Shown one piece after another: positions 1 through 62,696 of a DNA stretch of 62,696 bases. Within the stretch, counting starts at the first letter, position 1; each line of letters begins with the position of its first letter. Source of the stretch: an uncultured Bacilli bacterium (GTDB lineage: Bacteria > Bacillota_I > Bacilli_A > RF39 > UBA660); assembly GCA_934153655.1 (NCBI GenBank), contig CAKPFH010000001.1, positions 1-62,696 of the forward strand. The letters run 5' to 3'. The notes beneath the pieces were generated by a model. That model had not been told where the DNA came from. It saw only the letters and a list, made by a program, of their open reading frames with translations, and did not search any database. The position numbers and the translations under genes are program-made.

Positions 1-26
1 AAAATTTTTAATTTTACTATTGACTT

Positions 27-725
27 TTAATAGTTAGACTCCTTATATTCATCACTTTTTGATAAATTATGTATCTTCTTACTATAAAAATTTAACTCAT
101 CATACTTAGAAAATTTCTTTAGTTCATCTTCTGTATTAACAGTTAATAATTTATATAAATTATCATAATTTTCAAGATTATCATACCCTAATTTGGCATA
201 ATAATCAAGATTTATATTGATAATTTTCATAAGATAATCCATTTTATATCTTTCTTTGTAAACATCATCAAGTGGATATTCATAAAAAATTACTTTTTTA
301 GATGGAACTTTTTCACTTATGCCTTTGTTCCTATACCAATTTAAATTAACTAAAATAGTTTTATAAATATTTTCAGGTATAAATCCATAATAGGTAGCAT
401 TATCAATATTATAGTAATTAGATAAACCATTTAAAGAATATAAAACATTTCTTAGATAAAAACCATCATAGTTATTATTAAGTTCAATTATTATCTTTTG
501 ATTTTCATATTCAACTACTAAATCAACATATTTTGATCTTTCTTTTTCATTAGTTCTAGGTAATCTTATATTAATAACTTTTACTTTTCCTTTAACCTTA
601 GAAACATCACATTCAAGTATTTGAGATGCTGTCCACTCTAATAAACTCATATCATTTTCATTAAATAAATCGTGAAATAAAATATCACTTCTAACTTGTA
701 AAATCTCGTTTTTCTTATTCTCCAT
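27..725 (-). CDS. PD-(D/E)XK nuclease-family putative transposase (Rpn/YhgA-like)
   Basis: 232-aa ORF with GGAGG just upstream of the ATG at 725. It has an N-terminal SDILFHDLF motif and a D...E-x-K-like core (KYVDLVVEYENQKIIIELN) as in Rpn/PDDEXK_2 proteins. Recognised by eye only. Confidence 0.5.
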   Translation of the reverse strand: MENKKNEILQVRSDILFHDLFNENDMSLLEWTASQILECDVSKVKGKVKVINIRLPRTNEKERSKYVDLVVEYENQKIIIELNNNYDGFYLRNVLYSLNGLSNYYNIDNATYYGFIPENIYKTILVNLNWYRNKGISEKVPSKKVIFYEYPLDDVYKERYKMDYLMKIININLDYYAKLGYDNLENYDNLYKLLTVNTEDELKKFSKYDELNFYSKKIHNLSKSDEYKESNY

Positions 726-1171
726 AAACCTCCTAAATAAATTTTCCTGCAGGTAAAATCATCTTATCAATTTATAAGAAACTCGTCAAATTGATGATTT
801 TTTGATTTGCTAAATTTTTTTTAGCAAATTCGGGATTTAAAGGCCAAAAAATGGGCTTTACCTAACAATTTGTTAAATAAAACCCTTGCAAATTCCAAAA
901 TTATATTTTTTAAAAAAAATTTAAATTTACATACATTTAATACATCTTTATTATATTTAATCTAACAACCTTTTTCTTTAAAAGCGATTACTATTTTAGT
1001 AATTTCATAATAAGATAACATACTCATATTTAAAGTTTTATCAAACTTTCTAGGTCTTAGAAGCAATAAAACTTCACTTGCATCATCAATAATATTTTTA
1101 ACATTTATAATAATCCCTCCTGTTAATTATTCATTATATAATGATACCATCAAAACTCAATGTTTTAATGG

Positions 1172-1199
1172 TATAAAACTACTTTCTAAAAGAAAGTAG
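1172..1199 (-). terminator. Intrinsic terminator downstream of the 660-aa surface protein gene
   Basis: Perfect 9-bp stem (ctactttct/agaaagtag, 1179-1187 and 1191-1199) with a 3-nt loop, followed on the minus strand by UUUUAU. Confidence 0.55.
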
Positions 1200-1207
1200 C
1201 AAAGAGT

Positions 1208-3190
1208 TTAATATTTTAAAGCTATTGTAAATGGATTACTTTTAGTTCCAGCTCCACCTGTTATAACGATATTTGATTTTAGATTAATAGATGGGCGAGC
1301 AGCATGGCTATTAGACGGATAGCTGTAGTTGCCGTAACCGCCGCTGATAACGTACCAAACATAAGAAGGGCTAACAGGTGGTGTTATTAACCAAATAGTA
1401 CTTGAACTATTATAACCGTTTCCTTGTTGACTTGCAAACATTTCTCCATATCTTGGTAATCCTACTAAACCTGTCCATATAGTTGTTGTTTTAATACAAG
1501 TTTTTGTTGTTTCATTTGTATTATTTGTATTACATAAAGAATTTTTATAACTTATTCCCCTAGATACTTGCTTTATATAATATGTTCCTTTGTCTAACAT
1601 ATTTTTTGATGCTAAACTATTATACCAAGTATTGTTCAAATAATAATCCCAGTAATCGTCACTTGTACCATTTCCATAAGTTGTACTTGTACTAAATTGT
1701 TTAGTTAATTTTGTTGTTCCATCTTTTATATAATCATTTTTATTTAATTTAACTTTTCCATCTTCAATTGATACTATTCTATATAACTCATTTGTTGAAA
1801 TATCTCCATCTTCATCAAACACTACATACTCACCTATTGTTCTGGTATTTAATAATGTAGTATTTATAGTTGGTTGTTCCTTATCTCCTGATATTGTATA
1901 TGGATCATCTTTCGTTCCTGATCCACCCGAAAGTTGGATATCAGATTTTAGATTAATAGACGGGCGAGCAGCATAGCTATTAGACGGAGTGTAGCTGTAG
2001 TTGCCGTTACCGATGTAGTAAACGCTCCAAACAGTAGAAGAGCTATATGGATTTAATAACCACCACCAATATCCTATATTTAAATAACCAGAGCCATAAC
2101 TTGTATTTTTATAACTTAAATAATATTCATAACTGTTCAAAAGTCCTACAGGAGTATTCTTACCAATTGTCGAATTATTTATTAAAGTTGTTTCAGGTAA
2201 TTTAGTGCTTATTGCACTTGTACTACTTGTATTAGAATTTGTTATATTCCAAGTACTATTTTCTACTATTATATTTTGATAATTATATAAAGTATCTAAG
2301 AAATCTTCGTTTAACCATTGATACATGTACGAACCAGTATAAGTTGTGTCATCTTTTTTAGATATATCATAAAAATTTATATCATTATCTTGATTATAAG
2401 AAATAGTTGTAATTGGATCATCTGTTATCATTTTCATTGTTCCATCTGGATTTATGGCTGTTATTCTCCATAGTTTACCGGAATACCAAACATAGTTAAA
2501 GTTTATACAATCTTTTGTTCCTGATACATAAGTTATTCCATCTTCTTCCAAATAAGTTTTACATGTGTCTGTTTGTTTTTCCTTTAAATCATTTATAAAT
2601 ATATGAGATAATTCTTTGTTAGTATCATTATAAGCATAAATATTTACATTAAACTTAAATGTTTGAGATACACTATTTTGTTCATAATCTTTATCAATCC
2701 AAGCATATAGTCTATATTTATTAGTTTTAGTTCCTGGATTATTACCAATATAAATAACTTTACCTATTTGTTTATCTGCTTGATAAGTAGTATTTTCTAA
2801 ACTATTATATATTTTAGGACTTACTACTTGATTATTATTTTCATCTGTTAAAAAAACTTTAATATAATTACTATCTAAAGTATTAGTAGTATCACCTGTT
2901 AAATATAATTCATAGGAAATTGCTTTATCTGGATTGTTTATAGTACTTGAAACTGTAAAATCTATATATGATAATTTATCTAGATTTTGTAAAGCAAATT
3001 CATCACTTATGGGGTAAGCATTTACCATTTTAATAGAATTAGTTCCACTTATAAATTCGGCTTTTATGATATCACTTGTTAAAGTAAATGCTTGAACACT
3101 TTTAGAATATGTAAAAAATGCATATGCTGATCCTAATAGTATTATTATTAAAAATATTATTCCAAATACTAAAGCTTTTTTATTTTTCAT
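1208..3190 (-). CDS. Signal-anchored surface protein with two repeat domains, each ending ...AARPSINLKS..GG.GTK..P(Y/F)TI
   Basis: 660-aa ORF with AAGAGG upstream of the ATG. It has a hydrophobic N-terminus (MKNKKALVFGIIFLIIILLGSAYA). The two paralogous domain ends each carry a GC-rich patch (see findings). The same domain type occurs in the partial ORF at the right window edge. Confidence 0.75.
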   Translation of the reverse strand: MKNKKALVFGIIFLIIILLGSAYAFFTYSKSVQAFTLTSDIIKAEFISGTNSIKMVNAYPISDEFALQNLDKLSYIDFTVSSTINNPDKAISYELYLTGDTTNTLDSNYIKVFLTDENNNQVVSPKIYNSLENTTYQADKQIGKVIYIGNNPGTKTNKYRLYAWIDKDYEQNSVSQTFKFNVNIYAYNDTNKELSHIFINDLKEKQTDTCKTYLEEDGITYVSGTKDCINFNYVWYSGKLWRITAINPDGTMKMITDDPITTISYNQDNDINFYDISKKDDTTYTGSYMYQWLNEDFLDTLYNYQNIIVENSTWNITNSNTSSTSAISTKLPETTLINNSTIGKNTPVGLLNSYEYYLSYKNTSYGSGYLNIGYWWWLLNPYSSSTVWSVYYIGNGNYSYTPSNSYAARPSINLKSDIQLSGGSGTKDDPYTISGDKEQPTINTTLLNTRTIGEYVVFDEDGDISTNELYRIVSIEDGKVKLNKNDYIKDGTTKLTKQFSTSTTYGNGTSDDYWDYYLNNTWYNSLASKNMLDKGTYYIKQVSRGISYKNSLCNTNNTNETTKTCIKTTTIWTGLVGLPRYGEMFASQQGNGYNSSSTIWLITPPVSPSYVWYVISGGYGNYSYPSNSHAARPSINLKSNIVITGGAGTKSNPFTIALKY

Positions 3191-3304
3191 ATATACCTCT
3201 TTTCTTCATAAAAAAATATGATTAAAATTATAGATATTTTCTATATTTTAATCATGTAATTTTCTTTATACTTTTTATTATTTTTAATCAACAAATTTGC
3301 TGTG

Positions 3305-3329
3305 ATATATATATATATATATATATATA
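3305..3329. repeat. (AT)12 dinucleotide microsatellite in the intergenic/promoter region
   Basis: Direct reading gives gtg-atatatatatatatatatatatata-g, about 115 bp upstream of the start codon at 3190. Confidence 0.95.
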
Positions 3330-3451
3330 GTTGTATAAGGGTTTTCGTAGTGTTATCTTGTCCATTTATATACATATATAATCACAGCCTTTCTATTATT
3401 AATATACTTAAATTATAAAATATTTTATTTAATTAATCAATATTTTTTTCA

Positions 3452-3475
3452 TTATTACATGAAAAAAATAGTAGC
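3452..3475 (-). terminator. Intrinsic terminator after the 3481-3897 ORF
   Basis: Stem aatagta/tactatt with a 5-nt loop, followed on the minus strand by a U-run. It begins 6 nt after the stop codon. Confidence 0.5.
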
Positions 3476-3480
3476 TAGTA

Positions 3481-3897
3481 CTATTTATTTTGCATCATAT
3501 TAAGTAAATTAATTTTAAACATATCTTTTTCAGGATGTGCTTTACTAATCATGACACCTTTATAAGCTGTAAGTTCAGCACGATGTCCTTCTTCTAGAAT
3601 ACCATCAGGTGTAATATTAGTTAAAAGAACAATTTTCTTATCTGTATAAACAGTATAATGTAATCTAATTTCTCCATGAACTTTAACAAACATTTCATCA
3701 GTAGGTAAAACTAATTCATAACTTAAAGTATTTTTATCACTTGCAATTAATTCACCTAAGAATTCACCATTTCTAATTTTAGGATAATATTCAAATGTTA
3801 ACTTTTTATAAGCTAACATATTATACTTTCTAACAGATCTTTCTTTCTTTCTAAAATCATTTTCATTTTGGTATTCAAATATATAACCTTGTTTCAT
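3481..3897 (-). CDS. Hypothetical protein
   Basis: The ORF track extends to a TTG at 3960. The ATG at 3897 (MKQGYIFEY...) has an AGGGG-type RBS and is the more likely start. No family was recognised. Confidence 0.5.
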   Translation of the reverse strand: MKQGYIFEYQNENDFRKKERSVRKYNMLAYKKLTFEYYPKIRNGEFLGELIASDKNTLSYELVLPTDEMFVKVHGEIRLHYTVYTDKKIVLLTNITPDGILEEGHRAELTAYKGVMISKAHPEKDMFKINLLNMMQNK

Positions 3898-3995
3898 ATC
3901 CAAAACCCCTTTCAAACCCCTTATTTCATAGATTTTCTTGATAATACCCCTATCTATCAAGTTCTCGTTAATTATACTATAAGACGTTTAAAAAG

Positions 3996-4892
3996 TCAAA
4001 CTTTATTTAAATTTTTCTTATATTTTTGTACTAATACTACAATTTTTCGAAGATAAACCAAATAATTATTAATATTATAACAATCTTTATAAGTATTTCT
4101 AGTAAATTCTATCTTTTTTAAATTAGCAAGTTTTATTAAAAATAATAAGTATTCATCTTCATCTATTTTATATTCTTTTTCATATTCTCTTAAAAATTCT
4201 TCTAAATCTAAATCATAGTAATTATCTTGATATAACTTTATAATATCATTTATAGGCATATCTTGTTTAGATTTATCCCAACTAATTAAATATTTATTAT
4301 TATTTTCAATTAAATGACTAGTATCTAAGTTATTATGAATTAAACTATATTTGATACTTTTTTTATTCTTAAGTAAATCATACCAGATATTAATTTTTTC
4401 TTTAGAAAAATCTAATAAATAATAAATTACATCCATATTAGAAACTAATAAATATTCACTTGGAGACATAAATACTTTAGTATCTATATAATTATTTAAA
4501 TCTTCATAATAACTTCTTAAATAATCAATATTTTTTACAATACTTTCATACATTTCTTTTAATTCATCTAAATCTATTTCTCTTGTAAAAGAAGTAGTTC
4601 GATGTAATATTCCACTTAAATGGATTAAATCACTTACTTTTTGTTCTCTTGGTATATCAAAAGAATCAATATATTCTACTAATTCTCCTTTAGAATTACT
4701 ACTTATACATCTAGGAAAATAATTAAATCCTCTTGTTTTTAAATATTCATAGATATCATAGTTATTAGTATTTTCTTTATAAACATATTTACCTTTATTA
4801 GTATCTAAAATAATTACTCTATTAAGTTTTTTTAAACCTTTTAATTTAATATTATTATCACATAAAACTTTTTTTAAATTATTCATCAACAC
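3996..4892 (-). CDS. ysxE: CotS/YsxE-family spore coat kinase-like protein
   Basis: 298 aa with an aminoglycoside-phosphotransferase-like motif (LIHNNLDTSHLI...ISWDKS). It lies immediately downstream of, and overlaps, a SpoVID-like gene, which reproduces the Bacillus subtilis spoVID-ysxE arrangement. Confidence 0.6.
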   Translation of the reverse strand: MLMNNLKKVLCDNNIKLKGLKKLNRVIILDTNKGKYVYKENTNNYDIYEYLKTRGFNYFPRCISSNSKGELVEYIDSFDIPREQKVSDLIHLSGILHRTTSFTREIDLDELKEMYESIVKNIDYLRSYYEDLNNYIDTKVFMSPSEYLLVSNMDVIYYLLDFSKEKINIWYDLLKNKKSIKYSLIHNNLDTSHLIENNNKYLISWDKSKQDMPINDIIKLYQDNYYDLDLEEFLREYEKEYKIDEDEYLLFLIKLANLKKIEFTRNTYKDCYNINNYLVYLRKIVVLVQKYKKNLNKV

Positions 4893-5550
4893 TTGGTATT
4901 ATTATTTTAGAACCAACTTTTAAATTATCTAAATCATTATACATTGCAAGTATTTCTTTATTAATATTATATTTTTCATAAATATATTCTAAAGTATCAT
5001 CTTCTTTCATAGTATAAACTCGGTAAATTGAATATTCTAAAGTATCATCAGGAGTAAATAATTCTTTTTCTATTTCTTTAGTATTATTAACATTTATATT
5101 ATTATTAATATTAGTATCATTTTCATTTTTACTTGAAATAGCATCTATATTATCATTTATATCATTATCTAACATTAAGTATTCTTTATCAACTCGGTTA
5201 TCTACTTTAATTTCTTCTATTTCATCTTCTTTAATATCTAAATCATCTAACATTAAACTTATATTTACTCTTAGTTTTTCTTCATTTATAATTTCATATG
5301 AGAAATCATCTATACTTACTTGACAATTAGTAGTATCATATTTAGTATCAATAGTTACAAATGATGGAATATTATATTTAAATTCTTCTTCTAGATCTCC
5401 TCCTATCATTTTATAAGTACCACTTATAATAAATTCTCCTGTTATTAAGTTCTTATCTAATTTTAAAGTATTATCAAGGGCAATTGAAGTTATTTCTGAA
5501 ATACCATTTTTAAATACTAATTCTTTGGTAAAAGGTACAATTTTTTTCAT
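4879..5550 (-). CDS. spoVID: SpoVID-like sporulation protein with a C-terminal LysM domain
   Basis: The N-terminal region resembles the SpoVID N-domain layout, the middle is low-complexity and N/D-rich, and the C-terminus is LysM-like (YRVYTMKEDDTLEYIYEKYNINKEILAMYNDLDNLKVGSKIIIP). It is syntenic with the ysxE-like gene. Confidence 0.6.
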   Translation of the reverse strand: MKKIVPFTKELVFKNGISEITSIALDNTLKLDKNLITGEFIISGTYKMIGGDLEEEFKYNIPSFVTIDTKYDTTNCQVSIDDFSYEIINEEKLRVNISLMLDDLDIKEDEIEEIKVDNRVDKEYLMLDNDINDNIDAISSKNENDTNINNNINVNNTKEIEKELFTPDDTLEYSIYRVYTMKEDDTLEYIYEKYNINKEILAMYNDLDNLKVGSKIIIPSVDE

Positions 5551-5608
5551 ATATCCTCCGTTTCAATTAATCATATGTATTTATTTTTTTTATATAACAA
5601 AAAAAGTA

Positions 5609-6148
5609 TTAGTTATATAAATTATTTTCTTTTATATAAGCTAATACTTCTTTATCTAAATTAACTAATTCTTTTCTTGAAATAGTTGATGATCCTAAAT
5701 ATTCTTTATTTATAATAATTATTTTATTAAGATAATTATTATAATTTGTTAAAACATAATTATTAAGATCAAAGTTATTTCTTTTAATAACTATTAAATA
5801 ATATTTATTAAGAATATCTTGATAATTTAAAAAACTATTAAATTTTAAGAATAAATCACTTCCCATTAAGATATGGGTAATATTTAAATTTAGTTTTTCT
5901 AGAATTTTATAATTAAAGAAACCATCATCTGTATAATTTAAAATATTTAAAACTTTGGTTTTAGGATTATTTTTAAGAGATAGATTTAACATATTTATTC
6001 TATTAGTTATACTAGTTGTTTGTTTTTTACTATTAACTGGTAAAAAGTATGCGAAGTCAACTTTCTTTTCTTTTAATAAATCAAGAACTATATTTAAATG
6101 AGAATTAGTAATAGGATCAAATGAACCTACATATAAACATGTTTTCAT
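5609..6148 (-). CDS. nadD: Nicotinate-nucleotide adenylyltransferase
   Basis: Contains GSFDPITNSHL (the GxFDPxHxGH class), a GSSTISR (ISSTxIR-like) motif, and a C-terminal YIKENNLY matching the NadD YIERNGLY ending. Confidence 0.7.
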   Translation of the reverse strand: MKTCLYVGSFDPITNSHLNIVLDLLKEKKVDFAYFLPVNSKKQTTSITNRINMLNLSLKNNPKTKVLNILNYTDDGFFNYKILEKLNLNITHILMGSDLFLKFNSFLNYQDILNKYYLIVIKRNNFDLNNYVLTNYNNYLNKIIIINKEYLGSSTISRKELVNLDKEVLAYIKENNLYN

Positions 6149-6162
6149 TATTAAAAAAGATA

Positions 6163-6345
6163 CTACTCAGCATCTTTTTTAATAATTTCTTCTTTCTTAT
6201 AATGTCCACAGTTTTTGCAAACACGATGTGGTTTAATTACTTCTCCACAATTAGAACAAGTTGTAACAGTTTTTGCTTCTAGAGCATTGTGTGCTCTTCT
6301 CATTCTTTTTCTTGTTTTTGAAACTTTTCTAAATGGTACTGCCAT
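6163..6345 (-). CDS. rpmF: 50S ribosomal protein L32
   Basis: MAVPFRKVSKTRKRMRRAH... followed by a CxxC...CxxC zinc ribbon; 60 aa. Confidence 0.97.
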   Translation of the reverse strand: MAVPFRKVSKTRKRMRRAHNALEAKTVTTCSNCGEVIKPHRVCKNCGHYKKEEIIKKDAE

Positions 6346-6360
6346 AGTATCGCTCCTTTC

Positions 6361-6792
6361 TTATTCTTTAAAGAAATCTTTAAATGGATTATTTACTTCA
6401 CGAACTTCCTCTTCCAAATAAACATCTTTATATTTATTCTTCAACTCATGTGGATCACTAGTTGTATACCTAATAGGAATTTCCAATACAATATAATGCC
6501 ATAAAAATTCAATTAAATCAAGTGTTTTTAGTGAATTTTCTAAAATTTCTTCAATTTCTATTTCAAAATCATAAGGAACTGCTTCAGTTGTAATTGCATC
6601 AGTTATCATCATAGTTCCTTTAACTTTTAACTCAATTACATTATTTTTTTCATAATCAACATAAATACTACCATTTACTTTAACATTATTAAGTTCTAAA
6701 ATATCAGAATCTTTTAAGTAATCTTTAGAATAACTAATAGTATCATCTATTAATATCTTATCTTTATAATTTAACTCATTTAGATCTATCAT
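6361..6792 (-). CDS. yceD: YceD/DUF177 family protein (large-subunit rRNA accumulation protein)
   Basis: 143 aa, acidic, and immediately upstream of rpmF, which is a conserved yceD-rpmF pairing. Confidence 0.8.
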   Translation of the reverse strand: MIDLNELNYKDKILIDDTISYSKDYLKDSDILELNNVKVNGSIYVDYEKNNVIELKVKGTMMITDAITTEAVPYDFEIEIEEILENSLKTLDLIEFLWHYIVLEIPIRYTTSDPHELKNKYKDVYLEEEVREVNNPFKDFFKE

Positions 6793-6839
6793 ATTTCCTC
6801 CAGTACCTGTATTATAATATAAAACTTTAAAGAAAGCAA

Positions 6840-7469
6840 TTAATTATCAGAAGAAAATATTTTACAATTAATATAAGTTACATAATTATAAGTATCATAA
6901 TTTTTAGAAACTACAACATATGATTCATCTAAAGAACAACCATATTCTTTTTCATGAAAAATAGTAAGTTTTTTATTTAAATATTTTTCAATATCATTAA
7001 CTGTTAAAGTAGTATCAGTAAATGTTTCCGAAATATAATTTTTTTCTATTACTTCTTTAGCACTTTCTTGTAACAATCTTGTCATCTTTGCATCTAAATT
7101 AACATTATCAACCATTTTAATATTAGAATTATAATCTTTATAATAATAAGACTTAGGTATTTCTTTAAAATTAGAATCTTGATTATATTCATAAGTTTTA
7201 GTTTCATTAACACCTAAATTATCTATTTCAACTATAGTAGTCATAATTACTTCTTTTTTAGTATTTTCAAAGAATAAAACTATTTTTTTATTTTTAAGAG
7301 TTTTACCTGAGATATTGGTATAATCAATAGTTAAAGAGTTATCAGTTGTAACTAGATTAGAAAGTTTAATTTCTAATCTAGTCTTACTAATTAAAGGTAT
7401 TAAAATTAAGATAATTCCTAAAATAAATAATATTATTGCTATTATTGTTAATATTTTTTTATTTTTCAT
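6840..7469 (-). CDS. N-terminally membrane-anchored hypothetical protein (last gene of the pilin-like cluster)
   Basis: The start was refined to the ATG at 7469 (MKNKKILTIIAIILFILGIILILIPL), which is preceded by AGGAGGGG. The longer track ORF overlaps the upstream gene. Confidence 0.65.
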   Translation of the reverse strand: MKNKKILTIIAIILFILGIILILIPLISKTRLEIKLSNLVTTDNSLTIDYTNISGKTLKNKKIVLFFENTKKEVIMTTIVEIDNLGVNETKTYEYNQDSNFKEIPKSYYYKDYNSNIKMVDNVNLDAKMTRLLQESAKEVIEKNYISETFTDTTLTVNDIEKYLNKKLTIFHEKEYGCSLDESYVVVSKNYDTYNYVTYINCKIFSSDN

Positions 7470-7477
7470 AACCCCTC

Positions 7478-10400
7478 CTATGTATGACAACAAGTTTTGT
7501 AAGTCTTGCAAGCAAATGATGTACATTTATAGATAGTCATATCAGCAACATATGCTGTATTAGCGCCTCCTCGCCAGTTAGTATAAGTAACTTTGATAAA
7601 GGCTCCAACTCCTCCGGAATAAGTACAATAATTTTTATATGCCCCTATTGCACTTGCTGATTGTATACCTGTTGAATGTTTTGACCAACTAGTACACCTA
7701 CTACAAGTACTTCCAGCAGTTGATGCTGAATAACGGACTGAGCAGCCACAGGAAGAAGAAGCATTTCTAACTTTAACTGATACTGTTTTAGATTGAGTTG
7801 ATGAACCTTCAGCATTTGCACAGGTTACATTTATAGTTTTAGAACCAGTTGAAGATAAGTTAATAGTTGATGTATAAGTGTTACCAGATGTAGATGGTGC
7901 ATAAGAAGTTGAACCAATTTTAGCTGAATATGAAGTTATTGGTAAATCTGATCTACAAGTAACAGTTGCTGTTGCTCCTTTTATATAAGAACCACTACAA
8001 GTTGATGAGTCACCATTAACGGAAATTGTAATATCAGGGGCTGTTGCTTCGGTATTTTTAACTAAAACATTTACAGTTTCTGTACAACCATATTTAGTTT
8101 TAAAAGTTACTGTTGCACTTTTGGTTTGATTAACTGGAACGCTTCCAGAAACAGCACTAATAACACCACCTTTTGTTGCTGTTACCAAAGATGAGTTACT
8201 ACTTATTGCATCCGTCATTGATCCACATTGATTAGCAATTGATAAATTTTGTTGCATCTTTCGTTTAGATGTATTAGATGTAATATTTAAAACAACATCA
8301 CTTGGAGTTATACTTAAAAGTTTATTATTGCTAGTACATGAATAAGTATAACCACAACTATCGGCATTTGGAGTTGATTTTAAAGTTAAATTACTTAAAG
8401 TACTATTATTTTTTCTATTACCAGCTGCCCAACCTATTTTAGAACCATATACAACGGGATACCAGGTATGACCATCTCTCCAAGTATACTTTGAACTTTG
8501 AATATAAACTAAATCACCTTTACCAATAGATGCTAATTGAGGATAATCAGTTCCTGGTCCAGATCTTAATTTTAAATTATTGCCCACATTTCCAACAGCA
8601 GTTGCATATTTGTCTTGCCATACTAAGAATAAAGTCTTATCATTTTCAAGATATATTTGATCCCCAAAACAAAATTCTACATTGTTGCCACTTTGATTTG
8701 ATGATAAACCAAGTAATTGATATCCGTGATATTTATCTCCCCCATTATTTCTACATACTTTACCATTAGCATAAGTTGGAATATTAAACATTGCCCCATC
8801 AGTATTATATATAGTTTTAGTTTCAGTTTTACTTGTTAAATTATCAGTTGTTACAGTTGTTGAACTATTAGTATTATATTTTAAAGTAACATTTTTGGAA
8901 GTAATTGCAAATAAATCAATATCATCATGAAGAGTTATTTTTTGTCCTTGCGAATAAGTTGCTGTATGACTACTTGAATTTTCAGACCAACCAATTATTG
9001 TCCAACCAGATCTTGTAATTGTTGGTAAAGTAATACTACATTCATCAGGTAATTCATCTCCATTATAAGCATATCCTGCTGTACAACTAAGTTTATTAGA
9101 TGATGTAGAAGTTGCTCCATTTAAGTTGAAAGTTGCATAATAAGTATTTTGCGAAATACTTCTTGTAATAGCATAATAGCTTGGTAATTCAGCATCACCA
9201 GTTGGTTTATAAATAGTTACACTTTGATTTGCTGAATAATTAGCACTTGTTAATGAATCTCCATCATCACTATAACCAAGAGCTGTAAAGCCACTCTTTG
9301 GTGTAATAGTTGGAAGTGTTATGTTACAAGATGAACCATTAGTTGAATTACAACATTCTTTAGTATCAGTTGTCTTACTTCCTATTTTACTTGCTCCATT
9401 TATATAAATATTAGCACATACTTCAACACTATTTATTACTAAAGTTCCCTTTTGATAAGTTGGATTATAGTTAATGTTACCTGATCCATTATTAATACTA
9501 ATATTACTTGGAGTAATTGTTCCAGTGGTTGTTACATTTGAAGTTGAAGGTGTTAAAGTAATGCTTGTTGCTGTATCTCCACTTACTAAATTACTAACTG
9601 TTATATAACCTACTCCTGTTGCTATACTACTACCATAAGTAATGGTTTGATTATTAGCTTTAACTGTAATACTTCGTTTATTAATAGTAAAGTTTTTAGT
9701 TGTACTACTTTTATAGTTACCTTTACCTGTTATAGTAACTGTTGCAGTTCCTGCATTTATATTATTAGAATAACTTAAAGTATAATCTGTATTTAAAGTT
9801 AAAGTTTTAGACCCATCCTTAATAGTTACATTTGGTTTCTTTTCAGTTTTATCATAAGTATAAGAAGTATTATCTAAACTAATTGTTAAAGAACCAATGG
9901 TTTTAGAAATTATACTAAAGTTTGTACTACCACTAAAAGTTAAATTATAATTATTTGCTAAGAAAGTTCCATTATTAGCTAAAGCAAGGGTTCCTTTATT
10001 AATTGGATATGAACCAATATTTTCTCCTGCTGTTCTTTGAAGAGTTCCTGTGAACTTAGGAGTTTCCCCTGATATATTTCCGGAATAATTATAAGTTAAA
10101 GTAGGATCTGATGCTCCATATATTTTACTTTGATTACTTTTAGCTGTTACAGTTAAAACTTTCTTGTTAATTGAACAACTTAAATATTTAGTTGTTGTAT
10201 TATCAGAAAAAGCATAGTTTGAATTAGCAACATACATTACCATATAAGCTTTAGCATCCTTACCTTCATTATTTTTAATGGTTACATTATTTCCACCTTT
10301 AGCTAAAACTTGAGTTGCTCCGTTATAAGTTAGACTGTTACAAGTTCCAAGAGTTGCTGTTGCTAAACGATTTATTACTAAAGTTCCCTTTTGATAAGTT

Positions 10401-12514
10401 GGATTATAGTTAATGTTACCTGATCCATTATTAATACTAATATTACTTGGAGTAATTGTTCCAGTGGTTGTTACATTTGAAGTTGAAGGTGTTAAAGTAA
10501 TGCTTGTTGCTGTATCTCCACTTACTAAATTACTAACTGTTATATAACCTACTCCTGTTGCTATACTACTACCATAAGTAATGGTTTGATTATTAGCTTT
10601 AACTGTAATACTTCGTTTATTAATAGTAAAGTTTTTAGTTGTACTACTTTTATAGTTACCTTTACCTGTTATAGTAACTGTTGCAGTTCCTGCATTTATA
10701 TTATTAGAATAACTTAAAGTATAATCTGTATTTAAAGTTAAAGTTTTAGACCCATCCTTAATAGTTACATTTGGTTTCTTTTCAGTTTTATCATAAGTAT
10801 AAGAAGTATTATCTAAACTAATTGTTAAAGAACCAATGGTTTTAGAAATTATACTAAAGTTTGTACTACCACTAAAAGTTAAATTATAATTATTTGCTAA
10901 GAAAGTTCCATTATTAGCTAAAGCAAGGGTTCCTTTATTAATTGGATATGAACCAATATTTTCTCCTGCTGTTCTTTGAAGAGTTCCTGTGAACTTAGGA
11001 GTTTCCCCTGATATATTTCCGGAATAATTATAAGTTAAAGTAGGATCTGATGCTCCATATATTTTACTTTGATTACTTTTAGCTGTTACAGTTAAAACTT
11101 TCTTGTTAATTGAACAACTTAAATATTTAGTTGTTGTATTATCAGAAAAAGCATAATTGGAATTAGCAACATACATTACCATATAAGCTTTAGCATCCTT
11201 ACCTTCATTATTTTTAATAGTTACATTATTTCCACCTTTTGCAAGAACTTGGGTTGCTCCATTATAAGTTAAACTGTTACAAATTCCAAGAGTTGCTGTT
11301 GTTTGTCTATTAATTGTACAAGTAAATTTTACATCTTCTGTACTATTATCATTCCATTTATAATTATCATTTAATCTAGCAGATACTTCATAACTACCTG
11401 CATTTGTTCCTTTATTATTAATAAATGTATAACCAGTTCCTGCACTTTTTGTTAATACTTGTTCCACTCCATTATAAGTTAAACTATTACAATAAGTACT
11501 ATCTGGTTTATTAACCTTATTGTATACTTCAAATACAACTTTTCTTGTACTAGTATTACCTGCAAAGTCCTCTATTTCTATAATTAAATTAGTTAAGCCA
11601 AGACTTAGAGTTTTATTTATTTCAAAACTTGTATTAGTACTTTCAATATTAACATATTTCTTGGTATCTCCTTTTTCAAAGGAATATCTAATACTTTTAA
11701 CACCACTTTCTAAGTCTTTTATATCATTTACTTTTACATTTACATCAACACTACTACTAGTTATTTCTTTAGATACTTTATCTTGAACAACACCATTATT
11801 TTCTAAAATAATAAAATCAGGATTGTTTCTATCTACTTTTATATTAATATATTCTGTTTTAGTTTCTTGATTATTAGTTATACCATAGTATTTATAATTA
11901 CCACTTTCTAAAACATTAACACTACAAGTTCTAAGACCACTATCATTCATATTACAACTATAAGTTTTATCATCACTTTTAATTTCAACTTTAGATACAT
12001 CATTTAAAGTAGTAAAAGTTAATTTTACATATTTATTTACCCATTCCCCTTCTCGATAAATAGTTCCTGTATCATTTTTAGTAGGTACCATCTTTAAAGA
12101 ATAATCAACTTCTCCACTACATTCTCTTGAGGTAGTTTTATAATTATCTTGACTACAAATAAGACATACATAATAATTAGTTTTATCATAACTATTTTTA
12201 TAAGCTGCTAAATAACTGGTTTCTAAATCACATGTATTTCCTCTTTTATCTAAAACATTTGTTGTATACTTTAAGTCAATTACATCTTTTAATGATACTT
12301 TTTTTACATCTCCATACATCTGAGGTCTATCACTTGTATATGCAAAATACTCTCCACCTGTTACTAACAAAGATTCTTCTAAGCTTTTATAATAAGTAGT
12401 TCTTATATGTTTACTTATTCCAACATAAGCAGCACTAACAATACCAAGTATTATTGCTAATACGGCTATAGTTGATAATAATTCTACTAAAGTAAATCCT
12501 TTTTTATTTTTCAT
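7478..12514 (-). CDS. Giant (1678 aa) prepilin-type N-terminal cleavage/methylation domain protein; modular pilin-like adhesin
   Basis: The N-terminus is MKNKKG|FTLVELLSTIAVLAIILGIV (class III signal peptide: Gly-1, Phe+1, Glu+5). It carries MBG-like (KIYGASDPTLTYNYSG...NYNLTF) and ...TYDKTEKKPNVTIKDG..LTLNTDYTLSYSNNINAGTATVTITGKGNY repeats, and an SH3b-like segment (LKLRSGPGTDYPQLASIGKGDLVYI...WYPVVYGSKIGWAAG). The last 93 aa contain 9 Cys. Confidence 0.85.
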   Translation of the reverse strand: MKNKKGFTLVELLSTIAVLAIILGIVSAAYVGISKHIRTTYYKSLEESLLVTGGEYFAYTSDRPQMYGDVKKVSLKDVIDLKYTTNVLDKRGNTCDLETSYLAAYKNSYDKTNYYVCLICSQDNYKTTSRECSGEVDYSLKMVPTKNDTGTIYREGEWVNKYVKLTFTTLNDVSKVEIKSDDKTYSCNMNDSGLRTCSVNVLESGNYKYYGITNNQETKTEYINIKVDRNNPDFIILENNGVVQDKVSKEITSSSVDVNVKVNDIKDLESGVKSIRYSFEKGDTKKYVNIESTNTSFEINKTLSLGLTNLIIEIEDFAGNTSTRKVVFEVYNKVNKPDSTYCNSLTYNGVEQVLTKSAGTGYTFINNKGTNAGSYEVSARLNDNYKWNDNSTEDVKFTCTINRQTTATLGICNSLTYNGATQVLAKGGNNVTIKNNEGKDAKAYMVMYVANSNYAFSDNTTTKYLSCSINKKVLTVTAKSNQSKIYGASDPTLTYNYSGNISGETPKFTGTLQRTAGENIGSYPINKGTLALANNGTFLANNYNLTFSGSTNFSIISKTIGSLTISLDNTSYTYDKTEKKPNVTIKDGSKTLTLNTDYTLSYSNNINAGTATVTITGKGNYKSSTTKNFTINKRSITVKANNQTITYGSSIATGVGYITVSNLVSGDTATSITLTPSTSNVTTTGTITPSNISINNGSGNINYNPTYQKGTLVINRLATATLGTCNSLTYNGATQVLAKGGNNVTIKNNEGKDAKAYMVMYVANSNYAFSDNTTTKYLSCSINKKVLTVTAKSNQSKIYGASDPTLTYNYSGNISGETPKFTGTLQRTAGENIGSYPINKGTLALANNGTFLANNYNLTFSGSTNFSIISKTIGSLTISLDNTSYTYDKTEKKPNVTIKDGSKTLTLNTDYTLSYSNNINAGTATVTITGKGNYKSSTTKNFTINKRSITVKANNQTITYGSSIATGVGYITVSNLVSGDTATSITLTPSTSNVTTTGTITPSNISINNGSGNINYNPTYQKGTLVINSVEVCANIYINGASKIGSKTTDTKECCNSTNGSSCNITLPTITPKSGFTALGYSDDGDSLTSANYSANQSVTIYKPTGDAELPSYYAITRSISQNTYYATFNLNGATSTSSNKLSCTAGYAYNGDELPDECSITLPTITRSGWTIIGWSENSSSHTATYSQGQKITLHDDIDLFAITSKNVTLKYNTNSSTTVTTDNLTSKTETKTIYNTDGAMFNIPTYANGKVCRNNGGDKYHGYQLLGLSSNQSGNNVEFCFGDQIYLENDKTLFLVWQDKYATAVGNVGNNLKLRSGPGTDYPQLASIGKGDLVYIQSSKYTWRDGHTWYPVVYGSKIGWAAGNRKNNSTLSNLTLKSTPNADSCGYTYSCTSNNKLLSITPSDVVLNITSNTSKRKMQQNLSIANQCGSMTDAISSNSSLVTATKGGVISAVSGSVPVNQTKSATVTFKTKYGCTETVNVLVKNTEATAPDITISVNGDSSTCSGSYIKGATATVTCRSDLPITSYSAKIGSTSYAPSTSGNTYTSTINLSSTGSKTINVTCANAEGSSTQSKTVSVKVRNASSSCGCSVRYSASTAGSTCSRCTSWSKHSTGIQSASAIGAYKNYCTYSGGVGAFIKVTYTNWRGGANTAYVADMTIYKCTSFACKTYKTCCHT
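9432..11309. repeat. Tandem duplication, 2 x 939 bp (313 codons), inside the giant pilin gene
   Basis: Copy 9432-10370 and copy 10371-11309 are identical by eye over the first ~785 bp. They then diverge at scattered positions over the last ~150 bp. Confidence 0.95.
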
Positions 12515-12522
12515 AATCTCTC

Positions 12523-12882
12523 CTATACTTCTTTACAACTACTTGGAATATTTATATTTAAATCTTTATAAAGTTCTTTTGAACTTTGATCTTTGCAACT
12601 TAAATAGGCTTCCATTGTATTTATTTTAACATAACCATTACAAGTTATCTTATTATTTATTTTAGTAATACCAAGTTCACTTAAACAAATATATTCTTTT
12701 TTAGTATAATTAGGCATAGTCTTAACATATTTTATCATCATATCTTTATAAGTATTAAATTGTTTATTTTGATTAGAAGTATAAATATTTTTAACACTTG
12801 GAAATATTAATAACATTATTAAAGACATTAAAACAATAACAGCAAGTAATTCAACTAAAGTAAAGCCTTTATTTTTTATCAT
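12523..12882 (-). CDS. Type IV pilin/pseudopilin-like protein
   Basis: MIKNKG|FTLVELLAVIVLMSLIMLLIF prepilin motif. The start was refined to the ATG at 12882 with a GGTGA RBS; the track start at 12891 is a GTG inside the RBS. Confidence 0.8.
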   Translation of the reverse strand: MIKNKGFTLVELLAVIVLMSLIMLLIFPSVKNIYTSNQNKQFNTYKDMMIKYVKTMPNYTKKEYICLSELGITKINNKITCNGYVKINTMEAYLSCKDQSSKELYKDLNINIPSSCKEV

Positions 12883-12957
12883 TCTTATCACCTTTTATTT
12901 TACTATTTTAGTATATCAAAAAAAGTAAAAAAAAAATAGATATTTTCATAATATTAT

Positions 12958-13566
12958 CTATTTTTCTTCTAATTTTACTCTTTTAGAAAATTTACAACCA
13001 CAATAATCTTGTCTATATAAATTATATTCATGTGATAAAACTATACTTCTTTTATATCCTTCTTTTTTCTTAAAATCAGAGTATAAATAATTAACATGGT
13101 AAATGTTTTCTAACTCTGCTCCTATTTCATTTATTATTTTACTATTTTTTAAAGGACTAATAGTAAGAGTTGTTGTTACAAAGTCAAAGTTATGTTTTTT
13201 AGCATAGATAAAAGATTTTTCAAGTCTTAATCTATAACATTTAAAACAACGACTTCCTCCTTCTTTTTCATTTTCAAGTCCTGAAACTATATTTAAATAG
13301 TCTTGATTATTATAACCAAGGGAAACTACTTTAACTTGATTTTTAGTTTTAAAACAATTAACAAATTTTAATAATTCTTGAAGTCTTTTATTATATTCTT
13401 CAAGGGTATCAATATTGGGATTATAGAAAAGAATTGTTATATCAAAGTAATCACTTAAATATTCAATAACATAACTAGAACAAGGAGCACAACAGGCATG
13501 TAAAAGTAAAGTTTTTTTACTACTTAAATTTTTTAAAGTATTTTCTAAAACAATTTGATAATTCAT
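12958..13566 (-). CDS. queH: Epoxyqueuosine reductase QueH (DUF208)
   Basis: LLLHACCAPCSSY..., CFKCY and DYCGC cysteine motifs; 202 aa. Confidence 0.85.
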   Translation of the reverse strand: MNYQIVLENTLKNLSSKKTLLLHACCAPCSSYVIEYLSDYFDITILFYNPNIDTLEEYNKRLQELLKFVNCFKTKNQVKVVSLGYNNQDYLNIVSGLENEKEGGSRCFKCYRLRLEKSFIYAKKHNFDFVTTTLTISPLKNSKIINEIGAELENIYHVNYLYSDFKKKEGYKRSIVLSHEYNLYRQDYCGCKFSKRVKLEEK

Positions 13567-14285
13567 TAGATATCTAGATTATGATAAACACTTGATACAT
13601 CATCAATATCTTCTAAAGCTTCAATTAGACCCATTACTTTTTCTGTATCTTCTTCATTTAAAGCAATTTTATTTGAAGCAACATAAGTTACTTCACTTCT
13701 TAAAAAGTCTTTTATACCACTTTCTTCAAAAGCTGCTTTAACAGTTAAAAAGTTTTCTGGTTCTGTATAAATAGTATAGGTATCATCACAATCAATTACA
13801 TCTAAACTATCAGCTGTAATTGCAATATCCATAACTTCATCAAAGTTATCATTAGCTTCTATTTCAATTACTCCAAGTCTTTTAAATAGATAACTAACTG
13901 AACCATCTGTTCCTAAGTTTCCACCACGTTTAGTAAGAGTTGATCTAACAAGCATAGCTGTTCTATTTTTATTATCAGTTAAGCAATCAATCATAATTGC
14001 TATTCCATGAGGTGCATATCCTTCATATCTAATACTTTCAAAATTAACATCACTATTAGCTCCTACAGCTTTATCAATAGCCTTTTGAATATTATCTTTT
14101 GGCATATTGTTGCTTCTAGCTTTTTCAATAACCATTCTAAGACCAGGATTAGTATCTGGATCTCCATTAGTACCCTTTGCTGCTACTTGAATTTCTTTAG
14201 ATATTTTTTGAAATATTTTTCCCCTTTCAGCATCTATTAAACCTTTTTTACGATGAATTGTTGCCCATTTAGAATGTCCACTCAT
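13566..14285 (-). CDS. yebC: YebC/PmpR family DNA-binding transcriptional regulator
   Basis: MSGHSKWATIHRKKG... signature. The ATG at 14285 is preceded by AGGAGG, and the track start is a TTG within the RBS region. Confidence 0.93.
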   Translation of the reverse strand: MSGHSKWATIHRKKGLIDAERGKIFQKISKEIQVAAKGTNGDPDTNPGLRMVIEKARSNNMPKDNIQKAIDKAVGANSDVNFESIRYEGYAPHGIAIMIDCLTDNKNRTAMLVRSTLTKRGGNLGTDGSVSYLFKRLGVIEIEANDNFDEVMDIAITADSLDVIDCDDTYTIYTEPENFLTVKAAFEESGIKDFLRSEVTYVASNKIALNEEDTEKVMGLIEALEDIDDVSSVYHNLDI

Positions 14286-14334
14286 AAATCCTCCTTTCAA
14301 ACTTCTTTATTTTAACAAATTTTTTCGTATTAGT

Positions 14335-15564
14335 CTAGTTATTTTTTAACTCTTCTTCTATACGCATTAATTGATTATATTTACAAATTCTATCTGTTCT
14401 TGACATAGAACCAGTTTTAATTTGACCAAGATTCAAGCCAACGGCTAAATCAGCAATAGTAGTATCTTCAGTTTCTCCACTTCTATGAGAAATTACGGTT
14501 TTATAATTATTCTTTTTAGCAAGTTCAATTGTTTTTAAAGTTTCCGTGATTGTTCCTATTTGATTAACTTTTAATAAAATTGCATTTCCAGCATGGTTAT
14601 CAATTCCTTTTTGTAAATATTCGATATTAGTTACAAATAAATCATCACCTACTAATTGAATTTTATCTCCTAGTCTTTCAGTTACTAATCTAAATCCTTC
14701 CCAATCATTTTCGTCTACTGGATCTTCAATTGAAATAATTGGATAAATCTTAATTAATTCTTCATAGTAATCTATTAATTCTTTAGTTGTTAATTTCTTA
14801 TTTTCACCTTTTAAATAATAGATACCGTCTTCATATAATTCACTAGCAGCAACATCAATTGCCATATTAACATCAACTCCTGGAGTGTACCCGGCAAGTT
14901 TAATTGCTTCCATGATAAGTTCAAAACCTTCTTTATTAGTTTTTAAGTTAGGAGCAAACCCTCCTTCATCTCCAACACTAGTAACATAGCCTTTATCTTT
15001 TAAAACTTTCTTTAAATTATGAAATACTTCAGATCCTATTCTTACTCTTTCTTTTATAGTATCAGCAGTTGGAATAATCATATATTCTTGAAAATCTAAG
15101 TTGTTATCAGCATGAGCTCCTCCATTTATAATATTCATCATAGGACGTGGCATTATAGTACCAGACCCAACATATTTATAAAGAGGCATTTTTTTCTCAT
15201 TGGCAGCTGCTTTTAAACAAGCCATCGAAACACCCAAAATAGCATTAGCACCTAAATTAGATTTTGTTTTAGTTCCATCAAGTTCAATCATCATATTATC
15301 TATTTTTTCTTGATCAAAAACATCCATTCCAACAACTAAATTTTTAAGTTCATTATTAACATGACTAACAGCTTTTAAAACACCTTTTCCAAGATAACGA
15401 CTACCCCCATCACGAAGTTCTAAAGCTTCTCTTTCCCCAGTTGAGGCTCCACTAGGAACACAGGCTCTACCTATTACCCCACTTTCAAGAATTACATCAA
15501 CTTCAACTGTTGGATTTCCTCTTGAATCTAATATTTCTCTTCCTATTACATTTTTAATTTTCAT
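14335..15564 (-). CDS. eno: Enolase (phosphopyruvate hydratase)
   Basis: [18 protein letters not shown]..., [17 protein letters not shown] and [12 protein letters not shown] motifs. At 409 aa it is slightly shorter at the C-terminus than typical enolases. Confidence 0.97.
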
Positions 15565-15596
15565 AAGTTCTCCTTTTAATTTATTTTTTTATATTT

Positions 15597-15842
15597 TTAT
15601 TTTTTATTTTTACTTGCAACTTCTTGTAATTCAAAACGATATTTTTGTTTAACATCTGGGTATTTTTCTTTATCTACTAAACTTAAAAACATTTCAAGTG
15701 GTCTTACATATAAAGACCCATCTCCATACAAACATCTATATAAAACCATCTCTTCCTGAGTTTCACTATTAATACATGTATCAACTACTAAATAATAATC
15801 TCCTTTAAAATGTTTATAAATTCGATTTTTTAATAATTTCAT
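15597..15842 (-). CDS. DUF1653 domain protein
   Basis: [12 protein letters not shown]...[21 protein letters not shown] pattern. It has a 4-nt overlap with the murD stop. Confidence 0.65.
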
Positions 15843-17170
15843 TTTAATTCCTCAACTAATTTTTTAAACTCTGCTCCTCTTTCTTCACATTCTTTATATT
15901 GATCCCAAGAAGCCGAAGCTGGACTTAATAAGATAACATCTCCACTTGCAGAACTATTATAAGCATCAAAAAATGCATCTTTTAAATGTTCATGAATAAT
16001 TGTTTTAATACCTAAACTATTTCCAAATTCTAATACTCTGTTACGACACTGTCCTATTCCAAGAATTAATTTAACATTTTTCATAAATGGTTTTAACTCA
16101 TTAAAATCTTGTCCTCGTTCAAGACCTCCTAAAAAGATAATGGTTGGTTCTGTGAAAGCATTTAAAGCAATTTGCGTACATTTAATATTAGTTGCCTCTG
16201 TATCATTATAAAATTTACGATTATTAATAACATCAACAAGTTCTAAACGATGTTCTACACCTCTAAAACTTTCTAAAACTTTACAAATAGTTGCATTTTT
16301 AACTCCAAGTTCTTTACAAATTATAATTGATCCTAAAGCATTACTAACATTATGATCTCCTTTTAAAAACATTTTATCTCTTGCCATAATAACTTCATCT
16401 TGATACATTAAATTAGAATCTAAATAACTTGCATCTGCTTTTTCTTTTACAGAAAAATACATCTTTTTAGCCTTTAAATTACTAGTTTTTTTCATACTAT
16501 CATAATTATCTAAATTAAGAATTGCTAAGTCATTACTTGTTTGATTTTTAAATAATTTTAATTTAACTTCTTGATAAGTTTCATAATCACCAAAGAAATC
16601 AATATGAGCTGGACTTAAATTGGTAAGAAGAGCTATATCAGGCTTGAAGGTATCTAAATTAGCAAGTTGTTGACAAGATACTTCCATAACTAAAATATCA
16701 TCATCTTTTAAAGTATCAACAACACTTGTTAAAGGATAACCAATATTACCTGCAAGTTTTACTCTTGATCCATATTCTTCTTTTAAAATATTATAAGTAA
16801 GAGTTGTAGTTGTTGTTTTACCATTTGTTCCTGTAATAGCAATTAATTTTACTTTTGGTAATAAGTGATATGCAAATTCTACTTCATTTATAACTGGTAT
16901 ATTTAATTTTTTAGCAAGTATTACATATTTATGATCATTTCTAATACCAGGATTTTTAATAACATAATCAAAAGAACTATCAAGTAAATCATCAGGATGA
17001 CTTCCCAATATACATTTAACTCCTTTTTCTTTTAACTTAGCAATTTCTAAATTATCAGTTTCTTTCATATCATTTAATATTACTTCATTATTTAATTCAA
17101 TTAATTTAGAAGCACAGGAAATACCACTTCTAGCAGCACCTAATACTAATATTTTTTTATTTTGAAACAT
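15839..17170 (-). CDS. murD: UDP-N-acetylmuramoylalanine--D-glutamate ligase
   Basis: N-terminal Rossmann motif ([10 protein letters not shown]), a Mur ligase P-loop ([13 protein letters not shown]) and a C-terminal [12 protein letters not shown] motif. The ATG at 17170 is preceded by GGAGG. Confidence 0.93.
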
Positions 17171-17287
17171 ACTAACCTCCATATAAATTATATTATTTAT
17201 TATTTTAAAAGTAAATGAATTTGACTAATTTTAAATATAAAGTTTGACTAGTTATTTATTTTTACTTATAATTATTTTGGTGATATT

Positions 17288-17860
17288 ATGTTATTTGCAA
17301 GTAATAATTTAAATAAAGTATTAGAAGTTGAAAATATTTTAAATAGAAAAATTTTATCTTTAAAAGATCTTGATTTTAAAATAAATGTTTTAGAAACTGG
17401 GAAAACGTTTAAAGAAAACGCTATTATTAAAGCTAAAGAAATATATGAATTAACTAAATTTCCAACTATTGCTGAAGATAGTGGTTTAGAAATACCTGTT
17501 TTAGATGGTTTTCCTGGTGTTAAAACTAATAGATTTTTAGGTAGTAATAAAACTGATAGTGATAGAAATCAAAAAATTTTAGAAATGATGCAAGATAAAA
17601 ATGATAGGACTTGTTATTTTACTTCTTGTTTTGCTTATTATGATGGAAAGAATTTACAAACTTTTACAAGTTCTCTTAAAGGAACAATAGCTTATGAAGA
17701 ACATATAAATATGGGGTTTGGCTTTGATAGTATTTTTCTTTATAATAATGAATATTTATCCAATATGAGTATTTCTAATAAAAATAAAATTAGTCCAAGA
17801 ACTACATCTTTAAAAAAATTACAAGATTTTTTACAAAAAAATATTGATTTAATAGATTAA
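17288..17860 (+). CDS. rdgB: Non-canonical purine NTP pyrophosphatase (RdgB/HAM1 family)
   Basis: ASNNLNK...E..., EDSGLEIPVLDGFPGV.T.RF and FGFDSIF motifs. Confidence 0.8.
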   Translation: MLFASNNLNKVLEVENILNRKILSLKDLDFKINVLETGKTFKENAIIKAKEIYELTKFPTIAEDSGLEIPVLDGFPGVKTNRFLGSNKTDSDRNQKILEMMQDKNDRTCYFTSCFAYYDGKNLQTFTSSLKGTIAYEEHINMGFGFDSIFLYNNEYLSNMSISNKNKISPRTTSLKKLQDFLQKNIDLID

Positions 17861-17893
17861 TTATGATATTATAAATTAGCAAATGCAAGAAAT

Positions 17894-17970
17894 GGACCCT
17901 TAGCTCAGTTGGTTAGAGCATCCGGCTCATAACCGGGCGGTCATAGGTTCGAGTCCTATAGGGTCCACCA
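17894..17970 (+). tRNA. tRNA with a CAU anticodon, most likely the lysidine-dependent tRNA-Ile2 (alternatively elongator Met)
   Basis: Cloverleaf by eye: acceptor GGACCCU/AGGGUCC, anticodon loop CUCAUAA, T-arm GGUUCGAGUCC, encoded CCA. The 5' GGACC(C/U)UUAGCUCAG resembles bacterial tRNA-Ile(CAU). Confidence 0.85.
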
Positions 17971-17977
17971 TTTTTAT

Positions 17978-18060
17978 GCGGGTATGGCGGAATTGGCAGA
18001 CGCGCTAGTCTTAGGAACTAGTTCTTCGGAGTGCAGGTTCAACTCCTGTTACCCGCACCA
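17978..18060 (+). tRNA. tRNA-Leu (UAG)
   Basis: Acceptor GCGGGUA/UACCCGC, anticodon loop CUUAGGA, long variable arm, T-arm GGUUCAACUCC, encoded CCA. Confidence 0.9.
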
Positions 18061-18074
18061 ATATTTGATATTGA

Positions 18075-18101
18075 ACTCAGACATTAAAGTCTGAGTTTTT
18101 T
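18075..18101 (+). terminator. Intrinsic terminator after the tRNA pair
   Basis: 8-bp stem actcagac/gtctgagt followed by a T-run. Confidence 0.7.
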
Positions 18102-18133
18102 ATATAAAGTCAATCTTAAATGATTGATTTTTT
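18098..18133 (+). repeat. 36-nt terminator-like module, copy A (ttttatataaagtcaatcttaaatgattgatttttt)
   Basis: Identical to 18831-18866. It contains the hairpin agtcaatc/gattgatt plus a T-run. Confidence 0.9.
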
Positions 18134-18266
18134 GTTGTGTGAAAGAAAATGATGATTTAATAGTAAATTGAGCAAAGAAAAAGATGATTTTGAAAGATAA
18201 TATGTAAAATTTGTTTCAACCATCAAAAACTATGATATAATATACAATTAACGAGGGAGTTTTATT

Positions 18267-18668
18267 ATGTTTGGAAAGAAAAAACAGAATGAGAAAAAAG
18301 AGTCACTAAATTTTAAAAGCGATAATTATAAACTTAATGATAATTATGTGACTGATAATTTAGTAGTTGCTAATTTAAAATATATATCAAGTAAACCAAC
18401 ACCATACGGACCAATGGTTAAACAGACAGAACAAAAATATATATTTGAATTATTAAATGAAAATGGAAAAATCAGATATAGAGAAATATTTACTGGATTT
18501 GTAGCCGATGCTGAGGAAAGTCATTATTTTGATTTACCATATGTTGTAAATATTGTATCTTTGAAAGAACAAGTTCCAGATGTTGCTGATAACATTCCAA
18601 AATATGGATTATTATTAGTATTAAATGAGGTTAATACTAAAAAAATATCAAAAACACTAAAAAAATAA
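18267..18668 (+). CDS. Hypothetical protein
   Basis: 133-aa ORF with a GAGGGAG RBS upstream of the ATG. It is followed by a hairpin and the repeated terminator module. No family was recognised. Confidence 0.6.
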   Translation: MFGKKKQNEKKESLNFKSDNYKLNDNYVTDNLVVANLKYISSKPTPYGPMVKQTEQKYIFELLNENGKIRYREIFTGFVADAEESHYFDLPYVVNIVSLKEQVPDVADNIPKYGLLLVLNEVNTKKISKTLKK

Positions 18669-18830
18669 TTATAATTAATTGTGGTAATAAATATTGCTGC
18701 TTTTATTTTATAAAAAAATATGCTATATTATATATAGAATTGGTATTTATTAGTTGTTCTTTATAGATATAAGTGTTCAAAATAGGCTCTTGTATCGCAC
18801 CATATTAAAAGTTAGTTCAATTATTTGAAC

Positions 18831-18866
18831 TTTTATATAAAGTCAATCTTAAATGATTGATTTTTT
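18831..18866 (+). repeat. 36-nt terminator-like module, copy B
   Basis: Identical to 18098-18133 and preceded by its own hairpin agttcaa/ttgaact. Confidence 0.9.
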
Positions 18867-18941
18867 TTAATTTAACTAACAGAATTTGCATTTTTTCAAA
18901 ATATGTTATAATCTAAGTGATTTTTCAAGGGGGAAATAAAA

Positions 18942-19211
18942 ATGGATGACAAATCAAAAATCGAAGAAGAATTGGAAAAAGTTGATTTTTCAATGAAAGT
19001 GTTATATTTAAAATCTATAAACTGGAAAAAAAACAGTGAAACTTATCAACAAATTATGAAAGAGTTAGCCAAAGAATATACACTTTTTCAATACTTTTTA
19101 ACCAAATATAACCAAATATATTATCTTAAATATTCTAATCTAGATAATATTGAAAATATATTAATACGTGCTGGTTATCTTGAATCAAAAGATAAAACTA
19201 AAACTAAATAA
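18942..19211 (+). CDS. Hypothetical protein
   Basis: 89-aa ORF with a GGGGGAAA RBS. No family was recognised. Confidence 0.5.
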   Translation: MDDKSKIEEELEKVDFSMKVLYLKSINWKKNSETYQQIMKELAKEYTLFQYFLTKYNQIYYLKYSNLDNIENILIRAGYLESKDKTKTK

Positions 19212-19236
19212 TACTAAAAAAATAGCAAATTTCATG

Positions 19237-19767
19237 CTATTTTTTTTCTAAGTAATCTTCATTAACACTTTTTTCAATGGCATCCATGGCATCTTTGGTA
19301 TCAACAATTTCTTCCCAATCATCCATGTTTTCATCAACTAATATTTTAACTTTAGTATCTCCTATTAATTCAATTCCAAGTTCACTATCAACTTGATAAT
19401 TAATTTTATTACCATCTATCTTAACATTCGTACAACTTGGATCTTTCAATGCCCTTACAATTACCGAAGCATCTGAATAATCTACTCCTTCTTTTTCACG
19501 AATATTAACATTTTCTTTATAATTAAATGTTTCCTTTACAACATCAGTTTTAGTATCATAGGCATATGAATACCATATATTTATATCATAACTACCGGTA
19601 ATTGTAATTATTGAACCTTCTTTATTACCTTTAAAATTATGATTAATGACCCAACAACCAAGTACATTAGTTGGATTTTCTAAAGTATTTACAAAATGAT
19701 TATGTGTAAATACTTTTTTACCTTTTCCTAAAACAGCTTTTGTAACAATCTCTCTATAATTAGACAT
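19237..19767 (-). CDS. cotE: Spore coat morphogenetic protein CotE
   Basis: Aligns by eye along its length with B. subtilis CotE (MSxYREIxTKAV..KG.K, LG.WxINH, YDINxWYSYA..TKTxVV, acidic C-terminus with DDWEE). Confidence 0.85.
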   Translation of the reverse strand: MSNYREIVTKAVLGKGKKVFTHNHFVNTLENPTNVLGCWVINHNFKGNKEGSIITITGSYDINIWYSYAYDTKTDVVKETFNYKENVNIREKEGVDYSDASVIVRALKDPSCTNVKIDGNKINYQVDSELGIELIGDTKVKILVDENMDDWEEIVDTKDAMDAIEKSVNEDYLEKK

Positions 19768-19823
19768 AAATCCTCCTCATTTTAATTTATGCTAATTATT
19801 TAATATGAATACAATTTTTTTAA

Positions 19824-20834
19824 TTATTTAATTTTTTCATTAGTATCAATATTATAAAATAATCTTATTTGTTTTTCTATTTCATCTCTTAATTTTAAAT
19901 TACTTTTAAGTAAAGCTTTAACATTTTCTTTACCTTGACCAAGTTTTTCACCTTTATAAGAAAACCAAGAACCGGATTTTTCTAAGATGTTAGCATCTAC
20001 TCCTAAATCAATTATCTCACCTTCCTTGCTTACACCTTCTCCATACATGATATCAACAGTTGCAAGCCTAAATGGTGGAGCTATTTTATTTTTAACTACT
20101 TTGATATTTGTTTTATTACCAATGATGCTATCTCCTATTTTAATAGCTTCACTTTTTCTAACATCTAGTCTAATTGATGAATAAAATTTCAAAGCTCTTC
20201 CTCCTGGGGTTGTTTCAGGATTACCAAACATAACTCCTACTTTTTCTCTTAATTGATTAATAAAAATAGCAATTGTCTTGGTTTTATTAATAGTACCAGA
20301 TAGTTTTCTTAAAGCTTGGCTCATAAGTCTTGCCTGAAGTCCAACATGACTATCACCCATTTCTCCATCAATTTCAGCTTGAGGGACAAGAGCTGCAACA
20401 GAATCAATTACTACAATACTAATTGCATCACTTCTAACTAAAGCTTCACATATTTCTAAGGCTTGTTCTCCTGTATCTGGTTGAGCAAGTAATAAATTAT
20501 TAATATCAACACCTAAATTCTTAGCATATATAGGATCTAAGGCATGTTCAGCATCAATAAAAGCTGCTCTTCCTCCTAATTTTTGTACCTCAGCTATAGC
20601 ATGAAGAGCAAACGTTGTTTTACCACTTGATTCTGGTCCAAATATTTCAATAATTCTTCCCTTAGGATAACCTCCTGCTCCAAGAGCTATATCAAGAGAT
20701 AACGATCCACTTGAAACCACTTCAACCTTAGCATGATGATTATCCCCAAGCCTCATAACAGCACCCTTACCAAATTGTTTTTCTAAATCAGCTAAAACAT
20801 TTTCTAAAGTTTTATCAACATCTTTCTTTTCCAT
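19824..20834 (-). CDS. recA: Recombinase RecA
   Basis: GPESSGKTT Walker [11 protein letters not shown] and [10 protein letters not shown] motifs, loop L2 GNPETTPGG. Confidence 0.98.
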
Positions 20835-20859
20835 ATTCCTCCTTATAATTGATAACTTT

Positions 20860-20888
20860 ATTTTAACTTGATATTTTTAAATAATCAA
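20860..20888 (-). promoter_or_regulatory. Putative sigma-A promoter of recA, overlapped by a 7-N11-7 palindrome
   Basis: Minus strand reads TTGATT (20883-20888), a 17-nt spacer, then TAAAAT (20860-20865). The palindrome ACTTGAT-N11-ATCAAGT spans 20866-20890. Confidence 0.4.
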
Positions 20889-21288
20889 GTCATTTTACTA
20901 CTATTTGATTACCAAGATTTACTAATTAAAATTATCAGCAACACATCAACTTTACTAAATAAAGAATATAAAGTCAAAAAGATAAATTTAACTTTTAAAA
21001 AAAATAAGCCTTCAATTTTAATATTTGTCTTAGGAAAAAACCTAAAATTTAACTTAAAACTATTCCAAAAACTTAAAATTGTCCTAAGCAAAAAAAAACA
21101 TTTTAGAAAAAAATATTTAGTAATTTTTTTTAGAAATATTTAAATAATTAGAAAAACTAGAAAAAATTTAATAAATATAATTAAACAAAACCTTAATTTG
21201 CTTTAAATATTTTTTTAAAAAGTAAATTTAATATATTTTTATTTTTTTTAAAATAAGTTATAATTAAGTCATATTGAAAGGAATTAAT

Positions 21289-21855
21289 ATGACTATAGAA
21301 AATAATTGTATAAATGAATTAATTATTAATAAATCTAAGTTTATTACTTATTTATATAAAATTAATAGTAAAGAAGATATTCTAAAAATATTAACTAATT
21401 TAAAACAAGAATATAAAGATGCAACTCATATTGTTTATGCTTATATTTTAGATAATGAAGTTAAATATAATGATGATAATGAACCAAGTGGTACTTCTGG
21501 TTTTCCTATTTTAGAAGTTTTAAAGAAAAACAATTTAAATCATGTTATATGTATTTGTATACGTTATTTTGGTGGTATTAAATTAGGTGCAGGTGGTCTT
21601 ATAAGAGCTTATTCTAATAGTTGTAGTCTAGCCATAAAAAAAACAGTTATTGTTGCTTTAGAAGAAAAATATAAAATTAAAATAACTTTTTCCTATGATT
21701 TAACAAGTAAAATAGATAATTTAATTAATCAAAGTAATATAATAGAAAAAAGTTATCAAGATGATATTACTTACTATTTAATAGTAAATGAAGATATAAA
21801 AGATAAATTAGCTTTAATTACTAAGGTTGAAGTATTAGAAAAAAATTATTTTTAA
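21289..21855 (+). CDS. yigZ: YigZ/IMPACT family protein (UPF0029)
   Basis: KSKFITYL..., DATHIVYAY and DDNEPSGTSGFPIL...RYFGGIKLGAGGLIRAY motifs. The ATG at 21289 has an AAAGGA RBS; the track start is a TTG. Confidence 0.8.
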   Translation: MTIENNCINELIINKSKFITYLYKINSKEDILKILTNLKQEYKDATHIVYAYILDNEVKYNDDNEPSGTSGFPILEVLKKNNLNHVICICIRYFGGIKLGAGGLIRAYSNSCSLAIKKTVIVALEEKYKIKITFSYDLTSKIDNLINQSNIIEKSYQDDITYYLIVNEDIKDKLALITKVEVLEKNYF

Positions 21856-22586
21856 AGAATAAAATGACTTAATAACATAACAATAGTTCCTAGTAATAAA
21901 CCAAGTATTAAGTATTTCTTTTCCCTATATTTAATTGCTTCTTTTAGTATTTCCGTTAAACTTATATTTAACATGATACCTGCTGTTAAACTAAATATAC
22001 AACCTATTATAAAGTTATTAATGTATTTACTTAAAAATGAATAAGCAAGAATAGAACCTAGTAATTCACTTAAACCTGATATTAAAACAATTAGAAAAGT
22101 TTTTGACTTTTTCTTAGTTGCAAAGTATAAAGGAACGGCTATACTTATTCCTTCTGGTATATTATGAAGTCCTATAGCAATTGATAATTTTAAACCTAGA
22201 TTTAAATTAACTTTACTAACCATAAAAGTAATTATTCCTTCTGGTATATTATGTAAAATAATAGCAAGCATAGAAATAATACCAACTCTTTCTAAAGAAT
22301 TATTACTATCTACTTTTAAAGATATATAATAAGATAAAAATATTCCTAAAATTAAAAAGAAAAATAAAATTAAAACTCTATAAAAGAAAACAAATTCAGA
22401 TAAATAGACAAAAGAAGATGGTATTAAATCAGTTAAAGAAATAGTTATCATAACTGAAGTTGCAAAAGAAAGAGAAAAGGTAATTATTTTTTTTATATTA
22501 CATTTTAAATAAATTATAAAATAACCAAGAATAGTTGAAATAGAGGCTATAAAACTTAAAATAAATGGATATAATACTTTATTCAT
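21852..22586 (-). CDS. ZIP family metal (zinc) transporter
   Basis: Polytopic membrane protein with two HNIPEGI motifs, typical of ZupT/ZIP transporters. Confidence 0.8.
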   Translation of the reverse strand: MNKVLYPFILSFIASISTILGYFIIYLKCNIKKIITFSLSFATSVMITISLTDLIPSSFVYLSEFVFFYRVLILFFFLILGIFLSYYISLKVDSNNSLERVGIISMLAIILHNIPEGIITFMVSKVNLNLGLKLSIAIGLHNIPEGISIAVPLYFATKKKSKTFLIVLISGLSELLGSILAYSFLSKYINNFIIGCIFSLTAGIMLNISLTEILKEAIKYREKKYLILGLLLGTIVMLLSHFIL

Positions 22587-22611
22587 ATTAAATAATATGC
22601 AATAGCAATTT

Positions 22612-22642
22612 AAAAAAAATACTAAATTTGAACTTAGTATTT
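22612..22642 (-). terminator. Intrinsic terminator closing the ATPase/giant-protein operon
   Basis: Directly after the TAA at 22643-22645 comes an 8-bp stem AAUACUAA/UUAGUAUU followed by U8. Confidence 0.7.
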
Positions 22643-25600
22643 TTATTCTTTTTCTTTTATAAAATGACCTAATAATAAATTAATTAGAAATAATATAATT
22701 ATAATGATTATTCCATATATAATATTTAAATTAATTTTAGATGGAGTTTCTATTTTTAAAGAATTTTCATATTTTTTATTTAATTGATAATTTTTATAAA
22801 TATTATCATTGATAGATAAATCATTATCGATTATTAAATCATTTTTATTACCTGTTAAATATCCTATATCATATATTTCATATTCTTCTTTTAATGAATC
22901 ATAACTTTCTATACTATCACTAACTTTATCTTGTATTTTTTCTTTAAAAGTTATTATATTCCCGTAAGCATTTGTATATTTTTTAGTAAATGTTTCCTTA
23001 CTTAAAGATTTAAAATTATTTTTTACATAATTTATAACATCAATATATTCTAAGTCATTAACTAATTCAATTCCTATTCGATAGTCAAAACCATATATAC
23101 TTCCATCTAAATATCTTACAAGTATTATTCCACTAGAATTGTTATAATTAGAACTCATTTCTATAATATTATTATTTTTAAATGATGCAGGATACTTAAT
23201 CTCATTTTTTAAATTTAATATTTCATTTTTTTTACTTAAAACTAATAAATAATCTTTATTATTATAACTATCTATTATTAAGCTATCTTTATAGTTATTT
23301 AAAGTACTAGATATCATAGAAAATTTACCATTTTTATAAAATATTTGTTTATTTATTATTTTCTTATCTACTAATGTATAAGTATTAAAAACTTTAATAT
23401 TCATACCATTATAAGTATATTCATCTAAACATACAACTTCTTTTGATTTAGATAAGCTTTCAATATTATTTTCATACTTTTCTAAACTTATTAAATCATA
23501 TATATAGTTATCATTTGTTAAAGCTTTTTTGTTATATAAGTGAATATAATTACCTTTAATTTGTTTTTTATTAACAAATAAATTATTATTTTTTAAATAA
23601 GCATAATTATTATCATATGTTAATAACATTTTTCTTAAATCACTAGATTTATAAGTATATTCTATTTCATTTATTCCATCTTTTATTTTAAAATTAATAT
23701 CACTTTTAAAATCGTAATAGAAAGTCATTGTTTTTTCTGTTAAAGGATATTCTTTATTATTAATTTCTAAGTATAAATAATCATTTATAAGGGAAAAGTC
23801 TATATTAATTTTATTTATATCAACCGGATAAATATTAACATCTGGTAATTTAAAACTTCTAATTCTTGCCATAGTTCTTAAAATAATTTCATTATCTGGT
23901 ATTTTAACAAGTGTTTTGCTTAAATTTTTGAAATAAGGATAATATCCTTCCTTTAAATGGGTTAAATCAAATGAGGATGAACCAAGTCCATGTCTTTTAT
24001 AAAATGCTTCATTCAATAAATCAGTTCTTGTAACAAAATTATTTTCTGCTAAAACAGTATCTTCTGTTACTAATTTGTTATTTAATTTTGATTTATTATA
24101 AATTTTTATATTTTTTAAATTAACTGCATTTAAATCACTATTACCTATAATAATTCCAGAGTTATTAGACTCTTCACTTGTAACATTAGCAATTATTACA
24201 TTATTATTAATATAGTTTGCTTCATTACCAAATTCTTTTTCTATCTTACCAATTAAACCTCCTACATAGTCTTTACCAATTATATTTGCGTTTTGAATTA
24301 TATTACTAAATAATTTAAAAACTCCTGATTCTCCTGAAATCTTGCTATTATCATAATATCCTATTATTCCTCCTACATAAGAGCCGTTTGCAAGTACTGT
24401 TATATTTATTGTATTATAATACATTTCAGCTTTTCCTGAGTTATTAAATTTAGCCCCATAAACACCTCCTACATAATCATGTCCTTTAACAGAGGTATTT
24501 ACAATTTCGCTGGAAATTAAAACTCCATCATATCTTCCAGTAGCACCACCTACATAGTCGTTCCCTTCAACGGTTACATTTACAATACTATTATACGCTT
24601 TTGTTGAAGAATACCCGGATAAACCGCCAATATAATTATGTCCTGTAACTTTTACATCTTTAACAGTACTATGATAAATCCAAGGTGAATTGCCAACCAA
24701 TCCACCAACATAATCACTTCCGCTAATAATAGAGTTATCATATAATTTATTATAATATAAATGATTACTAGCTTGTCCTGAAATACCTCCTACATAACTA
24801 ATACCTGTAATTGTCATCCTACCAGCATTAACATTAGACGCTTCACCATATCCATAAACTCCCCCACAACGAGTTCCATCAATACAATTTACATTTACAT
24901 TATAAGCATCAATTTCAAAATGAAGATTTGTTTCATTATATGTTTTATACCCAATCAAACCACCTGTATAATTTTTCCCTTTAATAGTCATATTTTTAAG
25001 AGTAATATCATTTAAAGCTTCATTAGTTGTTTTTGCTATTAATCCTCCCACATAGTCACCGCCTACAACTTCTATATTATTTAGATTAATATTTTTAGTA
25101 CTTGATGCTGTATTATTTGAAATACTTCCTACATAATTTATATTTTTAGCAATAATTTTATTATTATTAAAATTAATATTTTCAATACTTCCATTGGTTA
25201 TTCCTATTATTCCAAAGCCATTTCCACTACCAGTTGATTCAATATTAAAGTTTTCAAAATTAATATTTTTTAAAGATGTTTTTACTTCTTTTATAAAAAA
25301 TATATTATTTTGATTAGAATTAATATTAACATTTTTTAAAGTATAGCCATCATTGATACCTTCAAGTCTATTTAATATTACATTTGTATTTATATTTACT
25401 TTATCTTTAAAATCAATATCTGCAATTAATCTATAATTTTGAGCAGTTTTTTTATCAATACTTTGCCAATCTTCAAATGACTCTATATCTTTATAAAACT
25501 TTATGTTTAATTTATAATTTATAATATAGGTTTTATTGCTATTTTTTTCTTGATAATTGATTTTACTTAATTTATAACTATCATAGTATTTTTTAGGATT

Positions 25601-28600
25601 TATCAGTATTTCCAAAACCGTTATTCCATTTTCTGTTACATTTTTTCTTATATTAGATATTTCCATATCTTCTATTTCAACACTAGTTATATTTAAATTA
25701 TTTTTATTTTCTATTTTAAACATTACATAAGATTCTTCAAGAGATTGATTAATAACACAATCTATTATTTCAAACTTTGTATCATTAAATTCTATATCTT
25801 TTTGATTAGGTAATAAAGTAGTTGTTTCTTTATAATATAATTTAGGTAGTTTTAAATCAATATTATCATAAGAGAAATCATTACCTAATTTTATTATATT
25901 TTGATAAGTTTCTTTTTCACTTAAATTTTCTTTGGAAAGTAATATTTCACCATTTTTACTATCTGAAATAGTTCCATTTATATGTTGTTTGTTGAAAGCA
26001 TAATTATTAGTATTTAAATATATATTATTACCTATTATTCTTCCTAAATAATTAGTATCAACGCTTGTATACAAGTTACCAATTGATAAAGAATTACTAA
26101 TTGTTTTACTTGAAATATTTCCTGCTATTCCACCGATATAATTAGAAGTTGAATAAATGTCAACTGCACTAATTACTTTATCAATTTTAGTATTTGAATT
26201 TGCTAATCCTACAATTCCACCTACATTAGAGTAATTAGTATTAATTACTCCTAATGCATATGAATTATAAATACCTGTTGAATCTGCAAATCCAACTATT
26301 CCTCCTAAGCCATTTATAGAAGAGACATTATTAACTAAAAAGTCAATATCTGCTACATAGCAATTTGATATAGTTGAAGAACTACTATATCCAATTAAAC
26401 CACCTATATTAGCATTAGTTGAATTTTCATTATTAATAATTTTCATTTTATTAACAGATGAGTTAGTTACAATGGAACTTGGATTTATATATCCTGCTAA
26501 TGCTCCGTTATTATGAGGTCCCAATGTTAAAGTTACATCATTGAAATGAACATTATCAATAACACTTCCTTGATATATACCTGCAATAAAACCATTATTA
26601 TTATTGAATTTTTTATGTGTTATAGTAAAGGAATTAATATTTAGATTTTTAATACTTCCCCTTAATGTACATATAACACCACATGCTGATGATACTGTAA
26701 TGTTTTCTATTTTATGATTATTTCCATCTAATAAACCAGAAAAATTACCTATTACTGCACTATTATCAACATTGTTAAAATCTAAATCTGATTCTAATCG
26801 ATAATTCCAAGTAATATTATTTTTTATATTTTTCCAATCATTTATATTTTCAATTGATTTATACATATTAACATTTAATACTTTTTCATAGTCATCATAT
26901 TTTCTTGTATAACTTATATTAAATACTCCTACTGTTTCTATTTCTTTTATAAAATAAGAAGAAATGTATTTTAAAGGATTAGTTAATTTTAAACTTAAAG
27001 TGGTTAATCCTCTTTCTGTTGTTTGATCAAGTATTTCAACAGTTAAATCTTTAATACCAACTCTCTTAATTGTTTCACTTGAAGGATTATGAACTAATAA
27101 TTTAACAATTGCATAATTTCCATATTCCTTAACTTCTTCTGTTGATAAAATATCCACTAAATCTTCATTTTTAACTTCTGGTAGACTTATATATTCTTGT
27201 TTTGGCATTACATCATTCATTATAACTTGCGGATAATAACCGTATGGAACAAAATCTGAAACATTAAATGCTTTATTTGTATTTAATAACTTATCTTGAA
27301 ATGTTTCGTTTCTAAGTGCTACTTTTGATAATTTTGAAGATTTAGATGTTTGATAAATATTTGGATTAACATAAAATACATTTTTTGTTGAAATATAACT
27401 AATACTACCAAAATTAATATCTCTACTTGTATTTATATTAGTATTTTCAGAATAGGTATATACATTATTAAATATTCCAGAAAAAATTGTTCCCGATATA
27501 TTTCCAGTTGTTCCTGAATCATTTTCTTGTACTACATCTATTAAAGAAAACACATTATCCATATGACTTGAACTACCAGAATAACCAACAATAGCACCTG
27601 TAAAACTTTTAGCATAAAACTTTTTATCACCACTATATAAGTATCCATTTTTAATAAAACCATAATTATATAAACATAATAAACTAGTATAATATTGAGC
27701 ATAAAAATCATCTTTTAAATAAACAACAAAATTTTCAATTGTTCCATAATTTATATTTATCATACTATTATAAGATATATAATCATCTACTTCATCTTCT
27801 ACTGTATAAATAAGATTAGATACAATTCCGTAATTATAATGTACAAGTGGAGTTTTCCATGAAGCAGTTACATTAAAATAGGCATGCAAATCAAGATTTT
27901 TTACAATTGCTGATGAAAGAAGTGTTTGAAACATACGATTATATGTATTACCACTTTGATATACACTATGTCCTTGAAAATCAATTGTTCCTGCATAGGT
28001 ATCAACATATTTATCACTAATTGTTAAATCTAAATCATTAATTACAATATAATTAGCATTTTGATGAATACTAAAAAAATCATCTGGTGTTTTAATCGAT
28101 CTTATCTCATCATCTGTTACTACCTCTATACTATCAAGTTCATAATATCTATCTCTTATTTTTATTAATAATATGAATTTATAAGTTACATTTTTATCAA
28201 GTTCATATTCATTTAAAACTCTATTTATATTAAATTCATTATTTAAACTATAATCATATAATTTTTCTTCTTTATTATTTTTAATTACTTTTATATAATA
28301 TTTATTGTTTTTAATCTCTTTTTTTATATCTTGTAAACTGGTATAAAACTTACCTAAATATTTATCTTTTTCTTTGTAATTTTCATATTTATCTTTATAA
28401 TTATTAATTTCTGCTATATATAAATCTTTTACTTCAATTAAAGTTTTAGTATTATTATTTGCAATTTCATCTATTTGAAATCCAAATAAATAAAAATTAT
28501 TTAAAGTAAATTCATATGTATATTCTTTGTATTCACTTGTTAAATCTAAATTTATTTTTTTATTATTATACCAAAAATAAGATGTTTGATTATTAGAATC

Positions 28601-31099
28601 ACTTGCATATCTTGCTAAAAACCTGACTTTAATTTTTTTATTATTGTATTCTGGTAAATAATATTTATAAAGAGCAGAGCCATTCATAGCAGACATTTTA
28701 ATAGTACTATTATTAATTGTTAAATCATCTAAGGTTGAAGAACCGATTTTAACCCATTTACTTTTATTACTTACATCAAATATATTATTACTTGTTATTT
28801 GACTTAATAAAGATGATAACTCAAGTTTACCTGATATACCTTCATTTGTTATAAATTTGATTTCTTTTATTACTTTACTAGCTTCATATGTTAAATTAGT
28901 ATGACCTATATTATATTCCTCTGCTATAAACATAAAAGTATATTCCATATTTTTATCTAGTTTTTCAATAGTTATTCTTTCATAATCACTATTAATTTTT
29001 ATATCTTTCATCAGTACTAATTTATTAACATTATTTCTAACTTCAAGTATTATCCTATTACTTAAAATAGCATTATCTAAGTCTTTTATATATACATCAA
29101 AGTCTATCATATTACTATTGGTAAATTCATTTATTGTAAATACTTCTGCATCTTTTTTTAAAGTTTTAAATTTTTCTAAATTACTAATAGTATCAATTGT
29201 ATATTCAACATCACCTTGTTTTACAATTGTTTTAATTGAAACATTATATTCTGTATTAGAATCTAAATTATCAAATTCTACTATATTTTCATCTTTAAAA
29301 TTAAGTTTTTTTGTATCATTTAGGTACACTTCAAATTTATCTAAGAGTTCTATTAATCTTGAATCAGTAGCATTTTCATCAATATATACTTCGTATATAG
29401 CTTTATTATTAGTTATCTCTTTTTCTTTAAAATTAAGTCTTATGAAACCCAAAAGTGATATAGACTGGGTACTTATATTTATTTCTTTAAATAAATAATC
29501 TATTCTATTTCCAAATCCATCTAACAAATCGAAATCGCCATATATTTTCACTTTATATATTTCATTTGCTGATAAATTTTTAGATTCTATTGTATTATTA
29601 TTAATTAACCCTTTATCCTTTAAAACACCATTAATATCATATATTTCATATCTAAAATTTTCTATATTAACATCATCTTCATTAATAACTTCTACTCCTA
29701 ATTTAAATCTTGTTATATCAGTATCTATAACATTAATTTTAACCTCAGGTTTTTGTTTTGATGTTTTAATAGTAAATTTATTATTTTTAATTTTTAACTT
29801 ATTTCCTGCCACATCATATATATTAATTTCTCCATTATATTCAGTATTGGATTTTAAATTATTAATAGTTTCATAATTAAATGCTTCTAATTTCTTTAAA
29901 GAAGAAACTAACCTTTGATTTAAATTATATTCGTTTGTTCCTATTTTTATAACTGCTTTTTTAATTCCTTTTAATACTTCATTATTACTATCATTTAACA
30001 ATTTAATATTATTTAAAACAGCTTTATTAGGATAAATATCTGTTATTTTATAAGCAATATCTAATTTATCTAAATTACTCATATCTTTAGTTTTAATTAT
30101 TGTTTCTATAAATGTTTTTTTAATTTGTACACCTTTTTCATTTATATAGGTATAACTACCAATTAATTTAAACTCAGTATCTGGAAGTAATCCAGTTAAT
30201 TCTATTTCATCTGATTGATAAAAAGTTTTTTTTAAATAAATTTCATTTTTATAAATAAGTTCTATTGTTGGATTCTTTTTTATATAAGAATTTTTATCTG
30301 TTATTATTAAATCGCCTTTCATTAAATAAGTATTAGCCTTAATATTTTCAAGTTTAACAATAGGTGTTTCATATTCATTTTTGTTATTATCAGGTATTAT
30401 TATTTCTTCTTCATTTTTGTTATTATCTTCAATTTCCTCTTTTACAAGATTTAATTTTTTAAGTAATTCATAATATTCTATATCATTTTCTATTTTTAAA
30501 ATAGAATTATTACTTATTCCTTCAACAACATCTAATTTTAAAGTATTATTATCTTTATAATAATATTTTATTTTATTTTCAGCAAAGTAAACTATACTAT
30601 ATTTTGGTATTATTTTATTGTTTATAATTTCAATTTCTACATTATTAACATAAACATTATCACTTAATAACAAAAAATAATAATCTTCATTATCAACTTG
30701 TTCATAGTTAACTGTATTATAAATATTTTTGGATGCAACAATCATATTTTTAAAACTATCTTCTAATTTATATTCGCTATTTATTAATTTAACATTATCA
30801 TCTATACTTAATATTTTACTATCGTCAGTAGATATTACTGGATAATTTAATAATATTTCTTTTTTTTCTTTCTCACCAACATAATATTTATCATTTTGTC
30901 TATAAATAAATTCATTTTGTTTAACATTTGTAAGTTCTACTTGCTTTTTAGAATCATCATTTTTTATATTTCTTATTATATTTTCATTTGTTACTATATA
31001 ACCAGTTAATTCTATTTTACCAACATTTCTATATTGTAAAAAACATATATAAAAAATAACTAATAATAATACTACAAAAACACCCATTACTTTTTTCAT
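22643..31099 (-). CDS. Giant (2818 aa) surface protein anchored at both termini, with FN3-like repeats and three GLUG-type beta-helix modules
   Basis: It has an N-terminal TM (VFVVLLLVIFYICFL) and a C-terminal TM (IIYGIIIIIILFLINLLLG). L..NTEY-type FN3 signatures are present. Three modules open with W..I......NYRL..D(L/I)DF...G...G (or IKTPDDFFSI...YIVINDLDL), followed by many (D/N)YVGG(L/I)(I/V)G repeats. Confidence 0.85.
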   Translation of the reverse strand: MKKVMGVFVVLLLVIFYICFLQYRNVGKIELTGYIVTNENIIRNIKNDDSKKQVELTNVKQNEFIYRQNDKYYVGEKEKKEILLNYPVISTDDSKILSIDDNVKLINSEYKLEDSFKNMIVASKNIYNTVNYEQVDNEDYYFLLLSDNVYVNNVEIEIINNKIIPKYSIVYFAENKIKYYYKDNNTLKLDVVEGISNNSILKIENDIEYYELLKKLNLVKEEIEDNNKNEEEIIIPDNNKNEYETPIVKLENIKANTYLMKGDLIITDKNSYIKKNPTIELIYKNEIYLKKTFYQSDEIELTGLLPDTEFKLIGSYTYINEKGVQIKKTFIETIIKTKDMSNLDKLDIAYKITDIYPNKAVLNNIKLLNDSNNEVLKGIKKAVIKIGTNEYNLNQRLVSSLKKLEAFNYETINNLKSNTEYNGEINIYDVAGNKLKIKNNKFTIKTSKQKPEVKINVIDTDITRFKLGVEVINEDDVNIENFRYEIYDINGVLKDKGLINNNTIESKNLSANEIYKVKIYGDFDLLDGFGNRIDYLFKEINISTQSISLLGFIRLNFKEKEITNNKAIYEVYIDENATDSRLIELLDKFEVYLNDTKKLNFKDENIVEFDNLDSNTEYNVSIKTIVKQGDVEYTIDTISNLEKFKTLKKDAEVFTINEFTNSNMIDFDVYIKDLDNAILSNRIILEVRNNVNKLVLMKDIKINSDYERITIEKLDKNMEYTFMFIAEEYNIGHTNLTYEASKVIKEIKFITNEGISGKLELSSLLSQITSNNIFDVSNKSKWVKIGSSTLDDLTINNSTIKMSAMNGSALYKYYLPEYNNKKIKVRFLARYASDSNNQTSYFWYNNKKINLDLTSEYKEYTYEFTLNNFYLFGFQIDEIANNNTKTLIEVKDLYIAEINNYKDKYENYKEKDKYLGKFYTSLQDIKKEIKNNKYYIKVIKNNKEEKLYDYSLNNEFNINRVLNEYELDKNVTYKFILLIKIRDRYYELDSIEVVTDDEIRSIKTPDDFFSIHQNANYIVINDLDLTISDKYVDTYAGTIDFQGHSVYQSGNTYNRMFQTLLSSAIVKNLDLHAYFNVTASWKTPLVHYNYGIVSNLIYTVEDEVDDYISYNSMININYGTIENFVVYLKDDFYAQYYTSLLCLYNYGFIKNGYLYSGDKKFYAKSFTGAIVGYSGSSSHMDNVFSLIDVVQENDSGTTGNISGTIFSGIFNNVYTYSENTNINTSRDINFGSISYISTKNVFYVNPNIYQTSKSSKLSKVALRNETFQDKLLNTNKAFNVSDFVPYGYYPQVIMNDVMPKQEYISLPEVKNEDLVDILSTEEVKEYGNYAIVKLLVHNPSSETIKRVGIKDLTVEILDQTTERGLTTLSLKLTNPLKYISSYFIKEIETVGVFNISYTRKYDDYEKVLNVNMYKSIENINDWKNIKNNITWNYRLESDLDFNNVDNSAVIGNFSGLLDGNNHKIENITVSSACGVICTLRGSIKNLNINSFTITHKKFNNNNGFIAGIYQGSVIDNVHFNDVTLTLGPHNNGALAGYINPSSIVTNSSVNKMKIINNENSTNANIGGLIGYSSSSTISNCYVADIDFLVNNVSSINGLGGIVGFADSTGIYNSYALGVINTNYSNVGGIVGLANSNTKIDKVISAVDIYSTSNYIGGIAGNISSKTISNSLSIGNLYTSVDTNYLGRIIGNNIYLNTNNYAFNKQHINGTISDSKNGEILLSKENLSEKETYQNIIKLGNDFSYDNIDLKLPKLYYKETTTLLPNQKDIEFNDTKFEIIDCVINQSLEESYVMFKIENKNNLNITSVEIEDMEISNIRKNVTENGITVLEILINPKKYYDSYKLSKINYQEKNSNKTYIINYKLNIKFYKDIESFEDWQSIDKKTAQNYRLIADIDFKDKVNINTNVILNRLEGINDGYTLKNVNINSNQNNIFFIKEVKTSLKNINFENFNIESTGSGNGFGIIGITNGSIENINFNNNKIIAKNINYVGSISNNTASSTKNINLNNIEVVGGDYVGGLIAKTTNEALNDITLKNMTIKGKNYTGGLIGYKTYNETNLHFEIDAYNVNVNCIDGTRCGGVYGYGEASNVNAGRMTITGISYVGGISGQASNHLYYNKLYDNSIISGSDYVGGLVGNSPWIYHSTVKDVKVTGHNYIGGLSGYSSTKAYNSIVNVTVEGNDYVGGATGRYDGVLISSEIVNTSVKGHDYVGGVYGAKFNNSGKAEMYYNTINITVLANGSYVGGIIGYYDNSKISGESGVFKLFSNIIQNANIIGKDYVGGLIGKIEKEFGNEANYINNNVIIANVTSEESNNSGIIIGNSDLNAVNLKNIKIYNKSKLNNKLVTEDTVLAENNFVTRTDLLNEAFYKRHGLGSSSFDLTHLKEGYYPYFKNLSKTLVKIPDNEIILRTMARIRSFKLPDVNIYPVDINKINIDFSLINDYLYLEINNKEYPLTEKTMTFYYDFKSDINFKIKDGINEIEYTYKSSDLRKMLLTYDNNYAYLKNNNLFVNKKQIKGNYIHLYNKKALTNDNYIYDLISLEKYENNIESLSKSKEVVCLDEYTYNGMNIKVFNTYTLVDKKIINKQIFYKNGKFSMISSTLNNYKDSLIIDSYNNKDYLLVLSKKNEILNLKNEIKYPASFKNNNIIEMSSNYNNSSGIILVRYLDGSIYGFDYRIGIELVNDLEYIDVINYVKNNFKSLSKETFTKKYTNAYGNIITFKEKIQDKVSDSIESYDSLKEEYEIYDIGYLTGNKNDLIIDNDLSINDNIYKNYQLNKKYENSLKIETPSKINLNIIYGIIIIIILFLINLLLGHFIKEKE

Positions 31100-31180
31100 A
31101 TAACACCTACTTATTATAAAGTAATTGTATCAAATTTTTTATAAAAAGTCTATTCTTTAAAAGAAAAAAATAGGCATAAC

Positions 31181-31903
31181 CTATTTAAAAAATGAATCTA
31201 GATACTTTATTTCTTTCATAAGTAATCTTTGTTTACCATTATTATCAATTGAATCTATACTTAAATTAAGTTTATAACTATTATTAGTTGCTATAACGTC
31301 TTCTTTTACATTTTCAAAAGTTTTAGCATATTCTTTTTCATAATCATAGTAAAAACAAGTTTTATTAGTATAATTAACTATTACATAAGAAAATGGAGAT
31401 AATTCGATGTTCTCATTATCTATTTTTAAAGTTGTTGTAAATGGAAATATATATAAATCATTCCCATCATATATAATAGCATCATCTATAAATATTTTAT
31501 TATTATTCTTTACTACATAGGTATCGATTTTTTCTCCATCTAAAATACTAAAAAAAGGTAATTGTTTTTGAAGTAAATTAGATGATGGAATAATAATTGA
31601 CATATCAGTTGGTAATAATATTTTTCTTGAATCTTTATAATAAAATGGATCTGATGATAATATTACTTCTTTGTTATCTACTAATAATTTAGTGATAGAA
31701 TTATCTTTGTTTAAAGTTAATTTAGTTGTATAATCAAATCTTTGTTCTCCAAAATATTGATACATTTTTGTATTTGTTGTATAAGTAGTTATTTTATTAT
31801 TCAATTTTTTAATTATTAAAATAACACTTAGTAATAAAATTATAATAATTAAAGGTATTAGTATTTTTAAAATTATTTTTTTAGGATTTTTTTTCTTAAT
31901 CAT
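31181..31903 (-). CDS. N-terminally membrane-anchored protein (operon member)
   Basis: 240 aa with a single TM (ILKILIPLIIIILLLSVILII). It has an 8-nt overlap with the upstream gene. Confidence 0.7.
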   Translation of the reverse strand: MIKKKNPKKIILKILIPLIIIILLLSVILIIKKLNNKITTYTTNTKMYQYFGEQRFDYTTKLTLNKDNSITKLLVDNKEVILSSDPFYYKDSRKILLPTDMSIIIPSSNLLQKQLPFFSILDGEKIDTYVVKNNNKIFIDDAIIYDGNDLYIFPFTTTLKIDNENIELSPFSYVIVNYTNKTCFYYDYEKEYAKTFENVKEDVIATNNSYKLNLSIDSIDNNGKQRLLMKEIKYLDSFFK

Positions 31904-32447
31904 ATTTCATCTTCTCTTTCTTTTTTATATATTTATTTCTTTTTAATATTATTAATATATCTTTTATATAAAAATATGATACATAGGAAAATATAAATAA
32001 TAATACAAGAGCCATAATTAAAATTATATATGGTTTTAAACTAATAGTATTTATATAGTTAAATAAAGTTGCATTCATCATAAGTGCAAAGTATATAATA
32101 ACATTATTAAATACTGAAAAAGGAATACTTATAATCTTGTTATTAATAATATCAAATAAAATATCTGCTATTAACAAAAAATAAAAATGGTAATCTTCTA
32201 AAATAAATGTATAATCTGTTTTAAATAAACACCAAATAAAAAATATATATCTCAGTGTTATAACTGAAAACATTAAAATATCTTTATTTGATAAACCACT
32301 AAATAAACCAAAAATTTTTATATTAATATTTCCTTTTTTTATTTTAAATAAGATGTATTTAATAAAAATATATATTGTAACTAATAATAGAAATAAAGAT
32401 AAAATGAAAGGAAATAGTTTATCTAAATAATATATTATATATTCCAT
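31896..32447 (-). CDS. Multipass membrane protein (operon member, about 5 TM)
   Basis: 183 aa and very hydrophobic. Charged residues sit inside predicted helices (VITLRYIFFIW, LLIADILFDII). The start is 2 nt after the epsilon-like stop. Confidence 0.7.
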   Translation of the reverse strand: MEYIIYYLDKLFPFILSLFLLLVTIYIFIKYILFKIKKGNINIKIFGLFSGLSNKDILMFSVITLRYIFFIWCLFKTDYTFILEDYHFYFLLIADILFDIINNKIISIPFSVFNNVIIYFALMMNATLFNYINTISLKPYIILIMALVLLFIFSYVSYFYIKDILIILKRNKYIKKKEKMKYD

Positions 32448-32449
32448 TA

Positions 32450-32692
32450 TTAAATAGACTCCTTTACTATTAATTTAAAAACATTATTTCTATTTACATA
32501 ATATGCAAATAAATTATCTATTTTTTTAGTTTCTGTTGATGTTTCTATTTCGATTGTTCCGTTTATATTGCCAATAATTGGCATATAGTCTTTCATGATT
32601 AATAAATTATATTCTTTACTTAAAATACGAATTACTCTAACATCTTGTATTTCTTCTAAGCCATTTTTTAAAGTAAATATTTTAACAGTCAT
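32450..32692 (-). CDS. atpC: F1 epsilon-subunit-like protein (beta-sandwich domain only)
   Basis: MTVKIFTLKNG...LLIMKDYMPIIGNINGTIEI... matches the epsilon N-domain pattern (GILPGHAPL..L..G). The ATG at 32692 lies 1 nt after the beta stop (TAAtATG). About 80 aa, with no C-terminal helical hairpin. Confidence 0.6.
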   Translation of the reverse strand: MTVKIFTLKNGLEEIQDVRVIRILSKEYNLLIMKDYMPIIGNINGTIEIETSTETKKIDNLFAYYVNRNNVFKLIVKESI

Positions 32693-32693
32693 A

Positions 32694-34814
<2,121 letters not shown>

Positions 34815-34822
<8 letters not shown>

Positions 34823-36110
34823 CTTTATTATCCTTTAAAAAATCAAATTTGATAATTATTTCTTCTTCACTAATAGGCGAATACTTTTTTTGAATTAATT
34901 GCTCTAATATCTTTTTTCCTCTAAATAATTTTAATTTAAGTTCATCACTCATTTCATCTGTATTAGCAAGTTCATAAACATCTCTTGTTTCAAGATAATT
35001 TAATAATAACCTTCTAACATTTGCTCCTAATTCTTTCATTGGTTTTGTTTGAACTGCTCCACCAAGTCTTGATACGGATAATCCATAGTTAATAGCAGGT
35101 TTCTCACCTTTTTGAAAATTTTTAGTTGATAAAACAATTTGTCCGTCTGTTATAGAAATAATATTTGTAGATATATAATCTGTTATATCACCACCTCTTG
35201 TTTCAACTATTGGAATTATTGAGATACTACCTCCATTTTTATGTTGACATCCTTTCTCTAAAAGTCTTGAATGTAAATAAAATATATCAGATGGATAAGC
35301 ATCTCTTCCTGGACTTTTTCCAGATATTAAACTGATTTCTCTGTATGCGTCTGCATGTCTTTTTAAGTCATCTATTACAACTAACACATCATTTCCACTT
35401 TCCATTAATTTCTTAGCAATTGATAGAGCATAATAAGGCGTAAGTACTAAAACAGGGGCTAAATCATCATTAAAAGCTGAAACTATAATTGTATATTCAA
35501 GAGCATTTCTTTTCATTAATTCATAATATATTTCTTTAACTTCTTTTTTAGTTTTACCTATTGCAACATAAATACAGAAAACACCTTTATCCTTTTGATT
35601 AACAATTGTATCCAAACAAATTTGAGTTTTTCCCGTTTTTTTATCGCCTATTACAAGTTGTCTTTGTCCCTTTCCTATTGGATATATTAAATCAATTCCA
35701 ACAATTCCTGTCAAAAGAGGTCTATTAACATTTGTTCTATCCATAATTGGAATATTATCTTCTTCAAAATGAAGTTGCATAATATTTTTATATCTCATAC
35801 CAGTTAATAAATCTGTTCCAAATATATTAGTAATTCTTCCTACACTATCTAAGGAAAATTCTCCCATAAATTCTTCATTTGTTTGATAAGCTATATCTCC
35901 TATTACAATTTCTTCTTTTTTTAATAAAATAGCAACTATAACACTATTTGCATTAATTTTTGTTACATATCCAAGTGCTTTATTAGAAATATTAATTTTT
36001 TCATAAAAAGAAACACTTTCTAATCCAACAATTTCAACAATAAATTCTTTAATATTTATTATTTTACCAACATCTATTATTTTACCAACATCTAATGCTT
36101 TTTCTTGCAT
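34815..36110 (-). CDS. atpA: F1-ATPase alpha-subunit homologue
   Basis: Contains GKGQRQLVIGDKKTGKTQICLDTIVNQ, YREISLISGKSPGRDAYPSDIFYLHSRLLE, GGSISIIPIVETRGGDITDYISTNIISITDGQI and GLSVSRLGG. The ATG at 36110 is preceded by AGGAGG. About 431 aa, C-terminally shorter than canonical alpha. Confidence 0.9.
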
Positions 36111-36118
36111 AAAACCTC

Positions 36119-36843
36119 CTACTCTAAACAATAATTATACAATTTACTATGATAATATATTTTAATTCCCTTATATATTTTTTTATTATAAATAGTTTTT
36201 ATACGAGGTGATAAATTATCATAATTCTCATGATTATTACCTACTTCTATATAAATATTAGGATCAAACCTAGCAATTTCTCTATTTAGAAATATCATAA
36301 ATTGATTAACATCATTAGTAATGTCAAAATACTTTTTCATTAATCCTTGGCACTCTAAACTACTATTTTTAATTAATTTAGATAACTCATTATTATTATC
36401 AGTTATTAATTTATAAATACCATATTTTTCTATACTTTTTTTTAGATTTATAAGTTCATTATATAAATTAATATTTTCTTTATCTACTTTATATTTTAAA
36501 AATTCTAAAACTACACTTTTTGTGTCAATTTTAAAACTTTCATCTATTTTTTTTAATTTACCAATTAAATCATCTATTTCAAACTCTATTTCTTTTGGAG
36601 TAACACATATTACTTTTTCCTTAGTGTTAAAAGAATTATTTACTTTTTCCTTATTTACATTTTTTTCAATTACTTGTATCTTCTTTTCTCTTTCTTCTAT
36701 TAAATCATCATAATCTTGTAATTTTAAAACAAAATATTTTTTTAGCTGAGCATTTATTTCTTTAACTACTTTTTTTAAAAACAAAAACATTAAAATAGTT
36801 AAAACTAATAATGCAGCAACAATTATTAAAATTGTTTTTTCCA

Positions 36844-36844
<1 letters not shown>
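36119..36844 (-). CDS. b/delta-like peripheral-stalk candidate (N-terminal TM plus a long charged helix)
   Basis: 241 aa with a TM (ILIIVAALLVLTILMFLFL) followed by a coiled-coil-like K/E-rich helix. It sits between the c-like and alpha genes, as atpF/atpH do, and its start overlaps the c-like stop (TAATG). Confidence 0.5.
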
Positions 36845-38459
<1,615 letters not shown>

Positions 38460-38468
38460 ATATTTCTC

Positions 38469-41400
38469 CTAACCAACATAATTATATTGAAGTGCTTCTT
38501 CTGCTACAACTTTGTTATTTGTTAAAAATTGTAATTGAATATAATAAACACCTTTTGTTTGAAAATCATCAGGTAACTCAAATGTATAATAAGAATTACC
38601 ATCATTTGTTTGAAGTTTTGGAATAAATTCAACACTATTATCTATTGTTGAATCTCCTCCATATATTGAATATCTTATATCAGTTATATTACTCAACTTA
38701 TAACTATCATAAAAAACAAGAGTTGCCTTAGTATTATCCTCTAGGTTTGTTGTAACATAAACTTTTCCAATATCAATTCCATCTTCATTCATAGCAATTG
38801 TTGAGTATCTTTTTGATTGTTCTTTTAAAGATGTTGTATCATTTTTTAAATTAACTAAATATTTAATTTCAATATAATATTCCTCATTAATTACTAAATT
38901 ATCTAGTTCAAACTTTTTATTATATTCTTTTGTACTATAATATTGATTTTTATATCTATCCGGAGTTATATCATTTAAATCTTTATCATACATGAAAACT
39001 TGATAAGTATCTAAATATATAACTCTATGATAATCAAATACATTAACCTTAAAATCAATTTTAGTACCATTTTCATATCTATTGGAACTAATTCCTATAT
39101 AAGGTTGCCTTAAATCAGAAAAAATATACTCTGCACTTTCAAAAGGTTCTAATTCTATTTCTTTTATAGTACCATTATCATTAATTTTAGTAAAAGCTCT
39201 AATTATTATTTTATACTTTTGATCAGTTGTAATACCAGATTCTGGTGGAATTGAAATATACTTAGTCATCTCAGTATTAAATACATAATTTGGTTCAATA
39301 TTCAAATTAATTAACTCCATATTATCATTATTAACTCTATATAACTCATATTCTATTCTATCATATCCTACTATTTCTTTTAAAGAATAATCGATTTTTA
39401 AGGATTTTTCTGAGTAACTTTTAGCAGTATATGAAATATTAATATTTTCAATACCAACACTTCCTAATGTTTTAAAATAATAGTTTTTGGTATTATTTTG
39501 AAAATTCACATCATATAATTGAATTCTTTTATAATCATTTCCACTTTTAACATCAGCCATAACCTTAATATAATAATTTTTTTTAGGTTGCAAATTAGTA
39601 ATTTTAACTGCATTTGTTAATTCACTTGCAAGTATGCTTTTACATGCGTTATCTATTTTAGTACTAATTGTACCATTTTCATTTGTTTCATAGACATCAA
39701 TATATATTTTATTATCTTTTATCCTATCATTACTATTTCCAAATAAATCAATATATACAAGAGCATATGTCAAAGCAGGTGTAATATTTTGCTTACCATC
39801 ATCACTCATAATACTAATTCCAGGAATAATCGTGTCAAATCTAAATTCATTGGTACTACTTGTTAATTTTGCAGTTGATAATTGCTTAGGATATAAATAT
39901 TCATAATTATAACTATAACCCTGCTCATCAATACTTAAATCATAATTTATACTTTTAGAATCAATTAAACTAGTTAATGATAATTTATTACTATTAAGTT
40001 TAAATTTAAATATAGAATTCTTAGCTGTTTCACTTGATACTAAATAATTATTATCAAGTGCATAGTAATATCCACTATATAAATTATTTTTAATAGTTTG
40101 AAAAGCGTATTTATTATTATTATTATTAAATCCTATTATTCCATTATCATAGTATAAATACATTTCTACGCTTATATCTTCGCCTATAAAATCTTCTAGT
40201 TCTATAATATCAATTACAATTGTTCCATTATTGTTTATTGACAAATTATCTAATATTTTACTTGCACTATTAGTTTTGAACACTAATTTAGCAGCAGATA
40301 CACGATTATAAAAACTATAATCTTCTAAATAATCTAAAATAGTAATAATAATTCTATTAGTTTCTAAATTAATATTGAATTTTTTAACTGAATACATAGG
40401 ATCACTAAGAGGTCTATCTCCTGAATATATATATGGCGTTTCATAATATTGATAAACTAATTTTTTATATGAAGGAATTTCATCTTTAATTAAATTTTCA
40501 TATACATATAAATTTAAATATCCACTTGAATTAACTGAAAATAATACATCTTGATAGTTATTTGAACTATTAATCTTTACTGTTTTTGGTTCATTATTAT
40601 CAATTTTATAATAAATATCATTTGAAAATAAACTATTATCAACATCACTATATTTATATTTAAAAACTACCTTTTCTTTATCTGATATGTATGGATACAT
40701 TTTAAAAATTGGACTTTGTTTTTCAGGTGTAATTTTTTTAGATTTTAATGTAATTCCCAATTCTTCTAATGGATAAATTGTTTCAGCCTCTCCATCAAAG
40801 TTTAAGTCGAGATCAACTGTATAAGTAATATAATAACTATTACCTCTCCTAAAATCATTATCAATAATATCTTTACTTGTCCCATCCTTTAAATAAAAAT
40901 ATACATAATCAATTTCTCCATTTGCTGGAACATTATACATTTTTGTATCAATTAATTTATTAGTATTTGCATCATATAAATAATAATTAATTTTTTTAGC
41001 ATATCGTTTAGAATTATCATATCTCGCTTTTACTTTGTATCCAATAATTGTATCAGAATTTAAATCTGTTCTATAATTTTCAAAATTTGCATTATTTCTA
41101 ATTAAATTAATTTCCATAGCATCATTTATATCTGTTGGTAAATCTGGAATATATCCATTTGCCTTAATTGTAACAACATTTGATATTATGTCTATATTAT
41201 TTTTATATGTTGTATAATCATAGGCATTTGTAACTTCAACAGTATAATAATCATTTTGTAAATCTTGATTTCTAAGTTCAAAAAAACTTGGATCAAGTAT
41301 AAAAGAATTATCATAATAAGTATCTTTCAATTCACTATAATATTCTCTTGTATCTCTATCTACCTTAGAAATTGTTCTAATTAAATTACCTTTTGTTGAT

Positions 41401-43637
41401 TTACCAGAATATAAATTAAAAGTTAAATTAGTTAAAGTACTAGCTTCAAGCGTATTATCAACATCATTTTCTGCTCTTAACCTAGAAACTACTTTAAATG
41501 CTCTTGTTGTATCATCCTCATCTATTATATAATCTAGTAAAAATGGTTTTGTAGGTTTAGTTTGAATAACAACACTACCAATATAGCAATTATCAATTGT
41601 AGCATTACCATCTTGTAAATTAACAGCTGCAAAAACCGATATAGTATAACTTTCATTTGCCCTTAAATTATTTACATTAAAAGGTATAATTGAATTACCA
41701 CTTGATGTAAAACTTTTAGAATTACCAGATGAATCAGTATATGTAACTGTTATAATATTAGATTCATCAAATGTAATAGTATTTCCCTCATCACTAATAA
41801 TTATGTTACCAGAAATTTTTTCAAAAGTTACTTCATCGCTTTCAAATCTAACAGATGGAAATTCAACTCCATCCAATTGCATAACTGAACTATATTCCGT
41901 TTCATATTCAAACTCTTTCTCATTATCATTGAAGATAGCAATCATTTTATAAACATATGGTACACCACGAAATATAATTTTATTATCAACATATAAATCT
42001 ACTCCACCTTGATTGCTTTTATCAATTTCTTTTAATTTAACTGGATTATTAAGAAGAGTTCTAGCATCATATATTTCATATTTATATGTAACTACACCAC
42101 TATCAACATCACTTATATTGTTAACTTTCAAATTAAACTGAGAATTTTTTTTATCAAGCGAATAAGTAAGATTACCAAAAGATGGTTTCCTCTTTAAAGT
42201 TTTATATTTTTTATATATATTAAATTGATCACTTATGATTGAATTTTTATATAAAAAATTATGCAAAATTACTTTATACTCTGTATTAGGACTTAAATTT
42301 TTAAAGTCTACTATATTATTATTAATTAAATCATGTGTATTTTTAGTATAAGTTTTTATAATTTCGTTATTAGAATCAATTAAAGATATATCTAATCCTT
42401 CAACCTTGGTATTAGAATCAACTTCAATTTTATAAGACATTTCATCTGTTGTAAAATAATTTTTAATAATACTAACACCAATTGGTTCAGTTATAAACGA
42501 CTTTTGGATAAAATCTCTATTATAAGTCTGTGTATTTTTAATATAATTAGAATTAACAAGAAAAACATAATTTGTATTTTCTTTTAAATTTTCAACTTCA
42601 ATTTGAAAAAACCTTAATCCACTATTTTCTGTGTTTTCATAAACTAATTTATTAGTTGCAGATTCTATTATCTTTAAAGTAATATCACCTGTTAATAAAT
42701 TACTTGTATCTTCATATTTTATAGATGCTCGAAATTTATTAGAAGTTACTTCCATATCACTAATTAAAAATACTGGCTCACTTACCTTTTCTTTATCATC
42801 TATTATTTCTTCATCATCAGATACATCAATATTTCCATTAGTTAATCCATCTAATGGATTGGATTTATCTTTTTCATCTTTATTTGTATTTGTTTCTTCT
42901 TTTTTAATATCTATATTATCATTTTTATCAATAGTTATTTGAGATAAATTTAATTTTTTGTCATTATTTAAGAAAATATTTTTTGTTGACAAATCTATTT
43001 TAACATTATTTGATAATTCAATATAAAAATTAGAAGACACATTTTGTATTTGCATTTCTTGATTTTCCATTCTTACAATATTTCCATCAAAAAACTCAAA
43101 TTCTAAATAACTATTTAAAATTTCTTTATTAGAACCCATCAAATTAAGATTAATTTTGGGTGAAACAATCATATATTTATTTTCATCTATTTTCATTAAA
43201 AAGTTTGTAAAAGAAATTTTATTATTTAAAGTTTCAGTATAATATATATTGTCTTTGTTTACTAATCTAGTTCCTACATATAAATTATAATATTTAATTA
43301 ATGAATCATTTAAATTATCTAAATTTAAAATAGCTGTTTTATTCAATACAGAAATTGATTTATCAGAAAAATGAATAAAAGAATTTTCACTAACCTTTAC
43401 ATTTTCATTATCAGTATTTGCAAAAATATAATTTTTTTCATAATCTTTTTTATATTTTGTTCCACCATTAAAATAATACTTAGTTGTTGAAAGAACTGCA
43501 CTTTCATAACTTCTTCCTATAATATAACCACTATCATTAAACTCGCCTAATCTGTTTTCTTTTGTTTTTATTCCATAAAGAAAAATCACTGTTATCATTA
43601 AAGAAACTGTAATTATAACAAATAATATTTTTTTCAT
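38469..43637 (-). CDS. Giant (1722 aa) N-terminally anchored surface protein with many FN3-like repeats (first gene of the operon)
   Basis: N-terminal TM (ILFVIITVSLMITVIFLYG). It has repeated signatures NLKENTNYVFLV, NLSPNTEYKVIL, NLRANESYTISV, NLQPKKNYYIKV and LVINEEYYIEI. Confidence 0.85.
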   Translation of the reverse strand: MKKILFVIITVSLMITVIFLYGIKTKENRLGEFNDSGYIIGRSYESAVLSTTKYYFNGGTKYKKDYEKNYIFANTDNENVKVSENSFIHFSDKSISVLNKTAILNLDNLNDSLIKYYNLYVGTRLVNKDNIYYTETLNNKISFTNFLMKIDENKYMIVSPKINLNLMGSNKEILNSYLEFEFFDGNIVRMENQEMQIQNVSSNFYIELSNNVKIDLSTKNIFLNNDKKLNLSQITIDKNDNIDIKKEETNTNKDEKDKSNPLDGLTNGNIDVSDDEEIIDDKEKVSEPVFLISDMEVTSNKFRASIKYEDTSNLLTGDITLKIIESATNKLVYENTENSGLRFFQIEVENLKENTNYVFLVNSNYIKNTQTYNRDFIQKSFITEPIGVSIIKNYFTTDEMSYKIEVDSNTKVEGLDISLIDSNNEIIKTYTKNTHDLINNNIVDFKNLSPNTEYKVILHNFLYKNSIISDQFNIYKKYKTLKRKPSFGNLTYSLDKKNSQFNLKVNNISDVDSGVVTYKYEIYDARTLLNNPVKLKEIDKSNQGGVDLYVDNKIIFRGVPYVYKMIAIFNDNEKEFEYETEYSSVMQLDGVEFPSVRFESDEVTFEKISGNIIISDEGNTITFDESNIITVTYTDSSGNSKSFTSSGNSIIPFNVNNLRANESYTISVFAAVNLQDGNATIDNCYIGSVVIQTKPTKPFLLDYIIDEDDTTRAFKVVSRLRAENDVDNTLEASTLTNLTFNLYSGKSTKGNLIRTISKVDRDTREYYSELKDTYYDNSFILDPSFFELRNQDLQNDYYTVEVTNAYDYTTYKNNIDIISNVVTIKANGYIPDLPTDINDAMEINLIRNNANFENYRTDLNSDTIIGYKVKARYDNSKRYAKKINYYLYDANTNKLIDTKMYNVPANGEIDYVYFYLKDGTSKDIIDNDFRRGNSYYITYTVDLDLNFDGEAETIYPLEELGITLKSKKITPEKQSPIFKMYPYISDKEKVVFKYKYSDVDNSLFSNDIYYKIDNNEPKTVKINSSNNYQDVLFSVNSSGYLNLYVYENLIKDEIPSYKKLVYQYYETPYIYSGDRPLSDPMYSVKKFNINLETNRIIITILDYLEDYSFYNRVSAAKLVFKTNSASKILDNLSINNNGTIVIDIIELEDFIGEDISVEMYLYYDNGIIGFNNNNNKYAFQTIKNNLYSGYYYALDNNYLVSSETAKNSIFKFKLNSNKLSLTSLIDSKSINYDLSIDEQGYSYNYEYLYPKQLSTAKLTSSTNEFRFDTIIPGISIMSDDGKQNITPALTYALVYIDLFGNSNDRIKDNKIYIDVYETNENGTISTKIDNACKSILASELTNAVKITNLQPKKNYYIKVMADVKSGNDYKRIQLYDVNFQNNTKNYYFKTLGSVGIENINISYTAKSYSEKSLKIDYSLKEIVGYDRIEYELYRVNNDNMELINLNIEPNYVFNTEMTKYISIPPESGITTDQKYKIIIRAFTKINDNGTIKEIELEPFESAEYIFSDLRQPYIGISSNRYENGTKIDFKVNVFDYHRVIYLDTYQVFMYDKDLNDITPDRYKNQYYSTKEYNKKFELDNLVINEEYYIEIKYLVNLKNDTTSLKEQSKRYSTIAMNEDGIDIGKVYVTTNLEDNTKATLVFYDSYKLSNITDIRYSIYGGDSTIDNSVEFIPKLQTNDGNSYYTFELPDDFQTKGVYYIQLQFLTNNKVVAEEALQYNYVG

Positions 43638-43672
43638 TTTATCACATATCCTTACCTATATTTTCTATAAAT

Positions 43673-43701
43673 AGTATATTATAAATTCAATTATAAATCA
43701 A
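43673..43701 (-). promoter_or_regulatory. Putative sigma-A promoter of the ATPase/giant-protein operon
   Basis: Minus strand reads TTGATT (43696-43701), a 17-nt spacer, then TATACT (43673-43678), about 35 nt upstream of the ATG at 43637. Confidence 0.4.
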
Positions 43702-43702
43702 T

Positions 43703-43727
43703 AAAAAACTACTATTTCTAGCAGTTT
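43703..43727 (-). terminator. Intrinsic terminator after the DUF2752 gene
   Basis: 8-bp stem AACUGCUA/UAGUAGUU (one G-U pair) with a GAAA loop, then U6. It overlaps the stop codon. Confidence 0.6.
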
Positions 43728-44091
43728 AAATATTTCTAAGTATTCCAAAGATAATTAAAATAAATATTATTAAGTAATAAATAAAATTTGGTATTTTTAA
43801 CTTATTCTTTTGTTTAGTTATATAAATATATTCTTGATACAAGATATAAAAAGAAAGAAATGGTAAAAGTATAAAAACAACAGGATTATAAAAAAATGCT
43901 TTTTTAAAATCTAATTTTAGTATAGAAAATAACATTCTTGTAATTCCACATCCAGGACATTTAAAACTTGTTATTTTATAAAACAAACATGGTATACCTA
44001 TATGAAAATATTTGTTTAAATAATAATAACCAAGAAGTAATAATAATAACAATAAATTTATACTTAGAACTTTTAATAATCTTTTTTTCAT
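43726..44091 (-). CDS. DUF2752 domain membrane protein
   Basis: IPCLFYKITSFKCPGCGITRM motif plus TM helices. It has a 4-nt overlap with the upstream gene. Confidence 0.7.
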   Translation of the reverse strand: MKKRLLKVLSINLLLLLLLLGYYYLNKYFHIGIPCLFYKITSFKCPGCGITRMLFSILKLDFKKAFFYNPVVFILLPFLSFYILYQEYIYITKQKNKLKIPNFIYYLIIFILIIFGILRNI

Positions 44092-44618
44092 TCAGCAAAT
44101 TTATTTAAATCATTTTGCATAAAACAATAACTTACAATTTGAAGACCAAATAATGATAAAACTAAATATAAAACTGAATTATCTTGAATATCTTTGTTAT
44201 ATTTTTTTCCTGCTTCATATATCTTTTGACCCATTTTGTAATTCCAATAGATACCATAAATACCACAGGTAATTAAAGTTAAAAGAAATGCTAAACCTCC
44301 ACTTGTATCAGTTGGTCTTTCTGAAGCTTTATTAGCATCATCAGTTATAGTTATAAACCAATAAATTTGATAAATACCACAAGTTAAAAATGATAATATA
44401 ACTGCAACTGCTATATCTTTTTTGGTTAAAACTGGACTACTTGTATTGTAATAATTATTTATAATTGTTTGATTATTATTAGTAGTATTAGATTCATTAT
44501 TATTGTTATCATTATTATCTTTAGGAGTATCCACTGTTTCTACCCTACTTCCACAATTTGGGCAAAATAAAACATTACCTGATAATTCTTTTCCACAATT
44601 TGCACAAAATTTACTCAT
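44088..44618 (-). CDS. Zinc-ribbon plus DUF4234-like membrane protein
   Basis: MSKFCANCGKELSGNVLFCPNCGSRV zinc ribbon, an N-rich linker, and two TCGIY(Q/G)IYW helices. The ATG at 44618 is preceded by GGAGG. Confidence 0.65.
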   Translation of the reverse strand: MSKFCANCGKELSGNVLFCPNCGSRVETVDTPKDNNDNNNNESNTTNNNQTIINNYYNTSSPVLTKKDIAVAVILSFLTCGIYQIYWFITITDDANKASERPTDTSGGLAFLLTLITCGIYGIYWNYKMGQKIYEAGKKYNKDIQDNSVLYLVLSLFGLQIVSYCFMQNDLNKFAE

Positions 44619-44650
44619 AATAAATACCTCCGGTATCATTATAACATATT

Positions 44651-45283
44651 TTACATATAAGTTTTTAATTTTTCTAAAACTTTTGTTTCTTCACGACTTA
44701 CTTTTACTTGATTTACACCTAAAGTTTTAGCTATTTCACTTTGAGTCATATTATAAAAATATCGTTTTAAAATAAGTTCTTTTTCTCTATAATCCAATTT
44801 ATTTAAAGCATCTCTTAATAAAATTAAATCATCTTTACTGGTGTTATCTAAACTAATAAAATCATATAAAGTATTATCATTTGTATCATCATCTAAACTT
44901 AAAGTATCCATATTTCTTATTTCAATTAATTTAGTTATAGGAATTTCTAAGAAATTAACAAGTTCCATATCAGTTGGGCCTCTTTTTAGTTTTTGGGTTA
45001 AATAATCTTCAGCTTTTAAAACAGCTTGTTTAAGTTTTATCATCTCAGGTGACATTTTTATACTTTTATCACTTAAAACATATTTATAAATACTTCCTGT
45101 AATAAATGGATAAGCATAGGTTGTAAACTTAGTATTATAAGATTTATCATACTTATAATAAGCATCAATTAACCCAAGACATCCTGCTTGAAACAAATCA
45201 TCTTTATCACCTTTAAAACGTGATGCAATACTGTAAATTAAGTTTTGATTTTCAATTATTAATTCTTTTAGTTCCTCTCTCAT
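44651..45283 (-). CDS. Group 3 sigma-70 family factor (SigF/SigB/FliA-like)
   Basis: Region 2 (DLFQAGCLGLIDAYYKYD...FTTYAYPFITGSIYKY) and region 4 (RYFYNMTQSEIAKTLGVNQVKVSREETKVLEKLK) resemble B. subtilis SigF. The ATG at 45283 (MREELKE) has a GGTGA RBS. The track ORF extends 22 codons further to 45349, which could alternatively be a pro-sequence. Confidence 0.8.
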   Translation of the reverse strand: MREELKELIIENQNLIYSIASRFKGDKDDLFQAGCLGLIDAYYKYDKSYNTKFTTYAYPFITGSIYKYVLSDKSIKMSPEMIKLKQAVLKAEDYLTQKLKRGPTDMELVNFLEIPITKLIEIRNMDTLSLDDDTNDNTLYDFISLDNTSKDDLILLRDALNKLDYREKELILKRYFYNMTQSEIAKTLGVNQVKVSREETKVLEKLKTYM

Positions 45284-45364
45284 TTTATCACCAAGAGAAC
45301 TATATAACATGTATAAACAAAAAGAAATAGCTTCGACAATAACTGCCAAATTACTATTTCTTAT

Positions 45365-45530
45365 TTACACATATTTACATCCAGAAAACCGACCATTGGG
45401 AAATTAAACCCGATTTTTAATCAGGTGGGCATCCATACTAGTTTTTAGGATTCTCGAGAACTCACACCCAAGCATTCAACACCAACTATTGATCAGGACT
45501 CCCGTATAATGTTTTTTGTAGGATTTATAC
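45365..45530 (-). ncRNA. Structured small RNA candidate, 6S RNA-like
   Basis: The only noncoding island that is clearly G+C-richer than its AT-rich surroundings. The minus-strand 5' ...GGGAGUCCUGAUCAAUAGUUGG can pair with 3' CCAAUGGUCGG...CUGG. Internal pairings include UGGGU/GCCCA and a GUUC-UCGA-GAAU hairpin. A TTGGTA-17-TGcTATAAT promoter lies at 45562-45590. The ends are approximate. Confidence 0.4.
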
Positions 45531-45623
45531 TAACAATGTATCAAATTATCTAGACATCTTAATTATAGCATACTTTTTAATTTATACCAAGTTTTTTTAA
45601 AACTTTTTTTAATTTAGACAAAA

Positions 45624-46490
45624 CTAGACATTTTTAAAATCTTTAAATTCTTTTTTTCTAATCATATCTATTTCTTCTTTATAAGGAGCAAATTCTCCTA
45701 CATAAGGAGTTTCTAAAATATGAGGAATATCAATTATTCTTTCATTATAAATAATATTAATTAAATTAGTGAAACCAATTGTTCCATAACCAATATTTTC
45801 ATGTCTATCTTTTCTAGAACCAATTATATTTTTACTATCATTTATATGAATACATTTTAAATAAGATAAACCAATTTCTTTATCAAATAAAGTTAAAATC
45901 TCATCAAAATTAGTTAAATCAAGACCACTATCATGCATATGACAAGTATCCATACAAATTCCTATTAATTCTTTTTTATTAATACCATTTATTATTTCTT
46001 TTAACTCTTTAAAATTACTTCCTACTTCAGTTCCTTTACCAGCCATAGTTTCAAGTAAAATTGTAACCGAATTATCATTTTCTAAAACTTTATTTAAAGC
46101 AAATATTATATTTTTAATACCAACATCTACTCCAAGACCAACATGACTTCCTGGATGTAATACTAAATATTTTATTTTTAAACTTTCACATCTTTTAACT
46201 TCTTCAATTAAAAACCTAATAGAAAAATCATATTTATCATCTTCTTTATTATTAGCAAGATTAATAATATAAGGAGCATGAACTATTATATTATTAATAT
46301 CAATATTATTTTCTTTCATTTTTAAAATTGCTTGATTTGTTAAATCATCATTTATTTCTACTCTTTTTGTATTTTGAGGAGCTCCTGTATAAAACATAAA
46401 TGTATTAGCTTTATATGACAAAGCCTCATCTAAACTACCAAGTAATTGTTTATCTTTATTAAAACCAACATGTGAACCTATTATTAACAT
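45624..46490 (-). CDS. nfo: Endonuclease IV (deoxyribonuclease IV)
   Basis: 288-aa TIM-barrel AP endonuclease pattern: IGSHVG, HAPYIINLA, LVLHPGSH, LETMAGKGTE, CMDTCHMHDSG, HINDS...GSRKDRHENIG. Confidence 0.93.
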   Translation of the reverse strand: MLIIGSHVGFNKDKQLLGSLDEALSYKANTFMFYTGAPQNTKRVEINDDLTNQAILKMKENNIDINNIIVHAPYIINLANNKEDDKYDFSIRFLIEEVKRCESLKIKYLVLHPGSHVGLGVDVGIKNIIFALNKVLENDNSVTILLETMAGKGTEVGSNFKELKEIINGINKKELIGICMDTCHMHDSGLDLTNFDEILTLFDKEIGLSYLKCIHINDSKNIIGSRKDRHENIGYGTIGFTNLINIIYNERIIDIPHILETPYVGEFAPYKEEIDMIRKKEFKDFKNV

Positions 46491-46546
46491 ATAAACCTCC
46501 TAAATAAGCTTCCTTAATAATTATAACAAATATTTAAATTAAGACA

Positions 46547-46573
46547 AAGAAAAAAGTTCAAAAAATTGAACTT
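46547..46573 (-). terminator. Intrinsic terminator now separated from the pilin gene by the IS element
   Basis: 7-bp stem aagttca/tgaactt with a 6-nt loop, then U6 on the minus strand. It lies just outside the left IS end. Confidence 0.5.
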
Positions 46574-46755
46574 TAATAACTATTTAGGCAAAGGTTCAAT
46601 AAAATCTAGTGTGAAGTAAAAATTGACAAAATCGTTGTCATATATGAAAAAAAACATGTTTTTTGGTACTAAAAATCATAACATGTTTTTTTTAGCCTTT
46701 TTATGGTATTTTTTGGACAATTAAAAAAACCTACTTGGAGTAAAAAATATATTTG

Positions 46756-47778
46756 TTATTTTTTAACTTTGGAGCGATTTTTATTTTTATTTGTGGCACT
46801 TATTTTACCATTAAATATATATAATATTCTTCCTCTAAATAATTCAAAACTTTTATACCCAAAAGCATTTCTTTTTATTACTTTTATTTTATTATTTATT
46901 CCTTCTGTATATCCGTTACTATATCTTTCATCTATAAATGAATTTAATATATATTCTTTCCACCTAGATATTGTTCCTGCTGCTTCTATAAACTCTGGTA
47001 TATTTTTCTCTATACATTTACTAATCCATCTAGTTATTTGCACATCAACATCCATTTGATTATAATGATGAACAATATCTAAAAATTCCTCTTTTAAATA
47101 ATACCCTTTCTTTAAATCATTTGATATTTTAAATATATCATCAAGTATATCTGATGGTAAAACATCTATCATGTGTCCATTTTTATATCTTTTTGTTATT
47201 ACAAACCAGTTTATATCATTACTATATTTTTTTAACAAGCTAACATTCTTTTTATTTTTTAATAATTTATATTCTTTACTTTTTTCTCCATATAAATTTT
47301 GTAATCTTATTCTTATATTATCTAGCGCATCCATTATATAAGTGATATAATGAAATCGGTCAACAACATACTTTGCTCTGGGGAACATTGTTTTGGTGAC
47401 CAATAAATATGGTTCGTACATATCTGATATTACGAACTCTACTGAATGTCTATTATCACAATATGTAAAATATTGCATTAGACATTCTTTTTTTCTATTT
47501 GGTAATACATCTAATACTTTTTTATGTATTGAATCATTTAATATAAAAGCATACTTTCCTTCTCTTGTATCTGCTTTAAATTCATCAAATGATATTACTT
47601 TTGGTAAATTAATTACATGTTTAGGCATTGATGAAATTATATTTAACATTTCATTTTCTACTGATGTTATTGAAACTCTATTTTTTTCTGCTATATATTT
47701 TAAAGATAAATTATAATTAAGCAATTCCTTTCTTATTTGTATTTTTACTTTATTTGATATACTACCTTTACTTGTCAA
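46756..47778 (-). pseudogene. ISL3 transposase, C-terminal DDE portion (frameshifted)
   Basis: SFDEFKADTREGKYAFILND..., VISDMYEPY, DRFHYI and ...SNGYTEGINNKIKVIKRNAFGYKSFELFR are ISL3 DDE signatures. The ORF begins only at a TTG directly after the N-terminal fragment. Confidence 0.8.
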
Positions 47779-48026
47779 TTATAACAATGATACCTCTTCT
47801 TATATATAATTAAATTTACATTTGTACCACAACTATCTAAATAATTACTCTTTATTGGTTTTAATCTATCATGCACAGAACTTGTAAATTTGTTACATAT
47901 TGGACACCTTACTTTTTGCTTTTTATTTTCTATATGTATCTCGATTAATCCTTTATTTTTCTGATTAAATTCTTTTATTTTTACCTCCTTGCTATTTAAT
48001 CCTATTAGTAAATAATAATCTTTCAT
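47775..48026 (-). pseudogene. ISL3 transposase, N-terminal zinc-finger portion
   Basis: VRCPICNKFTSSVHDRLKPIKSNYLD...KKRYHCYN is followed by TGA. Restoring one base after AAT-TG would join it in frame to the DDE ORF, giving about 423 aa in total. Confidence 0.8.
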
Positions 48027-48145
48027 TTATACCTCCTATCATCATTATTATTTACTTTATAATAACACAAAATAGAGATGACAAATTATCATCTCTATTT
48101 CACACTAAATTTTATTGCTTATTCAGTTCAACTTCACACTAAATT

Positions 48146-48631
48146 TTATTGAGTCTTAGCAAATACGTGAGCTGAATTTAAACTACCTTCAGCAACAGCA
48201 GTAGTTGTTCCTGATGCATTAGATATATAATGGTCTCCATTAGCATCTTTTAAATAAATTGCATATGTAAATGTTTGGCAATTATCAGATGCAGTAACTG
48301 TTACTTTAGAACCAGCTTTATCATAAGCAGTTCCCCATGGAGTTTTATCTGTATCAGCACCTTTAGTTTTAATATTACTTAATGCTATATCAAATGTTCC
48401 AGCACAAGTTGTTACATAAGTACCAGATCCACCTAACATTGCTTCAACCATATCTGCTTCTACTAAAGATTTAGCACCTTCAACGAATTGCTTAGCTGAA
48501 GCAACAAAAGCATTTTTTCTTGTTGAATCAAGTACGTTAGTAATAGCAACAGCAGCAATACCCATAACAATTGCAAGAACAACGATAACAGCAAGTAATT
48601 CAACTAAAGTAAAACCTTTTTTATTTTTCAT
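48146..48631 (-). CDS. Type IV pilin (major-pilin-like)
   Basis: MKNKKG|FTLVELLAVIVVLAIVMGIAAVAITNVL. The ATG at 48631 is preceded by GGAGGA. The gene is noticeably GC-richer than its neighbours. Its stop codon lies inside the IS terminal repeat. Confidence 0.85.
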   Translation of the reverse strand: MKNKKGFTLVELLAVIVVLAIVMGIAAVAITNVLDSTRKNAFVASAKQFVEGAKSLVEADMVEAMLGGSGTYVTTCAGTFDIALSNIKTKGADTDKTPWGTAYDKAGSKVTVTASDNCQTFTYAIYLKDANGDHYISNASGTTTAVAEGSLNSAHVFAKTQ

Positions 48632-48731
48632 TTTTCCTCCTATCATTTATAACTAAATCTTATCACAAGAAAAAATTATAGTCAAGTCATCTTTACTATT
48701 TTTTTAAAATATGCTATAATCAAAGTGTTTT

Positions 48732-49076
48732 GGGGCTGTCATGGTTTCGACGGGATTACTAGAACTTAAATTGCAAGGCGCACTTATGCGTTAAATAATC
48801 AGTTAAATATAACTGGAAACAATAATCAATTAGCATTTGCTTAGTTTATAAAAGCAAATATTCCTTAAAGATTTTATCTACGAATCTTTTCTGGAATTTA
48901 TTCTTGTAGATTATATTATTATTTTGTTTAGGAATAATAATGAATATTACTAAACTAGTTAGATTTATGCTTGTTAATTTGCTTAAAATCTAATGAATTT
49001 AATAAATTAACTAACCTTGTAGAAGTTTATTTATCTATAATTTCGGACAGGAGTTCGATTCTCCTCAGCTCCACCA
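48732..49076 (+). ncRNA. ssrA: tmRNA (SsrA)
   Basis: The 5' GGGGCUG pairs with the 3' CAGCUCC-A-CCA. It has a tRNA-like T-arm GGAGUUCGAUUCUCC. The tag reading frame is GGA AAC AAT AAT CAA TTA GCA TTT GCT TAG (48815-48844), giving (A)GNNNQLAFA. Confidence 0.93.
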
Positions 49077-49087
49077 AATAGCAAACT

Positions 49088-49112
49088 AACCCTTATTTTA
49101 TAAGGGTTTTAT
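49088..49112 (+). terminator. Intrinsic terminator after ssrA
   Basis: Stem aaccctta/taagggtt with a 5-nt loop, then a T-rich tail. Confidence 0.65.
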
Positions 49113-49233
49113 TATTATCTTAATTAATTAGGTACATTTTAGGTACATATTTTTAGAAACATAATAATCATACAAAATAATTATATTTTTTTGTAAATTA
49201 AAAGAACTCATAATAAGTCCCTTTAATCTTAGA

Positions 49234-49674
49234 CTAATGATTATATAACTTACCTTTCCAATCAAGATAAAATATATAAAATACACTATGTTTTATCATA
49301 CCAATTATTCTAGGATTGGCCGTACCATTAGGAATACCTGCTGGATATACTCTAAAAACATAATACTTTTCATTTGTTTCACTTGGAAAAATATCTCTGA
49401 ATTCTTTCGGTATATCTTTCCTTATTTCATTTAATGGAATTGTTTCAAACCATTTATTTTTATCACCTTTATAAGTAAACATCATTTCTTCAAATGGAGA
49501 TTTTGACAACCATAATAATCGTTCAAAAAATTTTATCTTATCTGCTTCATTAGAGCAATCATTTTCATATGAAATAAAAGAAAAACAAAACTTTAAATAT
49601 TTTTTGGGATTACAAAAAGTACACGGAATAATATTTTTAGCTGAATCTTTATTTATTAATTTTCTACTACTCAT
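49234..49674 (-). CDS. Hypothetical protein; candidate toxin partner of the Panacea-domain protein
   Basis: 146 aa with an 8-nt overlap with the upstream Panacea-domain gene. No family was recognised. Confidence 0.5.
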   Translation of the reverse strand: MSSRKLINKDSAKNIIPCTFCNPKKYLKFCFSFISYENDCSNEADKIKFFERLLWLSKSPFEEMMFTYKGDKNKWFETIPLNEIRKDIPKEFRDIFPSETNEKYYVFRVYPAGIPNGTANPRIIGMIKHSVFYIFYLDWKGKLYNH

Positions 49675-50182
49675 TCTCTACTCTTACAATCCTTCGAAAA
49701 TATTCCTTAATTAATTTTTTATCTATCTCTTTTTGCATACCTTTTGTATCTACCGTTATTTGCCATGGACCACCAACTACATGACTTTTTTCTCTTAATT
49801 GCCATGCGGTATAACCTGCATAGCTATCATATACTGAAACTAACAAATTATAAGTACTATTATTTTTATTTATTTCTTTTATTTTAGGAAAATTTTTTTC
49901 ATCAAATTCTATTTCCTTACGCCCATTAGAATTAAGTTTTTCATAAACCTCCTTTACAACAGGTCCATGTGGCCATGCATATATCTTTTCTTTAAATAAT
50001 GATTTATCATCTACAGCTAAACTTACTCCTTCAGCAAAATACAATAATTTTTGAATTTTTAAATGAGTTAAACCCTCATAAACATCATAATTATCATTAT
50101 CTACATACATCCCTTGTTGTACTTTATTGTACCATAAAAACCAATTTGCTATATCAATAGCATTATAATTTACACTTTTCAT
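49667..50182 (-). CDS. Panacea (DUF4065)/SocA-like antitoxin-type protein
   Basis: IDIANWFL..., LTHLKIQKLLYFAEGVSLA...IYAWPHGPVVKEVYEKL matches the DUF4065 pattern. The ATG at 50182 is preceded by GGGAGGA. Confidence 0.65.
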   Translation of the reverse strand: MKSVNYNAIDIANWFLWYNKVQQGMYVDNDNYDVYEGLTHLKIQKLLYFAEGVSLAVDDKSLFKEKIYAWPHGPVVKEVYEKLNSNGRKEIEFDEKNFPKIKEINKNNSTYNLLVSVYDSYAGYTAWQLREKSHVVGGPWQITVDTKGMQKEIDKKLIKEYFRRIVRVENE

Positions 50183-50373
50183 TCCAATATTCCTCCCTAT
50201 TCTCTCTATCATAATTATATGATAGCATGAATTAATTATATATTCTAGTACCTTTTTAAATATTTTGTCAACACCTCTAACTACATTTTTGTTTTAAAAA
50301 AAACTAATCCAACAAATTATTAATATTTTTTTACTTTCATATGATATAATTTAACCATAGTAAAGGAGTTTAT

Positions 50374-51216
50374 ATGAAAATAGAATTATTACAAGTTAGA
50401 AATATAGGAGAAGTTAAATTTGAAATAAAACATAATAATACTTTAAAATATCTTGCTAAATTACCTTATATATCAATAGAAGAACCTTTTAATTTAGAAA
50501 AACTAAGAAAAATAGAAATATATGATTTAAATAATAATTTAGTTTATAAAACTGATTATAAATATCTTGATAATTTAAAAGAAGAAATATTTCCTTTTAA
50601 ATATTTAATAACTGGTAGTCAAAAGTTTAATCAATTATTATTTACATCTTCAGAAAAAGAATTTAAAATTTATCATGAAACTAATGAATTATTTAAAAGT
50701 CGTTATGTTATAGAAATAGATAATAAAAGGTATTTTTGTTATTCTAAAGAAGATGGTTATATAAGACATTTTCCTTTATATGATGGAGAACTTCAAATTG
50801 GAGAAGCTTTAAAATGTAATGCTGTTATTAATAATAATGAGGAATATTGTTGCTATTTAAAAGAAGGATATGAAAATTTAAGTGATGGAATAACTGCTCT
50901 TCTTTTATATTTAGATAGAAATGAATATAATTCTTCTTATAATAATATGTATGCTAAAGTAACTAAGTCTTATTCTTTTAGTAAAAATGATAAATACTAT
51001 GATAAAGACTGGGTTAAAAATAACTTTGGTGATGAATTTTATCAAAAAGCTGAAAAAGATATTGCTTATGTAAAAGAGCAAATAAAACATCCCATTAAAG
51101 CATCTATTAATCAAATAAATGCTATGAATAACGATGATAAAAAAGCTATTTTAAATTTTATAATAATGATCTTTATTGGTTTTTTAATTATATTTTTACT
51201 AATAATGTTTATATAA
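50374..51216 (+). CDS. Hypothetical protein with a C-terminal TM anchor
   Basis: 280 aa with an AAGGAG RBS and a C-terminal helix ILNFIIMIFIGFLIIFLLIMFI. No family was recognised. Confidence 0.6.
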   Translation: MKIELLQVRNIGEVKFEIKHNNTLKYLAKLPYISIEEPFNLEKLRKIEIYDLNNNLVYKTDYKYLDNLKEEIFPFKYLITGSQKFNQLLFTSSEKEFKIYHETNELFKSRYVIEIDNKRYFCYSKEDGYIRHFPLYDGELQIGEALKCNAVINNNEEYCCYLKEGYENLSDGITALLLYLDRNEYNSSYNNMYAKVTKSYSFSKNDKYYDKDWVKNNFGDEFYQKAEKDIAYVKEQIKHPIKASINQINAMNNDDKKAILNFIIMIFIGFLIIFLLIMFI

Positions 51217-51279
51217 TAACTAACTTTTAGTTATTATTTTTTATAATATGATATACTATAAATATATTTTACTTATTTT

Positions 51280-51347
51280 GGAGGTGAAAGCATGAGAAAA
51301 ATAATTAAATAGTCTGGCATAGCTTTAAATATGCCAAGAGGAGGCAT
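51280..51347 (+). promoter_or_regulatory. Leader peptide (MRKIIK, 51292-51312) plus hairpin; candidate translational attenuator of the ABC-F gene
   Basis: A strong RBS (GGAGGTGA) precedes a 6-codon uORF. A 7-bp hairpin tggcata/tatgcca (51315-51321 and 51330-51336) starts 2 nt after the uORF stop and ends 1 nt before the GAGGAGG RBS of the main ORF. Confidence 0.45.
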
Positions 51348-52853
51348 ATGTTAGAAATAAATAATTTAAATATAAAAATCGATGACAGATATTTAGTAAA
51401 AAACTTATCCTTTACCTTAAATTATGGTGATAAACTTGCTATAATTGGCGAAGAAGGAAATGGTAAATCTACTCTTTTAAAAGCAATACTTGGTAATTGT
51501 GAATATGCAAATATTGAAGGTTCTATTAACTTACATAACAATAGAATTGGGTATTTAGAACAAGTAATAAATAATAAATATTTAGATTATAAAGTATTTG
51601 ATTACTTATTTACAAATTTAAATACTTATTATGACAACATAACAGATTTTTATAAATACTTAGATTTAATTAAATTAGATGATACTATTTTAGATAAGAA
51701 AATAAAAAACTTATCAGGTGGTGAGAAAGTTAAAATAAGTCTTATAAAACTTTTAATAATAAAATATGATATATTATTTTTAGATGAACCATCTAATGAT
51801 TTAGATTTAGAAACTCTTATTTTTTTAGAAGATTTTATCAATAATACTAATAAACCTATTATTTATATATCTCATGATGAAACTCTTTTAGCAAGAACAG
51901 CTAATATGATTTTACATTTAGAACAAACAATGAAAAAAACTGATTGTAGAACAACAATTCTAAAAGTAAATTATGATACTTATGTTAATTTAAGATTAAA
52001 AAGAATTGAAAAAGAAACAAGTGTTGCTAAAAATGAAAAAAGAGAATTTTTAAAAAAACAAGAAAAATTACAAAAAATCATGGATAAAGTTGCTTATAAA
52101 CAAAACACTGTATCAAGAAAAGATCCTTTTATTGCTAAAGGTTTAAAAGTTAAAATGCATGCTTTAAAAAGTCAAGAAAAGAAATTAAAAAATATGGAAT
52201 TAACTAAAATACCAGATGTTGAAGAAAATATTAATTTCTTCTTTGAAAATGTTTTTATTCCTAAAACTAAAACTATAATTGACTTAGAATTAAAAGAATT
52301 AAAAATTCAAGATAAAGTACTTGCTAGAAATATTAAATTAAATATAATTGGTCCTAAACATATTTGTATAATTGGTAAAAATGGCTGTGGTAAATCAACT
52401 TTAATTAAATTAGTTTATAATATTTTAAAAGATAAAAATGATTTAAAAGTTGGTTACATGCCCCAAAACTATGATGATATTTTAAATAATTTTAAAACTC
52501 CAATTGATTTTTTAGCAACTGATTATAGTAAAGATGAAATAACTAAAATAAGAATGTTTTTAGGTAATATGCATTTTGCTAAAGAAGAAATGACTGGTTC
52601 TATTAATAATTTAAGCATGGGTAGTAAAGCTAAATTATTTCTAATAAAATTAGTTCTTACTAACTGTAATGTACTCATATTAGATGAACCAACAAGAAAT
52701 CTAAGTCCTTTATCAAATCCTATTATAAGAAAAGTTTTAAAAGAATTTAAAGGTACAATTATAAGTGTATCTCATGATAGAAAATATATTACAAATGTCA
52801 TTGATGATTTATATATATTAACTGAAAATGGTTTAATTAAGGAAAATAACTAG
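51348..52853 (+). CDS. ABC-F family ATPase (two ABC domains, no TM); ribosomal-protection/ARE-like
   Basis: Two Walker A motifs (GEEGNGKST, GKNGCGKST), two signature motifs (LSGGEKVK, LSMGSKAK) and a K/E-rich interdomain linker. About 500 aa, as in Vga/Lsa/Msr-type proteins. Confidence 0.8.
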   Translation: MLEINNLNIKIDDRYLVKNLSFTLNYGDKLAIIGEEGNGKSTLLKAILGNCEYANIEGSINLHNNRIGYLEQVINNKYLDYKVFDYLFTNLNTYYDNITDFYKYLDLIKLDDTILDKKIKNLSGGEKVKISLIKLLIIKYDILFLDEPSNDLDLETLIFLEDFINNTNKPIIYISHDETLLARTANMILHLEQTMKKTDCRTTILKVNYDTYVNLRLKRIEKETSVAKNEKREFLKKQEKLQKIMDKVAYKQNTVSRKDPFIAKGLKVKMHALKSQEKKLKNMELTKIPDVEENINFFFENVFIPKTKTIIDLELKELKIQDKVLARNIKLNIIGPKHICIIGKNGCGKSTLIKLVYNILKDKNDLKVGYMPQNYDDILNNFKTPIDFLATDYSKDEITKIRMFLGNMHFAKEEMTGSINNLSMGSKAKLFLIKLVLTNCNVLILDEPTRNLSPLSNPIIRKVLKEFKGTIISVSHDRKYITNVIDDLYILTENGLIKENN

Positions 52854-52907
52854 TTTATTTTTCTTTTTTTAGATATAATAAGATTAGATTGTTAAAGGAG
52901 GAAAAAC

Positions 52908-53873
52908 ATGAAAAAAACTGCTAGTAAACTTTTTTATGAAATGGAAGAAAGAGAAAATAAAGAGATGTTAAAAGGATTAAATAATATCTATTTTGACAAA
53001 GTGATAAATCCTTATAAAAATAGTGAAAAAATAATTGATTTACATACTCATACAAGTTATTCAGGAGGATCTTTACAACCTGATGAATTAATAAACTTAG
53101 CTATAGAAAAAAGAATTAAAACACTTGCTATAACTGATATAAATACAATTGAAGGAATTAAAAATATAAACAGTGATGAATTAATTAAAGATAGTCAACT
53201 AGAAATAATTAATGGTATAGAATTACAAACAACTCTTAATAATAGAAAAGTAAACATTTTAGGTTATGGAATTGATTTAGATAATAAATTATTAAATGAA
53301 AAGATGAGTTATTTAAAAAATAATCGTTTATATTTAATTTTAGCAACCTTAGAACAAATGAAAAAAGATTATGAAATTAGTTTTAATTATGAAGATATAA
53401 AAGAAATAATTAATACAAATAGTTTAAATTACTTTAGTCTAGCTAAACTTTGTGTTAAATACAAATATGCAACTACAATTAAAGAGGCTTATAATAAATA
53501 TTTAAATGAAGCTTATAATAAAATAAAAGGATTAAATAAAGATTTATCATATCAAGAATGTATAGATTTAATAATAAATTGTAGTGGTATTCCAGTTCTA
53601 GCTAATCCAAAAGCATTAAATTTATCTGAAAAAGATTTTTTAATTCTTTTAAAAGAAATGATTAATTATAAATTAAAAGGTATTGAAGTATATCATTCAA
53701 ATTATACGGAAGATGAAAAAAATTACTACTTAGATATAGCAAATAAATTTGAATTATTAACAAGTGGTGGTAGTGATTACTATGGTAAAATTAATCCTGA
53801 TATTGAATTAGGAACTGGTAAAAATAATAATTTAAAAATTAAAAAATTATCAATTCTTGATAAATTACATTAA
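52908..53873 (+). CDS. PHP-domain phosphoesterase (TrpH/YciV-like)
   Basis: IDLHTHTSYSGGS metal-binding motif, ...GIEL..., GIEVYHS and GGSDYYG. Confidence 0.7.
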   Translation: MKKTASKLFYEMEERENKEMLKGLNNIYFDKVINPYKNSEKIIDLHTHTSYSGGSLQPDELINLAIEKRIKTLAITDINTIEGIKNINSDELIKDSQLEIINGIELQTTLNNRKVNILGYGIDLDNKLLNEKMSYLKNNRLYLILATLEQMKKDYEISFNYEDIKEIINTNSLNYFSLAKLCVKYKYATTIKEAYNKYLNEAYNKIKGLNKDLSYQECIDLIINCSGIPVLANPKALNLSEKDFLILLKEMINYKLKGIEVYHSNYTEDEKNYYLDIANKFELLTSGGSDYYGKINPDIELGTGKNNNLKIKKLSILDKLH

Positions 53874-53890
53874 GTTATATAGGAAAAAAT

Positions 53891-54079
53891 ATGAATGTAT
53901 CTAAAAATAAAAAGCAAAACACTTCTGAAATACCAAATAAAAGATTAATTAAAGCCTTAAAAGAGGCTGAAGCAATTGAAAATGGAAAAATTAAAACTAA
54001 AAAATACAAAAACTTTGAAGAAATTTTAATTAAGGAAAATAACAGTTTATTTTTCTTTTTTAATGTTATAATTATTTAG
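53891..54079 (+). CDS. Small hypothetical protein
   Basis: 62-aa ORF with a GGAAAAAA RBS-like sequence. IPNKRLIKALKEAEAIENGK vaguely resembles small antitoxin-like proteins. The evidence is weak. Confidence 0.3.
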   Translation: MNVSKNKKQNTSEIPNKRLIKALKEAEAIENGKIKTKKYKNFEEILIKENNSLFFFFNVIII

Positions 54080-54088
54080 GTGATTTAA

Positions 54089-54997
54089 ATGAATAGATAT
54101 AAAATAACTAAAAAATTTCTTATGTTTTGGTGTTTATTTGTTGGACTTGGAGCATTATATGGAAGTATTATGATGTTTATTAATCCAACTGGAAAACTAT
54201 TAGAAATGGATACATTACTACCCTATTTCAAAGTTTTACCTTTTTCTAATATTTTATTTAAAAATTATATTTTTTCCGGAATATCTTTGTTAATAGTAAA
54301 TGGTATTTCTAATGTAATAGCTTTTTATTATTTATTAAAAAATAAAAAAATAGGAATAATTCTTGGAACTATATTTGGTTTTACTCTTATGTTATGGATT
54401 ATTATTCAATTTATAATTTTACCAAGAAATATTTTATCAATTAGTTTTTTTATAATTGGTTTTATTCAACTAATAACTGGTTATATGACTTATGTTTTTT
54501 ACTGCCAAGAAAACTTTAACTTTGATGAAAATGATTATAAAATAAATAAAAATTCTAATACCTTAGTTGTTTATTTTTCCAGAATGGGTTATACCAAGAA
54601 AATTGCTTATGAAATTGCAAATAACAAATATGATATTTTAGAATTAACTACTAAGGAAAAAACTGATAATACAACTGGCTTCTTATGGTGTGGAAGATAT
54701 AATATGCTAAAAGAATATATGCCAATTGATGATATCAAAGTAAATCTTAGTAAATATCAAAAAATAATAATTGTATCTCCTATCTGGGTATTTCAAATAT
54801 CTTCTCCTATCAAAACTTTCTTATTAAAATATAAAAACGATATAAAAGATTGTAGTTATGTAATAACTCATTTCATGAAATACGATTTTAGAAATATTAA
54901 AAATGATTTTAATAAACTCTTAGAAAAAGATAATCAAGAACTAACTTCTATTTGTATAAGATTAGGTAAAGTTAAATATAGAAAGAAAATTAATTAA
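54089..54997 (+). CDS. Membrane protein fused to a flavodoxin-like domain
   Basis: Four N-terminal TM helices followed by LVVYFSRMGYTKKIAYEIA and IIIVSPIWVFQIS (flavodoxin-fold pattern). Confidence 0.55.
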   Translation: MNRYKITKKFLMFWCLFVGLGALYGSIMMFINPTGKLLEMDTLLPYFKVLPFSNILFKNYIFSGISLLIVNGISNVIAFYYLLKNKKIGIILGTIFGFTLMLWIIIQFIILPRNILSISFFIIGFIQLITGYMTYVFYCQENFNFDENDYKINKNSNTLVVYFSRMGYTKKIAYEIANNKYDILELTTKEKTDNTTGFLWCGRYNMLKEYMPIDDIKVNLSKYQKIIIVSPIWVFQISSPIKTFLLKYKNDIKDCSYVITHFMKYDFRNIKNDFNKLLEKDNQELTSICIRLGKVKYRKKIN

Positions 54998-55053
54998 AAA
55001 CATTTTCTTTTTTTTTAATATTTAGATATAATAATTATTATAGAGAGGAGTTT

Positions 55054-56247
55054 ATGAAAAAGAAAGTATTTTTAATATCATTTATTATGGTTATTTTACT
55101 ATCTACTTTTATCTGTATTTATGTTTTTACTAGAAAAGATAATAAGATTAAATTAGATACAACTATCACATCAAGTATTGTTCTTGATATTAATCCTAGT
55201 TTAAAAATAGAACTTAATAAAGAAAACAAAGTTATAAACTTAATTGGATTAAATGAAGATGGTAAAAAAGTTATTATAGATGATTATAAGGGTAAGGTTT
55301 TGGATGAGGTAATTGAAAGTATTTTAGAAAAATCTCATAGTTTAGAATACTTAAAAAATGATACTACTATTTTAGTAAGTGTCGATGGTACTTATAAGGC
55401 AGATGACTTGAAAACTATTATTAGTGAATATTTAGAAAATAAAAGTATTAAAGGAGAAATAATTATTCCTACTATAACTGAAAGTTCCAAAGAAATTGCT
55501 ACTAAGTATAACATAACTGAAAGTAAGGCTTCGTATCTTGAAGAAATAATTAAAGATACATCTCTTAAAATAGAAGATGTAAAAGATATGAGTGTTCAAG
55601 ATGCAAAAGAAAAAGTTCAAGAAGAAATTAAAAAACAAGAAGAAAAAAAACAAGAAGAAAAGAAACAACAAGAACAAAACAAGAATAATACTACTAATAA
55701 CAACAATAATAATAATTCTAGTTCTAGTAGTCTTACTCCCCCAGCCTCTTCTAGAGATACAAGTGGGGCTTGGTGTACATTTAATAAAAATAAACCATAT
55801 AATTATGTTTATGATTATAAAGAATTAATAGGAGAAGCAAAGGTCAGAGAAATTGCTACTAATCATTTAGCAGGTATTTATTTTAAAACAAGCAGCCTTG
55901 CTATTTATGACGATATAAAAGGATCTTACTGTAAAACTTATAAATTTACCGGTTTAAATGATGACTTTAAATATTATTTAACAATTGATTCTGTAACTGG
56001 CAGTATTTTAGAAGAAAGTAAAGAAGAAATGGAAAAACCAAGTATAAGTAAGGATAAAGCCAAAGAAATTGGTTTAACTTATTTTAAACTTCAAGAAAGT
56101 GAATGTGAACTTGTTCAAGCTGATTTAAGTAGCACTTTTACAGTTTTAAAATATACTTTTATAGCAAGATGTAATGGTACTTATTATACAGCTGATATAG
56201 ATGGTAAAACAGGTAGTTTATCAGGTGATAGAACCTGGAAAAATTAA
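55054..56247 (+). CDS. Membrane-anchored protein with PepSY-like domains
   Basis: N-terminal TM, a KKQEE/N/S low-complexity linker, and a C-terminal PepSY-like unit (ISKDKAKEIGL...YTADIDGKTGSL). Confidence 0.55.
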   Translation: MKKKVFLISFIMVILLSTFICIYVFTRKDNKIKLDTTITSSIVLDINPSLKIELNKENKVINLIGLNEDGKKVIIDDYKGKVLDEVIESILEKSHSLEYLKNDTTILVSVDGTYKADDLKTIISEYLENKSIKGEIIIPTITESSKEIATKYNITESKASYLEEIIKDTSLKIEDVKDMSVQDAKEKVQEEIKKQEEKKQEEKKQQEQNKNNTTNNNNNNNSSSSSLTPPASSRDTSGAWCTFNKNKPYNYVYDYKELIGEAKVREIATNHLAGIYFKTSSLAIYDDIKGSYCKTYKFTGLNDDFKYYLTIDSVTGSILEESKEEMEKPSISKDKAKEIGLTYFKLQESECELVQADLSSTFTVLKYTFIARCNGTYYTADIDGKTGSLSGDRTWKN

Positions 56248-56255
56248 GGAGAAAT

Positions 56256-56795
56256 ATGAAAAAATATAAAAAAATTATTATCTTAAGTTCTTTATTATTA
56301 ACCATTGGTTGCACAAAAGAAACCTTAAATGATAAATCAAATAATATAAATTATACTAATAAATATGAATGTGTTAGAAGTGAAAATATAAAAAAATATT
56401 TAGTTGATAAAAGAAATGGAAAAAATAACTTTACTTCAATTGAAGAAGAAAATACTTTAAGAGAAACAAGTCCAATTGCTATTGAAGAAAGGTTTTATAA
56501 AACTTATAATTTTAATGAAGATGGTTCTAAATTATTAAATCAAATTGAAAGAGATACTTTTACTTATTTACTTGACTATGATATGGATAAAGAACTTGAT
56601 TTTTATAAAACTAAATGTGATGGAGTTGAAGAATATGGTTATATAAATTGCAAAATTAGTTTAAAAGATAATGTTATAACTATAACTAAAGAACTAGATT
56701 TAACAAGTGATAAAGTATCAGATGAACTTAAGAATAAAACTCTTGCTATTATTAAAAATGATTACTTTGAAGATGAAGTATACAAATGTAATTAA
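56256..56795 (+). CDS. Lipoprotein
   Basis: The signal peptide ends in the lipobox LLTIGC. Confidence 0.7.
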   Translation: MKKYKKIIILSSLLLTIGCTKETLNDKSNNINYTNKYECVRSENIKKYLVDKRNGKNNFTSIEEENTLRETSPIAIEERFYKTYNFNEDGSKLLNQIERDTFTYLLDYDMDKELDFYKTKCDGVEEYGYINCKISLKDNVITITKELDLTSDKVSDELKNKTLAIIKNDYFEDEVYKCN

Positions 56796-56811
56796 GAGCC
56801 TAGCTCTTTTT

Positions 56812-57081
56812 TTATTTATCTAAATTATCTATTCCTTCTAATATAGCTTTAATAAGTTTATTTAACATCTTAATAATATCATCTTTAGTCATATCATTAT
56901 TAATTTCTCTTTCTTCTAGAACTTGTCTATAAAAAGCATTTGTTGAGATTACTTGAGCTGTTAACATTAACCAATTACCAAGAGCATTTTGTTCATTAGC
57001 AGTCATATCATCAATTAATAAATAACCAACTATGACTGCACTAAAAGAAAATAATTTAGGATCAATATTAGGTAATTTCAT
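56812..57081 (-). CDS. Hypothetical small protein
   Basis: 89-aa ORF. No family was recognised. Confidence 0.45.
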   Translation of the reverse strand: MKLPNIDPKLFSFSAVIVGYLLIDDMTANEQNALGNWLMLTAQVISTNAFYRQVLEEREINNDMTKDDIIKMLNKLIKAILEGIDNLDK

Positions 57082-57129
57082 ATTAAATTATATGAACTTT
57101 TTAAATATTTAAGAAAAGAATTCAAAATA

Positions 57130-57996
57130 TTAGTTTGAATTCTTATTTAAAATATTTTTAATATTAATAGAAGCATTATAAAACTCATTTTTAGAATATT
57201 TTCCTTTATAACTACTTGCTAAATCATTAATAGCATCTTTCATAGTACAATTAGTTTTTATTATTTTATCTATTAATAAACTTTCTAAACTAGGTTCATC
57301 TTCATTTAATATTTCTTTTGCATTTTTCTTAATAACTATAACATATTCACCAAGTTCATGATTAGAATTATTTTCTAATTTAGTAATAACATCTTTTGCT
57401 AAACCATAATATTTCTTTTCAAATTTCTTAGTTAATTCATTTAAAACAACAACATAAGGATTATTCATAGCAACTAAGATATTATTTAAAGTATTAATAA
57501 TTCTTTTAGGAGACTCATATAAAACAATTATTTCTACATCATTTTTATCTATTTCTTTTAGTTTTTCTATTTGTTTAGTATTTTTTCTATCTAAAAAACC
57601 ATAGAAAGCAAAATTATCAATAGATAATCCAGTTAAAGTTAAAGAAGTAATAACAGCAGATGGACCAGGAATTGAATAAACTTCTATATCATTTTTTAGA
57701 GCTTCCTGAACTAATATACTACCAGGATCTGATATACAAGGTGTACCAGCATCAGTTATAATTGCTATATTCATACCATTTTTAAGTAAATCAATTACTT
57801 CTTTGCTTCTTGTTGTTTCATTAAACTTATGATAAGACATTAACTTAGTTTTAATATCTACAGCTTTTAATAAATGAGAAGAATTCCTAGTATCTTCACA
57901 TAAAATAATATCAACATTATTAAGTATTTCTATACTTCTTCTTGTAATATCTAATAAATTACCAATTGGAGTTGCAACAACATATAATATTCCCAT
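57130..57996 (-). CDS. rsmI: 16S rRNA (cytidine1402-2'-O)-methyltransferase RsmI
   Basis: LYVVATPIGNLLDITRRSIEIL..VDIILCEDTR and ITDAGTPCISDPG motifs. Confidence 0.92.
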   Translation of the reverse strand: MGILYVVATPIGNLLDITRRSIEILNNVDIILCEDTRNSSHLLKAVDIKTKLMSYHKFNETTRSKEVIDLLKNGMNIAIITDAGTPCISDPGSILVQEALKNDIEVYSIPGPSAVITSLTLTGLSIDNFAFYGFLDRKNTKQIEKLKEIDKNDVEIIVLYESPKRIINTLNNILVAMNNPYVVVLNELTKKFEKKYYGLAKDVITKLENNSNHELGEYVIVIKKNAKEILNEDEPSLESLLIDKIIKTNCTMKDAINDLASSYKGKYSKNEFYNASINIKNILNKNSN

Positions 57997-57998
57997 AC

Positions 57999-58931
57999 TT
58001 ACCTCTTTTCTAATACTTTAATATTTTCTAAACCACATATATAATCCGGATTATCAGTTATTATATAAATATTATCATGATAATTTTTACTATTTATTAA
58101 ATCTAAATACTTTTCTTTAGAATTAATCGTATAAACAAAATATAACTTATTTTCTTTTAATTTAATTTCATCAAATAAACTATATTTAATAGTAAAACCA
58201 TCTATATCTATATTCATTTTATCTAAATCTGTAGAAGAATTTATTATATATAAATATTTATAATCAGGGTATCTATATTTCATTTCTATTAAAAAATCAT
58301 AACAATCTGTTTGTAAATAAATTCTATCTTTATAATTACTTAATATTTTATCTAGTTCTTCCATGAAAGTTAAATCAACTTTATTAGTTTTAATATCTAT
58401 TATTAATTTTTTATCAGTTTTTTTCATATAAAAAGTAATTAAATTTTTTAATTTTATTAAGTAATTAACATCTTTATTTTTATTTAAATATCTTTCATAA
58501 AGAAATAATAAATCATTACTAGTTAAATCACTTAAATTATAGAGATTAAAATCATTTATAACTAAATCTTCTTCTATATCTGTTAAATCTATAGAAGCAA
58601 TTGATACTTTTAAATCATCTATATTAGTAGATGTATCATGATGTAAAACTAAGGTATTATCACTTGTTAATCTAACATCTATTTCTATTAAATTTACACA
58701 TGGCATTTCGATAGCTTTATTAATTGCTATATAAGAGTTATCTGGATACATTCCTGAAAAACCTCGATGAGCTACTAAATTAGTAGCATGACAAGTAATA
58801 TTTTCATGATTAGAAATAACTTTTAAAGCTGTTTCTTTATTTTTAACTAGTTTTATTCCCTTATTTATAATTAAGAAAGCTAGAGTACAAATAGTTATAT
58901 TTTTAATTCTTTTTCTTGTTTTATCTTTCAT
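57999..58931 (-). CDS. Glycerophosphodiester phosphodiesterase family protein, membrane-anchored
   Basis: N-terminal TM and the GDPD motif VAHRGFSGMYPDNS...IEIDVRLTSDNTLVLHHD. Confidence 0.8.
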   Translation of the reverse strand: MKDKTRKRIKNITICTLAFLIINKGIKLVKNKETALKVISNHENITCHATNLVAHRGFSGMYPDNSYIAINKAIEMPCVNLIEIDVRLTSDNTLVLHHDTSTNIDDLKVSIASIDLTDIEEDLVINDFNLYNLSDLTSNDLLFLYERYLNKNKDVNYLIKLKNLITFYMKKTDKKLIIDIKTNKVDLTFMEELDKILSNYKDRIYLQTDCYDFLIEMKYRYPDYKYLYIINSSTDLDKMNIDIDGFTIKYSLFDEIKLKENKLYFVYTINSKEKYLDLINSKNYHDNIYIITDNPDYICGLENIKVLEKR

Positions 58932-59006
58932 GGTGACCTCTAACTTTATTTTACTATTTTTTTACTTTAAAGTCTAGAAAAAAGTTACTAACTAATAGTT
59001 AATAAC

Positions 59007-62000
59007 TTATACTCTTTTAACATCTAAGTAAACATCTATTCCATTTAAATTAGTAATATCATCTGTTGTTTTTTCAAAGATAAGAGAATCACTTAAAGTT
59101 TCTTTTTTAATAAAATCTATATATCTATCTAATTTTTCTAGTAAGTTAATATCAGCATAATAGTAAATATAAATTCTATCTGTTATATTAAAGTCTTTTA
59201 CCTTTCTTAAGTTTTGAACTTTACTAATTAGTTCTCTGGCTATTCCTTCATTTATTAAATCATCTGTTAAAGTTGTATTTAAGATGATAAATGAATTATT
59301 AATAACACCTGAGTTGTATCCTTCTTTTGAGTTTACCCTTATATCTAACATTTCTTTATTAAGATCGTAGTTAGTATTATTTAAAGTAATAGTAATTACT
59401 TCATCATTTTCAAGACGTTTAATTGTTTCTTTATCAAGTTTTTGTAAATATTCTGTTAATGATTTAATATTAGAACCAAATAATTTACCACATACTTTAA
59501 AGTTAGGTTTAATTTCAAAGTTAATATAAGAATCTATTTCATTTGTAAATACTACTTTTTTAACATTTAATTCTTCTTCAATTAAAGTTGTTAAATCACC
59601 TATTAATTTTTCTTGTTTTTTATCAAGTATTACTTCACTTAGTGGTTCACGAACCTTTATTTTAACATCTTCTCTTATCTTTCTTCCAAGAGAAATTAAA
59701 TCACGAACGGTATCCATTTTTTCTTCTAATTTAAGATCAATTAAACCATCATCATATTTTGGAAAATCAGCAAGATGAACACTTTCTTCATCAGTTAACT
59801 TAGTATATAAGTTTTCTGATACAAATGGAACAATTGGAGCTATCATTTTAGATAGACCTACTAAGACATTGTAAGTTGTTTTATAAACTGCCTTTTTACT
59901 ATTATCTAATTTGCTTGCCCAGAAACGATTTCTATTTCTTCTTATATACCAGTTAGATAAATCATCTGAAACAAAGACTACAAGAGCACGTACTACTTTA
60001 TTTAAATCATATTCTTCATAGGAATTAGTTACGTATTTAAGTAATTTATTATATTTAGATAATAACCATTTATCTATTTCTTCTAAATCTTCGTATTTAA
60101 CTTCAAATTCACGGGGGTCAACACTATCAATATTAGCATAAGTTTGGAAGAAAGTATAAGTATTTAATAAAGGATTAAAGAATTTAGAATAAACTTCTTT
60201 TAGACCTTCTTCATCAAATTTTAAAGGTGTCCAAACAGGAGATACGTATGGAAGATAAAATCTAACTGTGTCGGCTCCATATTTTTCAATAGTTGAGAAT
60301 GGTTCAACAATATTTCCTTTAGATTTACTCATCTTTTTACCTTCTTTATCAAGAAGTAAGTCGTTTACTAAAACATTTTTATAAGGAGCTACACCTTTTA
60401 AGAAAACAGATATAACAATTAATGAATAGAACCAACCTCTTGTTTGATCAATTCCTTCTGAGATGAAGTCTGCTGGAAATTGCGTTTGCCATAATTTCAT
60501 ATTTTCAAATGGATAATGATACTGAGCAAATGGCATAGAACCAGAGTCAAACCAACAATCAATTACATCTTTTACTCTATTCATAGTTTTACCACATTTT
60601 GGACATTTAATATGAATCTCATCAACATAAGGACGATGTAATTCAATAGTTTCATCAATATCTTCAATTGACTTTTCAACTAATTCTTTTCTTGAACCTA
60701 TCATTTCATCATGACCACATTCACATCTCCATAAAGGAAGAGGTGTTCCCCAATATCTACTTCTTGAAATTGCCCAGTCATTTAAATTTTCTAGCCAATT
60801 ACCAAATCTTTTTTCTCCAACATATTCAGGATACCAATTAACATGTTTATTAGCTTCCACGATTTTATCTTTTAATTTAGTAACTTCTAGATAAAAACTT
60901 GGTTTAGAATAATATAAAAGTGGTGTTCCACATCTCCAACAATGAGGATAATTATGAACCATTTTTTGTTTTTTAAATAATTTATCATTAGCTTTTAAAT
61001 ATTTAATAACTTCTAAATCAGCTTCAAAAACACTCATACCTTTCCATAAACCATCAGTATATTTTCCATCTTCTCCAACTGGGTTAACATATGGTAAATG
61101 ATATTTTTTACCTACTTTTGAGTCATCTTCACCAAAGGCTGGAGCAAGGTGAACAATACCAGTTCCATCTTCCATGGTAACATAATTATCAACTGTTACA
61201 TAAAAAGCCTTACCAGGAATATTTAAACTTGGTATTAATTGTTCATATTCCATATATTCTAAATCTTTACCCTTGTATTCTTCAAGGATTTCATACTCGT
61301 CTCCTAATACTTTACTAGCAAGATTTTTACCTAAGATAAATTTATAACCTTTACTTAAAACTTTAACATAATCTTCATCTGGATTTACACATAAAGCAAC
61401 GTTAGCAATTAAAGTCCATGGAGTTGTTGTCCAAACTAAGAAGTATGCATCTTCATCTTTTTTCTTCATTGGAACAATTACTGTTTGAGCTTCAACTTCT
61501 TTATAGCCTTGAGCAACTTCATGACTTGCAAGACCTGTTCCACAACGAGTACAATAAGGTACTATTTTAACTCCTTCATAGAATAATCCTTCTTCAAAAA
61601 ATTTCTTTAAAATATACCACTCAGTTTCAATATAATTATTATCATAAGTAACATATGGATGTTTAAGATCAACAAATTGTCCCATCTTGGTTGTTAAATC
61701 AGAGAATGCCTTTTCATTTTTCCAAACTATTTCTCTACATTTTTCATTAAATTCTTTAATTCCATATTTTTCAATATCAGTTTTATTTTTAAAACCAAGA
61801 GTCTTTTCAACTTCAACTTCAACAGGTAAACCATGAGTATCCCATCCTACTTTACGAAGAACTTTATAACCTTGCATTGTTTTATATTTACAAAAACTAT
61901 CTTTTAAAAACTTAGCAACCATATGGTGAAGTCCTGGAAAACCATTAGCAGTTGCAGGTCCATCGTAAAAAACAAAATACTTATCATTTTTTTCAATACA

Positions 62001-62087
62001 TCTATCAAGAATATGCATTTTTTCCCATTTTTCACTTATAGACTTTTCAACTTCACTTGTTTTAACTTTTTCTAATTCTTTAAACAT
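59007..62087 (-). CDS. ileS: Isoleucine--tRNA ligase (type 2-like by length)
   Basis: Contains FYDGPATANGFPGLHH (HIGH region), WTTTPWTL, WAISRSRYWGTPLP and KMSKSKGN. At 1026 aa it has no C-terminal Cys cluster. Confidence 0.97.
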   Translation of the reverse strand: MFKELEKVKTSEVEKSISEKWEKMHILDRCIEKNDKYFVFYDGPATANGFPGLHHMVAKFLKDSFCKYKTMQGYKVLRKVGWDTHGLPVEVEVEKTLGFKNKTDIEKYGIKEFNEKCREIVWKNEKAFSDLTTKMGQFVDLKHPYVTYDNNYIETEWYILKKFFEEGLFYEGVKIVPYCTRCGTGLASHEVAQGYKEVEAQTVIVPMKKKDEDAYFLVWTTTPWTLIANVALCVNPDEDYVKVLSKGYKFILGKNLASKVLGDEYEILEEYKGKDLEYMEYEQLIPSLNIPGKAFYVTVDNYVTMEDGTGIVHLAPAFGEDDSKVGKKYHLPYVNPVGEDGKYTDGLWKGMSVFEADLEVIKYLKANDKLFKKQKMVHNYPHCWRCGTPLLYYSKPSFYLEVTKLKDKIVEANKHVNWYPEYVGEKRFGNWLENLNDWAISRSRYWGTPLPLWRCECGHDEMIGSRKELVEKSIEDIDETIELHRPYVDEIHIKCPKCGKTMNRVKDVIDCWFDSGSMPFAQYHYPFENMKLWQTQFPADFISEGIDQTRGWFYSLIVISVFLKGVAPYKNVLVNDLLLDKEGKKMSKSKGNIVEPFSTIEKYGADTVRFYLPYVSPVWTPLKFDEEGLKEVYSKFFNPLLNTYTFFQTYANIDSVDPREFEVKYEDLEEIDKWLLSKYNKLLKYVTNSYEEYDLNKVVRALVVFVSDDLSNWYIRRNRNRFWASKLDNSKKAVYKTTYNVLVGLSKMIAPIVPFVSENLYTKLTDEESVHLADFPKYDDGLIDLKLEEKMDTVRDLISLGRKIREDVKIKVREPLSEVILDKKQEKLIGDLTTLIEEELNVKKVVFTNEIDSYINFEIKPNFKVCGKLFGSNIKSLTEYLQKLDKETIKRLENDEVITITLNNTNYDLNKEMLDIRVNSKEGYNSGVINNSFIILNTTLTDDLINEGIARELISKVQNLRKVKDFNITDRIYIYYYADINLLEKLDRYIDFIKKETLSDSLIFEKTTDDITNLNGIDVYLDVKRV

Positions 62088-62107
62088 ATTTTCCTCCTAA
62101 CATATAT

Positions 62108-62290
62108 AAAAAAAGGCACTACCAAAGGACGAAAAAACCGTGGTACCACCTTAATTATTAACTTAAAACTATAACGCATTACCGTTTCATATGAACACAT
62201 CAAAAGTGATTTGAATATTACTTATTTATCTATTTTCACCAATCATAGACTCTCTAAAAAACTTATAATACTCCGTCTTTCTCATCTGTT
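62108..62290 (-). promoter_or_regulatory. T-box leader (Ile) of ileS, with terminator/antiterminator
   Basis: The minus strand carries AGAGAGU...GGUGAAAA stem I elements and the T-box core AAGGUGGUACCACGG. A terminator stem GGUGGUACCA/UGGUAGUGCC is followed by U7. The candidate specifier is AUC at 62208-62210. The promoter is TTGATT (62324-62329), 17 nt, TATTAT (62301-62306). Confidence 0.8.
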
Positions 62291-62344
62291 TATGTATTAA
62301 ATAATACCAAACTTTATTAAGAAAATCAAGAGATTTAAGTTTTT

Positions 62345-62696
62345 TTATGATAATTTATATGGATTTTCCATAGTTCCATCGCCACTTTTTATTGAAACAT
62401 TAGAATTTAAATTGATAACTGTGCGCACGCCATAAGTGTAGCTGACAGTGCCCCAATCGCGCAACTCACCAGTCGAGTACACGACCCAAACGCTAGCATA
62501 GGCGTTGTGCTGGGTGAAGTTAGAAGGCGTCATAGTAAACCAAAAATTATTTGTTCTTAAATAATAATCTTCATTTTTATAATTATCCCTTCCCCCAGCA
62601 AGAGAAACTTCATCAGCCATTATTAAAGCAATTGGATATGTTAATTTTCCATTACCAATATTTGTTGAAACACTAAATTTATCTGTTTTTTCACAA
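62345..62696 (-). CDS. Surface protein fragment (5' end beyond the window) with the ...GVRTVINL....GDGT..NPY C-terminal domain
   Basis: The reading frame stays open upstream of the track ATG to the window edge (...CEKTDKFSVSTNIGNGKLTYPIALIMADEV...). The domain is of the same type as the two domains of the 1208-3190 protein and contains a GC-rich patch. Confidence 0.75.
   Translation of the reverse strand, partial: CEKTDKFSVSTNIGNGKLTYPIALIMADEVSLAGGRDNYKNEDYYLRTNNFWFTMTPSNFTQHNAYASVWVVYSTGELRDWGTVSYTYGVRTVINLNSNVSIKSGDGTMENPYKLS

Follow-up and report, generated by a model that had tools for sequence, protein, structure and literature searches.

Why should two short stretches of one gene in a very AT-rich genome be composed so differently from everything around them? 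The question is raised by a contig of an uncultured Bacilli bacterium that was analyzed over its entire length of 62,696 nucleotides (the window). The first-pass annotation had described two GC-rich patches in a gene of this contig and proposed them to be current or former variable regions (VRs) of a diversity-generating retroelement (DGR). The patches lie where it had placed them, within a single open reading frame (ORF) on the minus strand (1208..3190; all features of the gene given below are on this strand), and the codon strings it had quoted for both are correct. The contrast of about 50 versus 25% G + C also holds, with 49.7% in the 53 VR codons, 25.4% in the remaining gene, and 23.6% in the whole window. 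Over 90-nt segments, the G + C content reaches maxima of 0.46 (1306-1395) and 0.44 (1936-2025) against ~0.2-0.3 nearby. Codons ending in a pyrimidine show a C-to-T ratio of 25:24 within the VRs, as opposed to 27:278 in the remaining gene (Fisher p = 2.7e-11), and GCTGCTCGCCC is found in exactly 2 copies in the window, where 0.01 would be expected.

The ORF codes for a product of 660 amino acids that is probably exposed at the cell surface. A hydrophobic anchor and a beta-rich domain make up its N-terminal part, and two DUF6273 domains follow in tandem. The signal or membrane anchor (3101..3190), which begins MKNKKALVFGIIFLIIILLGSAYAFF, was assigned from the translation and a modeled helix at residues 3-24. 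The first DUF6273 domain (residues ~206-437; 1880..2575) was delimited by internal repeat boundaries and by a Pfam match to PF19789 (28.7 bits, gathering score 23.5; residues 266-416, profile positions 17-172 of 172). The second, DUF6273-like domain (residues ~438-660; 1211..1879) stays under the PF19789 threshold when taken alone, but is a clear paralogue of the first by internal similarity and matches phrog_9958 at residues 596-644. About 1165 homologues of the protein were retrieved, and those bearing a name belong to Erysipelotrichaceae/Bacilli MAGs. The AlphaFold2 model of the full-length protein, based on an alignment of 75 sequences, is confident solely at roughly residues 40-250, and the DUF6273 domains were predicted with low confidence (pLDDT ~30-60 in the full-length model, mean 39.5 in a domain-only model with 22 sequences). 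A profile search of PDB sequences gave matches at chance level only. The putative C-type-lectin-like fold of both domains rests on the literature, in which DUF6273 is known as a C-type-lectin-like domain that DGRs target and that carries the VR C-terminally (PMC10743442; PMC11792537; bioRxiv 10.1101/2024.10.15.618418).

What the patches were copied from could be deduced from the patches alone. A 78-nt, AAC-rich template repeat (TR) was predicted in this way before any TR had been seen, and was later matched at 78/78 positions in the metagenomic contig L204; contig L202 contains it with one change, in both cases within a cassette that encodes a DGR-type reverse transcriptase (RT). The cognate TR, which is of the AAR type, can be recognized by ...AATGCTGCTCGCTTAGAG. 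Comparison with the TR of L204, a related contig of another organism than that of the window, places VR1 at 1964..2044 (81 nt) and VR2 at 1295..1372 (78 nt), at the C-terminal ends of the first and second domain, respectively. In VR1, 8/26 adenines of the TR but 0/52 other bases are changed, and one extra codon (3 nt) is present in the AAC tract; in VR2 the changes affect 11/26 adenines and 1/52 other bases, the latter at the 5' edge. Both window VRs together thus differ from this TR at 19/52 adenines and 1/104 other bases, and in seven VRs of the window type from four loci the respective counts are 74/182 and 5/364 (p = 1.6e-34). In addition, L204 carries a target-gene remnant, 87 nt of the 3' end of the gene, that is 94% identical to the window gene. 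The DiGReF criteria call for a TR with at least 10 adenines, at least 7 A-to-non-A substitutions, and a match at every non-A position (PMC3521204); with the L204 TR as reference, the differences of VR1 and VR2 fall only or almost only on TR adenines. The 3-nt length difference between the patches, which had been regarded as incompatible with a single shared template, is no argument against one, since extra codons in the AAC tract also occur in VRs that adjoin their own TR (L196, L198, and L134).

Could the patches have originated without a DGR, either as DNA from a higher-GC donor or as Tyr/Ser/Gly/Asn-rich loops that were homogenized by gene conversion and diversified by mutation and selection? 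At the DNA level, the patches do resemble each other more than the entire domains do (~80% DNA identity over patch and 3' flank, ~33% protein identity between the domains), and the 3' halves of VR1 and VR2 show an identical substitution pattern (GGC AAC TAC AGC TA), which hints at conversion between them to some extent. An origin of this kind is nevertheless highly improbable and can be regarded as effectively refuted: the differences are restricted to the adenine positions of a real TR with the significance given above, third positions at synonymous sites have stayed as in the TR, residues outside the NNC/NNT repertoire are excluded, and a DGR-type RT cassette adjoins homologous genes. The adenine-specific pattern also led to the rejection of a horizontal transfer of GC-rich patches. 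A scan of a genome collection with TGGNNCGTTNNCNNCNNCGGTNNCGGCNNC, a pattern that suits any high-GC coding DNA, gave at least about 118 irrelevant loci and one VR (L047) among the matches listed, and a scan of JGI metagenomes with a stricter gapped pattern gave one further VR (L123) and no TR. No higher-GC source was found, the collection scans having yielded, among the matches listed, homologous VRs of low-GC loci only (L047 and L123), and viral contigs nothing. In the latter (IMG/VR), patterns for the 5' part of the predicted TR, the 3' junction of the TR, and the cassette RNA gave nothing relevant; the pattern for the 3' part of the VR included the CC after CGC and was thus incapable of matching a TR. 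A blastn search of GenBank phages with the predicted TR returned only short AAC-rich matches that were due to chance or to unrelated TRs.

Judged by their sequence, both patches therefore are what they had been suspected to be, DGR variable regions in tandem, putative binding domains of a probable surface protein, because the differences sit at the adenines of a real TR and a DGR-RT cassette adjoins homologous genes. In close relatives (L127-L129, L130, L133-L135, L193, and L196-L205), such cassettes directly follow the target gene and are arranged as TR, structured RNA, small ORF, putative Avd, and RT. The near-copy of the patches that the first-pass annotation had expected to exist, with adenines at the mismatching positions, is present in these related contigs: in L127, L193, L198, L202, and L204, a TR that places adenine precisely where the VRs vary lies beside an Avd-like ORF and an RT of DGR type, downstream of homologues of the target gene. 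The first cassette was reached via P0082, a homologue of the window protein with a different N-terminal region, and the others through RT homologues. The RT matches RVT_1 (6.7e-21) and phrog_1423 (1e-59) and contains the motifs IGSVCSQ and YMDD (L127, L193, and L196-L205), of which the former agrees with the (I/V/L)GxxxSQ hallmark in domain 4 of DGR RTs (PMC3521204). A 109-amino-acid ORF upstream of the RT aligns over the full length (1-104 of 104) of the NCBIfam model DivGenRetAVD with E = 6e-6 and 26.5 bits, the curated cut-off being 80, and has no match in Pfam. The RNA behind the TR is conserved in its fold, with 9 compensatory pairs, and includes a terminator; it is described by the motif AAATGGAGATGT(N25-40)ACTCGCATTAA; an Rfam scan of the TR region gave no family. 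An ORF encoded by the TR itself was left uncalled by gene callers in each of ~20 cassette loci.

The homology between TR and VR has a sharp 3' border. The GC-rich tail that had been described as following both patches belongs to the template-matching stretch up to ...GCTGCTCGC, whereas the next CC is outside of it, the TR continuing with TTAGAG instead. Behind every VR, in all lineages, this flank, CC(A/G)TCTATTAATCTAAAATC, is nearly identical at the DNA level. The respective 20-nt segments in the window, CCGTCTATTAATCTAAAATC behind VR1 (1944..1963) and CCATCTATTAATCTAAAATC behind VR2 (1275..1294), consist of conserved DNA in which the TR homology is already over, and are candidate target-recognition sequences resembling an initiation of mutagenic homing (IMH) site.

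In the alignment of 75 homologues, the two VRs account for 24 of the 30 columns with the highest variability, and column entropy averages 1.94 there versus 0.63 elsewhere. Residues beyond the coding capacity of NNC/NNT are almost absent from the VRs: the share of K/E/Q/M/W is 2.2% at hypervariable VR columns versus 16% elsewhere. Among lineages, the patches are thus hypervariable, and a higher-GC donor need not be invoked. Among the window, L001, and L047, 18-20% of the codons for the same amino acid differ outside the VRs, and TR-dictated third positions inside the VRs differ at 1/120. Templating of the VRs was evidently recent, because their synonymous sites have not drifted (1/120) in comparison with ~19% outside. 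A different picture is presented by L002, whose VRs, unlike those of the window, contain the codons AAA, ATG, and GTA and T-ending codons; they appear to have been orphaned long ago.

Where, then, is the retroelement that wrote the VRs of the window? A TR, an RT, an Avd gene, and the TR-associated RNA are all absent from the window, which represents the entire 62.7-kb contig, and for TR and RT this bears out what the first-pass annotation had stated. In blastn comparisons, the homology to L127, L198, and L196 stops at position 1174, just past the terminator hairpin of the target gene (CTACTTTCTTTTAGAAAGTAG; 1174..1207), which is the last stretch common to the window and the cassette-bearing loci. 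The TR cassette of the relatives begins ~90 nt beyond this terminator, where the window contains unrelated DNA. No RT was found within 10 kb of L001, L002, and L126, which contain the closest full-length homologues. Past the left contig end, as judged via the neighboring gene in a related contig, an IS110 transposase is located and no cassette. An ISL3 element lies within the window.

Cassette-less loci occur in at least three different downstream contexts, namely in the window, in L001 beside proS, and in L123 beside a T-box and a tRNA synthetase; L047 likewise lacks a cassette. The gene of the window is probably a remote target, on which a cassette at another site of this genome would act in trans and which is rarely rewritten. 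A TR apart from its VRs is seen in L202, where one of the AAR type adjoins a VR2 of the GVR type, so that the VRs it matches must be elsewhere. Most RT contigs are shorter than 5 kb, and a cassette contig may therefore easily be absent from a genome bin. A less probable but serious alternative is that the VRs are orphaned: the same kind of DGR would have written them, and its cassette would since have been lost, either through deletion or rearrangement near the IS-rich contig end or because a cassette at another locus disappeared, leaving two frozen alleles that evolve as ordinary coding DNA. This would account for 62.7 kb without a cassette and for the end of the homology to cassette-bearing loci right past the terminator, and IS elements are at hand with the IS110 transposase beyond the end of the window and the ISL3 within it. 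In L196 and L197, this ISL3 (96% identical) is found inserted in the cassette, which shows how such cassettes become disrupted. Retention of target genes after the loss of a DGR has been reported for phages (bioRxiv 10.1101/2024.10.15.618418), and L002 is apparently such a case.

The stability of the VRs would also suit an orphaned state, but does not decide the matter. Between the window and L126, which are 99.33% identical over 12.4 kb, 14 differences are found in the target gene and 0 in the VRs. In the L001 lineage, the near-identical proteins P0005, P0122, and P0123 have the same VRs, with one protein occurring on 18 contigs, and among the handful of genomes compared no rewriting of VRs is visible between near-identical ones. 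Moreover, VR1 and VR2 alleles occur in all four combinations in P0010, P0012, P0013, and P0014, as expected of stable alleles that are shuffled by recombination. However, the cassette-bearing target P0082 is identical on 15 contigs, and VR stability therefore does not discriminate between a remote target and an orphaned one. What speaks against orphaned VRs is that they show no decay, with non-A mismatches at 1/104 and third positions all dictated by the TR, against ~19% synonymous differences outside, so that any loss of the cassette would have to be very recent. Such a very recent loss would be needed independently at L001, L047, and L123 as well. A rarely rewritten remote target is favored for this reason: fresh VRs at loci with at least three downstream contexts argue for a cassette elsewhere rather than for repeated very recent losses.

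The experimentally characterized prototype of these elements is the DGR of Bordetella phage BPP-1 (mtd, avd, TR, brt). By analogy with it, a single ~78-nt AAC-rich TR would be transcribed within the structured RNA, and the DGR reverse transcriptase together with Avd would copy it into cDNA with misincorporation opposite the template adenines. The cDNA would then substitute the homologous stretch at the end of both DUF6273 domains, turning AAC/AAT codons into NNC/NNT and randomizing two putative ligand-binding faces. In this way, a C-rich, TR-dictated sequence would be maintained inside a gene of otherwise 25% GC. Both systems share the adenine-specific substitution from TR to VR, an AAC-rich TR, a VR that ends a (for the window, putatively) lectin-like domain, a putative Avd-like protein, and an RT with an SQ motif. 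Common to both is also the divergence of TR and VR just 3' of the repeat, and therefore a one-directional copying. In contrast to BPP-1, with its 14-bp G/C IMH, the window system is without such an element, its homology ending after an Arg codon (CGC/CGT); it further differs by two VRs per gene, a TR upstream of avd, and an extremely AT-rich host. Cellular DGRs with surface-protein targets are represented by TvpA of Treponema denticola and LdtA of Legionella, which resemble the window gene as chromosomal systems that diversify a surface protein via a C-terminal VR of lectin fold (putative in the window), but have a single VR, a domain of the formylglycine-generating-enzyme/DUF323 type, and an adjacent cassette.

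DGRs of gut phages also target DUF6273, as in the tentaclins of nd4/nd12 (PMC10743442), the Faecalibacterium prophages Lelie, CP11, Roos, and Pioen (PMC11792537), and Toutatisvirus (bioRxiv 10.1101/2024.10.15.618418). Besides the DUF6273 target, these systems have in common with the window gene and its relatives the C-terminal VR, one TR for two VRs, and targets without a nearby DGR. Their two VRs are located in separate genes, whereas both VRs of the window are in tandem domains of one ORF, and their order is Avd, TR, RT, compared with target, TR, RNA, ORF, Avd, RT in the relatives of the window. Also unlike them, the window element is chromosomal with housekeeping neighbors, and nothing similar was found in IMG/VR. 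In Thiohalocapsa PB-PSB1, where activity in trans was shown by population data (PMC10907252), remote targets without RT and TR of their own are diversified in trans, a service that for the window is only inferred. That system, too, is cellular, has several VRs in one target gene, and diversifies its VRs unequally, but it differs in phylum, target architecture (sensors of conflict systems), and ecology (PMC10907252).

The window gene is a good example of a known DGR system and not a new system, and the understanding of how DGRs work is unchanged by the present results. They give an unannotated surface protein of uncultured, very AT-rich gut Bacilli, Hadza samples included, a concrete function: it would present two independently randomized lectin-like binding faces, whose variable ligands are presumably located on host, food, or phages. 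Standard DGR finders start at the RT and search nearby, and would therefore miss this gene; spikes in G + C and NNC codons in AT-rich genomes can flag such targets when the retroelement is on another contig. The family, with its cassette-adjacent, cassette-remote, IS-disrupted, and decayed targets, is a natural comparison set in which the duration of VR "freshness", the recognition of remote targets, and the exchange of TR alleles can be addressed.

For the last of these, it is conceivable, although unlikely, that one chromosomal cassette serves several dispersed two-VR paralogues in trans and that the TR allele chooses the paralogue. If so, a recombinational swap of the TR would re-address hypermutation to another set of surface-protein genes. 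Cassettes that are 99.5-99.9% identical to each other carry either an "AAR" or a "GVR" TR, with non-A differences in the center and at the 3' end. The AAR-type TR of L202 does not fit the VR2 beside it but matches remote, cassette-less genes such as that of the window.

The two GC-rich patches lie within a single ORF on the minus strand (1208–3190; 660 amino acids). In sliding 90-nt windows the G + C content peaks at 0.46 (1306–1395) and 0.44 (1936–2025), compared with 0.2–0.3 in the surroundings; over the 53 codons of both patches it amounts to 49.7%, versus 25.4% in the rest of the gene and 23.6% in the window. The C:T ratio among codons ending in a pyrimidine is 25:24 for the patches and 27:278 for the remainder of the gene (p = 2.7e-11), and the window contains exactly two copies of GCTGCTCGCCC, where 0.01 would be expected. 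Each patch forms the 3' end of one of a pair of paralogous domains. The G + C peaks, the codon C:T ratio, and the domain paralogy thus confirm the first-pass annotation, which had described GC-rich, NNC-codon patches in paralogous domain ends and whose quoted codon strings are correct.

The encoded protein starts with an N-terminal hydrophobic anchor, followed by a beta-rich domain, which is the sole part modelled confidently by AlphaFold2, and then by DUF6273 (Pfam PF19789) twice in tandem. Copy 1 scores 28.7 bits against PF19789 (cut-off 23.5), and copy 2 is its clear paralogue. DUF6273 has been described as C-type-lectin-like and as bearing the variable region (VR) of gut-phage targets of diversity-generating retroelements (DGRs) at its C-terminus (PMC10743442; PMC11792537; bioRxiv 10.1101/2024.10.15.618418). 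Based on the Pfam match and this literature, both domains would adopt a lectin fold. Approximately 1165 homologues were found in public metagenomes; the named sources are Erysipelotrichaceae or “uncultured Bacilli” MAGs, many of them from human gut, Hadza samples included. The protein's N-terminal third (alignment A2 columns 1–230; residues 1–205, window 2576–3190) varies in a modular fashion, with at least four unrelated types (P0001/P0005, P0024/P0030, P0026/P0035, and P0082) fused to one well-conserved DUF6273 pair. The target gene occurs in several different genomic contexts, and a perfect intergenic (AT)n microsatellite of about 26 nt is located upstream of it (3301–3330).

In alignments of 26 and then 75 homologues, the protein was well conserved save for two blocks, VW.V...G......PS...(A/G)(A/V)RP. 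Within residues 206–660, the 52 VR columns include 24 of the 30 with the highest variability, and their mean entropy is 1.94 bits versus 0.63 in the other columns. The residues K, E, Q, M, and W, which cannot be encoded by NNC or NNT codons, make up 2.2% at the 28 hypervariable VR columns versus 16% elsewhere.

A template repeat (TR) was predicted from four VRs, those of the window and of a homologue locus (L001), by taking every difference as derived from an A. No copy of the predicted sequence, AGCTCTTCTAATGTTTGGAACGTTAACAACAACGGTAACGGCAACAACAACAATCCGTCTAATAGCAATGCTGCTCGC, was found in the window or in L001, L002, L003, or L047. The TR of L204, a locus from a related organism and not from the window's genome, equals the prediction at 78 of 78 positions, and that of L202 differs from it only by one AAC to AGC change. 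Compared with the L204 TR, VR2 of the window (1295–1372) is changed at 11 of 26 A and at 1 of 52 non-A positions, the latter at the 5' edge, whereas VR1 (1964–2044) is changed at 8 of 26 A and none of 52 non-A positions, its AAC tract being longer by one codon. For seven VRs of this type (window, L001, L047, and L123) the changes amount to 74 of 182 A versus 5 of 364 non-A positions (Fisher p = 1.6e-34). The 3-nt indel had originally been considered a misfit to a single template, a reservation that can be dropped since extra AAC-tract codons also occur in VRs adjoining their own TR (L196, L198, and L134) and are thus normal for this VR family. Homology between TR and VR stops directly after the Arg codon, where the VRs continue with CC(A/G)TC(T/A)ATTAATCTAAAATC and the TR with TTAGAG. 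Across all lineages the DNA of this 3' flank is unusually conserved, behind VR1 and VR2 alike, and the flank is a candidate target-recognition sequence. Eight template adenines in a row have also ended up identically in the two VRs of the window (1320–1333 and 1992–2005; AAC AAC AAC AAT to AAC TAC AGC TA(T/C)), unlike their 5' halves, which differ. By rough estimate, chance would produce this with a probability of about 1e-3. Gene conversion from one VR to the other, partial re-homing limited to the 5' part, or selection may account for it.

No reverse transcriptase (RT) was found within 10 kb of the closest full-length homologues. P0082, a homologue with a different N-terminal region and 81% identity across both DUF6273 domains, is encoded in locus L127, where its gene is followed by ORFs of 98 and 109 amino acids and a 320-amino-acid RVT_1 protein. 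Beginning 124 nt past the stop codon is a TR (AGC TCT TCT AAT GTT TGG AAC GTT AAC AAC AAC GGT AAT GCT AAC AAC AAC AAT ...) from which both VRs of this gene differ at A positions. A search with the RT retrieved related cassettes on about 20 further contigs, L204 among them, arranged in the order two-VR target gene, terminator, TR, conserved RNA, small ORF (63–113 amino acids; absent in L193), 109-amino-acid ORF, and RT (315–325 amino acids). The RT matches RVT_1 (6.7e-21) and the phage RT family phrog_1423 (1e-59) and bears YMDD as well as IGSVCSQ, in agreement with the (I/V/L)GxxxSQ hallmark of DGR RTs (PMC3521204). The 109-amino-acid ORF aligns end-to-end with NCBIfam DivGenRetAVD at E = 6e-6, far under the curated cut-off, and is likely Avd. 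The RNA after the TR is a conserved non-coding element of approximately 180–190 nt (L127 12089–12270; also in L193, L204, L130, L133, L134, and L135). Its predicted fold is conserved with nine compensatory pairs and ends in a terminator-like hairpin; it matched no Rfam family and is probably the counterpart of the cDNA-priming DGR “spacer” RNA. IMG/VR yielded no copy of the cassette, its neighbours are housekeeping genes (purA, peptidyl-prolyl isomerase, murJ, and bacA), and as far as can be seen it is not phage-borne. With this cassette in relatives and the adenine-biased differences from the L204 TR, the initial reading of the patches as current or former DGR variable regions proved right.

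Cassettes encoding an identical RT (P0126) are 99.4–100% identical across avd, RT, and murJ, but nonetheless differ in VR2 (L196, L198, and L202) and bear two TR alleles. Among L196–L205 these alleles read ...GGT AAC GGC...GCT GCT CGC and ...GGT AAT GCT...GGT GTT CGC (e.g., L204 192–275 and L198 5073–5150). The L202 TR and its adjacent VR2 show eight non-A mismatches, counted from the sequences, and the 3' third of the L127 TR likewise differs from both L127 VRs at non-A positions; recombination, re-addressing, or assembly chimerism could account for this. RT-bearing contigs mostly measure 1–5 kb, and many start within or beside VR2 or the TR (e.g., L130, L133, L197, L199, and L204), which is suggestive of within-sample VR heterogeneity where the cassette is present, but could also reflect recombination or assembly effects. 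The cassette-less window assembles unbroken through both VRs.

As stated in the first-pass annotation, the window contains neither a TR nor an RT, and Avd, small ORF, and cassette RNA were also not found in its 62,696 nt, which make up the whole contig. Homology to cassette-bearing loci stops at about 1174, just past the terminator hairpin, and is followed by unrelated DNA and a 232-amino-acid ORF without family match, next to which a related contig carries an IS110 transposase. The window's VRs show no decay. Among the cassette-less loci of the window, L001, and L047, which have different downstream contexts, 18–20% of same-amino-acid codons outside the VRs differ, in contrast to 1 of 120 TR-dictated third positions inside them; each locus was therefore re-templated by the same TR sequence after the lineages split. 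It seems probable that the window gene is a remote target, served in trans: fresh templating is apparent at all of these cassette-less loci, the L202 TR, of AAR type, adjoins a GVR-type VR2 (the two types differ at non-A positions), so that the VRs matching this TR must be located elsewhere, and RT contigs, being mostly shorter than 5 kb, would often escape binning. Alternatively, though more tentatively, the gene may be an orphan whose cassette was lost very recently. How such a loss can begin is illustrated by the L196 and L197 cassettes, where an ISL3-family element that inserted after the TR-associated RNA, ahead of the small ORF, probably disables the cassette; a 96% identical copy is present in the window (46590–48151; 340-amino-acid ORF at 46756–47778, DDE_Tnp_ISL3 6e-58). 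In a strain 99.33% identical to the window over 12.4 kb (L126), the target gene has 14 differences, of which 13 are confined to its first 340 nt and all lie outside the two VRs; VRs are likewise shared among near-identical proteins of the L001 lineage, so that no rewriting is visible on this timescale. Such stasis does not separate a remote target from an orphan, since the cassette-adjacent target P0082 is unchanged across 15 contigs as well. In contrast to the intact VRs of the window, those of P0016 (L002 10001–11992), with no cassette nearby, lack the NNC signature and contain AAA, ATG, GTA, and T-ending codons; this is apparently a decayed, long-orphaned target. Downstream of the cassette-less homologue in L123, a sequence resembling a T-box leader by eye precedes a tRNA synthetase gene (520–700, minus strand).

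Judged by its sequence features, the system is mechanistically a standard DGR, and DUF6273 targets, one TR for two VRs, several VRs per gene, and remote targets in trans are already documented. Particular here are a predicted surface protein, encoded on the chromosome, that bears one VR in each of its two tandem domains, the TR-first cassette order, the extreme AT-richness of the host, against which the VRs are compositionally conspicuous, and the combination of adjacent, remote, IS-hit, and decayed targets in one family. Elsewhere in the window, a 1678-amino-acid protein (7478–12514) has a prepilin-type N-terminal methylation motif, MBG_2 repeats, and a repeated block of about 313 amino acids. 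Its gene contains a 100% identical duplication (9428–9727 and 10367–10666; 300 nt reported, 939 nt apart) and adjoins small pilin-like genes (12523–12891).

What the first reader, a model, noticed from the sequence alone, without database searches (positions are those of the whole stretch)
7478..12514. A 1678-aa protein with a bona fide prepilin signal: an exceptionally large modular type IV pilin or pseudopilin
Seen in the sequence: the N-terminus MKNKKG|FTLVELLSTIAVLAIILGIV has the class III signal peptide hallmarks (Gly-1, Phe+1, Glu+5), identical in style to the two small pilins at 12523-12882 and 48146-48631. The remainder is about 1650 aa of MBG-like and Ig-like repeats and an SH3b-like domain, ending in a Cys-rich segment (9 Cys in the last 93 aa). 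It is flanked by a 119-aa pilin-like gene upstream and a membrane-anchored protein downstream. No PilB/PilC/PilD/PilM-O homologues are in the window.

Established knowledge: modular pilins that graft functional domains onto a pilin moiety are known, for example in Streptococcus sanguinis, but those are far smaller.

Inference: this is a tip- or shaft-displayed adhesin delivered by a type IV filament, or a pilin-anchored surface fibre.
Basis: partly seen in the sequence, partly recalled or inferred. Interest (0 to 1): 0.65.

Follow-up and report, generated by a model that had tools for sequence, protein, structure and literature searches.

The report
Giant modular type IV pilin adhesin
A 1678-residue surface protein of an uncultured gut bacterium starts with a genuine type IV pilin module and continues as a long fibre of about 18 small domains. 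It belongs to a large, unstudied family in which this pilin module carries adhesin-like passengers of up to about 3000 residues.

Summary
ORF 7478-12514 (-) encodes 1678 aa with a class III (prepilin) signal that scores above the Pfam and NCBIfam cut-offs and is invariant across the family. The model shows a 51-residue alpha1 helix, a small Cys-containing head and two Ig domains. Then come nine MBG/Ig-like stalk domains, three Listeria-Bacteroides-like repeats, SH3b, two Ig domains and a Cys-rich end domain.

A near-identical 313-aa tandem duplication is present in some strains (1678 aa) and absent in others (1365 aa).

The same pilin module occurs in at least 1,222 representative proteins. 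Among the best 150, lengths run from 99 to 3061 aa, with varied passengers. So the protein is large compared with published modular pilins (860 aa cited as the extreme) but not the largest in the databases.

No assembly genes are in the window. Close relatives carry a Tad-like locus in synteny and a stand-alone PilB/GspE-type ATPase. No platform protein of PilC type and no prepilin peptidase was found in any sequence I fetched.

Best reading: a modular minor pilin that displays a length-variable adhesive fibre from a type IV filament. This is a new member of a known kind, and processing and assembly are untested.

The parts
12523..12882 (-). Small (119-aa) type IV pilin gene, first gene of the three-gene operon. 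Its stop overlaps the ribosome-binding site AGGAGAG of the giant gene.
   Evidence: N_methyl 27.8 bits and TIGR02532. It is below the cut-off for every ComG and Gsp equivalog. Sequence of the junction. Orthologues are kept after YebC-QueH in relatives, even where the giant gene is absent.
7478..12514 (-). Giant modular pilin gene: 1678 aa, mature protein about 180 kDa.
12110..12514 (-). Pilin module (residues 1-135): leader MKNKKG, mature N-terminus FTLVE, alpha1 helix at residues 9-59, and a small beta head with four invariant Cys (C95, C117, C120, C132).
11522..12094 (-). Two Ig-like beta-sandwich domains (residues 141-331), conserved with the pilin module across the family.
   Evidence: AF2 pLDDT above 90. 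Foldseek matches FN3, SiiE BIg and other Ig tandems. Weak Big_13 match.
9431..11497 (-). Variable stalk (residues 340-1028): nine MBG-like or Ig-like domains, of which four score as MBG_2.
9431..10300 (-). Copy 1 of a near-identical tandem duplication (period 939 nt, 313 aa, four domains). Protein residues 725-1028 are identical to 412-715.
   Evidence: The 1365-aa allele P0002 (99% identical) lacks one copy.
10370..11239 (-). Copy 2 of the tandem duplication.
8615..9430 (-). Three Listeria-Bacteroides-repeat-like units (residues about 1029-1300). This is where the conserved C-terminal 'head' region begins.
   Evidence: Flg_new 23.3 bits, below the cut-off of 27. The repeat pattern is visible in the sequence. 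The region is conserved in the family.
8420..8578 (-). SH3b domain (residues 1313-1365).
   Evidence: SH3_3 31.9 bits on the segment, cut-off 27. AF2 beta-barrel-like segment, pLDDT 63-83.
7772..8317 (-). Two further Ig-like domains (residues about 1400-1581).
   Evidence: AF2 pLDDT 85-95. Foldseek matches cadherin, RTX-adhesin and titin tandems.
7481..7762 (-). Cys-rich all-beta terminal domain (residues about 1585-1678, nine Cys) ending in the conserved motif YKTCCHT. No family match.
6840..7469 (-). 209-aa N-terminally anchored protein, third gene of the operon, found downstream of the giant pilin at all four loci where the downstream gene was examined. It has the same MKNKK leader but lacks G-1 and E+5.
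   Evidence: Homologues lie downstream of the giant gene in L001 (8e-76), L003 (2e-24) and L005. No Pfam or NCBIfam match. Similarity of its C-terminus to the pilin head is inconclusive.
48146..48646 (-). Second stand-alone pilin (161-166 aa, Ala/Gly/Thr-rich), a candidate major subunit, lying next to a split ISL3-like transposase.
   Evidence: N_methyl 37.4 bits, TIGR02532 31.1 bits. Its best match among the fetched loci (2e-17) is a 163-aa pilin that lies near ComEA/ComEC in L072.

Best explanation
The gene encodes a genuine class III signal-peptide protein, that is, a modular minor type IV pilin.

**Shown**
- It has a canonical prepilin leader, a hydrophobic alpha1N segment with Glu5, a helix of about 50 residues and a small Cys-containing head.
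- These are followed by about 18 beta-rich domains that end in SH3b, two Ig domains and a Cys-rich domain.
- The stalk length varies between strains through a near-identical 313-aa tandem duplication.
- The gene sits in a tight three-gene operon with a small pilin and a membrane-anchored protein.

**Inferred**
- After insertion into the membrane, a prepilin peptidase encoded elsewhere removes MKNKKG.
- A type IV filament machine encoded elsewhere then incorporates the pilin module. Relatives have a PilB/GspE-type ATPase and a Tad-like system.
- The most likely position is the priming, tip-located subunit, possibly paired with the small pilin as in Streptococcus sanguinis PilA-PilC.
- The fibre of about 180 kDa would then project from the filament and place its conserved C-terminal head on a ligand. 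That makes it a fibrillar adhesin whose anchor is a pilin.
- Recombination between the identical repeats lengthens or shortens the stalk.
For: **Signal and pilin module**
- The signal scores above curated cut-offs in two libraries.
- K5, G6, F7, T8, L9 and E11 are invariant in 7 family members, as are four Cys of the head.
- G6, F7, T8 and E11 are at least 90% conserved in 46 divergent proteins with different passengers. An ordinary signal anchor would not need this conservation.
- AF2 gives helix 9-59 followed by four short strands.
- The family profile hits Geopilin, MshA, gonococcal and meningococcal PilE (profile positions 7-94 against mature residues 1-88) and S. sanguinis PilE1.
- The same full-length module (about 130-140 aa) occurs as stand-alone pilins of 118-138 aa and at the head of proteins up to 3061 aa. 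Passengers include Flg_new, Big_13, MBG, DUF285, HYR, VWA and cadherin-like domains. This is the 'carrier plus grafted module' pattern of PMC8179133.

**Operon and architecture**
- The small pilin, the giant and the 209-aa gene are separated by 8 nt each, with a ribosome-binding site overlapping the upstream stop.
- In the family, the N-terminal roughly 405 aa and the C-terminal roughly 650-780 aa are conserved, while the middle varies.
- Alleles of 1678 and 1365 aa both occur.

**Machinery in relatives**
- A PilB/GspE-type ATPase with a tetracysteine motif scores 464 bits to TIGR02533. Matching contig lengths (113044, 51233) indicate it shares a contig with the orthologous giant pilin. In L028 it is divergent from a pilin gene.
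- A Tad-like locus lies in conserved synteny with YebC, QueH, the small pilin and the giant pilin.
- ComEA and ComEC lie next to a pilin in L072.

**Precedent.** In S. sanguinis the small minor pilin PilA stabilises the modular pilin PilC in a tip complex (PMC9934059).
Against: - No assembly gene is in the 62.7-kb window, which is a whole contig. The rest of this genome could not be read.
- In 1.38 Mb of fetched loci from the clade I found no PilC-type platform and no A24 prepilin peptidase. These loci were chosen around pilin or ATPase genes, so this is not a genome-wide test.
- The head of the pilin module is modelled at only pLDDT 60-74. Foldseek on the 340-aa model returned only Ig-type matches, so the pilin fold of the head was not confirmed by structure comparison.
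- No pilin of this size has been shown experimentally to be assembled.
- The small pilin is not an obligate partner. It is absent next to the giant gene in L001 and L005, and present without the giant in L093.
- Adhesion is inferred from domain types. No ligand-binding domain was identified, and the terminal domain has no match.
Confidence: 0.6

Rival explanations
1. Pilin-anchored fibre without a long pilus. The class III signal and pilin module serve mainly as a membrane anchor and export device. The protein stays as a single subunit, held in the membrane by alpha1N or capping a very short stub or pseudopilus. The cell is then decorated with individual 180-kDa fibres rather than tipped pili. 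In this clade the pilin module would be a general anchor for fibrillar adhesins.
For: - The module heads many hundreds of different large proteins: 98 of the best 150 representatives exceed 500 aa.
- Several such genes occur per MAG, usually far from any machinery.
- A membrane-anchored partner is found downstream of the giant at every locus examined.
- No LPXTG-type signal is seen on the window's large proteins.
- Surveys of fibrillar adhesins found no known anchor for about half of the candidates, and their list of anchors tested did not include the prepilin signal (PMC8286594).
- Archaeal precedent: Sulfolobus sugar-binding proteins carry class III signals and depend on a dedicated assembly system (PMC3047682).
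Against: Conserved Glu5 and a conserved pilin head point to subunit-subunit packing in a filament. Stand-alone small pilins with the same module exist, and so do a candidate major pilin and a PilB-type ATPase in the clade. Nothing here separates 'tip of a long pilus' from 'cap of a stub'.
Confidence: 0.25
2. The assembly machine is the Tad-like system rather than a PilB/PilC or Com system. In this clade a Tad-like locus that has no Flp pilin gene of its own assembles N_methyl-type pilins, including the giant one.
For: - In four relatives the order is DUF6273, TadE, a 165-aa gene, TadZ, CpaF, TadB, TadC, (YkuD), YebC, QueH, small N_methyl pilin, (giant pilin).
- No Flp-like gene and no TadV is visible in those loci.
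- In L061 an independent Tad-like locus is followed directly by a 756-aa KKGFTLVELL modular pilin.
Against: - The linkage runs through housekeeping genes (YebC, QueH), so it may be inherited synteny only.
- In the window the Tad segment is precisely absent between the same flanks, while the pilin operon is intact.
- L001, L003 and L005 carry the giant gene at other sites with no Tad genes among those within 10 kb.
- The G|FTLVE-L signal is the classical type IVa/Com type, not the Flp G|xxxxEY type (PMC3244431).
- L061 does have an Flp-like 89-aa gene.
Confidence: 0.15
3. Ordinary signal anchor or chance resemblance. The N-terminus only anchors or exports a conventional giant surface protein and has nothing to do with type IV filaments.
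For: There is no machinery in the window and no experimental data. The Pfam N_methyl model is short (27 positions).
Against: - The motif is invariant, or nearly so, across a very divergent family.
- Homology extends through alpha1 and the head to bona fide small pilins and to PilE and MshA.
- The two neighbouring genes share the leader, and one of them is a small pilin.
Confidence: 0.05

Closest known systems
Modular minor pilins PilB (vWA module) and PilC (lectin module) of Streptococcus sanguinis type IV pili (PMC8179133, PMC9934059)
   Same: A monoderm host. A class III signal, then a small pilin module, then a non-pilus functional part grafted at the C-terminus. An adhesive role is predicted, and a small minor pilin is encoded alongside (PilA stabilises PilC).
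   Different: The S. sanguinis proteins are bimodular, lie inside a complete pil locus, and have been characterised experimentally. Here the passenger is about 18 domains (1540 aa) with a repeat stalk of variable length, the locus has no assembly genes, and nothing has been tested.
Survey of modular pilins in InterPro (more than 1,200 proteins, 264 architectures; most extreme case cited: 860 residues with 12 repeats, Candidatus Falkowbacteria; PMC8179133)
   Same: The same definition applies: an N-terminal IPR012902/PF07963 motif plus domains not specific to pili. Multi-domain cases are already noted there.
   Different: The window's protein is about twice that length. Its pilin-module family (at least 1,222 representatives at E <= 1e-10) reaches 3061 aa. 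MBG, Listeria-Bacteroides and SH3b passengers are not among the 15 most frequent architectures that the paper describes.
Minor pilins CofB and TcpB of type IVb pili and GspK of type II secretion (as discussed in PMC8179133)
   Same: Large minor pilins carrying extra beta-domains, located at the filament tip, where they prime assembly.
   Different: These come from diderm bacteria, carry one to two extra structural domains, and are encoded in the machinery operon. CofB trimerises.
Fibrillar adhesins and Periscope proteins of Gram-positive bacteria (PMC8286594, PMC9704523)
   Same: A single-chain rod of tandem beta-domains with a distal head. Highly identical tandem repeats whose copy number differs between strains (1365 versus 1678 aa).
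   Different: Known anchors are C-terminal LPXTG/sortase, SLH, LysM and similar. Here the anchor is an N-terminal pilin module and the head is C-terminal. The repeat unit is a four-domain, 313-aa block seen in only one or two copies.
Sulfolobus bindosome substrates (sugar-binding proteins with class III signal peptides; PMC3047682)
   Same: Large functional surface proteins that use a prepilin-type signal and a dedicated type IV-like assembly system.
   Different: These are archaeal, lack a pilin head domain, and are solute-binding proteins rather than fibres.
PilY1 / PilC tip adhesins of type IVa pili
   Same: A large adhesin (about 1000 aa or more) presented at the pilus tip.
   Different: PilY1 is not a pilin. 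It docks on a minor-pilin complex through a beta-propeller. Here the adhesin and the pilin are one polypeptide.

Membership tests
Type IV pilin (class III signal-peptide protein) | Short hydrophilic leader ending in Gly or Ala | tested here: met
   The leader is MKNKKG|F. N_methyl and TIGR02532 score above their cut-offs. Gly6 is invariant in the family.
Type IV pilin (class III signal-peptide protein) | A tract of about 21 hydrophobic residues after the cleavage site, with Glu at +5 | tested here: met
   The mature sequence begins FTLVELLSTIAVLAIILGIVSAA. E11 of the precursor is invariant or at least 90% conserved.
Type IV pilin (class III signal-peptide protein) | An alpha1 helix of about 50 residues carrying a globular head ('lollipop' shape) | tested here: inconclusive
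   AF2 gives helix 9-59, then strands 71-74, 101-106, 114-119 and 134-136. Head pLDDT is only 60-74, and Foldseek on the model returned only Ig matches. The sequence profile aligns to PilE through mature residue 88.
Type IV pilin (class III signal-peptide protein) | Cleavage, and usually N-methylation, by an A24 prepilin peptidase encoded in the genome | not testable with these tools
   There is no A24 peptidase in the window. Other contigs of this genome could not be retrieved. None was seen in the fetched loci of relatives.
Type IV pilin (class III signal-peptide protein) | Polymerisation by a type IV filament machine (hexameric ATPase plus platform protein) | tested here: inconclusive
   The window has none. 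Relatives have a PilB/GspE-type ATPase and CpaF, TadB, TadC and TadZ. No PilC-type platform was found.
Modular pilin (sensu Raynaud et al. 2021) | An N-terminal IPR012902/PF07963 motif plus at least one domain not specific to pilus biology | tested here: met
   N_methyl plus MBG_2 (four matches) plus SH3_3, and Ig-like domains in the model.
Fibrillar adhesin / Periscope protein | A stalk of tandem foldable domains with highly identical repeats whose number varies between strains | tested here: met
   A 939-nt unit is duplicated with 786 consecutive identical bases. Residues 412-715 equal 725-1028. Alleles of 1678 and 1365 aa exist. Only one or two copies were seen.
Fibrillar adhesin / Periscope protein | A recognised cell-wall or membrane anchor (LPXTG, SLH, LysM, choline-binding and others) | tested here: not met
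   There is no such Pfam domain and no LPXTG-like C-terminus. The anchor is the pilin module.
Fibrillar adhesin / Periscope protein | An identifiable adhesive (ligand-binding) domain distal to the anchor | tested here: inconclusive
   SH3b is present. The terminal Cys-rich domain has no Pfam match and no specific structural match.
Flp/Tad (type IVc) pilin | A pilin of about 60 aa with the G|xxxxEY Flp motif, processed by TadV | tested here: not met
   The signal is G|FTLVEL, the protein is 1678 aa, and it matches N_methyl rather than Flp or TadE models. Definition taken from PMC3244431.
Competence (Com) pilus pilins ComGC-GG | A score above the NCBIfam equivalog cut-offs | tested here: not met
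   The small pilins reach at most 29.7 bits against cut-offs of 49-80. The giant has no ComG hit.

The most novel reading that the evidence does not exclude
In this clade of uncultured low-GC, spore-forming gut Bacilli, the type IV pilin module may have become the general surface anchor and export handle for fibrillar adhesins, carrying hundreds of different passengers of up to about 3000 aa. These giant pilins may be deployed by an unconventional route. One option is a single-subunit cap on a minimal stub built by an orphan PilB-type ATPase. Another is a Tad-like machine with no Flp pilin gene seen in the locus, helped by the membrane protein encoded downstream. Either would differ from minor subunits of a classical pilus.
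Probability: 0.2. Interest if true: 0.75.

Novelty: new member of a known kind. Interest (0 to 1): 0.5.

Why it matters
Modular pilins explain how simple type IV filaments gain new functions. The cases studied so far carry one extra module.

This protein and its family show that the same carrier principle extends to whole fibrillar adhesins of 1100-3000 residues with stalks of variable length, in abundant but uncultured gut Bacilli. That poses concrete questions:
- How is a 180-kDa, 18-domain passenger exported and threaded through the wall of a monoderm cell?
- Does it sit at a tip or on a stub?
- Which machine handles it?

It also offers a candidate for the 'missing anchor' of the many predicted fibrillar adhesins that have no recognised anchor.

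Tried and rejected
**Finding the rest of this genome (failed)**
- An exact look-up of the giant protein and of IleRS returned only other metagenome scaffolds; the window's own record is not shown.
- The single genome-contig scan did not return the window's species. The best hit was 53% identical.
- I tried to find this species' CpaF or PilB orthologue by identity level, sample overlap and contig-length matching. That gave candidates (L103-L105: a Tad locus followed by GreA) but no sample overlap.

**Structure searches (uninformative)**
- Foldseek on the 340-aa N-terminal model was dominated by the Ig tandem and did not test the pilin head.
- Foldseek on the C-terminal model gave only generic cadherin, titin and RTX-adhesin tandems, with no function for the Cys-rich domain.

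**Ideas dropped or left open**
- The 209-aa partner as a degenerate pilin. BLASTP gives weak local matches (E = 5e-4 and 1e-3) and hhalign a probability of 35%. The L005 homologue lacks that C-terminal part. Left as inconclusive.
- A search for PilC or PilD with seeds from a distant Firmicute (L035) found hits only in unrelated phyla.
- The promoter and terminator scan was no better than shuffled sequence for promoters.
- A literature search for prepilin plus MBG domain found nothing.
- The giant-gene paper on Omnitrophota concerns giant proteins located next to type II secretion-like loci; pilin fusions do not come up in the passages I searched.
Full report
**1. The observation**

The minus-strand ORF 7478..12514 is intact and encodes 1678 aa. 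The N-terminus MKNKKG|FTLVELLSTIAVLAIILGIV matches Pfam N_methyl (29.1 bits, cut-off 21.2). It also matches NCBIfam TIGR02532 IV_pilin_GFxxxE (24.5 bits, cut-off 16.3).

The rest of the protein carries four MBG_2 matches (121.6 bits). It also has an SH3_3 domain at residues 1313-1365, which scores 31.9 bits on the isolated segment against a cut-off of 27. Nine Cys lie in the last 93 residues.

Three genes form a tight operon: a 119-aa pilin (12523..12882), the giant gene, and a 209-aa N-terminally anchored protein (6840..7469). The gaps are 8 nt each, and the ribosome-binding site of the giant gene overlaps the small pilin's stop codon. A third prepilin-type gene lies at 48146..48646. A regex scan finds no other prepilin-type signal in the window.

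The gene is not an assembly artefact. The identical protein, or 1678-1680-aa variants, lie on more than 10 independent contigs.

**2. Anatomy**

I modelled residues 1-340 with AlphaFold on a family alignment.
- Residues 9-59 form one helix, the length expected for pilin alpha1.
- Four short strands follow (71-136, pLDDT 60-74). They contain four Cys (C95, C117, C120, C132) that are invariant in the family.
- Two Ig-like sandwiches follow (141-331, pLDDT above 90). They resemble FN3 and SiiE BIg tandems.

Residues 340-1028 hold nine MBG-like or Ig-like domains. Residues 412-715 and 725-1028 are identical. At the DNA level the 939-nt unit is duplicated with 786 consecutive identical bases. A 99%-identical allele of 1365 aa lacks exactly one unit. 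The stalk therefore varies in length between strains, as in Periscope proteins (PMC9704523).

Residues from about 1029 to 1678 form a conserved 'head' region:
- three Listeria-Bacteroides-like repeats, with Flg_new at 23 bits, below the cut-off;
- the SH3b domain;
- two Ig-like domains;
- an all-beta, Cys-rich terminal domain modelled at pLDDT about 90, with no family match and no specific structural match. It ends in the conserved motif YKTCCHT.

The mature protein is about 180 kDa.

**3. Is the N-terminus a real pilin module?**

- The motif KKGFTL(V/I)E is invariant in about 30 family members.
- G6, F7, T8 and E11 are at least 90% conserved in 46 divergent proteins that share only this module.
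- A profile of the N-terminal 340 aa, searched against PDB sequences, returns 15 hits, and 14 of them are type IV pilins: Geopilin, MshA, gonococcal and meningococcal PilE (profile positions 7-94 aligned to mature residues 1-88), S. sanguinis PilE1, PilA and PpdD.
- A profile of residues 1-140, scored against 1.84 billion representative proteins, finds 7,596 proteins at E <= 1e-3, 1,222 at E <= 1e-10 and 37 at E <= 1e-30. Matches usually cover the whole module.
- Of the best 150, 27 are 200 aa or shorter (stand-alone pilins), 98 exceed 500 aa, 33 exceed 1000 aa and 4 are at least 1678 aa (1997, 2509, 2751, 3061). 127 of the 150 show the G-F-T-L-x-E pattern within their first 60 residues.
- Passengers differ widely among them: Flg_new, Big_13, MBG, DUF285, HYR, VWA, cadherin-like and others.

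This is the 'carrier pilin plus grafted module' design described by Raynaud et al. They counted more than 1,200 modular pilins and cited an 860-residue protein as the most extreme multi-domain case (PMC8179133). The window's protein is therefore large relative to the literature but not unique in size.

**4. Family and genomic context**

The close family (1100-1680 aa, all from metagenome assemblies) keeps the N-terminal roughly 405 aa and the C-terminal roughly 650-780 aa and varies in the middle. Some genomes carry two paralogues in tandem. The membrane-anchored downstream protein is present at all four loci where the downstream gene was examined. The small upstream pilin does not always accompany it.

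The hosts are uncultured low-GC Bacilli from gut samples, including rabbit, goat and Hadza (human) metagenomes. The window itself is 24% G+C. It carries MurD, CotE and a SpoVID-like LysM protein, so the organism is walled and probably forms spores.

**5. Machinery**

The window is a whole contig and holds no PilB, PilC, PilD or Tad gene. The rest of this genome could not be retrieved.

Relatives show a conserved gene order: DUF6273, TadE, a 165-aa gene, TadZ, CpaF, TadB, TadC, (YkuD), YebC, QueH, small N_methyl pilin, (giant pilin).

One relative, L093, is 91.5% identical in DNA to the window over YebC, QueH and the small pilin. In the window the Tad segment is missing exactly between the same two flanks, which are also rearranged. 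A sister lineage has the Tad locus next to GreA instead, but I could not link it to the window's species.

Relatives also have a stand-alone PilB/GspE-type ATPase:
- It has a tetracysteine motif and scores 464 bits to TIGR02533.
- Matching contig lengths indicate that it shares a contig with the orthologous giant pilin in the closest giant-bearing species.
- It is divergently transcribed from a pilin gene in L028.

ComEA and ComEC sit next to a 163-aa pilin in L072. No PilC-type platform and no A24 peptidase appeared in 1.38 Mb of fetched loci.

**6. Mechanism**

Shown:
- a canonical class III signal, an alpha1 helix and a conserved head, fused to a fibre of about 18 domains with a conserved distal region;
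- variation in stalk length between strains;
- an operon with a small pilin and a membrane protein;
- type IV filament ATPases in close relatives.

Inferred:
- cleavage after Gly6 by a prepilin peptidase encoded elsewhere;
- incorporation of the pilin module into a type IV filament, most likely as a priming tip subunit. A body position would need a flexible linker (PMC8179133);
- a possible partnership with the small pilin, as for PilA-PilC in S. sanguinis (PMC9934059);
- adhesion through the C-terminal head.

Rival readings:
- Display as a single pilin-anchored fibre or as a cap on a stub (confidence 0.25).
- Assembly by the Tad-like machine (0.15). This is compatible with the main reading.
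- A plain signal anchor (0.05).

**7. Comparison with known systems, and novelty**

The protein meets the sequence definition of a modular type IV pilin. It fails the definitions of Flp pilins and of the ComG equivalogs. It also looks like a fibrillar adhesin or Periscope protein, but with the polarity reversed and a pilin module in place of the usual anchors. A survey of such adhesins did not test for this kind of anchor and found none of the known ones for about half of its candidates (PMC8286594).

I file it as a new member of a known kind. It belongs to a large, uncharacterised subfamily that stretches the size range well beyond published examples.

**8. Verdict**

The finding is real and correctly read at the sequence level. 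Its size is notable but not exceptional in metagenomic data. Processing, assembly and function are untested. Interest: 0.5.

Noticed in passing
window 22643-43637 (- strand): An atypical F-type ATPase-like cluster. It holds a c subunit (36844-37089), an alpha-like gene (34815-36131), a gamma-like gene (34058-34822), a beta-like gene (32694-34049), and small and membrane ORFs with no Pfam match. Giant anchored proteins of 1722 aa (38469-43637), 451 aa and 2818 aa (22643-31099) flank it. From my own knowledge it recalls the F1-like X0 ATPase clusters of mycoplasmas, but here it sits in a walled, spore-forming Bacilli MAG.
   Followed up: partly
window 1189-2548 and 12601-14337; L093 2155-3506, 3507-8228 and 8229-9957: A relative that is 91.5% identical in DNA has a Tad-like locus (TadE to TadC) exactly between a DUF6273 gene and YebC. 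In the window both flanks are present but rearranged, and the Tad segment is missing, with breakpoints precisely at its two ends. A sister lineage (L103-L105) has the Tad locus next to GreA instead.
   Followed up: partly
window 1208-3190 and 62345-62620; L008 87-3145; L090 6426-8327; L093 1501-3486: Large DUF6273-type secreted proteins with an N-terminal '...GSAYAFFTYSK'-type signal, possibly of the SipW/TasA class (my own knowledge). They have paralogues at both ends of the contig. In relatives they sit directly upstream of the Tad-like locus.
   Followed up: no
L090 1125-2438; L097 10001-11344; L099 5494-6801; L028 5354-6703: A PilB/GspE-type ATPase of 435-449 aa lacks the long N-terminal domain of PilB-type ATPases. 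It is conserved across the clade as a stand-alone gene between glyA or fmt and the sporulation gene yunB, with no adjacent platform gene.
   Followed up: partly
L061 2823-12271: Another uncultured Bacilli MAG has a different Tad-like locus: two RcpC/SAF-like genes, an ATPase, TadB and TadC, an 89-aa Flp-like gene, a TadE-like gene and a ParA-like gene. It is followed directly by a 756-aa KKGFTLVELL modular pilin with repetitive Gly-rich motifs.
   Followed up: no
L052 2777-6823; L053 1509-5558; P0049, P0422, P0455, P0465: Many other very large N_methyl-type proteins occur in gut low-GC Bacilli and 'Tenericutes' MAGs. Examples are open reading frames of about 1350 codons and proteins of 2243-3061 aa. 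Several such genes occur per MAG.
   Followed up: partly
window 46756-48026: An ISL3-like transposase is split into two ORFs (83 aa and 340 aa). It lies immediately downstream of the 166-aa pilin gene, so that pilin may have been separated from its original neighbours.
   Followed up: no
window 7481-7501 (the last 7 codons of the giant gene): The extreme C-terminus YKTCCHT is conserved even in the most divergent family members (variants TCCHN, TCWHY, KCYHT). It could be a metal-binding or cross-linking motif, but its role is unknown.
   Followed up: no
window 49234-50212: A SocA/Panacea-domain antitoxin-like gene (49667-50212) sits with an unassigned 146-aa partner upstream of the 166-aa pilin.
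   Followed up: no
window 19237-19767 and 4879-5550: CotE and a SpoVID-like LysM protein are present in a 24% G+C genome, which points to a spore-forming lineage. Relatives carry SpoIIGA and YunB.
   Followed up: no

What the first reader, a model, noticed from the sequence alone, without database searches (positions are those of the whole stretch)
22612..43701. F1Fo-derived ATPase module embedded in a 21-kb, 11-gene operon with giant surface proteins: candidate ATP-driven cell-surface machine
Seen in the sequence: eleven minus-strand ORFs run from a TTGATT-17-TATACT promoter (43673-43701) to a stop-adjacent hairpin and U-run (22612-22642). Junctions range from 8-nt overlaps to gaps of at most 14 nt, apart from one 81-nt gap before the last gene. 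In order the ORFs are:
1. A 1722-aa N-anchored protein.
2. A 451-aa N-anchored protein.
3. A c-like protein.
4. A b/delta-like protein.
5. An alpha homologue.
6. A gamma-like protein.
7. A beta homologue.
8. An epsilon-like protein.
9. A 183-aa multipass membrane protein.
10. A 240-aa N-anchored protein.
11. A 2818-aa protein anchored at both ends.
Alpha (GDKKTGKT, SPGRDAYPSD) and beta ([32 protein letters not shown]) keep their catalytic signatures, so the head looks functional rather than decayed. The order c-b-alpha-gamma-beta-epsilon is the canonical atp order, but no subunit a is present and its slot holds a FN3-like surface protein.

Established knowledge: the described F1 derivatives linked to surface functions are the Mollicutes type 2 (Mycoplasma mobile gliding motor) and type 3 (adjacent to MIB-MIP) F1-like ATPases. 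As I recall them, those clusters lack c/b-like genes, and the giant Gli leg proteins are encoded elsewhere.

Inference: here an F1Fo-derived motor is genetically joined to presumptive giant surface components in a walled spore-former. This suggests an undescribed ATP-powered surface apparatus for movement, adhesion remodelling, or export/anchoring of the giant proteins. It may also be an evolutionary relative of the mycoplasma systems.
Basis: partly seen in the sequence, partly recalled or inferred. Interest (0 to 1): 0.93.

Follow-up and report, generated by a model that had tools for sequence, protein, structure and literature searches.

The report
Ion-blind F1Fo motor with giant surface proteins
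Uncultured, genome-reduced gut bacteria related to mycoplasmas carry a conserved operon for an ATP-synthase-derived motor that has lost its ion channel and is usually encoded together with giant cell-surface proteins, which suggests that ATP is used for mechanical work at the cell surface rather than for energy conversion.

Summary
Eleven co-directional minus-strand genes (22643-43637) encode c, a b-delta-like stator protein, alpha, gamma, beta and epsilon, plus a 5-TM protein, two N-anchored proteins and two giant fn3/GLUG-like proteins.

New points:
- The epsilon call is confirmed by structure (pLDDT 93, TM about 0.8). It is the N-terminal domain only.
- The 241-aa protein models as TM helix, linker and a delta/OSCP-like domain.
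- The c-like protein lacks the ion-binding carboxylate and the other Na+ ligands in all 57 distinct homologue sequences.
- No subunit a lies in the window or in 1.49 Mb of related loci.
- The catalytic motifs of alpha and beta are invariant.

The cluster is a unit. It recurs with different flanks in the 80 best related loci kept, out of 312 genomic matches in 185,579 species genomes. Their records are labelled Bacilli, Tenericutes or Clostridia. Giant genes flank 40 of 46 fully covered loci; six are giant-free "minimal" variants.

The alpha proteins form their own clade (100/100 NJ bootstrap). It lies outside canonical operons and outside the mycoplasma Type 2/3 families, whose accessory genes are absent.

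Most likely this is an ion-independent, hydrolysis-only rotary ATPase coupled to surface proteins. I found no description of it. Function and genome-wide uniqueness remain untested.

The parts
43673..43701 (-). Promoter-like site TTGATT-17 nt-TATACT in the 88-nt gap upstream of gene 1, preceded by a hairpin plus T-run that ends the upstream gene
   Evidence: Read directly. It cannot be told from chance in this A+T-rich DNA (212 sites found, 204 expected).
38469..43637 (-). g01: 1722-aa protein with an N-terminal membrane anchor and an array of fn3-like domains. It is presumably extracellular.
   Evidence: ORF. One N-terminal hydrophobic segment. Weak fn3 and Pur_ac_phosph_N hits and recurring L.P.T.Y motifs. 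Orthologues lie in the same position in 47 loci and are similar along the whole length.
37104..38459 (-). g02: 451-aa N-anchored protein with fn3-like motifs. It occupies the slot where atpB (subunit a) sits in canonical operons.
   Evidence: No Pfam or NCBIfam family. Orthologues in 53 loci.
36844..37089 (-). g03: c-like subunit (81 aa, helical hairpin) without the ion-binding carboxylate
   Evidence: PF00137, E 5e-8. Its best PDB relatives are Na+-type c subunits of A. woodii and I. tartaricus. The alignment puts Thr opposite the essential Glu, and puts Ile, Met, Phe and Phe opposite the other Na+ ligands. None of 57 distinct homologue sequences has Glu or Asp at that column. The GRNPETK loop and the LLFFNPL tail are conserved.
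36119..36844 (-). g04: 241-aa b-delta-fusion-like stator protein, made of a TM helix plus stalk helix, a disordered linker and a delta/OSCP-like domain
   Evidence: AF2 model, pLDDT 74.6: helix 2-63, disorder 65-90, helical bundle 93-192, beta strands 197-237. The 31 best Foldseek PDB matches are all chains of F-type ATP synthase entries of delta/OSCP size, or the mycobacterial b-delta fusion. Each is weak on its own (E 0.05-3). No sequence-level hit. Present in 64 loci.
34815..36131 (-). g05: alpha subunit (438 aa), short at both ends compared with canonical alpha (about 500 aa)
   Evidence: PF00006, E 5e-71. It is below the cut-off of every NCBIfam alpha model. The Walker A motif and the SVSRLG Arg finger are conserved in 66/66 homologues. 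It belongs to a distinct clade with 100/100 NJ bootstrap.
34058..34822 (-). g06: gamma subunit (254 aa)
   Evidence: PF00231, E 1e-24. TIGR01146 scores 62.7 bits, far below its cut-off of 194. Present in 79 of 80 loci.
32694..34049 (-). g07: beta subunit (451 aa)
   Evidence: PF00006, E 4e-67. TIGR01039 scores 463.3 against a cut-off of 462.85. GGAGVGKT and GERSREG are invariant in 78/78 homologues. The loci are 63-80% identical to it.
32450..32734 (-). g08: epsilon subunit, N-terminal beta-sandwich only. The real start is probably at the Met at 32704 or 32692.
   Evidence: AF2 pLDDT 93.3, all-beta. The 50 best Foldseek matches are all chains of F-type ATPase/synthase entries that I read as epsilon (mitochondrial delta), with TM 0.64-0.80 and probability 1.0. 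There is no C-terminal helical hairpin. No sequence-level hit.
31896..32447 (-). g09: 183-aa polytopic membrane protein (4-5 TM), a cluster-specific candidate membrane partner of the c-ring. It is not a recognisable subunit a.
   Evidence: TM segments. Poorly conserved, with no conserved Arg. No PDB, Pfam or NCBIfam hit. Found after epsilon in 31 loci by tblastn and in more by weak BLAST.
31181..31903 (-). g10: 240-aa N-anchored protein, presumably extracellular. It is part of the widely conserved set.
   Evidence: Orthologues in 63 loci; in one variant gene order it lies between g02 and c.
31164..31184 (-). Short hairpin (ATAGG/CCTAT, includes the stop codon of g10) plus T-run in the 81-nt gap. 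It may attenuate transcription before the giant last gene.
   Evidence: Read directly. Not tested.
22643..31099 (-). g11: 2818-aa protein anchored at both ends, with fn3-like domains and GLUG-like (G.DYVGGL.G) beta-helix repeats
   Evidence: ORF. Hydrophobic segments at 1-27 and 2786-2816. fn3 scores 28.4 bits, above its cut-off, on a fragment; Glug scores 18.5 bits, below its cut-off. Eleven YVGG-type repeats. Orthologues in 46 loci.
22612..22642 (-). A+T-rich hairpin (AAATACTAA/TTAGTATTT) followed by a run of 8 T, directly after the stop codon of g11
   Evidence: Read directly. The G+C-based terminator scan did not call it.

Best explanation
The operon encodes a fourth kind of F-type-derived ATPase.

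**What is shown**
- It keeps nearly the whole F1Fo architecture: alpha3beta3, gamma, the epsilon N-terminal domain, a c-ring subunit and a b-delta-like peripheral stalk protein.
- It has lost everything needed to couple rotation to ions. There is no subunit a. The c subunit has hydrophobic residues in place of the carboxylate and the other Na+ ligands.
- Epsilon has lost the C-terminal domain that, by established knowledge of bacterial F1Fo, inhibits hydrolysis.
- The cluster is conserved as a unit across many genomes.

**What is inferred**
- The enzyme can only burn ATP.
- Hydrolysis turns gamma-epsilon and the c-ring against a stator made of alpha3beta3, the b-delta protein and probably the cluster-specific 5-TM protein.
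- That movement in the membrane is passed to single-pass-anchored extracellular proteins: the 240-aa and 451-aa proteins and, in most genomes, the giant fn3/beta-helix proteins. The result would be force or conformational cycling at the cell surface, for movement, adhesion or release, or remodelling of a surface layer.
- This is analogous to what is proposed for the mycoplasma Type 2 (gliding) and Type 3 (MIB-MIP) F1-like ATPases.

Rotation, the coupling to the surface proteins and the cellular output are all inference.
For: - **Subunit identities:** Pfam and NCBIfam matches; epsilon by structure; delta-like domain by structure.
- **Loss of the ion site:** alignment to solved Na+ c subunits, and 57 distinct homologue sequences without Glu or Asp at that column. 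The nearest canonical operons keep the Glu and have ATP-synt_A next to c.
- **No subunit a:** none in the window or in 1.49 Mb of window plus loci.
- **Purifying selection on catalysis:** beta Walker A and GERSREG in 78/78 homologues, alpha Arg finger in 66/66. Beta is 63-80% and c about 75% identical across loci.
- **The cluster is a unit:** same order and strand in the loci, while the window's flanking genes are absent from them. Among 46 fully covered loci, 30 have giant ORFs on both sides of the core, 9 upstream only and 1 downstream only. The giants are orthologous along their whole length.
- **Separate lineage:** there is a score gap in the alpha search. Scores run 502-604 bits for the clade, 391 bits for one outlier, then 327 bits or less. 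The clade has 100/100 NJ bootstrap.
- **Precedent for the mechanism:** PMC12994834 and PMC11864180.
- **Genome-level hint:** ProAD reports that the gut lineages f__UBA660 (an RF39 family), o__TANB77 and f__CAG-508 lack a complete alpha-beta-gamma-a-c or A-type set. That fits this a-less cluster being what those genomes have.
Against: - There are no functional data of any kind.
- Six of 46 well-covered loci, plus L081 and L082, have the ATPase core without adjacent giant genes. The giants are therefore not obligatory, or are encoded elsewhere in those genomes.
- The delta-like assignment rests on many individually insignificant Foldseek hits and a model of medium confidence.
- No contact between the ATPase and the surface proteins was modelled.
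- The stalk helix of the b-delta protein is short, about 38 residues beyond the membrane. Reaching the top of F1 would depend on the disordered linker.
- A c-ring spinning in lipid has no demonstrated way to move a single-pass protein.
Confidence: 0.55

Rival explanations
1. The ATPase core works on its own in some other membrane process, for example moving a lipid-linked or protein substrate, or a spore- or envelope-related task. The giant surface-protein genes would only be frequent neighbours or co-regulated cargo, not mechanical partners.
For: - Minimal clusters lack giants: L061, L064, L070, L074, L078, L080, L081 and L082.
- These variants instead carry a cytoplasmic protein of 283-288 aa after gamma (L064, L070, L078, L081, L082). 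Larger relatives of 615-735 aa follow gamma in L034, L053 and L061.
- In L081 the cluster follows a sigma factor-spoVA-VanY block.
Against: - In 40 of 46 loci, ORFs of at least 800 aa abut the core on the same strand with tiny gaps.
- g10 and g02 are conserved in 63 and 53 loci.
- The genes flanking the whole 11-gene block differ between genomes.
Confidence: 0.2
2. The F1-like hexamer energises export, membrane insertion or assembly of the giant proteins. It would work as the F1-related FliI-FliJ ATPase does in type III export, rather than moving the proteins once they are in place.
For: - The alpha and beta proteins also score against FliI/YscN models, at 160-223 bits.
- The giants (1722 and 2818 aa, the latter anchored at both ends) are difficult export substrates.
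- The genes are tightly linked.
Against: - The complex keeps c, epsilon and a delta-like stator, which are parts of a rotary membrane motor and not of an export gate.
- No export-gate homologue lies in the cluster.
- The F-type scores are two to three times the FliI scores.
- Minimal clusters exist without giants.
Confidence: 0.1
3. It is still the housekeeping ion-pumping ATPase of these bacteria. The 183-aa protein would act as a highly diverged subunit a, with an unconventional ion path.
For: - ProAD suggests that RF39/UBA660 genomes have no other complete rotary ATPase.
- The 5-TM protein is a conserved member of the cluster.
- Beta reaches the atpD cut-off by 0.4 bit.
Against: - The essential c carboxylate and all the Na+ ligands are replaced by hydrophobic residues in every homologue.
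- The 183-aa protein has no conserved Arg and no similarity to subunit a.
- Alpha and gamma fall far below the equivalog cut-offs.
- Epsilon's regulatory domain is gone.
Confidence: 0.07
4. It is a decaying remnant of an atp operon with no function, and it lies next to unrelated surface-protein genes by chance.
For: Subunit a, the carboxylate and the epsilon C-terminal domain are lost. The hosts have reduced genomes.
Against: - All ORFs are intact.
- Catalytic motifs are invariant over 66-78 homologues.
- Beta stays 63-80% identical across the 80 loci kept from 312 genomic matches.
- Gene order is conserved.
Confidence: 0.02

Closest known systems
Mycoplasma Type 3 'F1-like X0' ATPase (MSC_0618/MSC_0619 family), required for the MIB-MIP antibody-cleavage system (PMC3369863, PMC12994834)
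   Same: - It has F1-derived alpha, beta, gamma and epsilon with intact catalytic motifs, and no subunit a.
- It is encoded with surface proteins that it is thought to drive by ATP hydrolysis.
- Its alpha also lacks the full N-terminal delta-binding helix.
- The host belongs to the Bacilli/Mollicutes radiation.
   Different: - Type 3 has seven genes in a different order: 12-TM protein, small cytoplasmic protein, gamma, epsilon, a large signal-peptide protein with two C-terminal TM helices, alpha, beta.
- It has no c-like and no b/delta-like gene.
- Here c and b-delta are kept and the 12-TM protein is absent.
- Alpha and beta score below the family cut-offs (301 against 520; 408 against 570).
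- No MIB or MIP genes are present.
- Type 3 is an extra paralogue beside a genuine F1Fo operon. Here that is unknown and possibly not so.
Mycoplasma mobile Type 2 G1-ATPase, the gliding motor (PMC11864180, PMC8406192)
   Same: It is an F1-like ATPase used as a mechanical motor, together with giant surface proteins that are anchored by terminal TM helices. The alpha HMM score is close to the score against the canonical model (398 against 403 bits).
   Different: - The G1 beta has a long N-terminal extension that builds dimers and chains. Here beta is 451 aa.
- The Gli leg, crank and mount genes lie in a separate operon.
- There are no c or b-delta genes.
- Scores are below the family cut-offs (398 against 600; 400 against 850).
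- HMMs of the accessory subunits here find nothing in two Type 2-like loci.
- The host is wall-less, whereas here it is a walled spore-former.
Canonical bacterial F1Fo ATP synthase, especially the Na+-type of Clostridia and Fusobacteria
   Same: - Gene order is c-b(delta)-alpha-gamma-beta-epsilon.
- All F1 subunits and c are recognisable.
- The c subunit is most similar to A. woodii and I. tartaricus c, including the C-terminal NPF/NPL tail.
- Beta is closest to Fusobacterium nucleatum F1 beta.
   Different: - There is no subunit a and no AtpI.
- The c subunit lacks the carboxylate and the Na+ ligands.
- b and delta are fused and short.
- Alpha is truncated and the epsilon C-terminal domain is lost.
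- Extra membrane and surface proteins lie inside the operon.
- The alpha clade is separate from all canonical representatives.
N-ATPase (alternate F1Fo, TIGR03305/TIGR03324)
   Same: It is a second, divergent lineage of F-type operons with a rearranged gene order. One variant order here (c-b-alpha-beta-epsilon-TM-gamma) also separates gamma from alpha.
   Different: N-ATPases keep subunit a, an ion-binding c, and AtpQ/AtpR. Scores here are far below the cut-offs (343 against 750; 413 against 752).
Mycobacterial b-delta fusion subunit of F1Fo (e.g. PDB 7nkd)
   Same: A single polypeptide with an N-terminal TM helix, a stalk helix and then a delta domain. It is among the Foldseek matches of the g04 model.
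   Different: The mycobacterial protein is 330-445 aa with a long stalk, and it pairs with b'. Here the protein is 241 aa with a short helix and a disordered linker, and there is no b' gene.

Membership tests
Canonical F1Fo ATP synthase | Catalytic alpha3beta3 with Walker A, catalytic Glu and Arg finger | tested here: met
   PF00006 in both proteins. The motifs are invariant in 66-78 homologues.
Canonical F1Fo ATP synthase | Central stalk: gamma and epsilon | tested here: met
   Gamma matches PF00231 at E 1e-24. The epsilon N-terminal domain is confirmed by AF2 and Foldseek at TM about 0.8. The epsilon C-terminal domain is absent.
Canonical F1Fo ATP synthase | c subunit with an ion-binding Glu or Asp in helix 2 | tested here: not met
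   Thr aligns with the Glu of A. woodii c. None of 57 distinct homologue sequences has a carboxylate at that column.
Canonical F1Fo ATP synthase | Subunit a (ATP-synt_A) with the conserved Arg, encoded in the operon | tested here: not met
   No PF00119 hit in any window ORF. tblastn with two canonical a subunits found nothing in 1.49 Mb of window plus loci. The 183-aa protein has no conserved Arg.
Canonical F1Fo ATP synthase | Peripheral stalk: b and delta | tested here: inconclusive
   There is no sequence hit. The AF2 model has a TM helix plus a delta/OSCP-like domain, and the 31 best Foldseek matches are all chains of F-ATP synthase entries, but with E 0.05-3.
Canonical F1Fo ATP synthase | NCBIfam equivalog cut-offs for atpA, atpD and atpG | tested here: not met
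   Alpha scores 386-403 against cut-offs of 484-554. Gamma scores 63 against 194. Beta scores 463.3 against 462.85, which is borderline.
Mycoplasma Type 3 F1-like X0 ATPase | Alpha and beta reach the MSC_0619 and MSC_0618 model cut-offs | tested here: not met
   Scores are 301 against 520 and 408 against 570. The named MSC_0619 representatives P0269 and P0276 fall outside the new clade.
Mycoplasma Type 3 F1-like X0 ATPase | Seven-gene cluster with a 12-TM protein, a small cytoplasmic protein and a large signal-peptide protein with two C-terminal TM helices; no c or b genes | tested here: not met
   The gene content here is c, b-delta, a 5-TM protein and N-anchored proteins. The composition of Type 3 is taken from PMC12994834.
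Mycoplasma Type 3 F1-like X0 ATPase | Co-occurrence with MIB-MIP genes | tested here: inconclusive
   Nothing annotated as such appeared in the Pfam and NCBIfam scans of the window ORFs. I did not verify that those libraries hold MIB or MIP models, and the rest of the genome was not available.
Mycoplasma Type 2 G1-ATPase | Alpha and beta reach the glide_MMOB1660 and glide_MMOB1670 cut-offs; beta has an N-terminal dimerisation extension | tested here: not met
   Scores are 398 against 600 and 400 against 850. Beta aligns only to positions 229-682 of the 705-position model. Beta is 447-484 aa in all loci.
Mycoplasma Type 2 G1-ATPase | Drives gliding through giant Gli surface proteins | not testable with these tools
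   The giants here resemble Gli proteins only in size and anchoring. No family hit was found for them.
N-ATPase | alt_F1F0 alpha, beta and gamma cut-offs, and an operon with atpQ, atpR and subunit a | tested here: not met
   Scores are 343 against 750, 413 against 752 and 23 against 282. No subunit a was found.
FliI/YscN type III export ATPases | A best match to FliI/SctN models, and a homohexamer encoded by one gene | tested here: not met
   FliI/SctN scores are 160-223 bits, against cut-offs of 380-720 and against 386-463 bits for the F-type models. There are two paralogous subunits, alpha and beta.

The most novel reading that the evidence does not exclude
In RF39-type Bacilli, and in the Clostridia-labelled gut lineages that share the cluster, the ancestral housekeeping F1Fo was not duplicated. 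It was itself converted into an ion-independent rotary motor. Its c-ring and b-delta stator drive giant fn3/beta-helix surface proteins through a peptidoglycan wall. That would be a new ATP-powered surface motility or adhesion machine in Gram-positive gut bacteria. Because it still keeps c and b-delta, it would also be a living intermediate between F1Fo and the mycoplasma F1-like motors.
Probability: 0.25. Interest if true: 0.95.

Novelty: new variant of a known kind. Interest (0 to 1): 0.85.

Why it matters
Rotary ATPases put to non-bioenergetic work are so far known only from mycoplasmas, and recent papers call them mycoplasma-specific (PMC12994834, PMC11864180).

- **It widens the phenomenon.** The cluster occurs in hundreds of species of abundant, uncultured gut bacteria of humans and livestock. 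These bacteria are walled and spore-forming.
- **It offers an intermediate form.** The cluster still has a c-ring and a b-delta stalk, so it can show how an ATP synthase is turned into a motor.
- **It may explain a reported gap.** A recent survey scored the RF39 family UBA660 and other gut lineages as lacking rotary ATPases. They may have this a-less version instead. That sharpens the question of how they keep a membrane potential.
- **It points to function in unculturable bacteria.** The giant surface proteins are candidates for attachment to host mucus or to partner cells, in bacteria suspected of a dependent lifestyle.
- **It is testable.** Three features make direct predictions for biochemistry and cryo-EM: the carboxylate-free c-ring, the missing subunit a and the truncated epsilon.

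Tried and rejected
1. Profile searches of the epsilon-like, b-like and 5-TM families against PDB sequences found nothing.
Structure prediction settled the point instead.
I had to spend the last two homologue searches to get admissible sequences.
4. The promoter and terminator scan was uninformative in 23% G+C DNA.
5. NCBIfam on the two giants returned no family. Pfam on fragments gave only one fn3 hit above cut-off and a sub-threshold Glug hit.
6. I considered that the 183-aa protein is a degenerate subunit a. I rejected this because it has no conserved Arg and no similarity to subunit a.
7. I considered that the mycoplasma 12-TM X0 protein descends from fused c hairpins. The c-HMM finds nothing in two Type 2-like loci, so there is no support.
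8. I tested for a sister relation of the new alpha clade to Type 2/3. NJ bootstrap is only 38-50%, long-branch attraction is possible and no ML program was available. This stays unresolved.
9. Literature searches for any description of this cluster in RF39, Tenericutes or uncultured Bacilli found none.
10. A search of the whole genome for a second atp or ntp operon was not possible.
11. The context look-up of P0233, the nearest unnamed neighbour of the clade, found no record.

Full report
**1. The observation**

Eleven minus-strand ORFs lie at the coordinates given, with overlaps or gaps of a few bases and one 81-nt gap before the last gene.
- The alpha ORF starts at a TTG.
- The epsilon-like ORF is 94 aa at its longest, but gene callers start its homologues at an internal Met, giving 78-85 aa.

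Pfam recognises c (PF00137), alpha and beta (PF00006) and gamma (PF00231). The quoted catalytic motifs are in the translations. Hydropathy agrees with the stated anchoring.

The TTGATT-17-TATACT site and the A+T-rich hairpin plus T-run after the last stop are present. Promoter-like matches are at chance level in this 23% G+C DNA, so they carry no weight.

**2. The organism**

The window also holds a MurD-like ligase, CotE, a LysM/SpoVID-N-like protein, a sigma factor, pilin-like genes, recA, tmRNA and 6S RNA.

The closest relatives of beta (79-80% identity) are gut MAGs whose records are labelled uncultured Tenericutes, Bacilli, Candidatus Scybalousia, Candidatus Coprovivens or Mycoplasma sp. 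CAG:956. More distant ones (65-68%) are labelled Clostridia. NCBI files Candidatus Coprovivens as Bacilli incertae sedis. Placement in GTDB order RF39 is my inference.

RF39 is predicted to be mostly walled and spore-forming (PMC10868615). 'Walled spore-former' therefore stands.

**3. The two positional labels tested**

*Epsilon.* Sequence profiles of the epsilon-like and b-like families find nothing in PDB, Pfam or NCBIfam. With an alignment of 24 homologues, AF2 gives an all-beta model with pLDDT 93.3. Its 50 best Foldseek matches are all chains of F-type ATPase/synthase entries, which I read as epsilon (mitochondrial delta). They have TM 0.64-0.80 and probability 1.0. The protein is the N-terminal sandwich only. 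The C-terminal helical hairpin, which by established knowledge of bacterial F1Fo inhibits hydrolysis, is missing.

*The 241-aa protein.* The model has pLDDT 74.6. It shows a TM-plus-stalk helix (2-63), a disordered linker (65-90), a helical bundle (93-192) and a small beta domain. The 31 best Foldseek matches are all chains of F-type ATP synthase entries. They have delta/OSCP length or are the mycobacterial b-delta fusion. Each match is individually weak. I read it as a b-delta fusion-like stator. This is supported, not proven.

**4. The ion path is gone**

The c-like protein is closest to the Na+-type c subunits of A. woodii and I. tartaricus. The HMMER alignment puts Thr opposite the essential Glu. 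It puts Ile, Met, Phe and Phe opposite the other ligand positions.

Across the 57 distinct c-like sequences from related loci, none has Glu or Asp in that column; one has Asp a residue earlier. The cytoplasmic GRNPETK loop and the C-terminal LLFFNPL are conserved.

No ORF of the window matches ATP-synt_A. tblastn with subunit a from the two nearest canonical operons finds nothing in 1.49 Mb of window plus loci.

The 183-aa 5-TM protein is poorly conserved, has no conserved Arg and matches nothing.

By contrast, the operons that hold the nearest canonical alphas have atpI/a/c/b/delta and a Glu-bearing c.

**5. The head is under selection**
- Beta GGAGVGKT and GERSREG are invariant in 78/78 homologues.
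- The alpha Arg-finger motif SVSRLG is invariant in 66/66.
- Alpha is short, a median of about 445 aa, but some lineages add long acidic tails.

**6. The cluster is a unit, with variants**

tblastn of the eleven proteins against 80 loci (beta with 10 kb on each side) finds all of them, on the same strand and mostly in the same order. The window's own flanking genes (ZIP, recA, DUF2752, DUF4234) are never found there.

Among the 46 loci with at least 4 kb on both sides of the core:
- 30 have ORFs of at least 800 aa on both sides;
- 9 have one upstream only;
- 1 has one downstream only;
- 6 have none.

The giants align over their whole available length.

Three arrangements occur:
- the window's order;
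- g01-g02-g10-c-b-alpha-beta-epsilon-TM-gamma, followed by a 615-735-aa cytoplasmic protein;
- a minimal form, N-anchored protein of about 250 aa-c-b-alpha-beta-epsilon-TM-gamma-cytoplasmic protein of about 285 aa, without giants.

The conserved core is therefore c, b-delta, alpha, gamma, beta, epsilon and the TM protein, usually with a small N-anchored protein. The giants are frequent but not obligatory neighbours.

**7. Relationships**

NCBIfam places alpha and gamma below every cut-off. Beta reaches the atpD cut-off by 0.4 bit. Scores against the gliding and MSC_0618/0619 models are comparable to, or lower than, those against the canonical models, and they are far below those models' own cut-offs.

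An exhaustive phmmer search of 1.84 billion representatives shows a score gap: 502-604 bits for seven representatives, 391 bits for one divergent member, then 327 bits or less.

In an NJ tree of 116 alphas:
- the new clade is monophyletic in 100/100 bootstraps;
- five mycoplasma-type representatives, two of them named MSC_0619 family, are monophyletic in 88/100;
- the two groups join in only 38-50/100.

HMMs of c, epsilon, b-delta and the TM protein find nothing in two Type 2-like loci of Mycoplasmataceae MAGs. The cluster is therefore neither a Type 2 nor a Type 3 member. Common descent with them is open.

**8. Literature**

Type 2/3 clusters are described as seven genes without c or b and as specific to mycoplasmas (PMC3369863, PMC12994834, PMC11864180). 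I found no paper that describes the present cluster.

ProAD lists f__UBA660, o__TANB77 and f__CAG-508 among gut lineages that lack a complete rotary ATPase, which it defines as alpha-beta-gamma-a-c or the A-type set. UBA660 is a family of RF39. This fits the idea that the a-less cluster is what these genomes have, and perhaps their only rotary-type ATPase. I could not verify this genome-wide.

**9. Mechanism**

*Shown:* subunit content, loss of the ion-binding site and of subunit a, loss of the epsilon C-terminal domain, catalytic conservation, and conserved linkage to N-anchored and giant fn3/GLUG-like proteins.

*Inferred:*
- The enzyme is a hydrolysis-only rotary (or at least torque-generating) motor.
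- Its gamma-epsilon-c-ring moves against an alpha3beta3-b-delta-TM-protein stator.
- The motion is handed to extracellular proteins anchored by single TM helices.

The output could be gliding, adhesion cycling, surface-layer remodelling or contact with partner cells. It is unknown. The rivals are an independent core function, an export or assembly role, a non-canonical ion pump, and decay. They are weighed in their own section.

**10. Verdict**

The finding is real. It is still speculative in function, and it is apparently undescribed. I class it as a new variant of a known kind, F-type-derived ATPases diverted to surface functions, with high interest.

Noticed in passing
window 36057-36094: A perfect 18-nt tandem duplication (2.1 copies, 100% match) lies inside the N-terminus of the alpha-like gene and gives 'DVGKII' twice. 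It could be a recent slippage event or an assembly artefact.
   Followed up: no
L024:6532-9204, L023:6684-9221; also L013, L015, L019, L022, L026, L047: In several related genomes the alpha protein is 560-890 aa. In L024 the extra part is an acidic, low-complexity C-terminal tail; others have tails of up to about 450 aa or N-terminal extensions. This recalls the extended alpha and beta proteins of the mycoplasma F1-like ATPases.
   Followed up: partly
window 31164-31184 (- strand): A 5-bp hairpin that includes the stop codon of the 240-aa gene is followed by a T-run, in the only long intergenic gap of the operon. It may attenuate transcription before the 8.5-kb last gene.
   Followed up: no
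window 7478-12514, 12523-12891, 48146-48646 (- strand): A 1678-aa protein carries an N-terminal pilin methylation motif, four MBG domains and an SH3_3 domain. Two small pilin-like ORFs are also present. Giant pilin-like proteins are a second unusual surface feature of this genome.
   Followed up: no
L064, L070, L078, L081, L082 (ORF after gamma); L034, L053, L061 (615-735 aa): Cluster variants without the downstream giant carry a conserved cytoplasmic protein after gamma. It is 283-288 aa in L064, L070, L078, L081 and L082, with 615-735-aa relatives in L034, L053 and L061. It has no TM segment and no Pfam family. It may be an extra intracellular component of the motor.
   Followed up: partly
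L086:8001-10031: The nearest canonical alpha (P0162, 676 aa) is an OSCP(delta)-alpha fusion inside an otherwise normal atpI-a-c-b-alpha-gamma-beta-epsilon operon of a gut MAG. Many other top alpha representatives also have N-terminal extensions of 100-270 aa.
   Followed up: partly
L081:2818-6208; window 44651-45349: In L081 a sigma factor, spoVAC/spoVAD/spoVAEb and a VanY peptidase lie directly upstream of the minimal cluster. The window also has a sigma-70-family gene upstream, separated from the cluster by DUF4234 and DUF2752 genes. A link to sporulation was not examined.
   Followed up: no
window 45374-45559 (-), 46756-47778 (-), 48732-49076 (+), 49667-50212 (-): Upstream of the operon lie a 6S RNA, an ISL3-family transposase, a tmRNA with tag GNNNQLAFA, and a SocA/Panacea antitoxin-like gene.
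   Followed up: no
loci L032, L036, L037, L044, L056 compared with L001, L019, L031: Loci whose records are labelled Clostridia form a subclade nested among Bacilli- and Tenericutes-labelled ones in the alpha tree. This reflects either mislabelled MAGs or transfer of the cluster between genome-reduced gut lineages.
   Followed up: no

Follow-up and report, generated by a model that had tools for sequence, protein, structure and literature searches.

In a diversity-generating retroelement (DGR), a reverse transcriptase (RT) acting together with bAvd copies the RNA of a template repeat (TR) and misincorporates opposite template adenines. DUF6273 domains are among the published targets of such elements, with the variable region (VR) at the C-terminus and a C-lectin-like fold (PMC10743442, PMC11792537, bioRxiv 10.1101/2024.10.15.618418): the DUF6273 targets of gut phages comprise the tentaclins and the Mtd-like targets of phages nd4/nd12, Faecalibacterium prophages and Toutatisvirus. 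VRs that lie remote from a cassette, in dispersed paralogues, have been documented as well (PMC7517822).

The locus that we describe here lies at one end of a 62,696-nt stretch of DNA (contig CAKPFH010000001.1, assembly GCA_934153655.1; 'the window' throughout). The host is an uncultured gut Erysipelotrichaceae-like bacterium with a surface protein of ~850 aa in several paralogues per genome, and loci fetched from its relatives are referred to by our own handles (L002, L007 and so on). The window protein resembles the phage DUF6273 targets in having the VR at the end of its C-terminal domain, followed by a ...VRP/A-V-I-N-L motif, in Asn-codon (AAC) templated variation, and in that one cassette may serve more than one target. 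The RT of a complete cassette found in a relative (L060) also gives tblastn matches that include the RTs of phage nd12 and of Faecalibacterium phages, at no more than 35% identity to the phage RTs in the collection. Unlike the phage targets, the window protein is chromosomal, about 850 aa long and anchored in the membrane at its N-terminus, rather than being a phage tail/head protein, and its domain stays under the Pfam threshold for DUF6273.

With the cellular remote targets of Trichodesmium, Nostoc and Treponema denticola it shares dispersed paralogues, 3'-terminal VRs, TR homology and placement at non-DGR loci (PMC7517822; see also PMC4891356), but it differs from the cyanobacterial and Treponema targets in the phylum of the host, in protein architecture and in that no cassette was located in the ~73 kb searched. 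[quoted passage not shown] Compared with BPP-1, the window is without the cassette parts TR, Avd and RT. Remote VRs in dispersed paralogues and DUF6273-type targets are thus already known; what is new is the host lineage, the chromosomal membrane-anchored architecture of ~850 aa, a domain subfamily below the Pfam threshold, and a series of cassette states from active through relic to orphan.

Position and codon footprint of the patch

The 3' end of the target gene (116 codons and the stop) occupies 62345..62696 on the minus strand and is truncated by the window edge; the encoded C-terminal 116 residues end ...GVRTVINLNSNVSIKSGDGTMENPYKLS*. The initial annotation had singled out a GC-rich patch of about 110 nt here, and the coding sequence that it quoted is present on the minus strand. 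Its estimate of the length holds, but the limits it gave (62421-62533) have to be moved to 62419..62529 (minus strand), the 111 nt that are homologous to the TR of L007 and that we treat as the VR. The GVRTVINL stretch does follow the patch, as had been reported, and the VR ends 24 codons (rather than about 27) before the stop at 62345-62347. At 111 nt, it falls within the ~100-150 nt at the 3' end of a target ORF by which a VR is recognised.

The codon footprint that had drawn attention to the patch is pronounced: G+C is 56.8% in the VR core (62419-62529) versus 23.6% for the whole window, and third positions of its 37 codons are A1 C16 G9 T11, against background frequencies of.41 (A),.045 (C),.056 (G) and.49 (T) in all long frames of the window. 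The chance of at least 25 G/C third positions is 7e-17, and that of zero A at third positions (A3) in 37 codons is ~4e-9. The anomaly is one-sided, A being depleted (A3 1/37) and T retained (T3 11/37). It had been conceded that similar GC-rich patches in many unrelated genes would speak against a DGR; a sliding scan of all frames of the window, however, recovers the GC-rich, A-poor-third signature at three genuine coding sites only, this patch and two patches within gene 1208-3190. A fourth match, 55435-55824, is an antisense-frame artefact and not a real coding patch. In very AT-rich genomes, raw sequence alone can be enough to spot a DGR VR, as a brief rise in G+C in which A3 is missing and T3 is kept: the A3-free footprint picked out each of the three VR-like patches of the window, and the TR of the related strain as well.

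Gene 1208-3190 (minus strand) encodes a 660-aa protein with a Pfam DUF6273 match and two A3-free GC-rich patches, at about 1297-1373 and 1966-2046, whose differences from one another fall mainly on NNC codons. No TR matching these two patches was found in the window; where the contig could be followed past the left edge of the window (L010), an IS110 transposase was met and no cassette.

The GC-rich 3' boundary of the VR, GGCGTGCGCACAG (62419..62431, minus strand), occupies the position of the IMH (initiation of mutagenic homing) element and, judged by this placement, may act as one. TR/VR homology in L007 and L060 stops right after this motif, and GGCGTGCGC(G/A)CAG closes the homology in L007, L060 and the window alike. 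The window copy carries G>A relative to the consensus of the family and the TR, GGCGTGCGCGCAG (GCGCGCAG in the consensus vs GCGCACAG in the window). The consensus form is present in L007, L008, L009, L013, L060 and L061, and L062 has CGT at the adjacent base, so that the copies end ...GCACAG in the window and ...GTGCAG in L062 (L062:12485-12497, compared with window 62419-62431). Over ~450 nt around the VR, the window and L062 differ twice only, by transitions that affect the two strands of a single CpG within GCGCGC; deamination driven by cytosine methylation could be the cause.

A paralogous family of surface proteins

The gene had been described as cut by the window edge, and its full length is seen at L002:7188-9743, which encodes 851 aa (P0002) and is identical to the window over the shared part. 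P0002 has an N-terminal hydrophobic membrane anchor and a C-terminal DUF6273-like (putatively C-type-lectin-like) domain. L002 is one of five further assemblies (L002-L006) retrieved through the neighbouring IleRS protein; it spans the gene, and the window and the other four break within it. Paralogues agree at 100% in the stretch just 5' of the patch, and the breaks are accordingly repeat-induced. As for its make-up, the gene is mosaic, with segments from each of two paralogues that L062 carries in tandem. Between the VR gene and ileS, most of the gap is taken up by the T-box leader of ileS (62122-62294, minus strand; 82 bits, E 1.9e-18, below the Rfam gathering score of 93); at the Rfam gathering threshold, no RNA family was found near the patch.

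Relatives of the 851-aa protein number more than 200 at 47-89% identity when the full-length protein is the query; such a query is required, as the 116-aa fragment retrieves only one relative in a word-based protein search. Many of these relatives are paralogues rather than orthologues. For example, L062 has two family copies in tandem, and L008 holds two further copies (from a Hadza sample shared with L004, at similar coverage); the sampled strains have at least three to four family copies per genome. One cluster member is annotated as derived from an Erysipelotrichaceae MAG. In a relative with 61% identity (L001), an in-frame TAG at L001:391-393 splits the gene and the patch has partly ordinary codon usage (A3 6/40); this relative may be a decaying copy.

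The initial annotation had proposed paralogy with the protein of gene 1208-3190. The C-terminal domains of the two are indeed homologous: hhalign aligns the C-terminal domain with the DUF6273 domain of the 1208-3190 protein at 96.5% probability (E 9e-10), and the alignment lays patch on patch, the 62419-62529 patch falling on the first patch of that protein. The Pfam profile itself (DUF6273, PF19789; gathering threshold 23.5 bits) matches neither the fragment nor full-length P0002, and three of 10 relatives score 16-19 bits over the last ~45 profile positions only. A profile of the C-terminal domain collects about 7,455 clusters (50% identity) at E<=1e-3, most of them below the Pfam DUF6273 threshold. 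A profile search of the PDB with this domain gave no sequence matches, and an AlphaFold2 model of the last 215 residues has a pLDDT of 39.8, too low for use; a lectin-type fold is nevertheless what we infer from the hhalign match to DUF6273 together with the published DUF6273 models.

Variation within the family is concentrated in the patch and has the codon-position pattern of a DGR-type VR, as had been suggested. Among five paralogues (L002, L007, L008, L009 and L013), 17/37, 12/37 and 2/37 VR columns vary at codon positions 1, 2 and 3, versus 27, 23 and 39 of 197 columns in the upstream flank of the same genes (Fisher p=1e-4); the flanks show ordinary synonymous change, with position 3 varying most. 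First and second positions that vary while third positions stay fixed, next to a GC-rich 3' boundary common to the family, point to repeated overwriting from one template with A-specific errors, a pattern that ordinary divergence, selection or foreign DNA would not be expected to yield. Paralogues at separate loci have the non-variable VR scaffold exactly in common. At the protein level, the patch is the peak of variability among 28 relatives of 67-100% identity (pairwise difference 0.61 vs about 0.2 elsewhere).

Variation between strains, which a DGR should leave behind, is missing at the window locus itself, where near-identical strains were compared, but it is found between strains for a sister paralogue and between L060 and L061. 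In the sister paralogue, there are six changes in the 111-nt VR between strains that are 99.4% identical elsewhere (Poisson 3.5e-5), which points to a measure of fairly recent DGR activity within the species group.

Template repeats and cassettes in relatives

A search for a template repeat and an RT had been among the proposed checks on a DGR, and these parts were found in relatives and not in the window. In the window, an A-tolerant sliding scan of both strands for a TR gave self matches and poly-A artefacts only; neither a motif scan nor tblastn with the L060 RT detected an RT in L002 or in the 62.7 kb of the window; the L060 bAvd, used as a tblastn query, found no Avd in the window or in any locus other than L060/L061; and tblastn with the L060 130-aa ORF gave no match in the window. 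Taken with the 10 kb past the window edge, no TR, Avd or RT is found within about 73 kb. A 39-nt VR core pattern recovered every VR of the fetched loci but gave no match, to the VR or otherwise, in public genome, viral and metagenome collections, which are without the source organism; the portion of this genome that was searched is ~73 kb. The marks by which intact DGR parts can be told in sequence are IGNMTSQ ... YVRYMDD for the RT, and ...TTTTCGCCTTCTAAC and GGCGTGCGCGCAGATTCCT as flanks of the TR.

A complete cassette adjoins a family member of 52% identity in L060 and L061, in the order target, TR1, 130-aa ORF, bAvd, RT and degenerate second TR. The bAvd is assigned to PF22296 and the RT to RVT_1 (with IGNMTSQ and YVRYMDD); the 130-aa ORF (L060:13268-13660), between TR and bAvd, matches MutS domain I (E 3e-7), and the second TR (L060:15245-15361), downstream of the RT, has the same 3' flank as TR1. 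Mismatches between VR and TR1 of L060 fall on 18/32 A sites vs 1/80 non-A sites. Of the 22,571 nt compared between L060 and L061, 51 differ; the VR accounts for 21 of these and an N-terminal tract of the target gene for the other 30, with zero differences elsewhere. The 30 differences of this tract (L060/L061:10234-10891) are clustered and probably reflect recombination from a paralogue. From these comparisons, the family is a bona fide DGR target family, one that is being diversified at present in the L060/L061 relative.

Nearer to the window, a codon-signature scan of the fetched loci found a TR, the sole one for this clade, in the related strain L007 (L007:12712-12822), 137 nt past the stop of the orthologous gene: a non-coding, Asn-rich sequence that translates to SPSNFNQNNANANVWRVIPAGEMNDLGNVGNTNGVRA. 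The annotation had supposed that this patch, if written by a DGR, used a template different from that of the patches in gene 1208-3190 or had diverged long ago; the L007 TR, which corresponds to exactly the 111 nt, is such a distinct template, and there is in addition the complete cassette of L060/L061. By blastn, it matches window 62529-62419 at 81% over 111 nt (E 7e-24), and the window VR mismatches it at 11/27 TR-A sites vs 10/84 non-A sites (Fisher p=0.003), so that adenine sites are enriched but not exclusive. Since two positions of the L007 TR are at odds with every VR examined, it has apparently drifted and would be a decayed or diverged copy. The cassette around it is a relic: 3' of the TR are frameshifted RT remnants that match residues 282-361 of the L060 RT only, and ORF130, avd and the RT catalytic core are missing. 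This relic is base-for-base identical in L065.

With the RT remnant as query, the one match was a split RT, carried by a contig of 2.5 kb (L059). This DGR-type RT (L059:50-1915) is related to that of L060 and is broken exactly at YMD|D by an insert that resembles a group II intron with a 431-456-aa RVT_1 ORF; the stop of the RT is followed by a sequence whose flanks are like those of a TR.

Quiescent or live: the status of the window copy

The DGR origin of the patch is, as judged from sequence comparison, near certain, and we think it fairly probable that the patch is the VR of a surface-protein paralogue in a remote or orphan, apparently quiescent copy. The VR is identical in six assemblies (the window and L002-L006) that are 99.92-99.97% identical over 7-14 kb, L002-L006 having 3-9 SNPs per 7-14 kb relative to the window; these assemblies are near-clonal, and they come from at least three studies. 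The VR state of L062 is that of the window, apart from one CpG in the non-variable 3' motif where two transitions separate them, and the VR of L007/L065 differs from that of the window by five scattered nucleotides. Several 90%-identity clusters keep the VR constant and vary in the remainder of the protein. In the other direction, the footprint itself has almost no AT-directed decay, which, like the changes in the sister paralogue, speaks for some recent activity in the species group. The lack of a TR and RT in the window and of variation among near-identical strains argues against current activity, not against a DGR origin, and the window VR is probably a remote or orphan copy, quiescent in the sampled lineage.

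We prefer this to a live remote target, an unlikely but serious competitor, in which the DGR origin is the same, an intact cassette sits elsewhere in the genome and the strains merely share the latest state of the VR. A GC-rich, A3-free footprint that is intact under strong AT pressure is what a live target would show, as are a non-variable scaffold exactly alike in paralogues at different loci and the VR-focused change in the sister paralogue between strains of 99.4% identity, and remote targets served in trans are known (PMC7517822). Yet the six assemblies from at least three studies hold zero VR differences, and the same state recurs in L062 and, with 5 nt changed, in L007/L065; of the two changes observed between lineages, each is an ordinary transition within the non-variable GC motif, and one belongs to the window; and the only cassette of the close relatives is without avd and the RT core.

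Readings that dispense with a DGR fare much worse. If the patch were a foreign fragment of higher G+C, A3 and T3 should both drop, and T3 is 11/37 where A3 is 1/37; if it were a hot spot of diversifying selection or gene conversion, selection alone could not fix third positions while positions 1 and 2 randomise. It is true that the paralogues recombine (the gene being a mosaic of the two tandem L062 paralogues), that VR states are common to otherwise different genes and that the window has no RT, but the Asn-rich non-coding copy with RT remnants beside the orthologue, and the homologue that adjoins a cassette with adenine-specific mismatches, leave a non-DGR origin largely refuted and very improbable. 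Slighter still is the likelihood that the patch arose in assembly, as an artefact or chimera where the contig ends: the gene is indeed interrupted in the window and in four of the five other assemblies, but each break falls upstream of the patch, in the stretch that is 100% identical between paralogues, and six independent assemblies agree exactly on the patch and on how it joins the ileS leader.

For the preferred reading, that of a quiescent remote or orphan copy, the mechanism would be the one established for DGRs, which our data show only in a relative. The cDNA made from the TR would replace the 111-nt VR at the 3' end of the target gene, and this rewriting would randomise mostly Asn (AAC-type) codons on a putative ligand-binding face of the C-terminal DUF6273-like domain. 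The template would avoid adenine where variation is not tolerated, and a template without adenine at invariant positions would account for the GC-rich, A3-free footprint in a genome of 24% G+C. We infer that the window VR itself was written by an L060-like cassette and that the VR is now inactive: the sampled strains would have diverged without further rewriting of it, and orf130, avd and the catalytic part of the RT are missing from the sole cassette found among close relatives.

A broader possibility, which we offer tentatively, is that in this very AT-rich lineage a single chromosomal DGR serves the dispersed family of ~850-aa membrane-anchored, lectin-type surface proteins in trans, with loss of the cassette in some strains (as in L007/L065, where avd and the RT core are deleted) freezing the repertoire and recombination between paralogues reshuffling it. 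The window patch would then be one frozen member of a distributed, decaying hypervariation system, and the domain family, with about 7,500 clusters at 50% identity, would stand beside DUF6273 as a large sister group that escapes Pfam.

The list of DGR targets gains a chromosomal, multi-copy surface-protein family of gut Erysipelotrichaceae-like bacteria, and the loci can be ranged by cassette state: active in L060/L061, stripped of avd and the RT core in L007/L065, and in the window an apparently orphan VR. Such a graded set could serve the study of how DGR targets decay or are kept up after loss of the retroelement. Elsewhere in the window, prepilin-type N-terminal methylation motifs are found in three proteins (7478-12514, 12523-12891 and 48146-48646, minus strand), one of which is 1678 aa long and also has MBG and SH3 domains.
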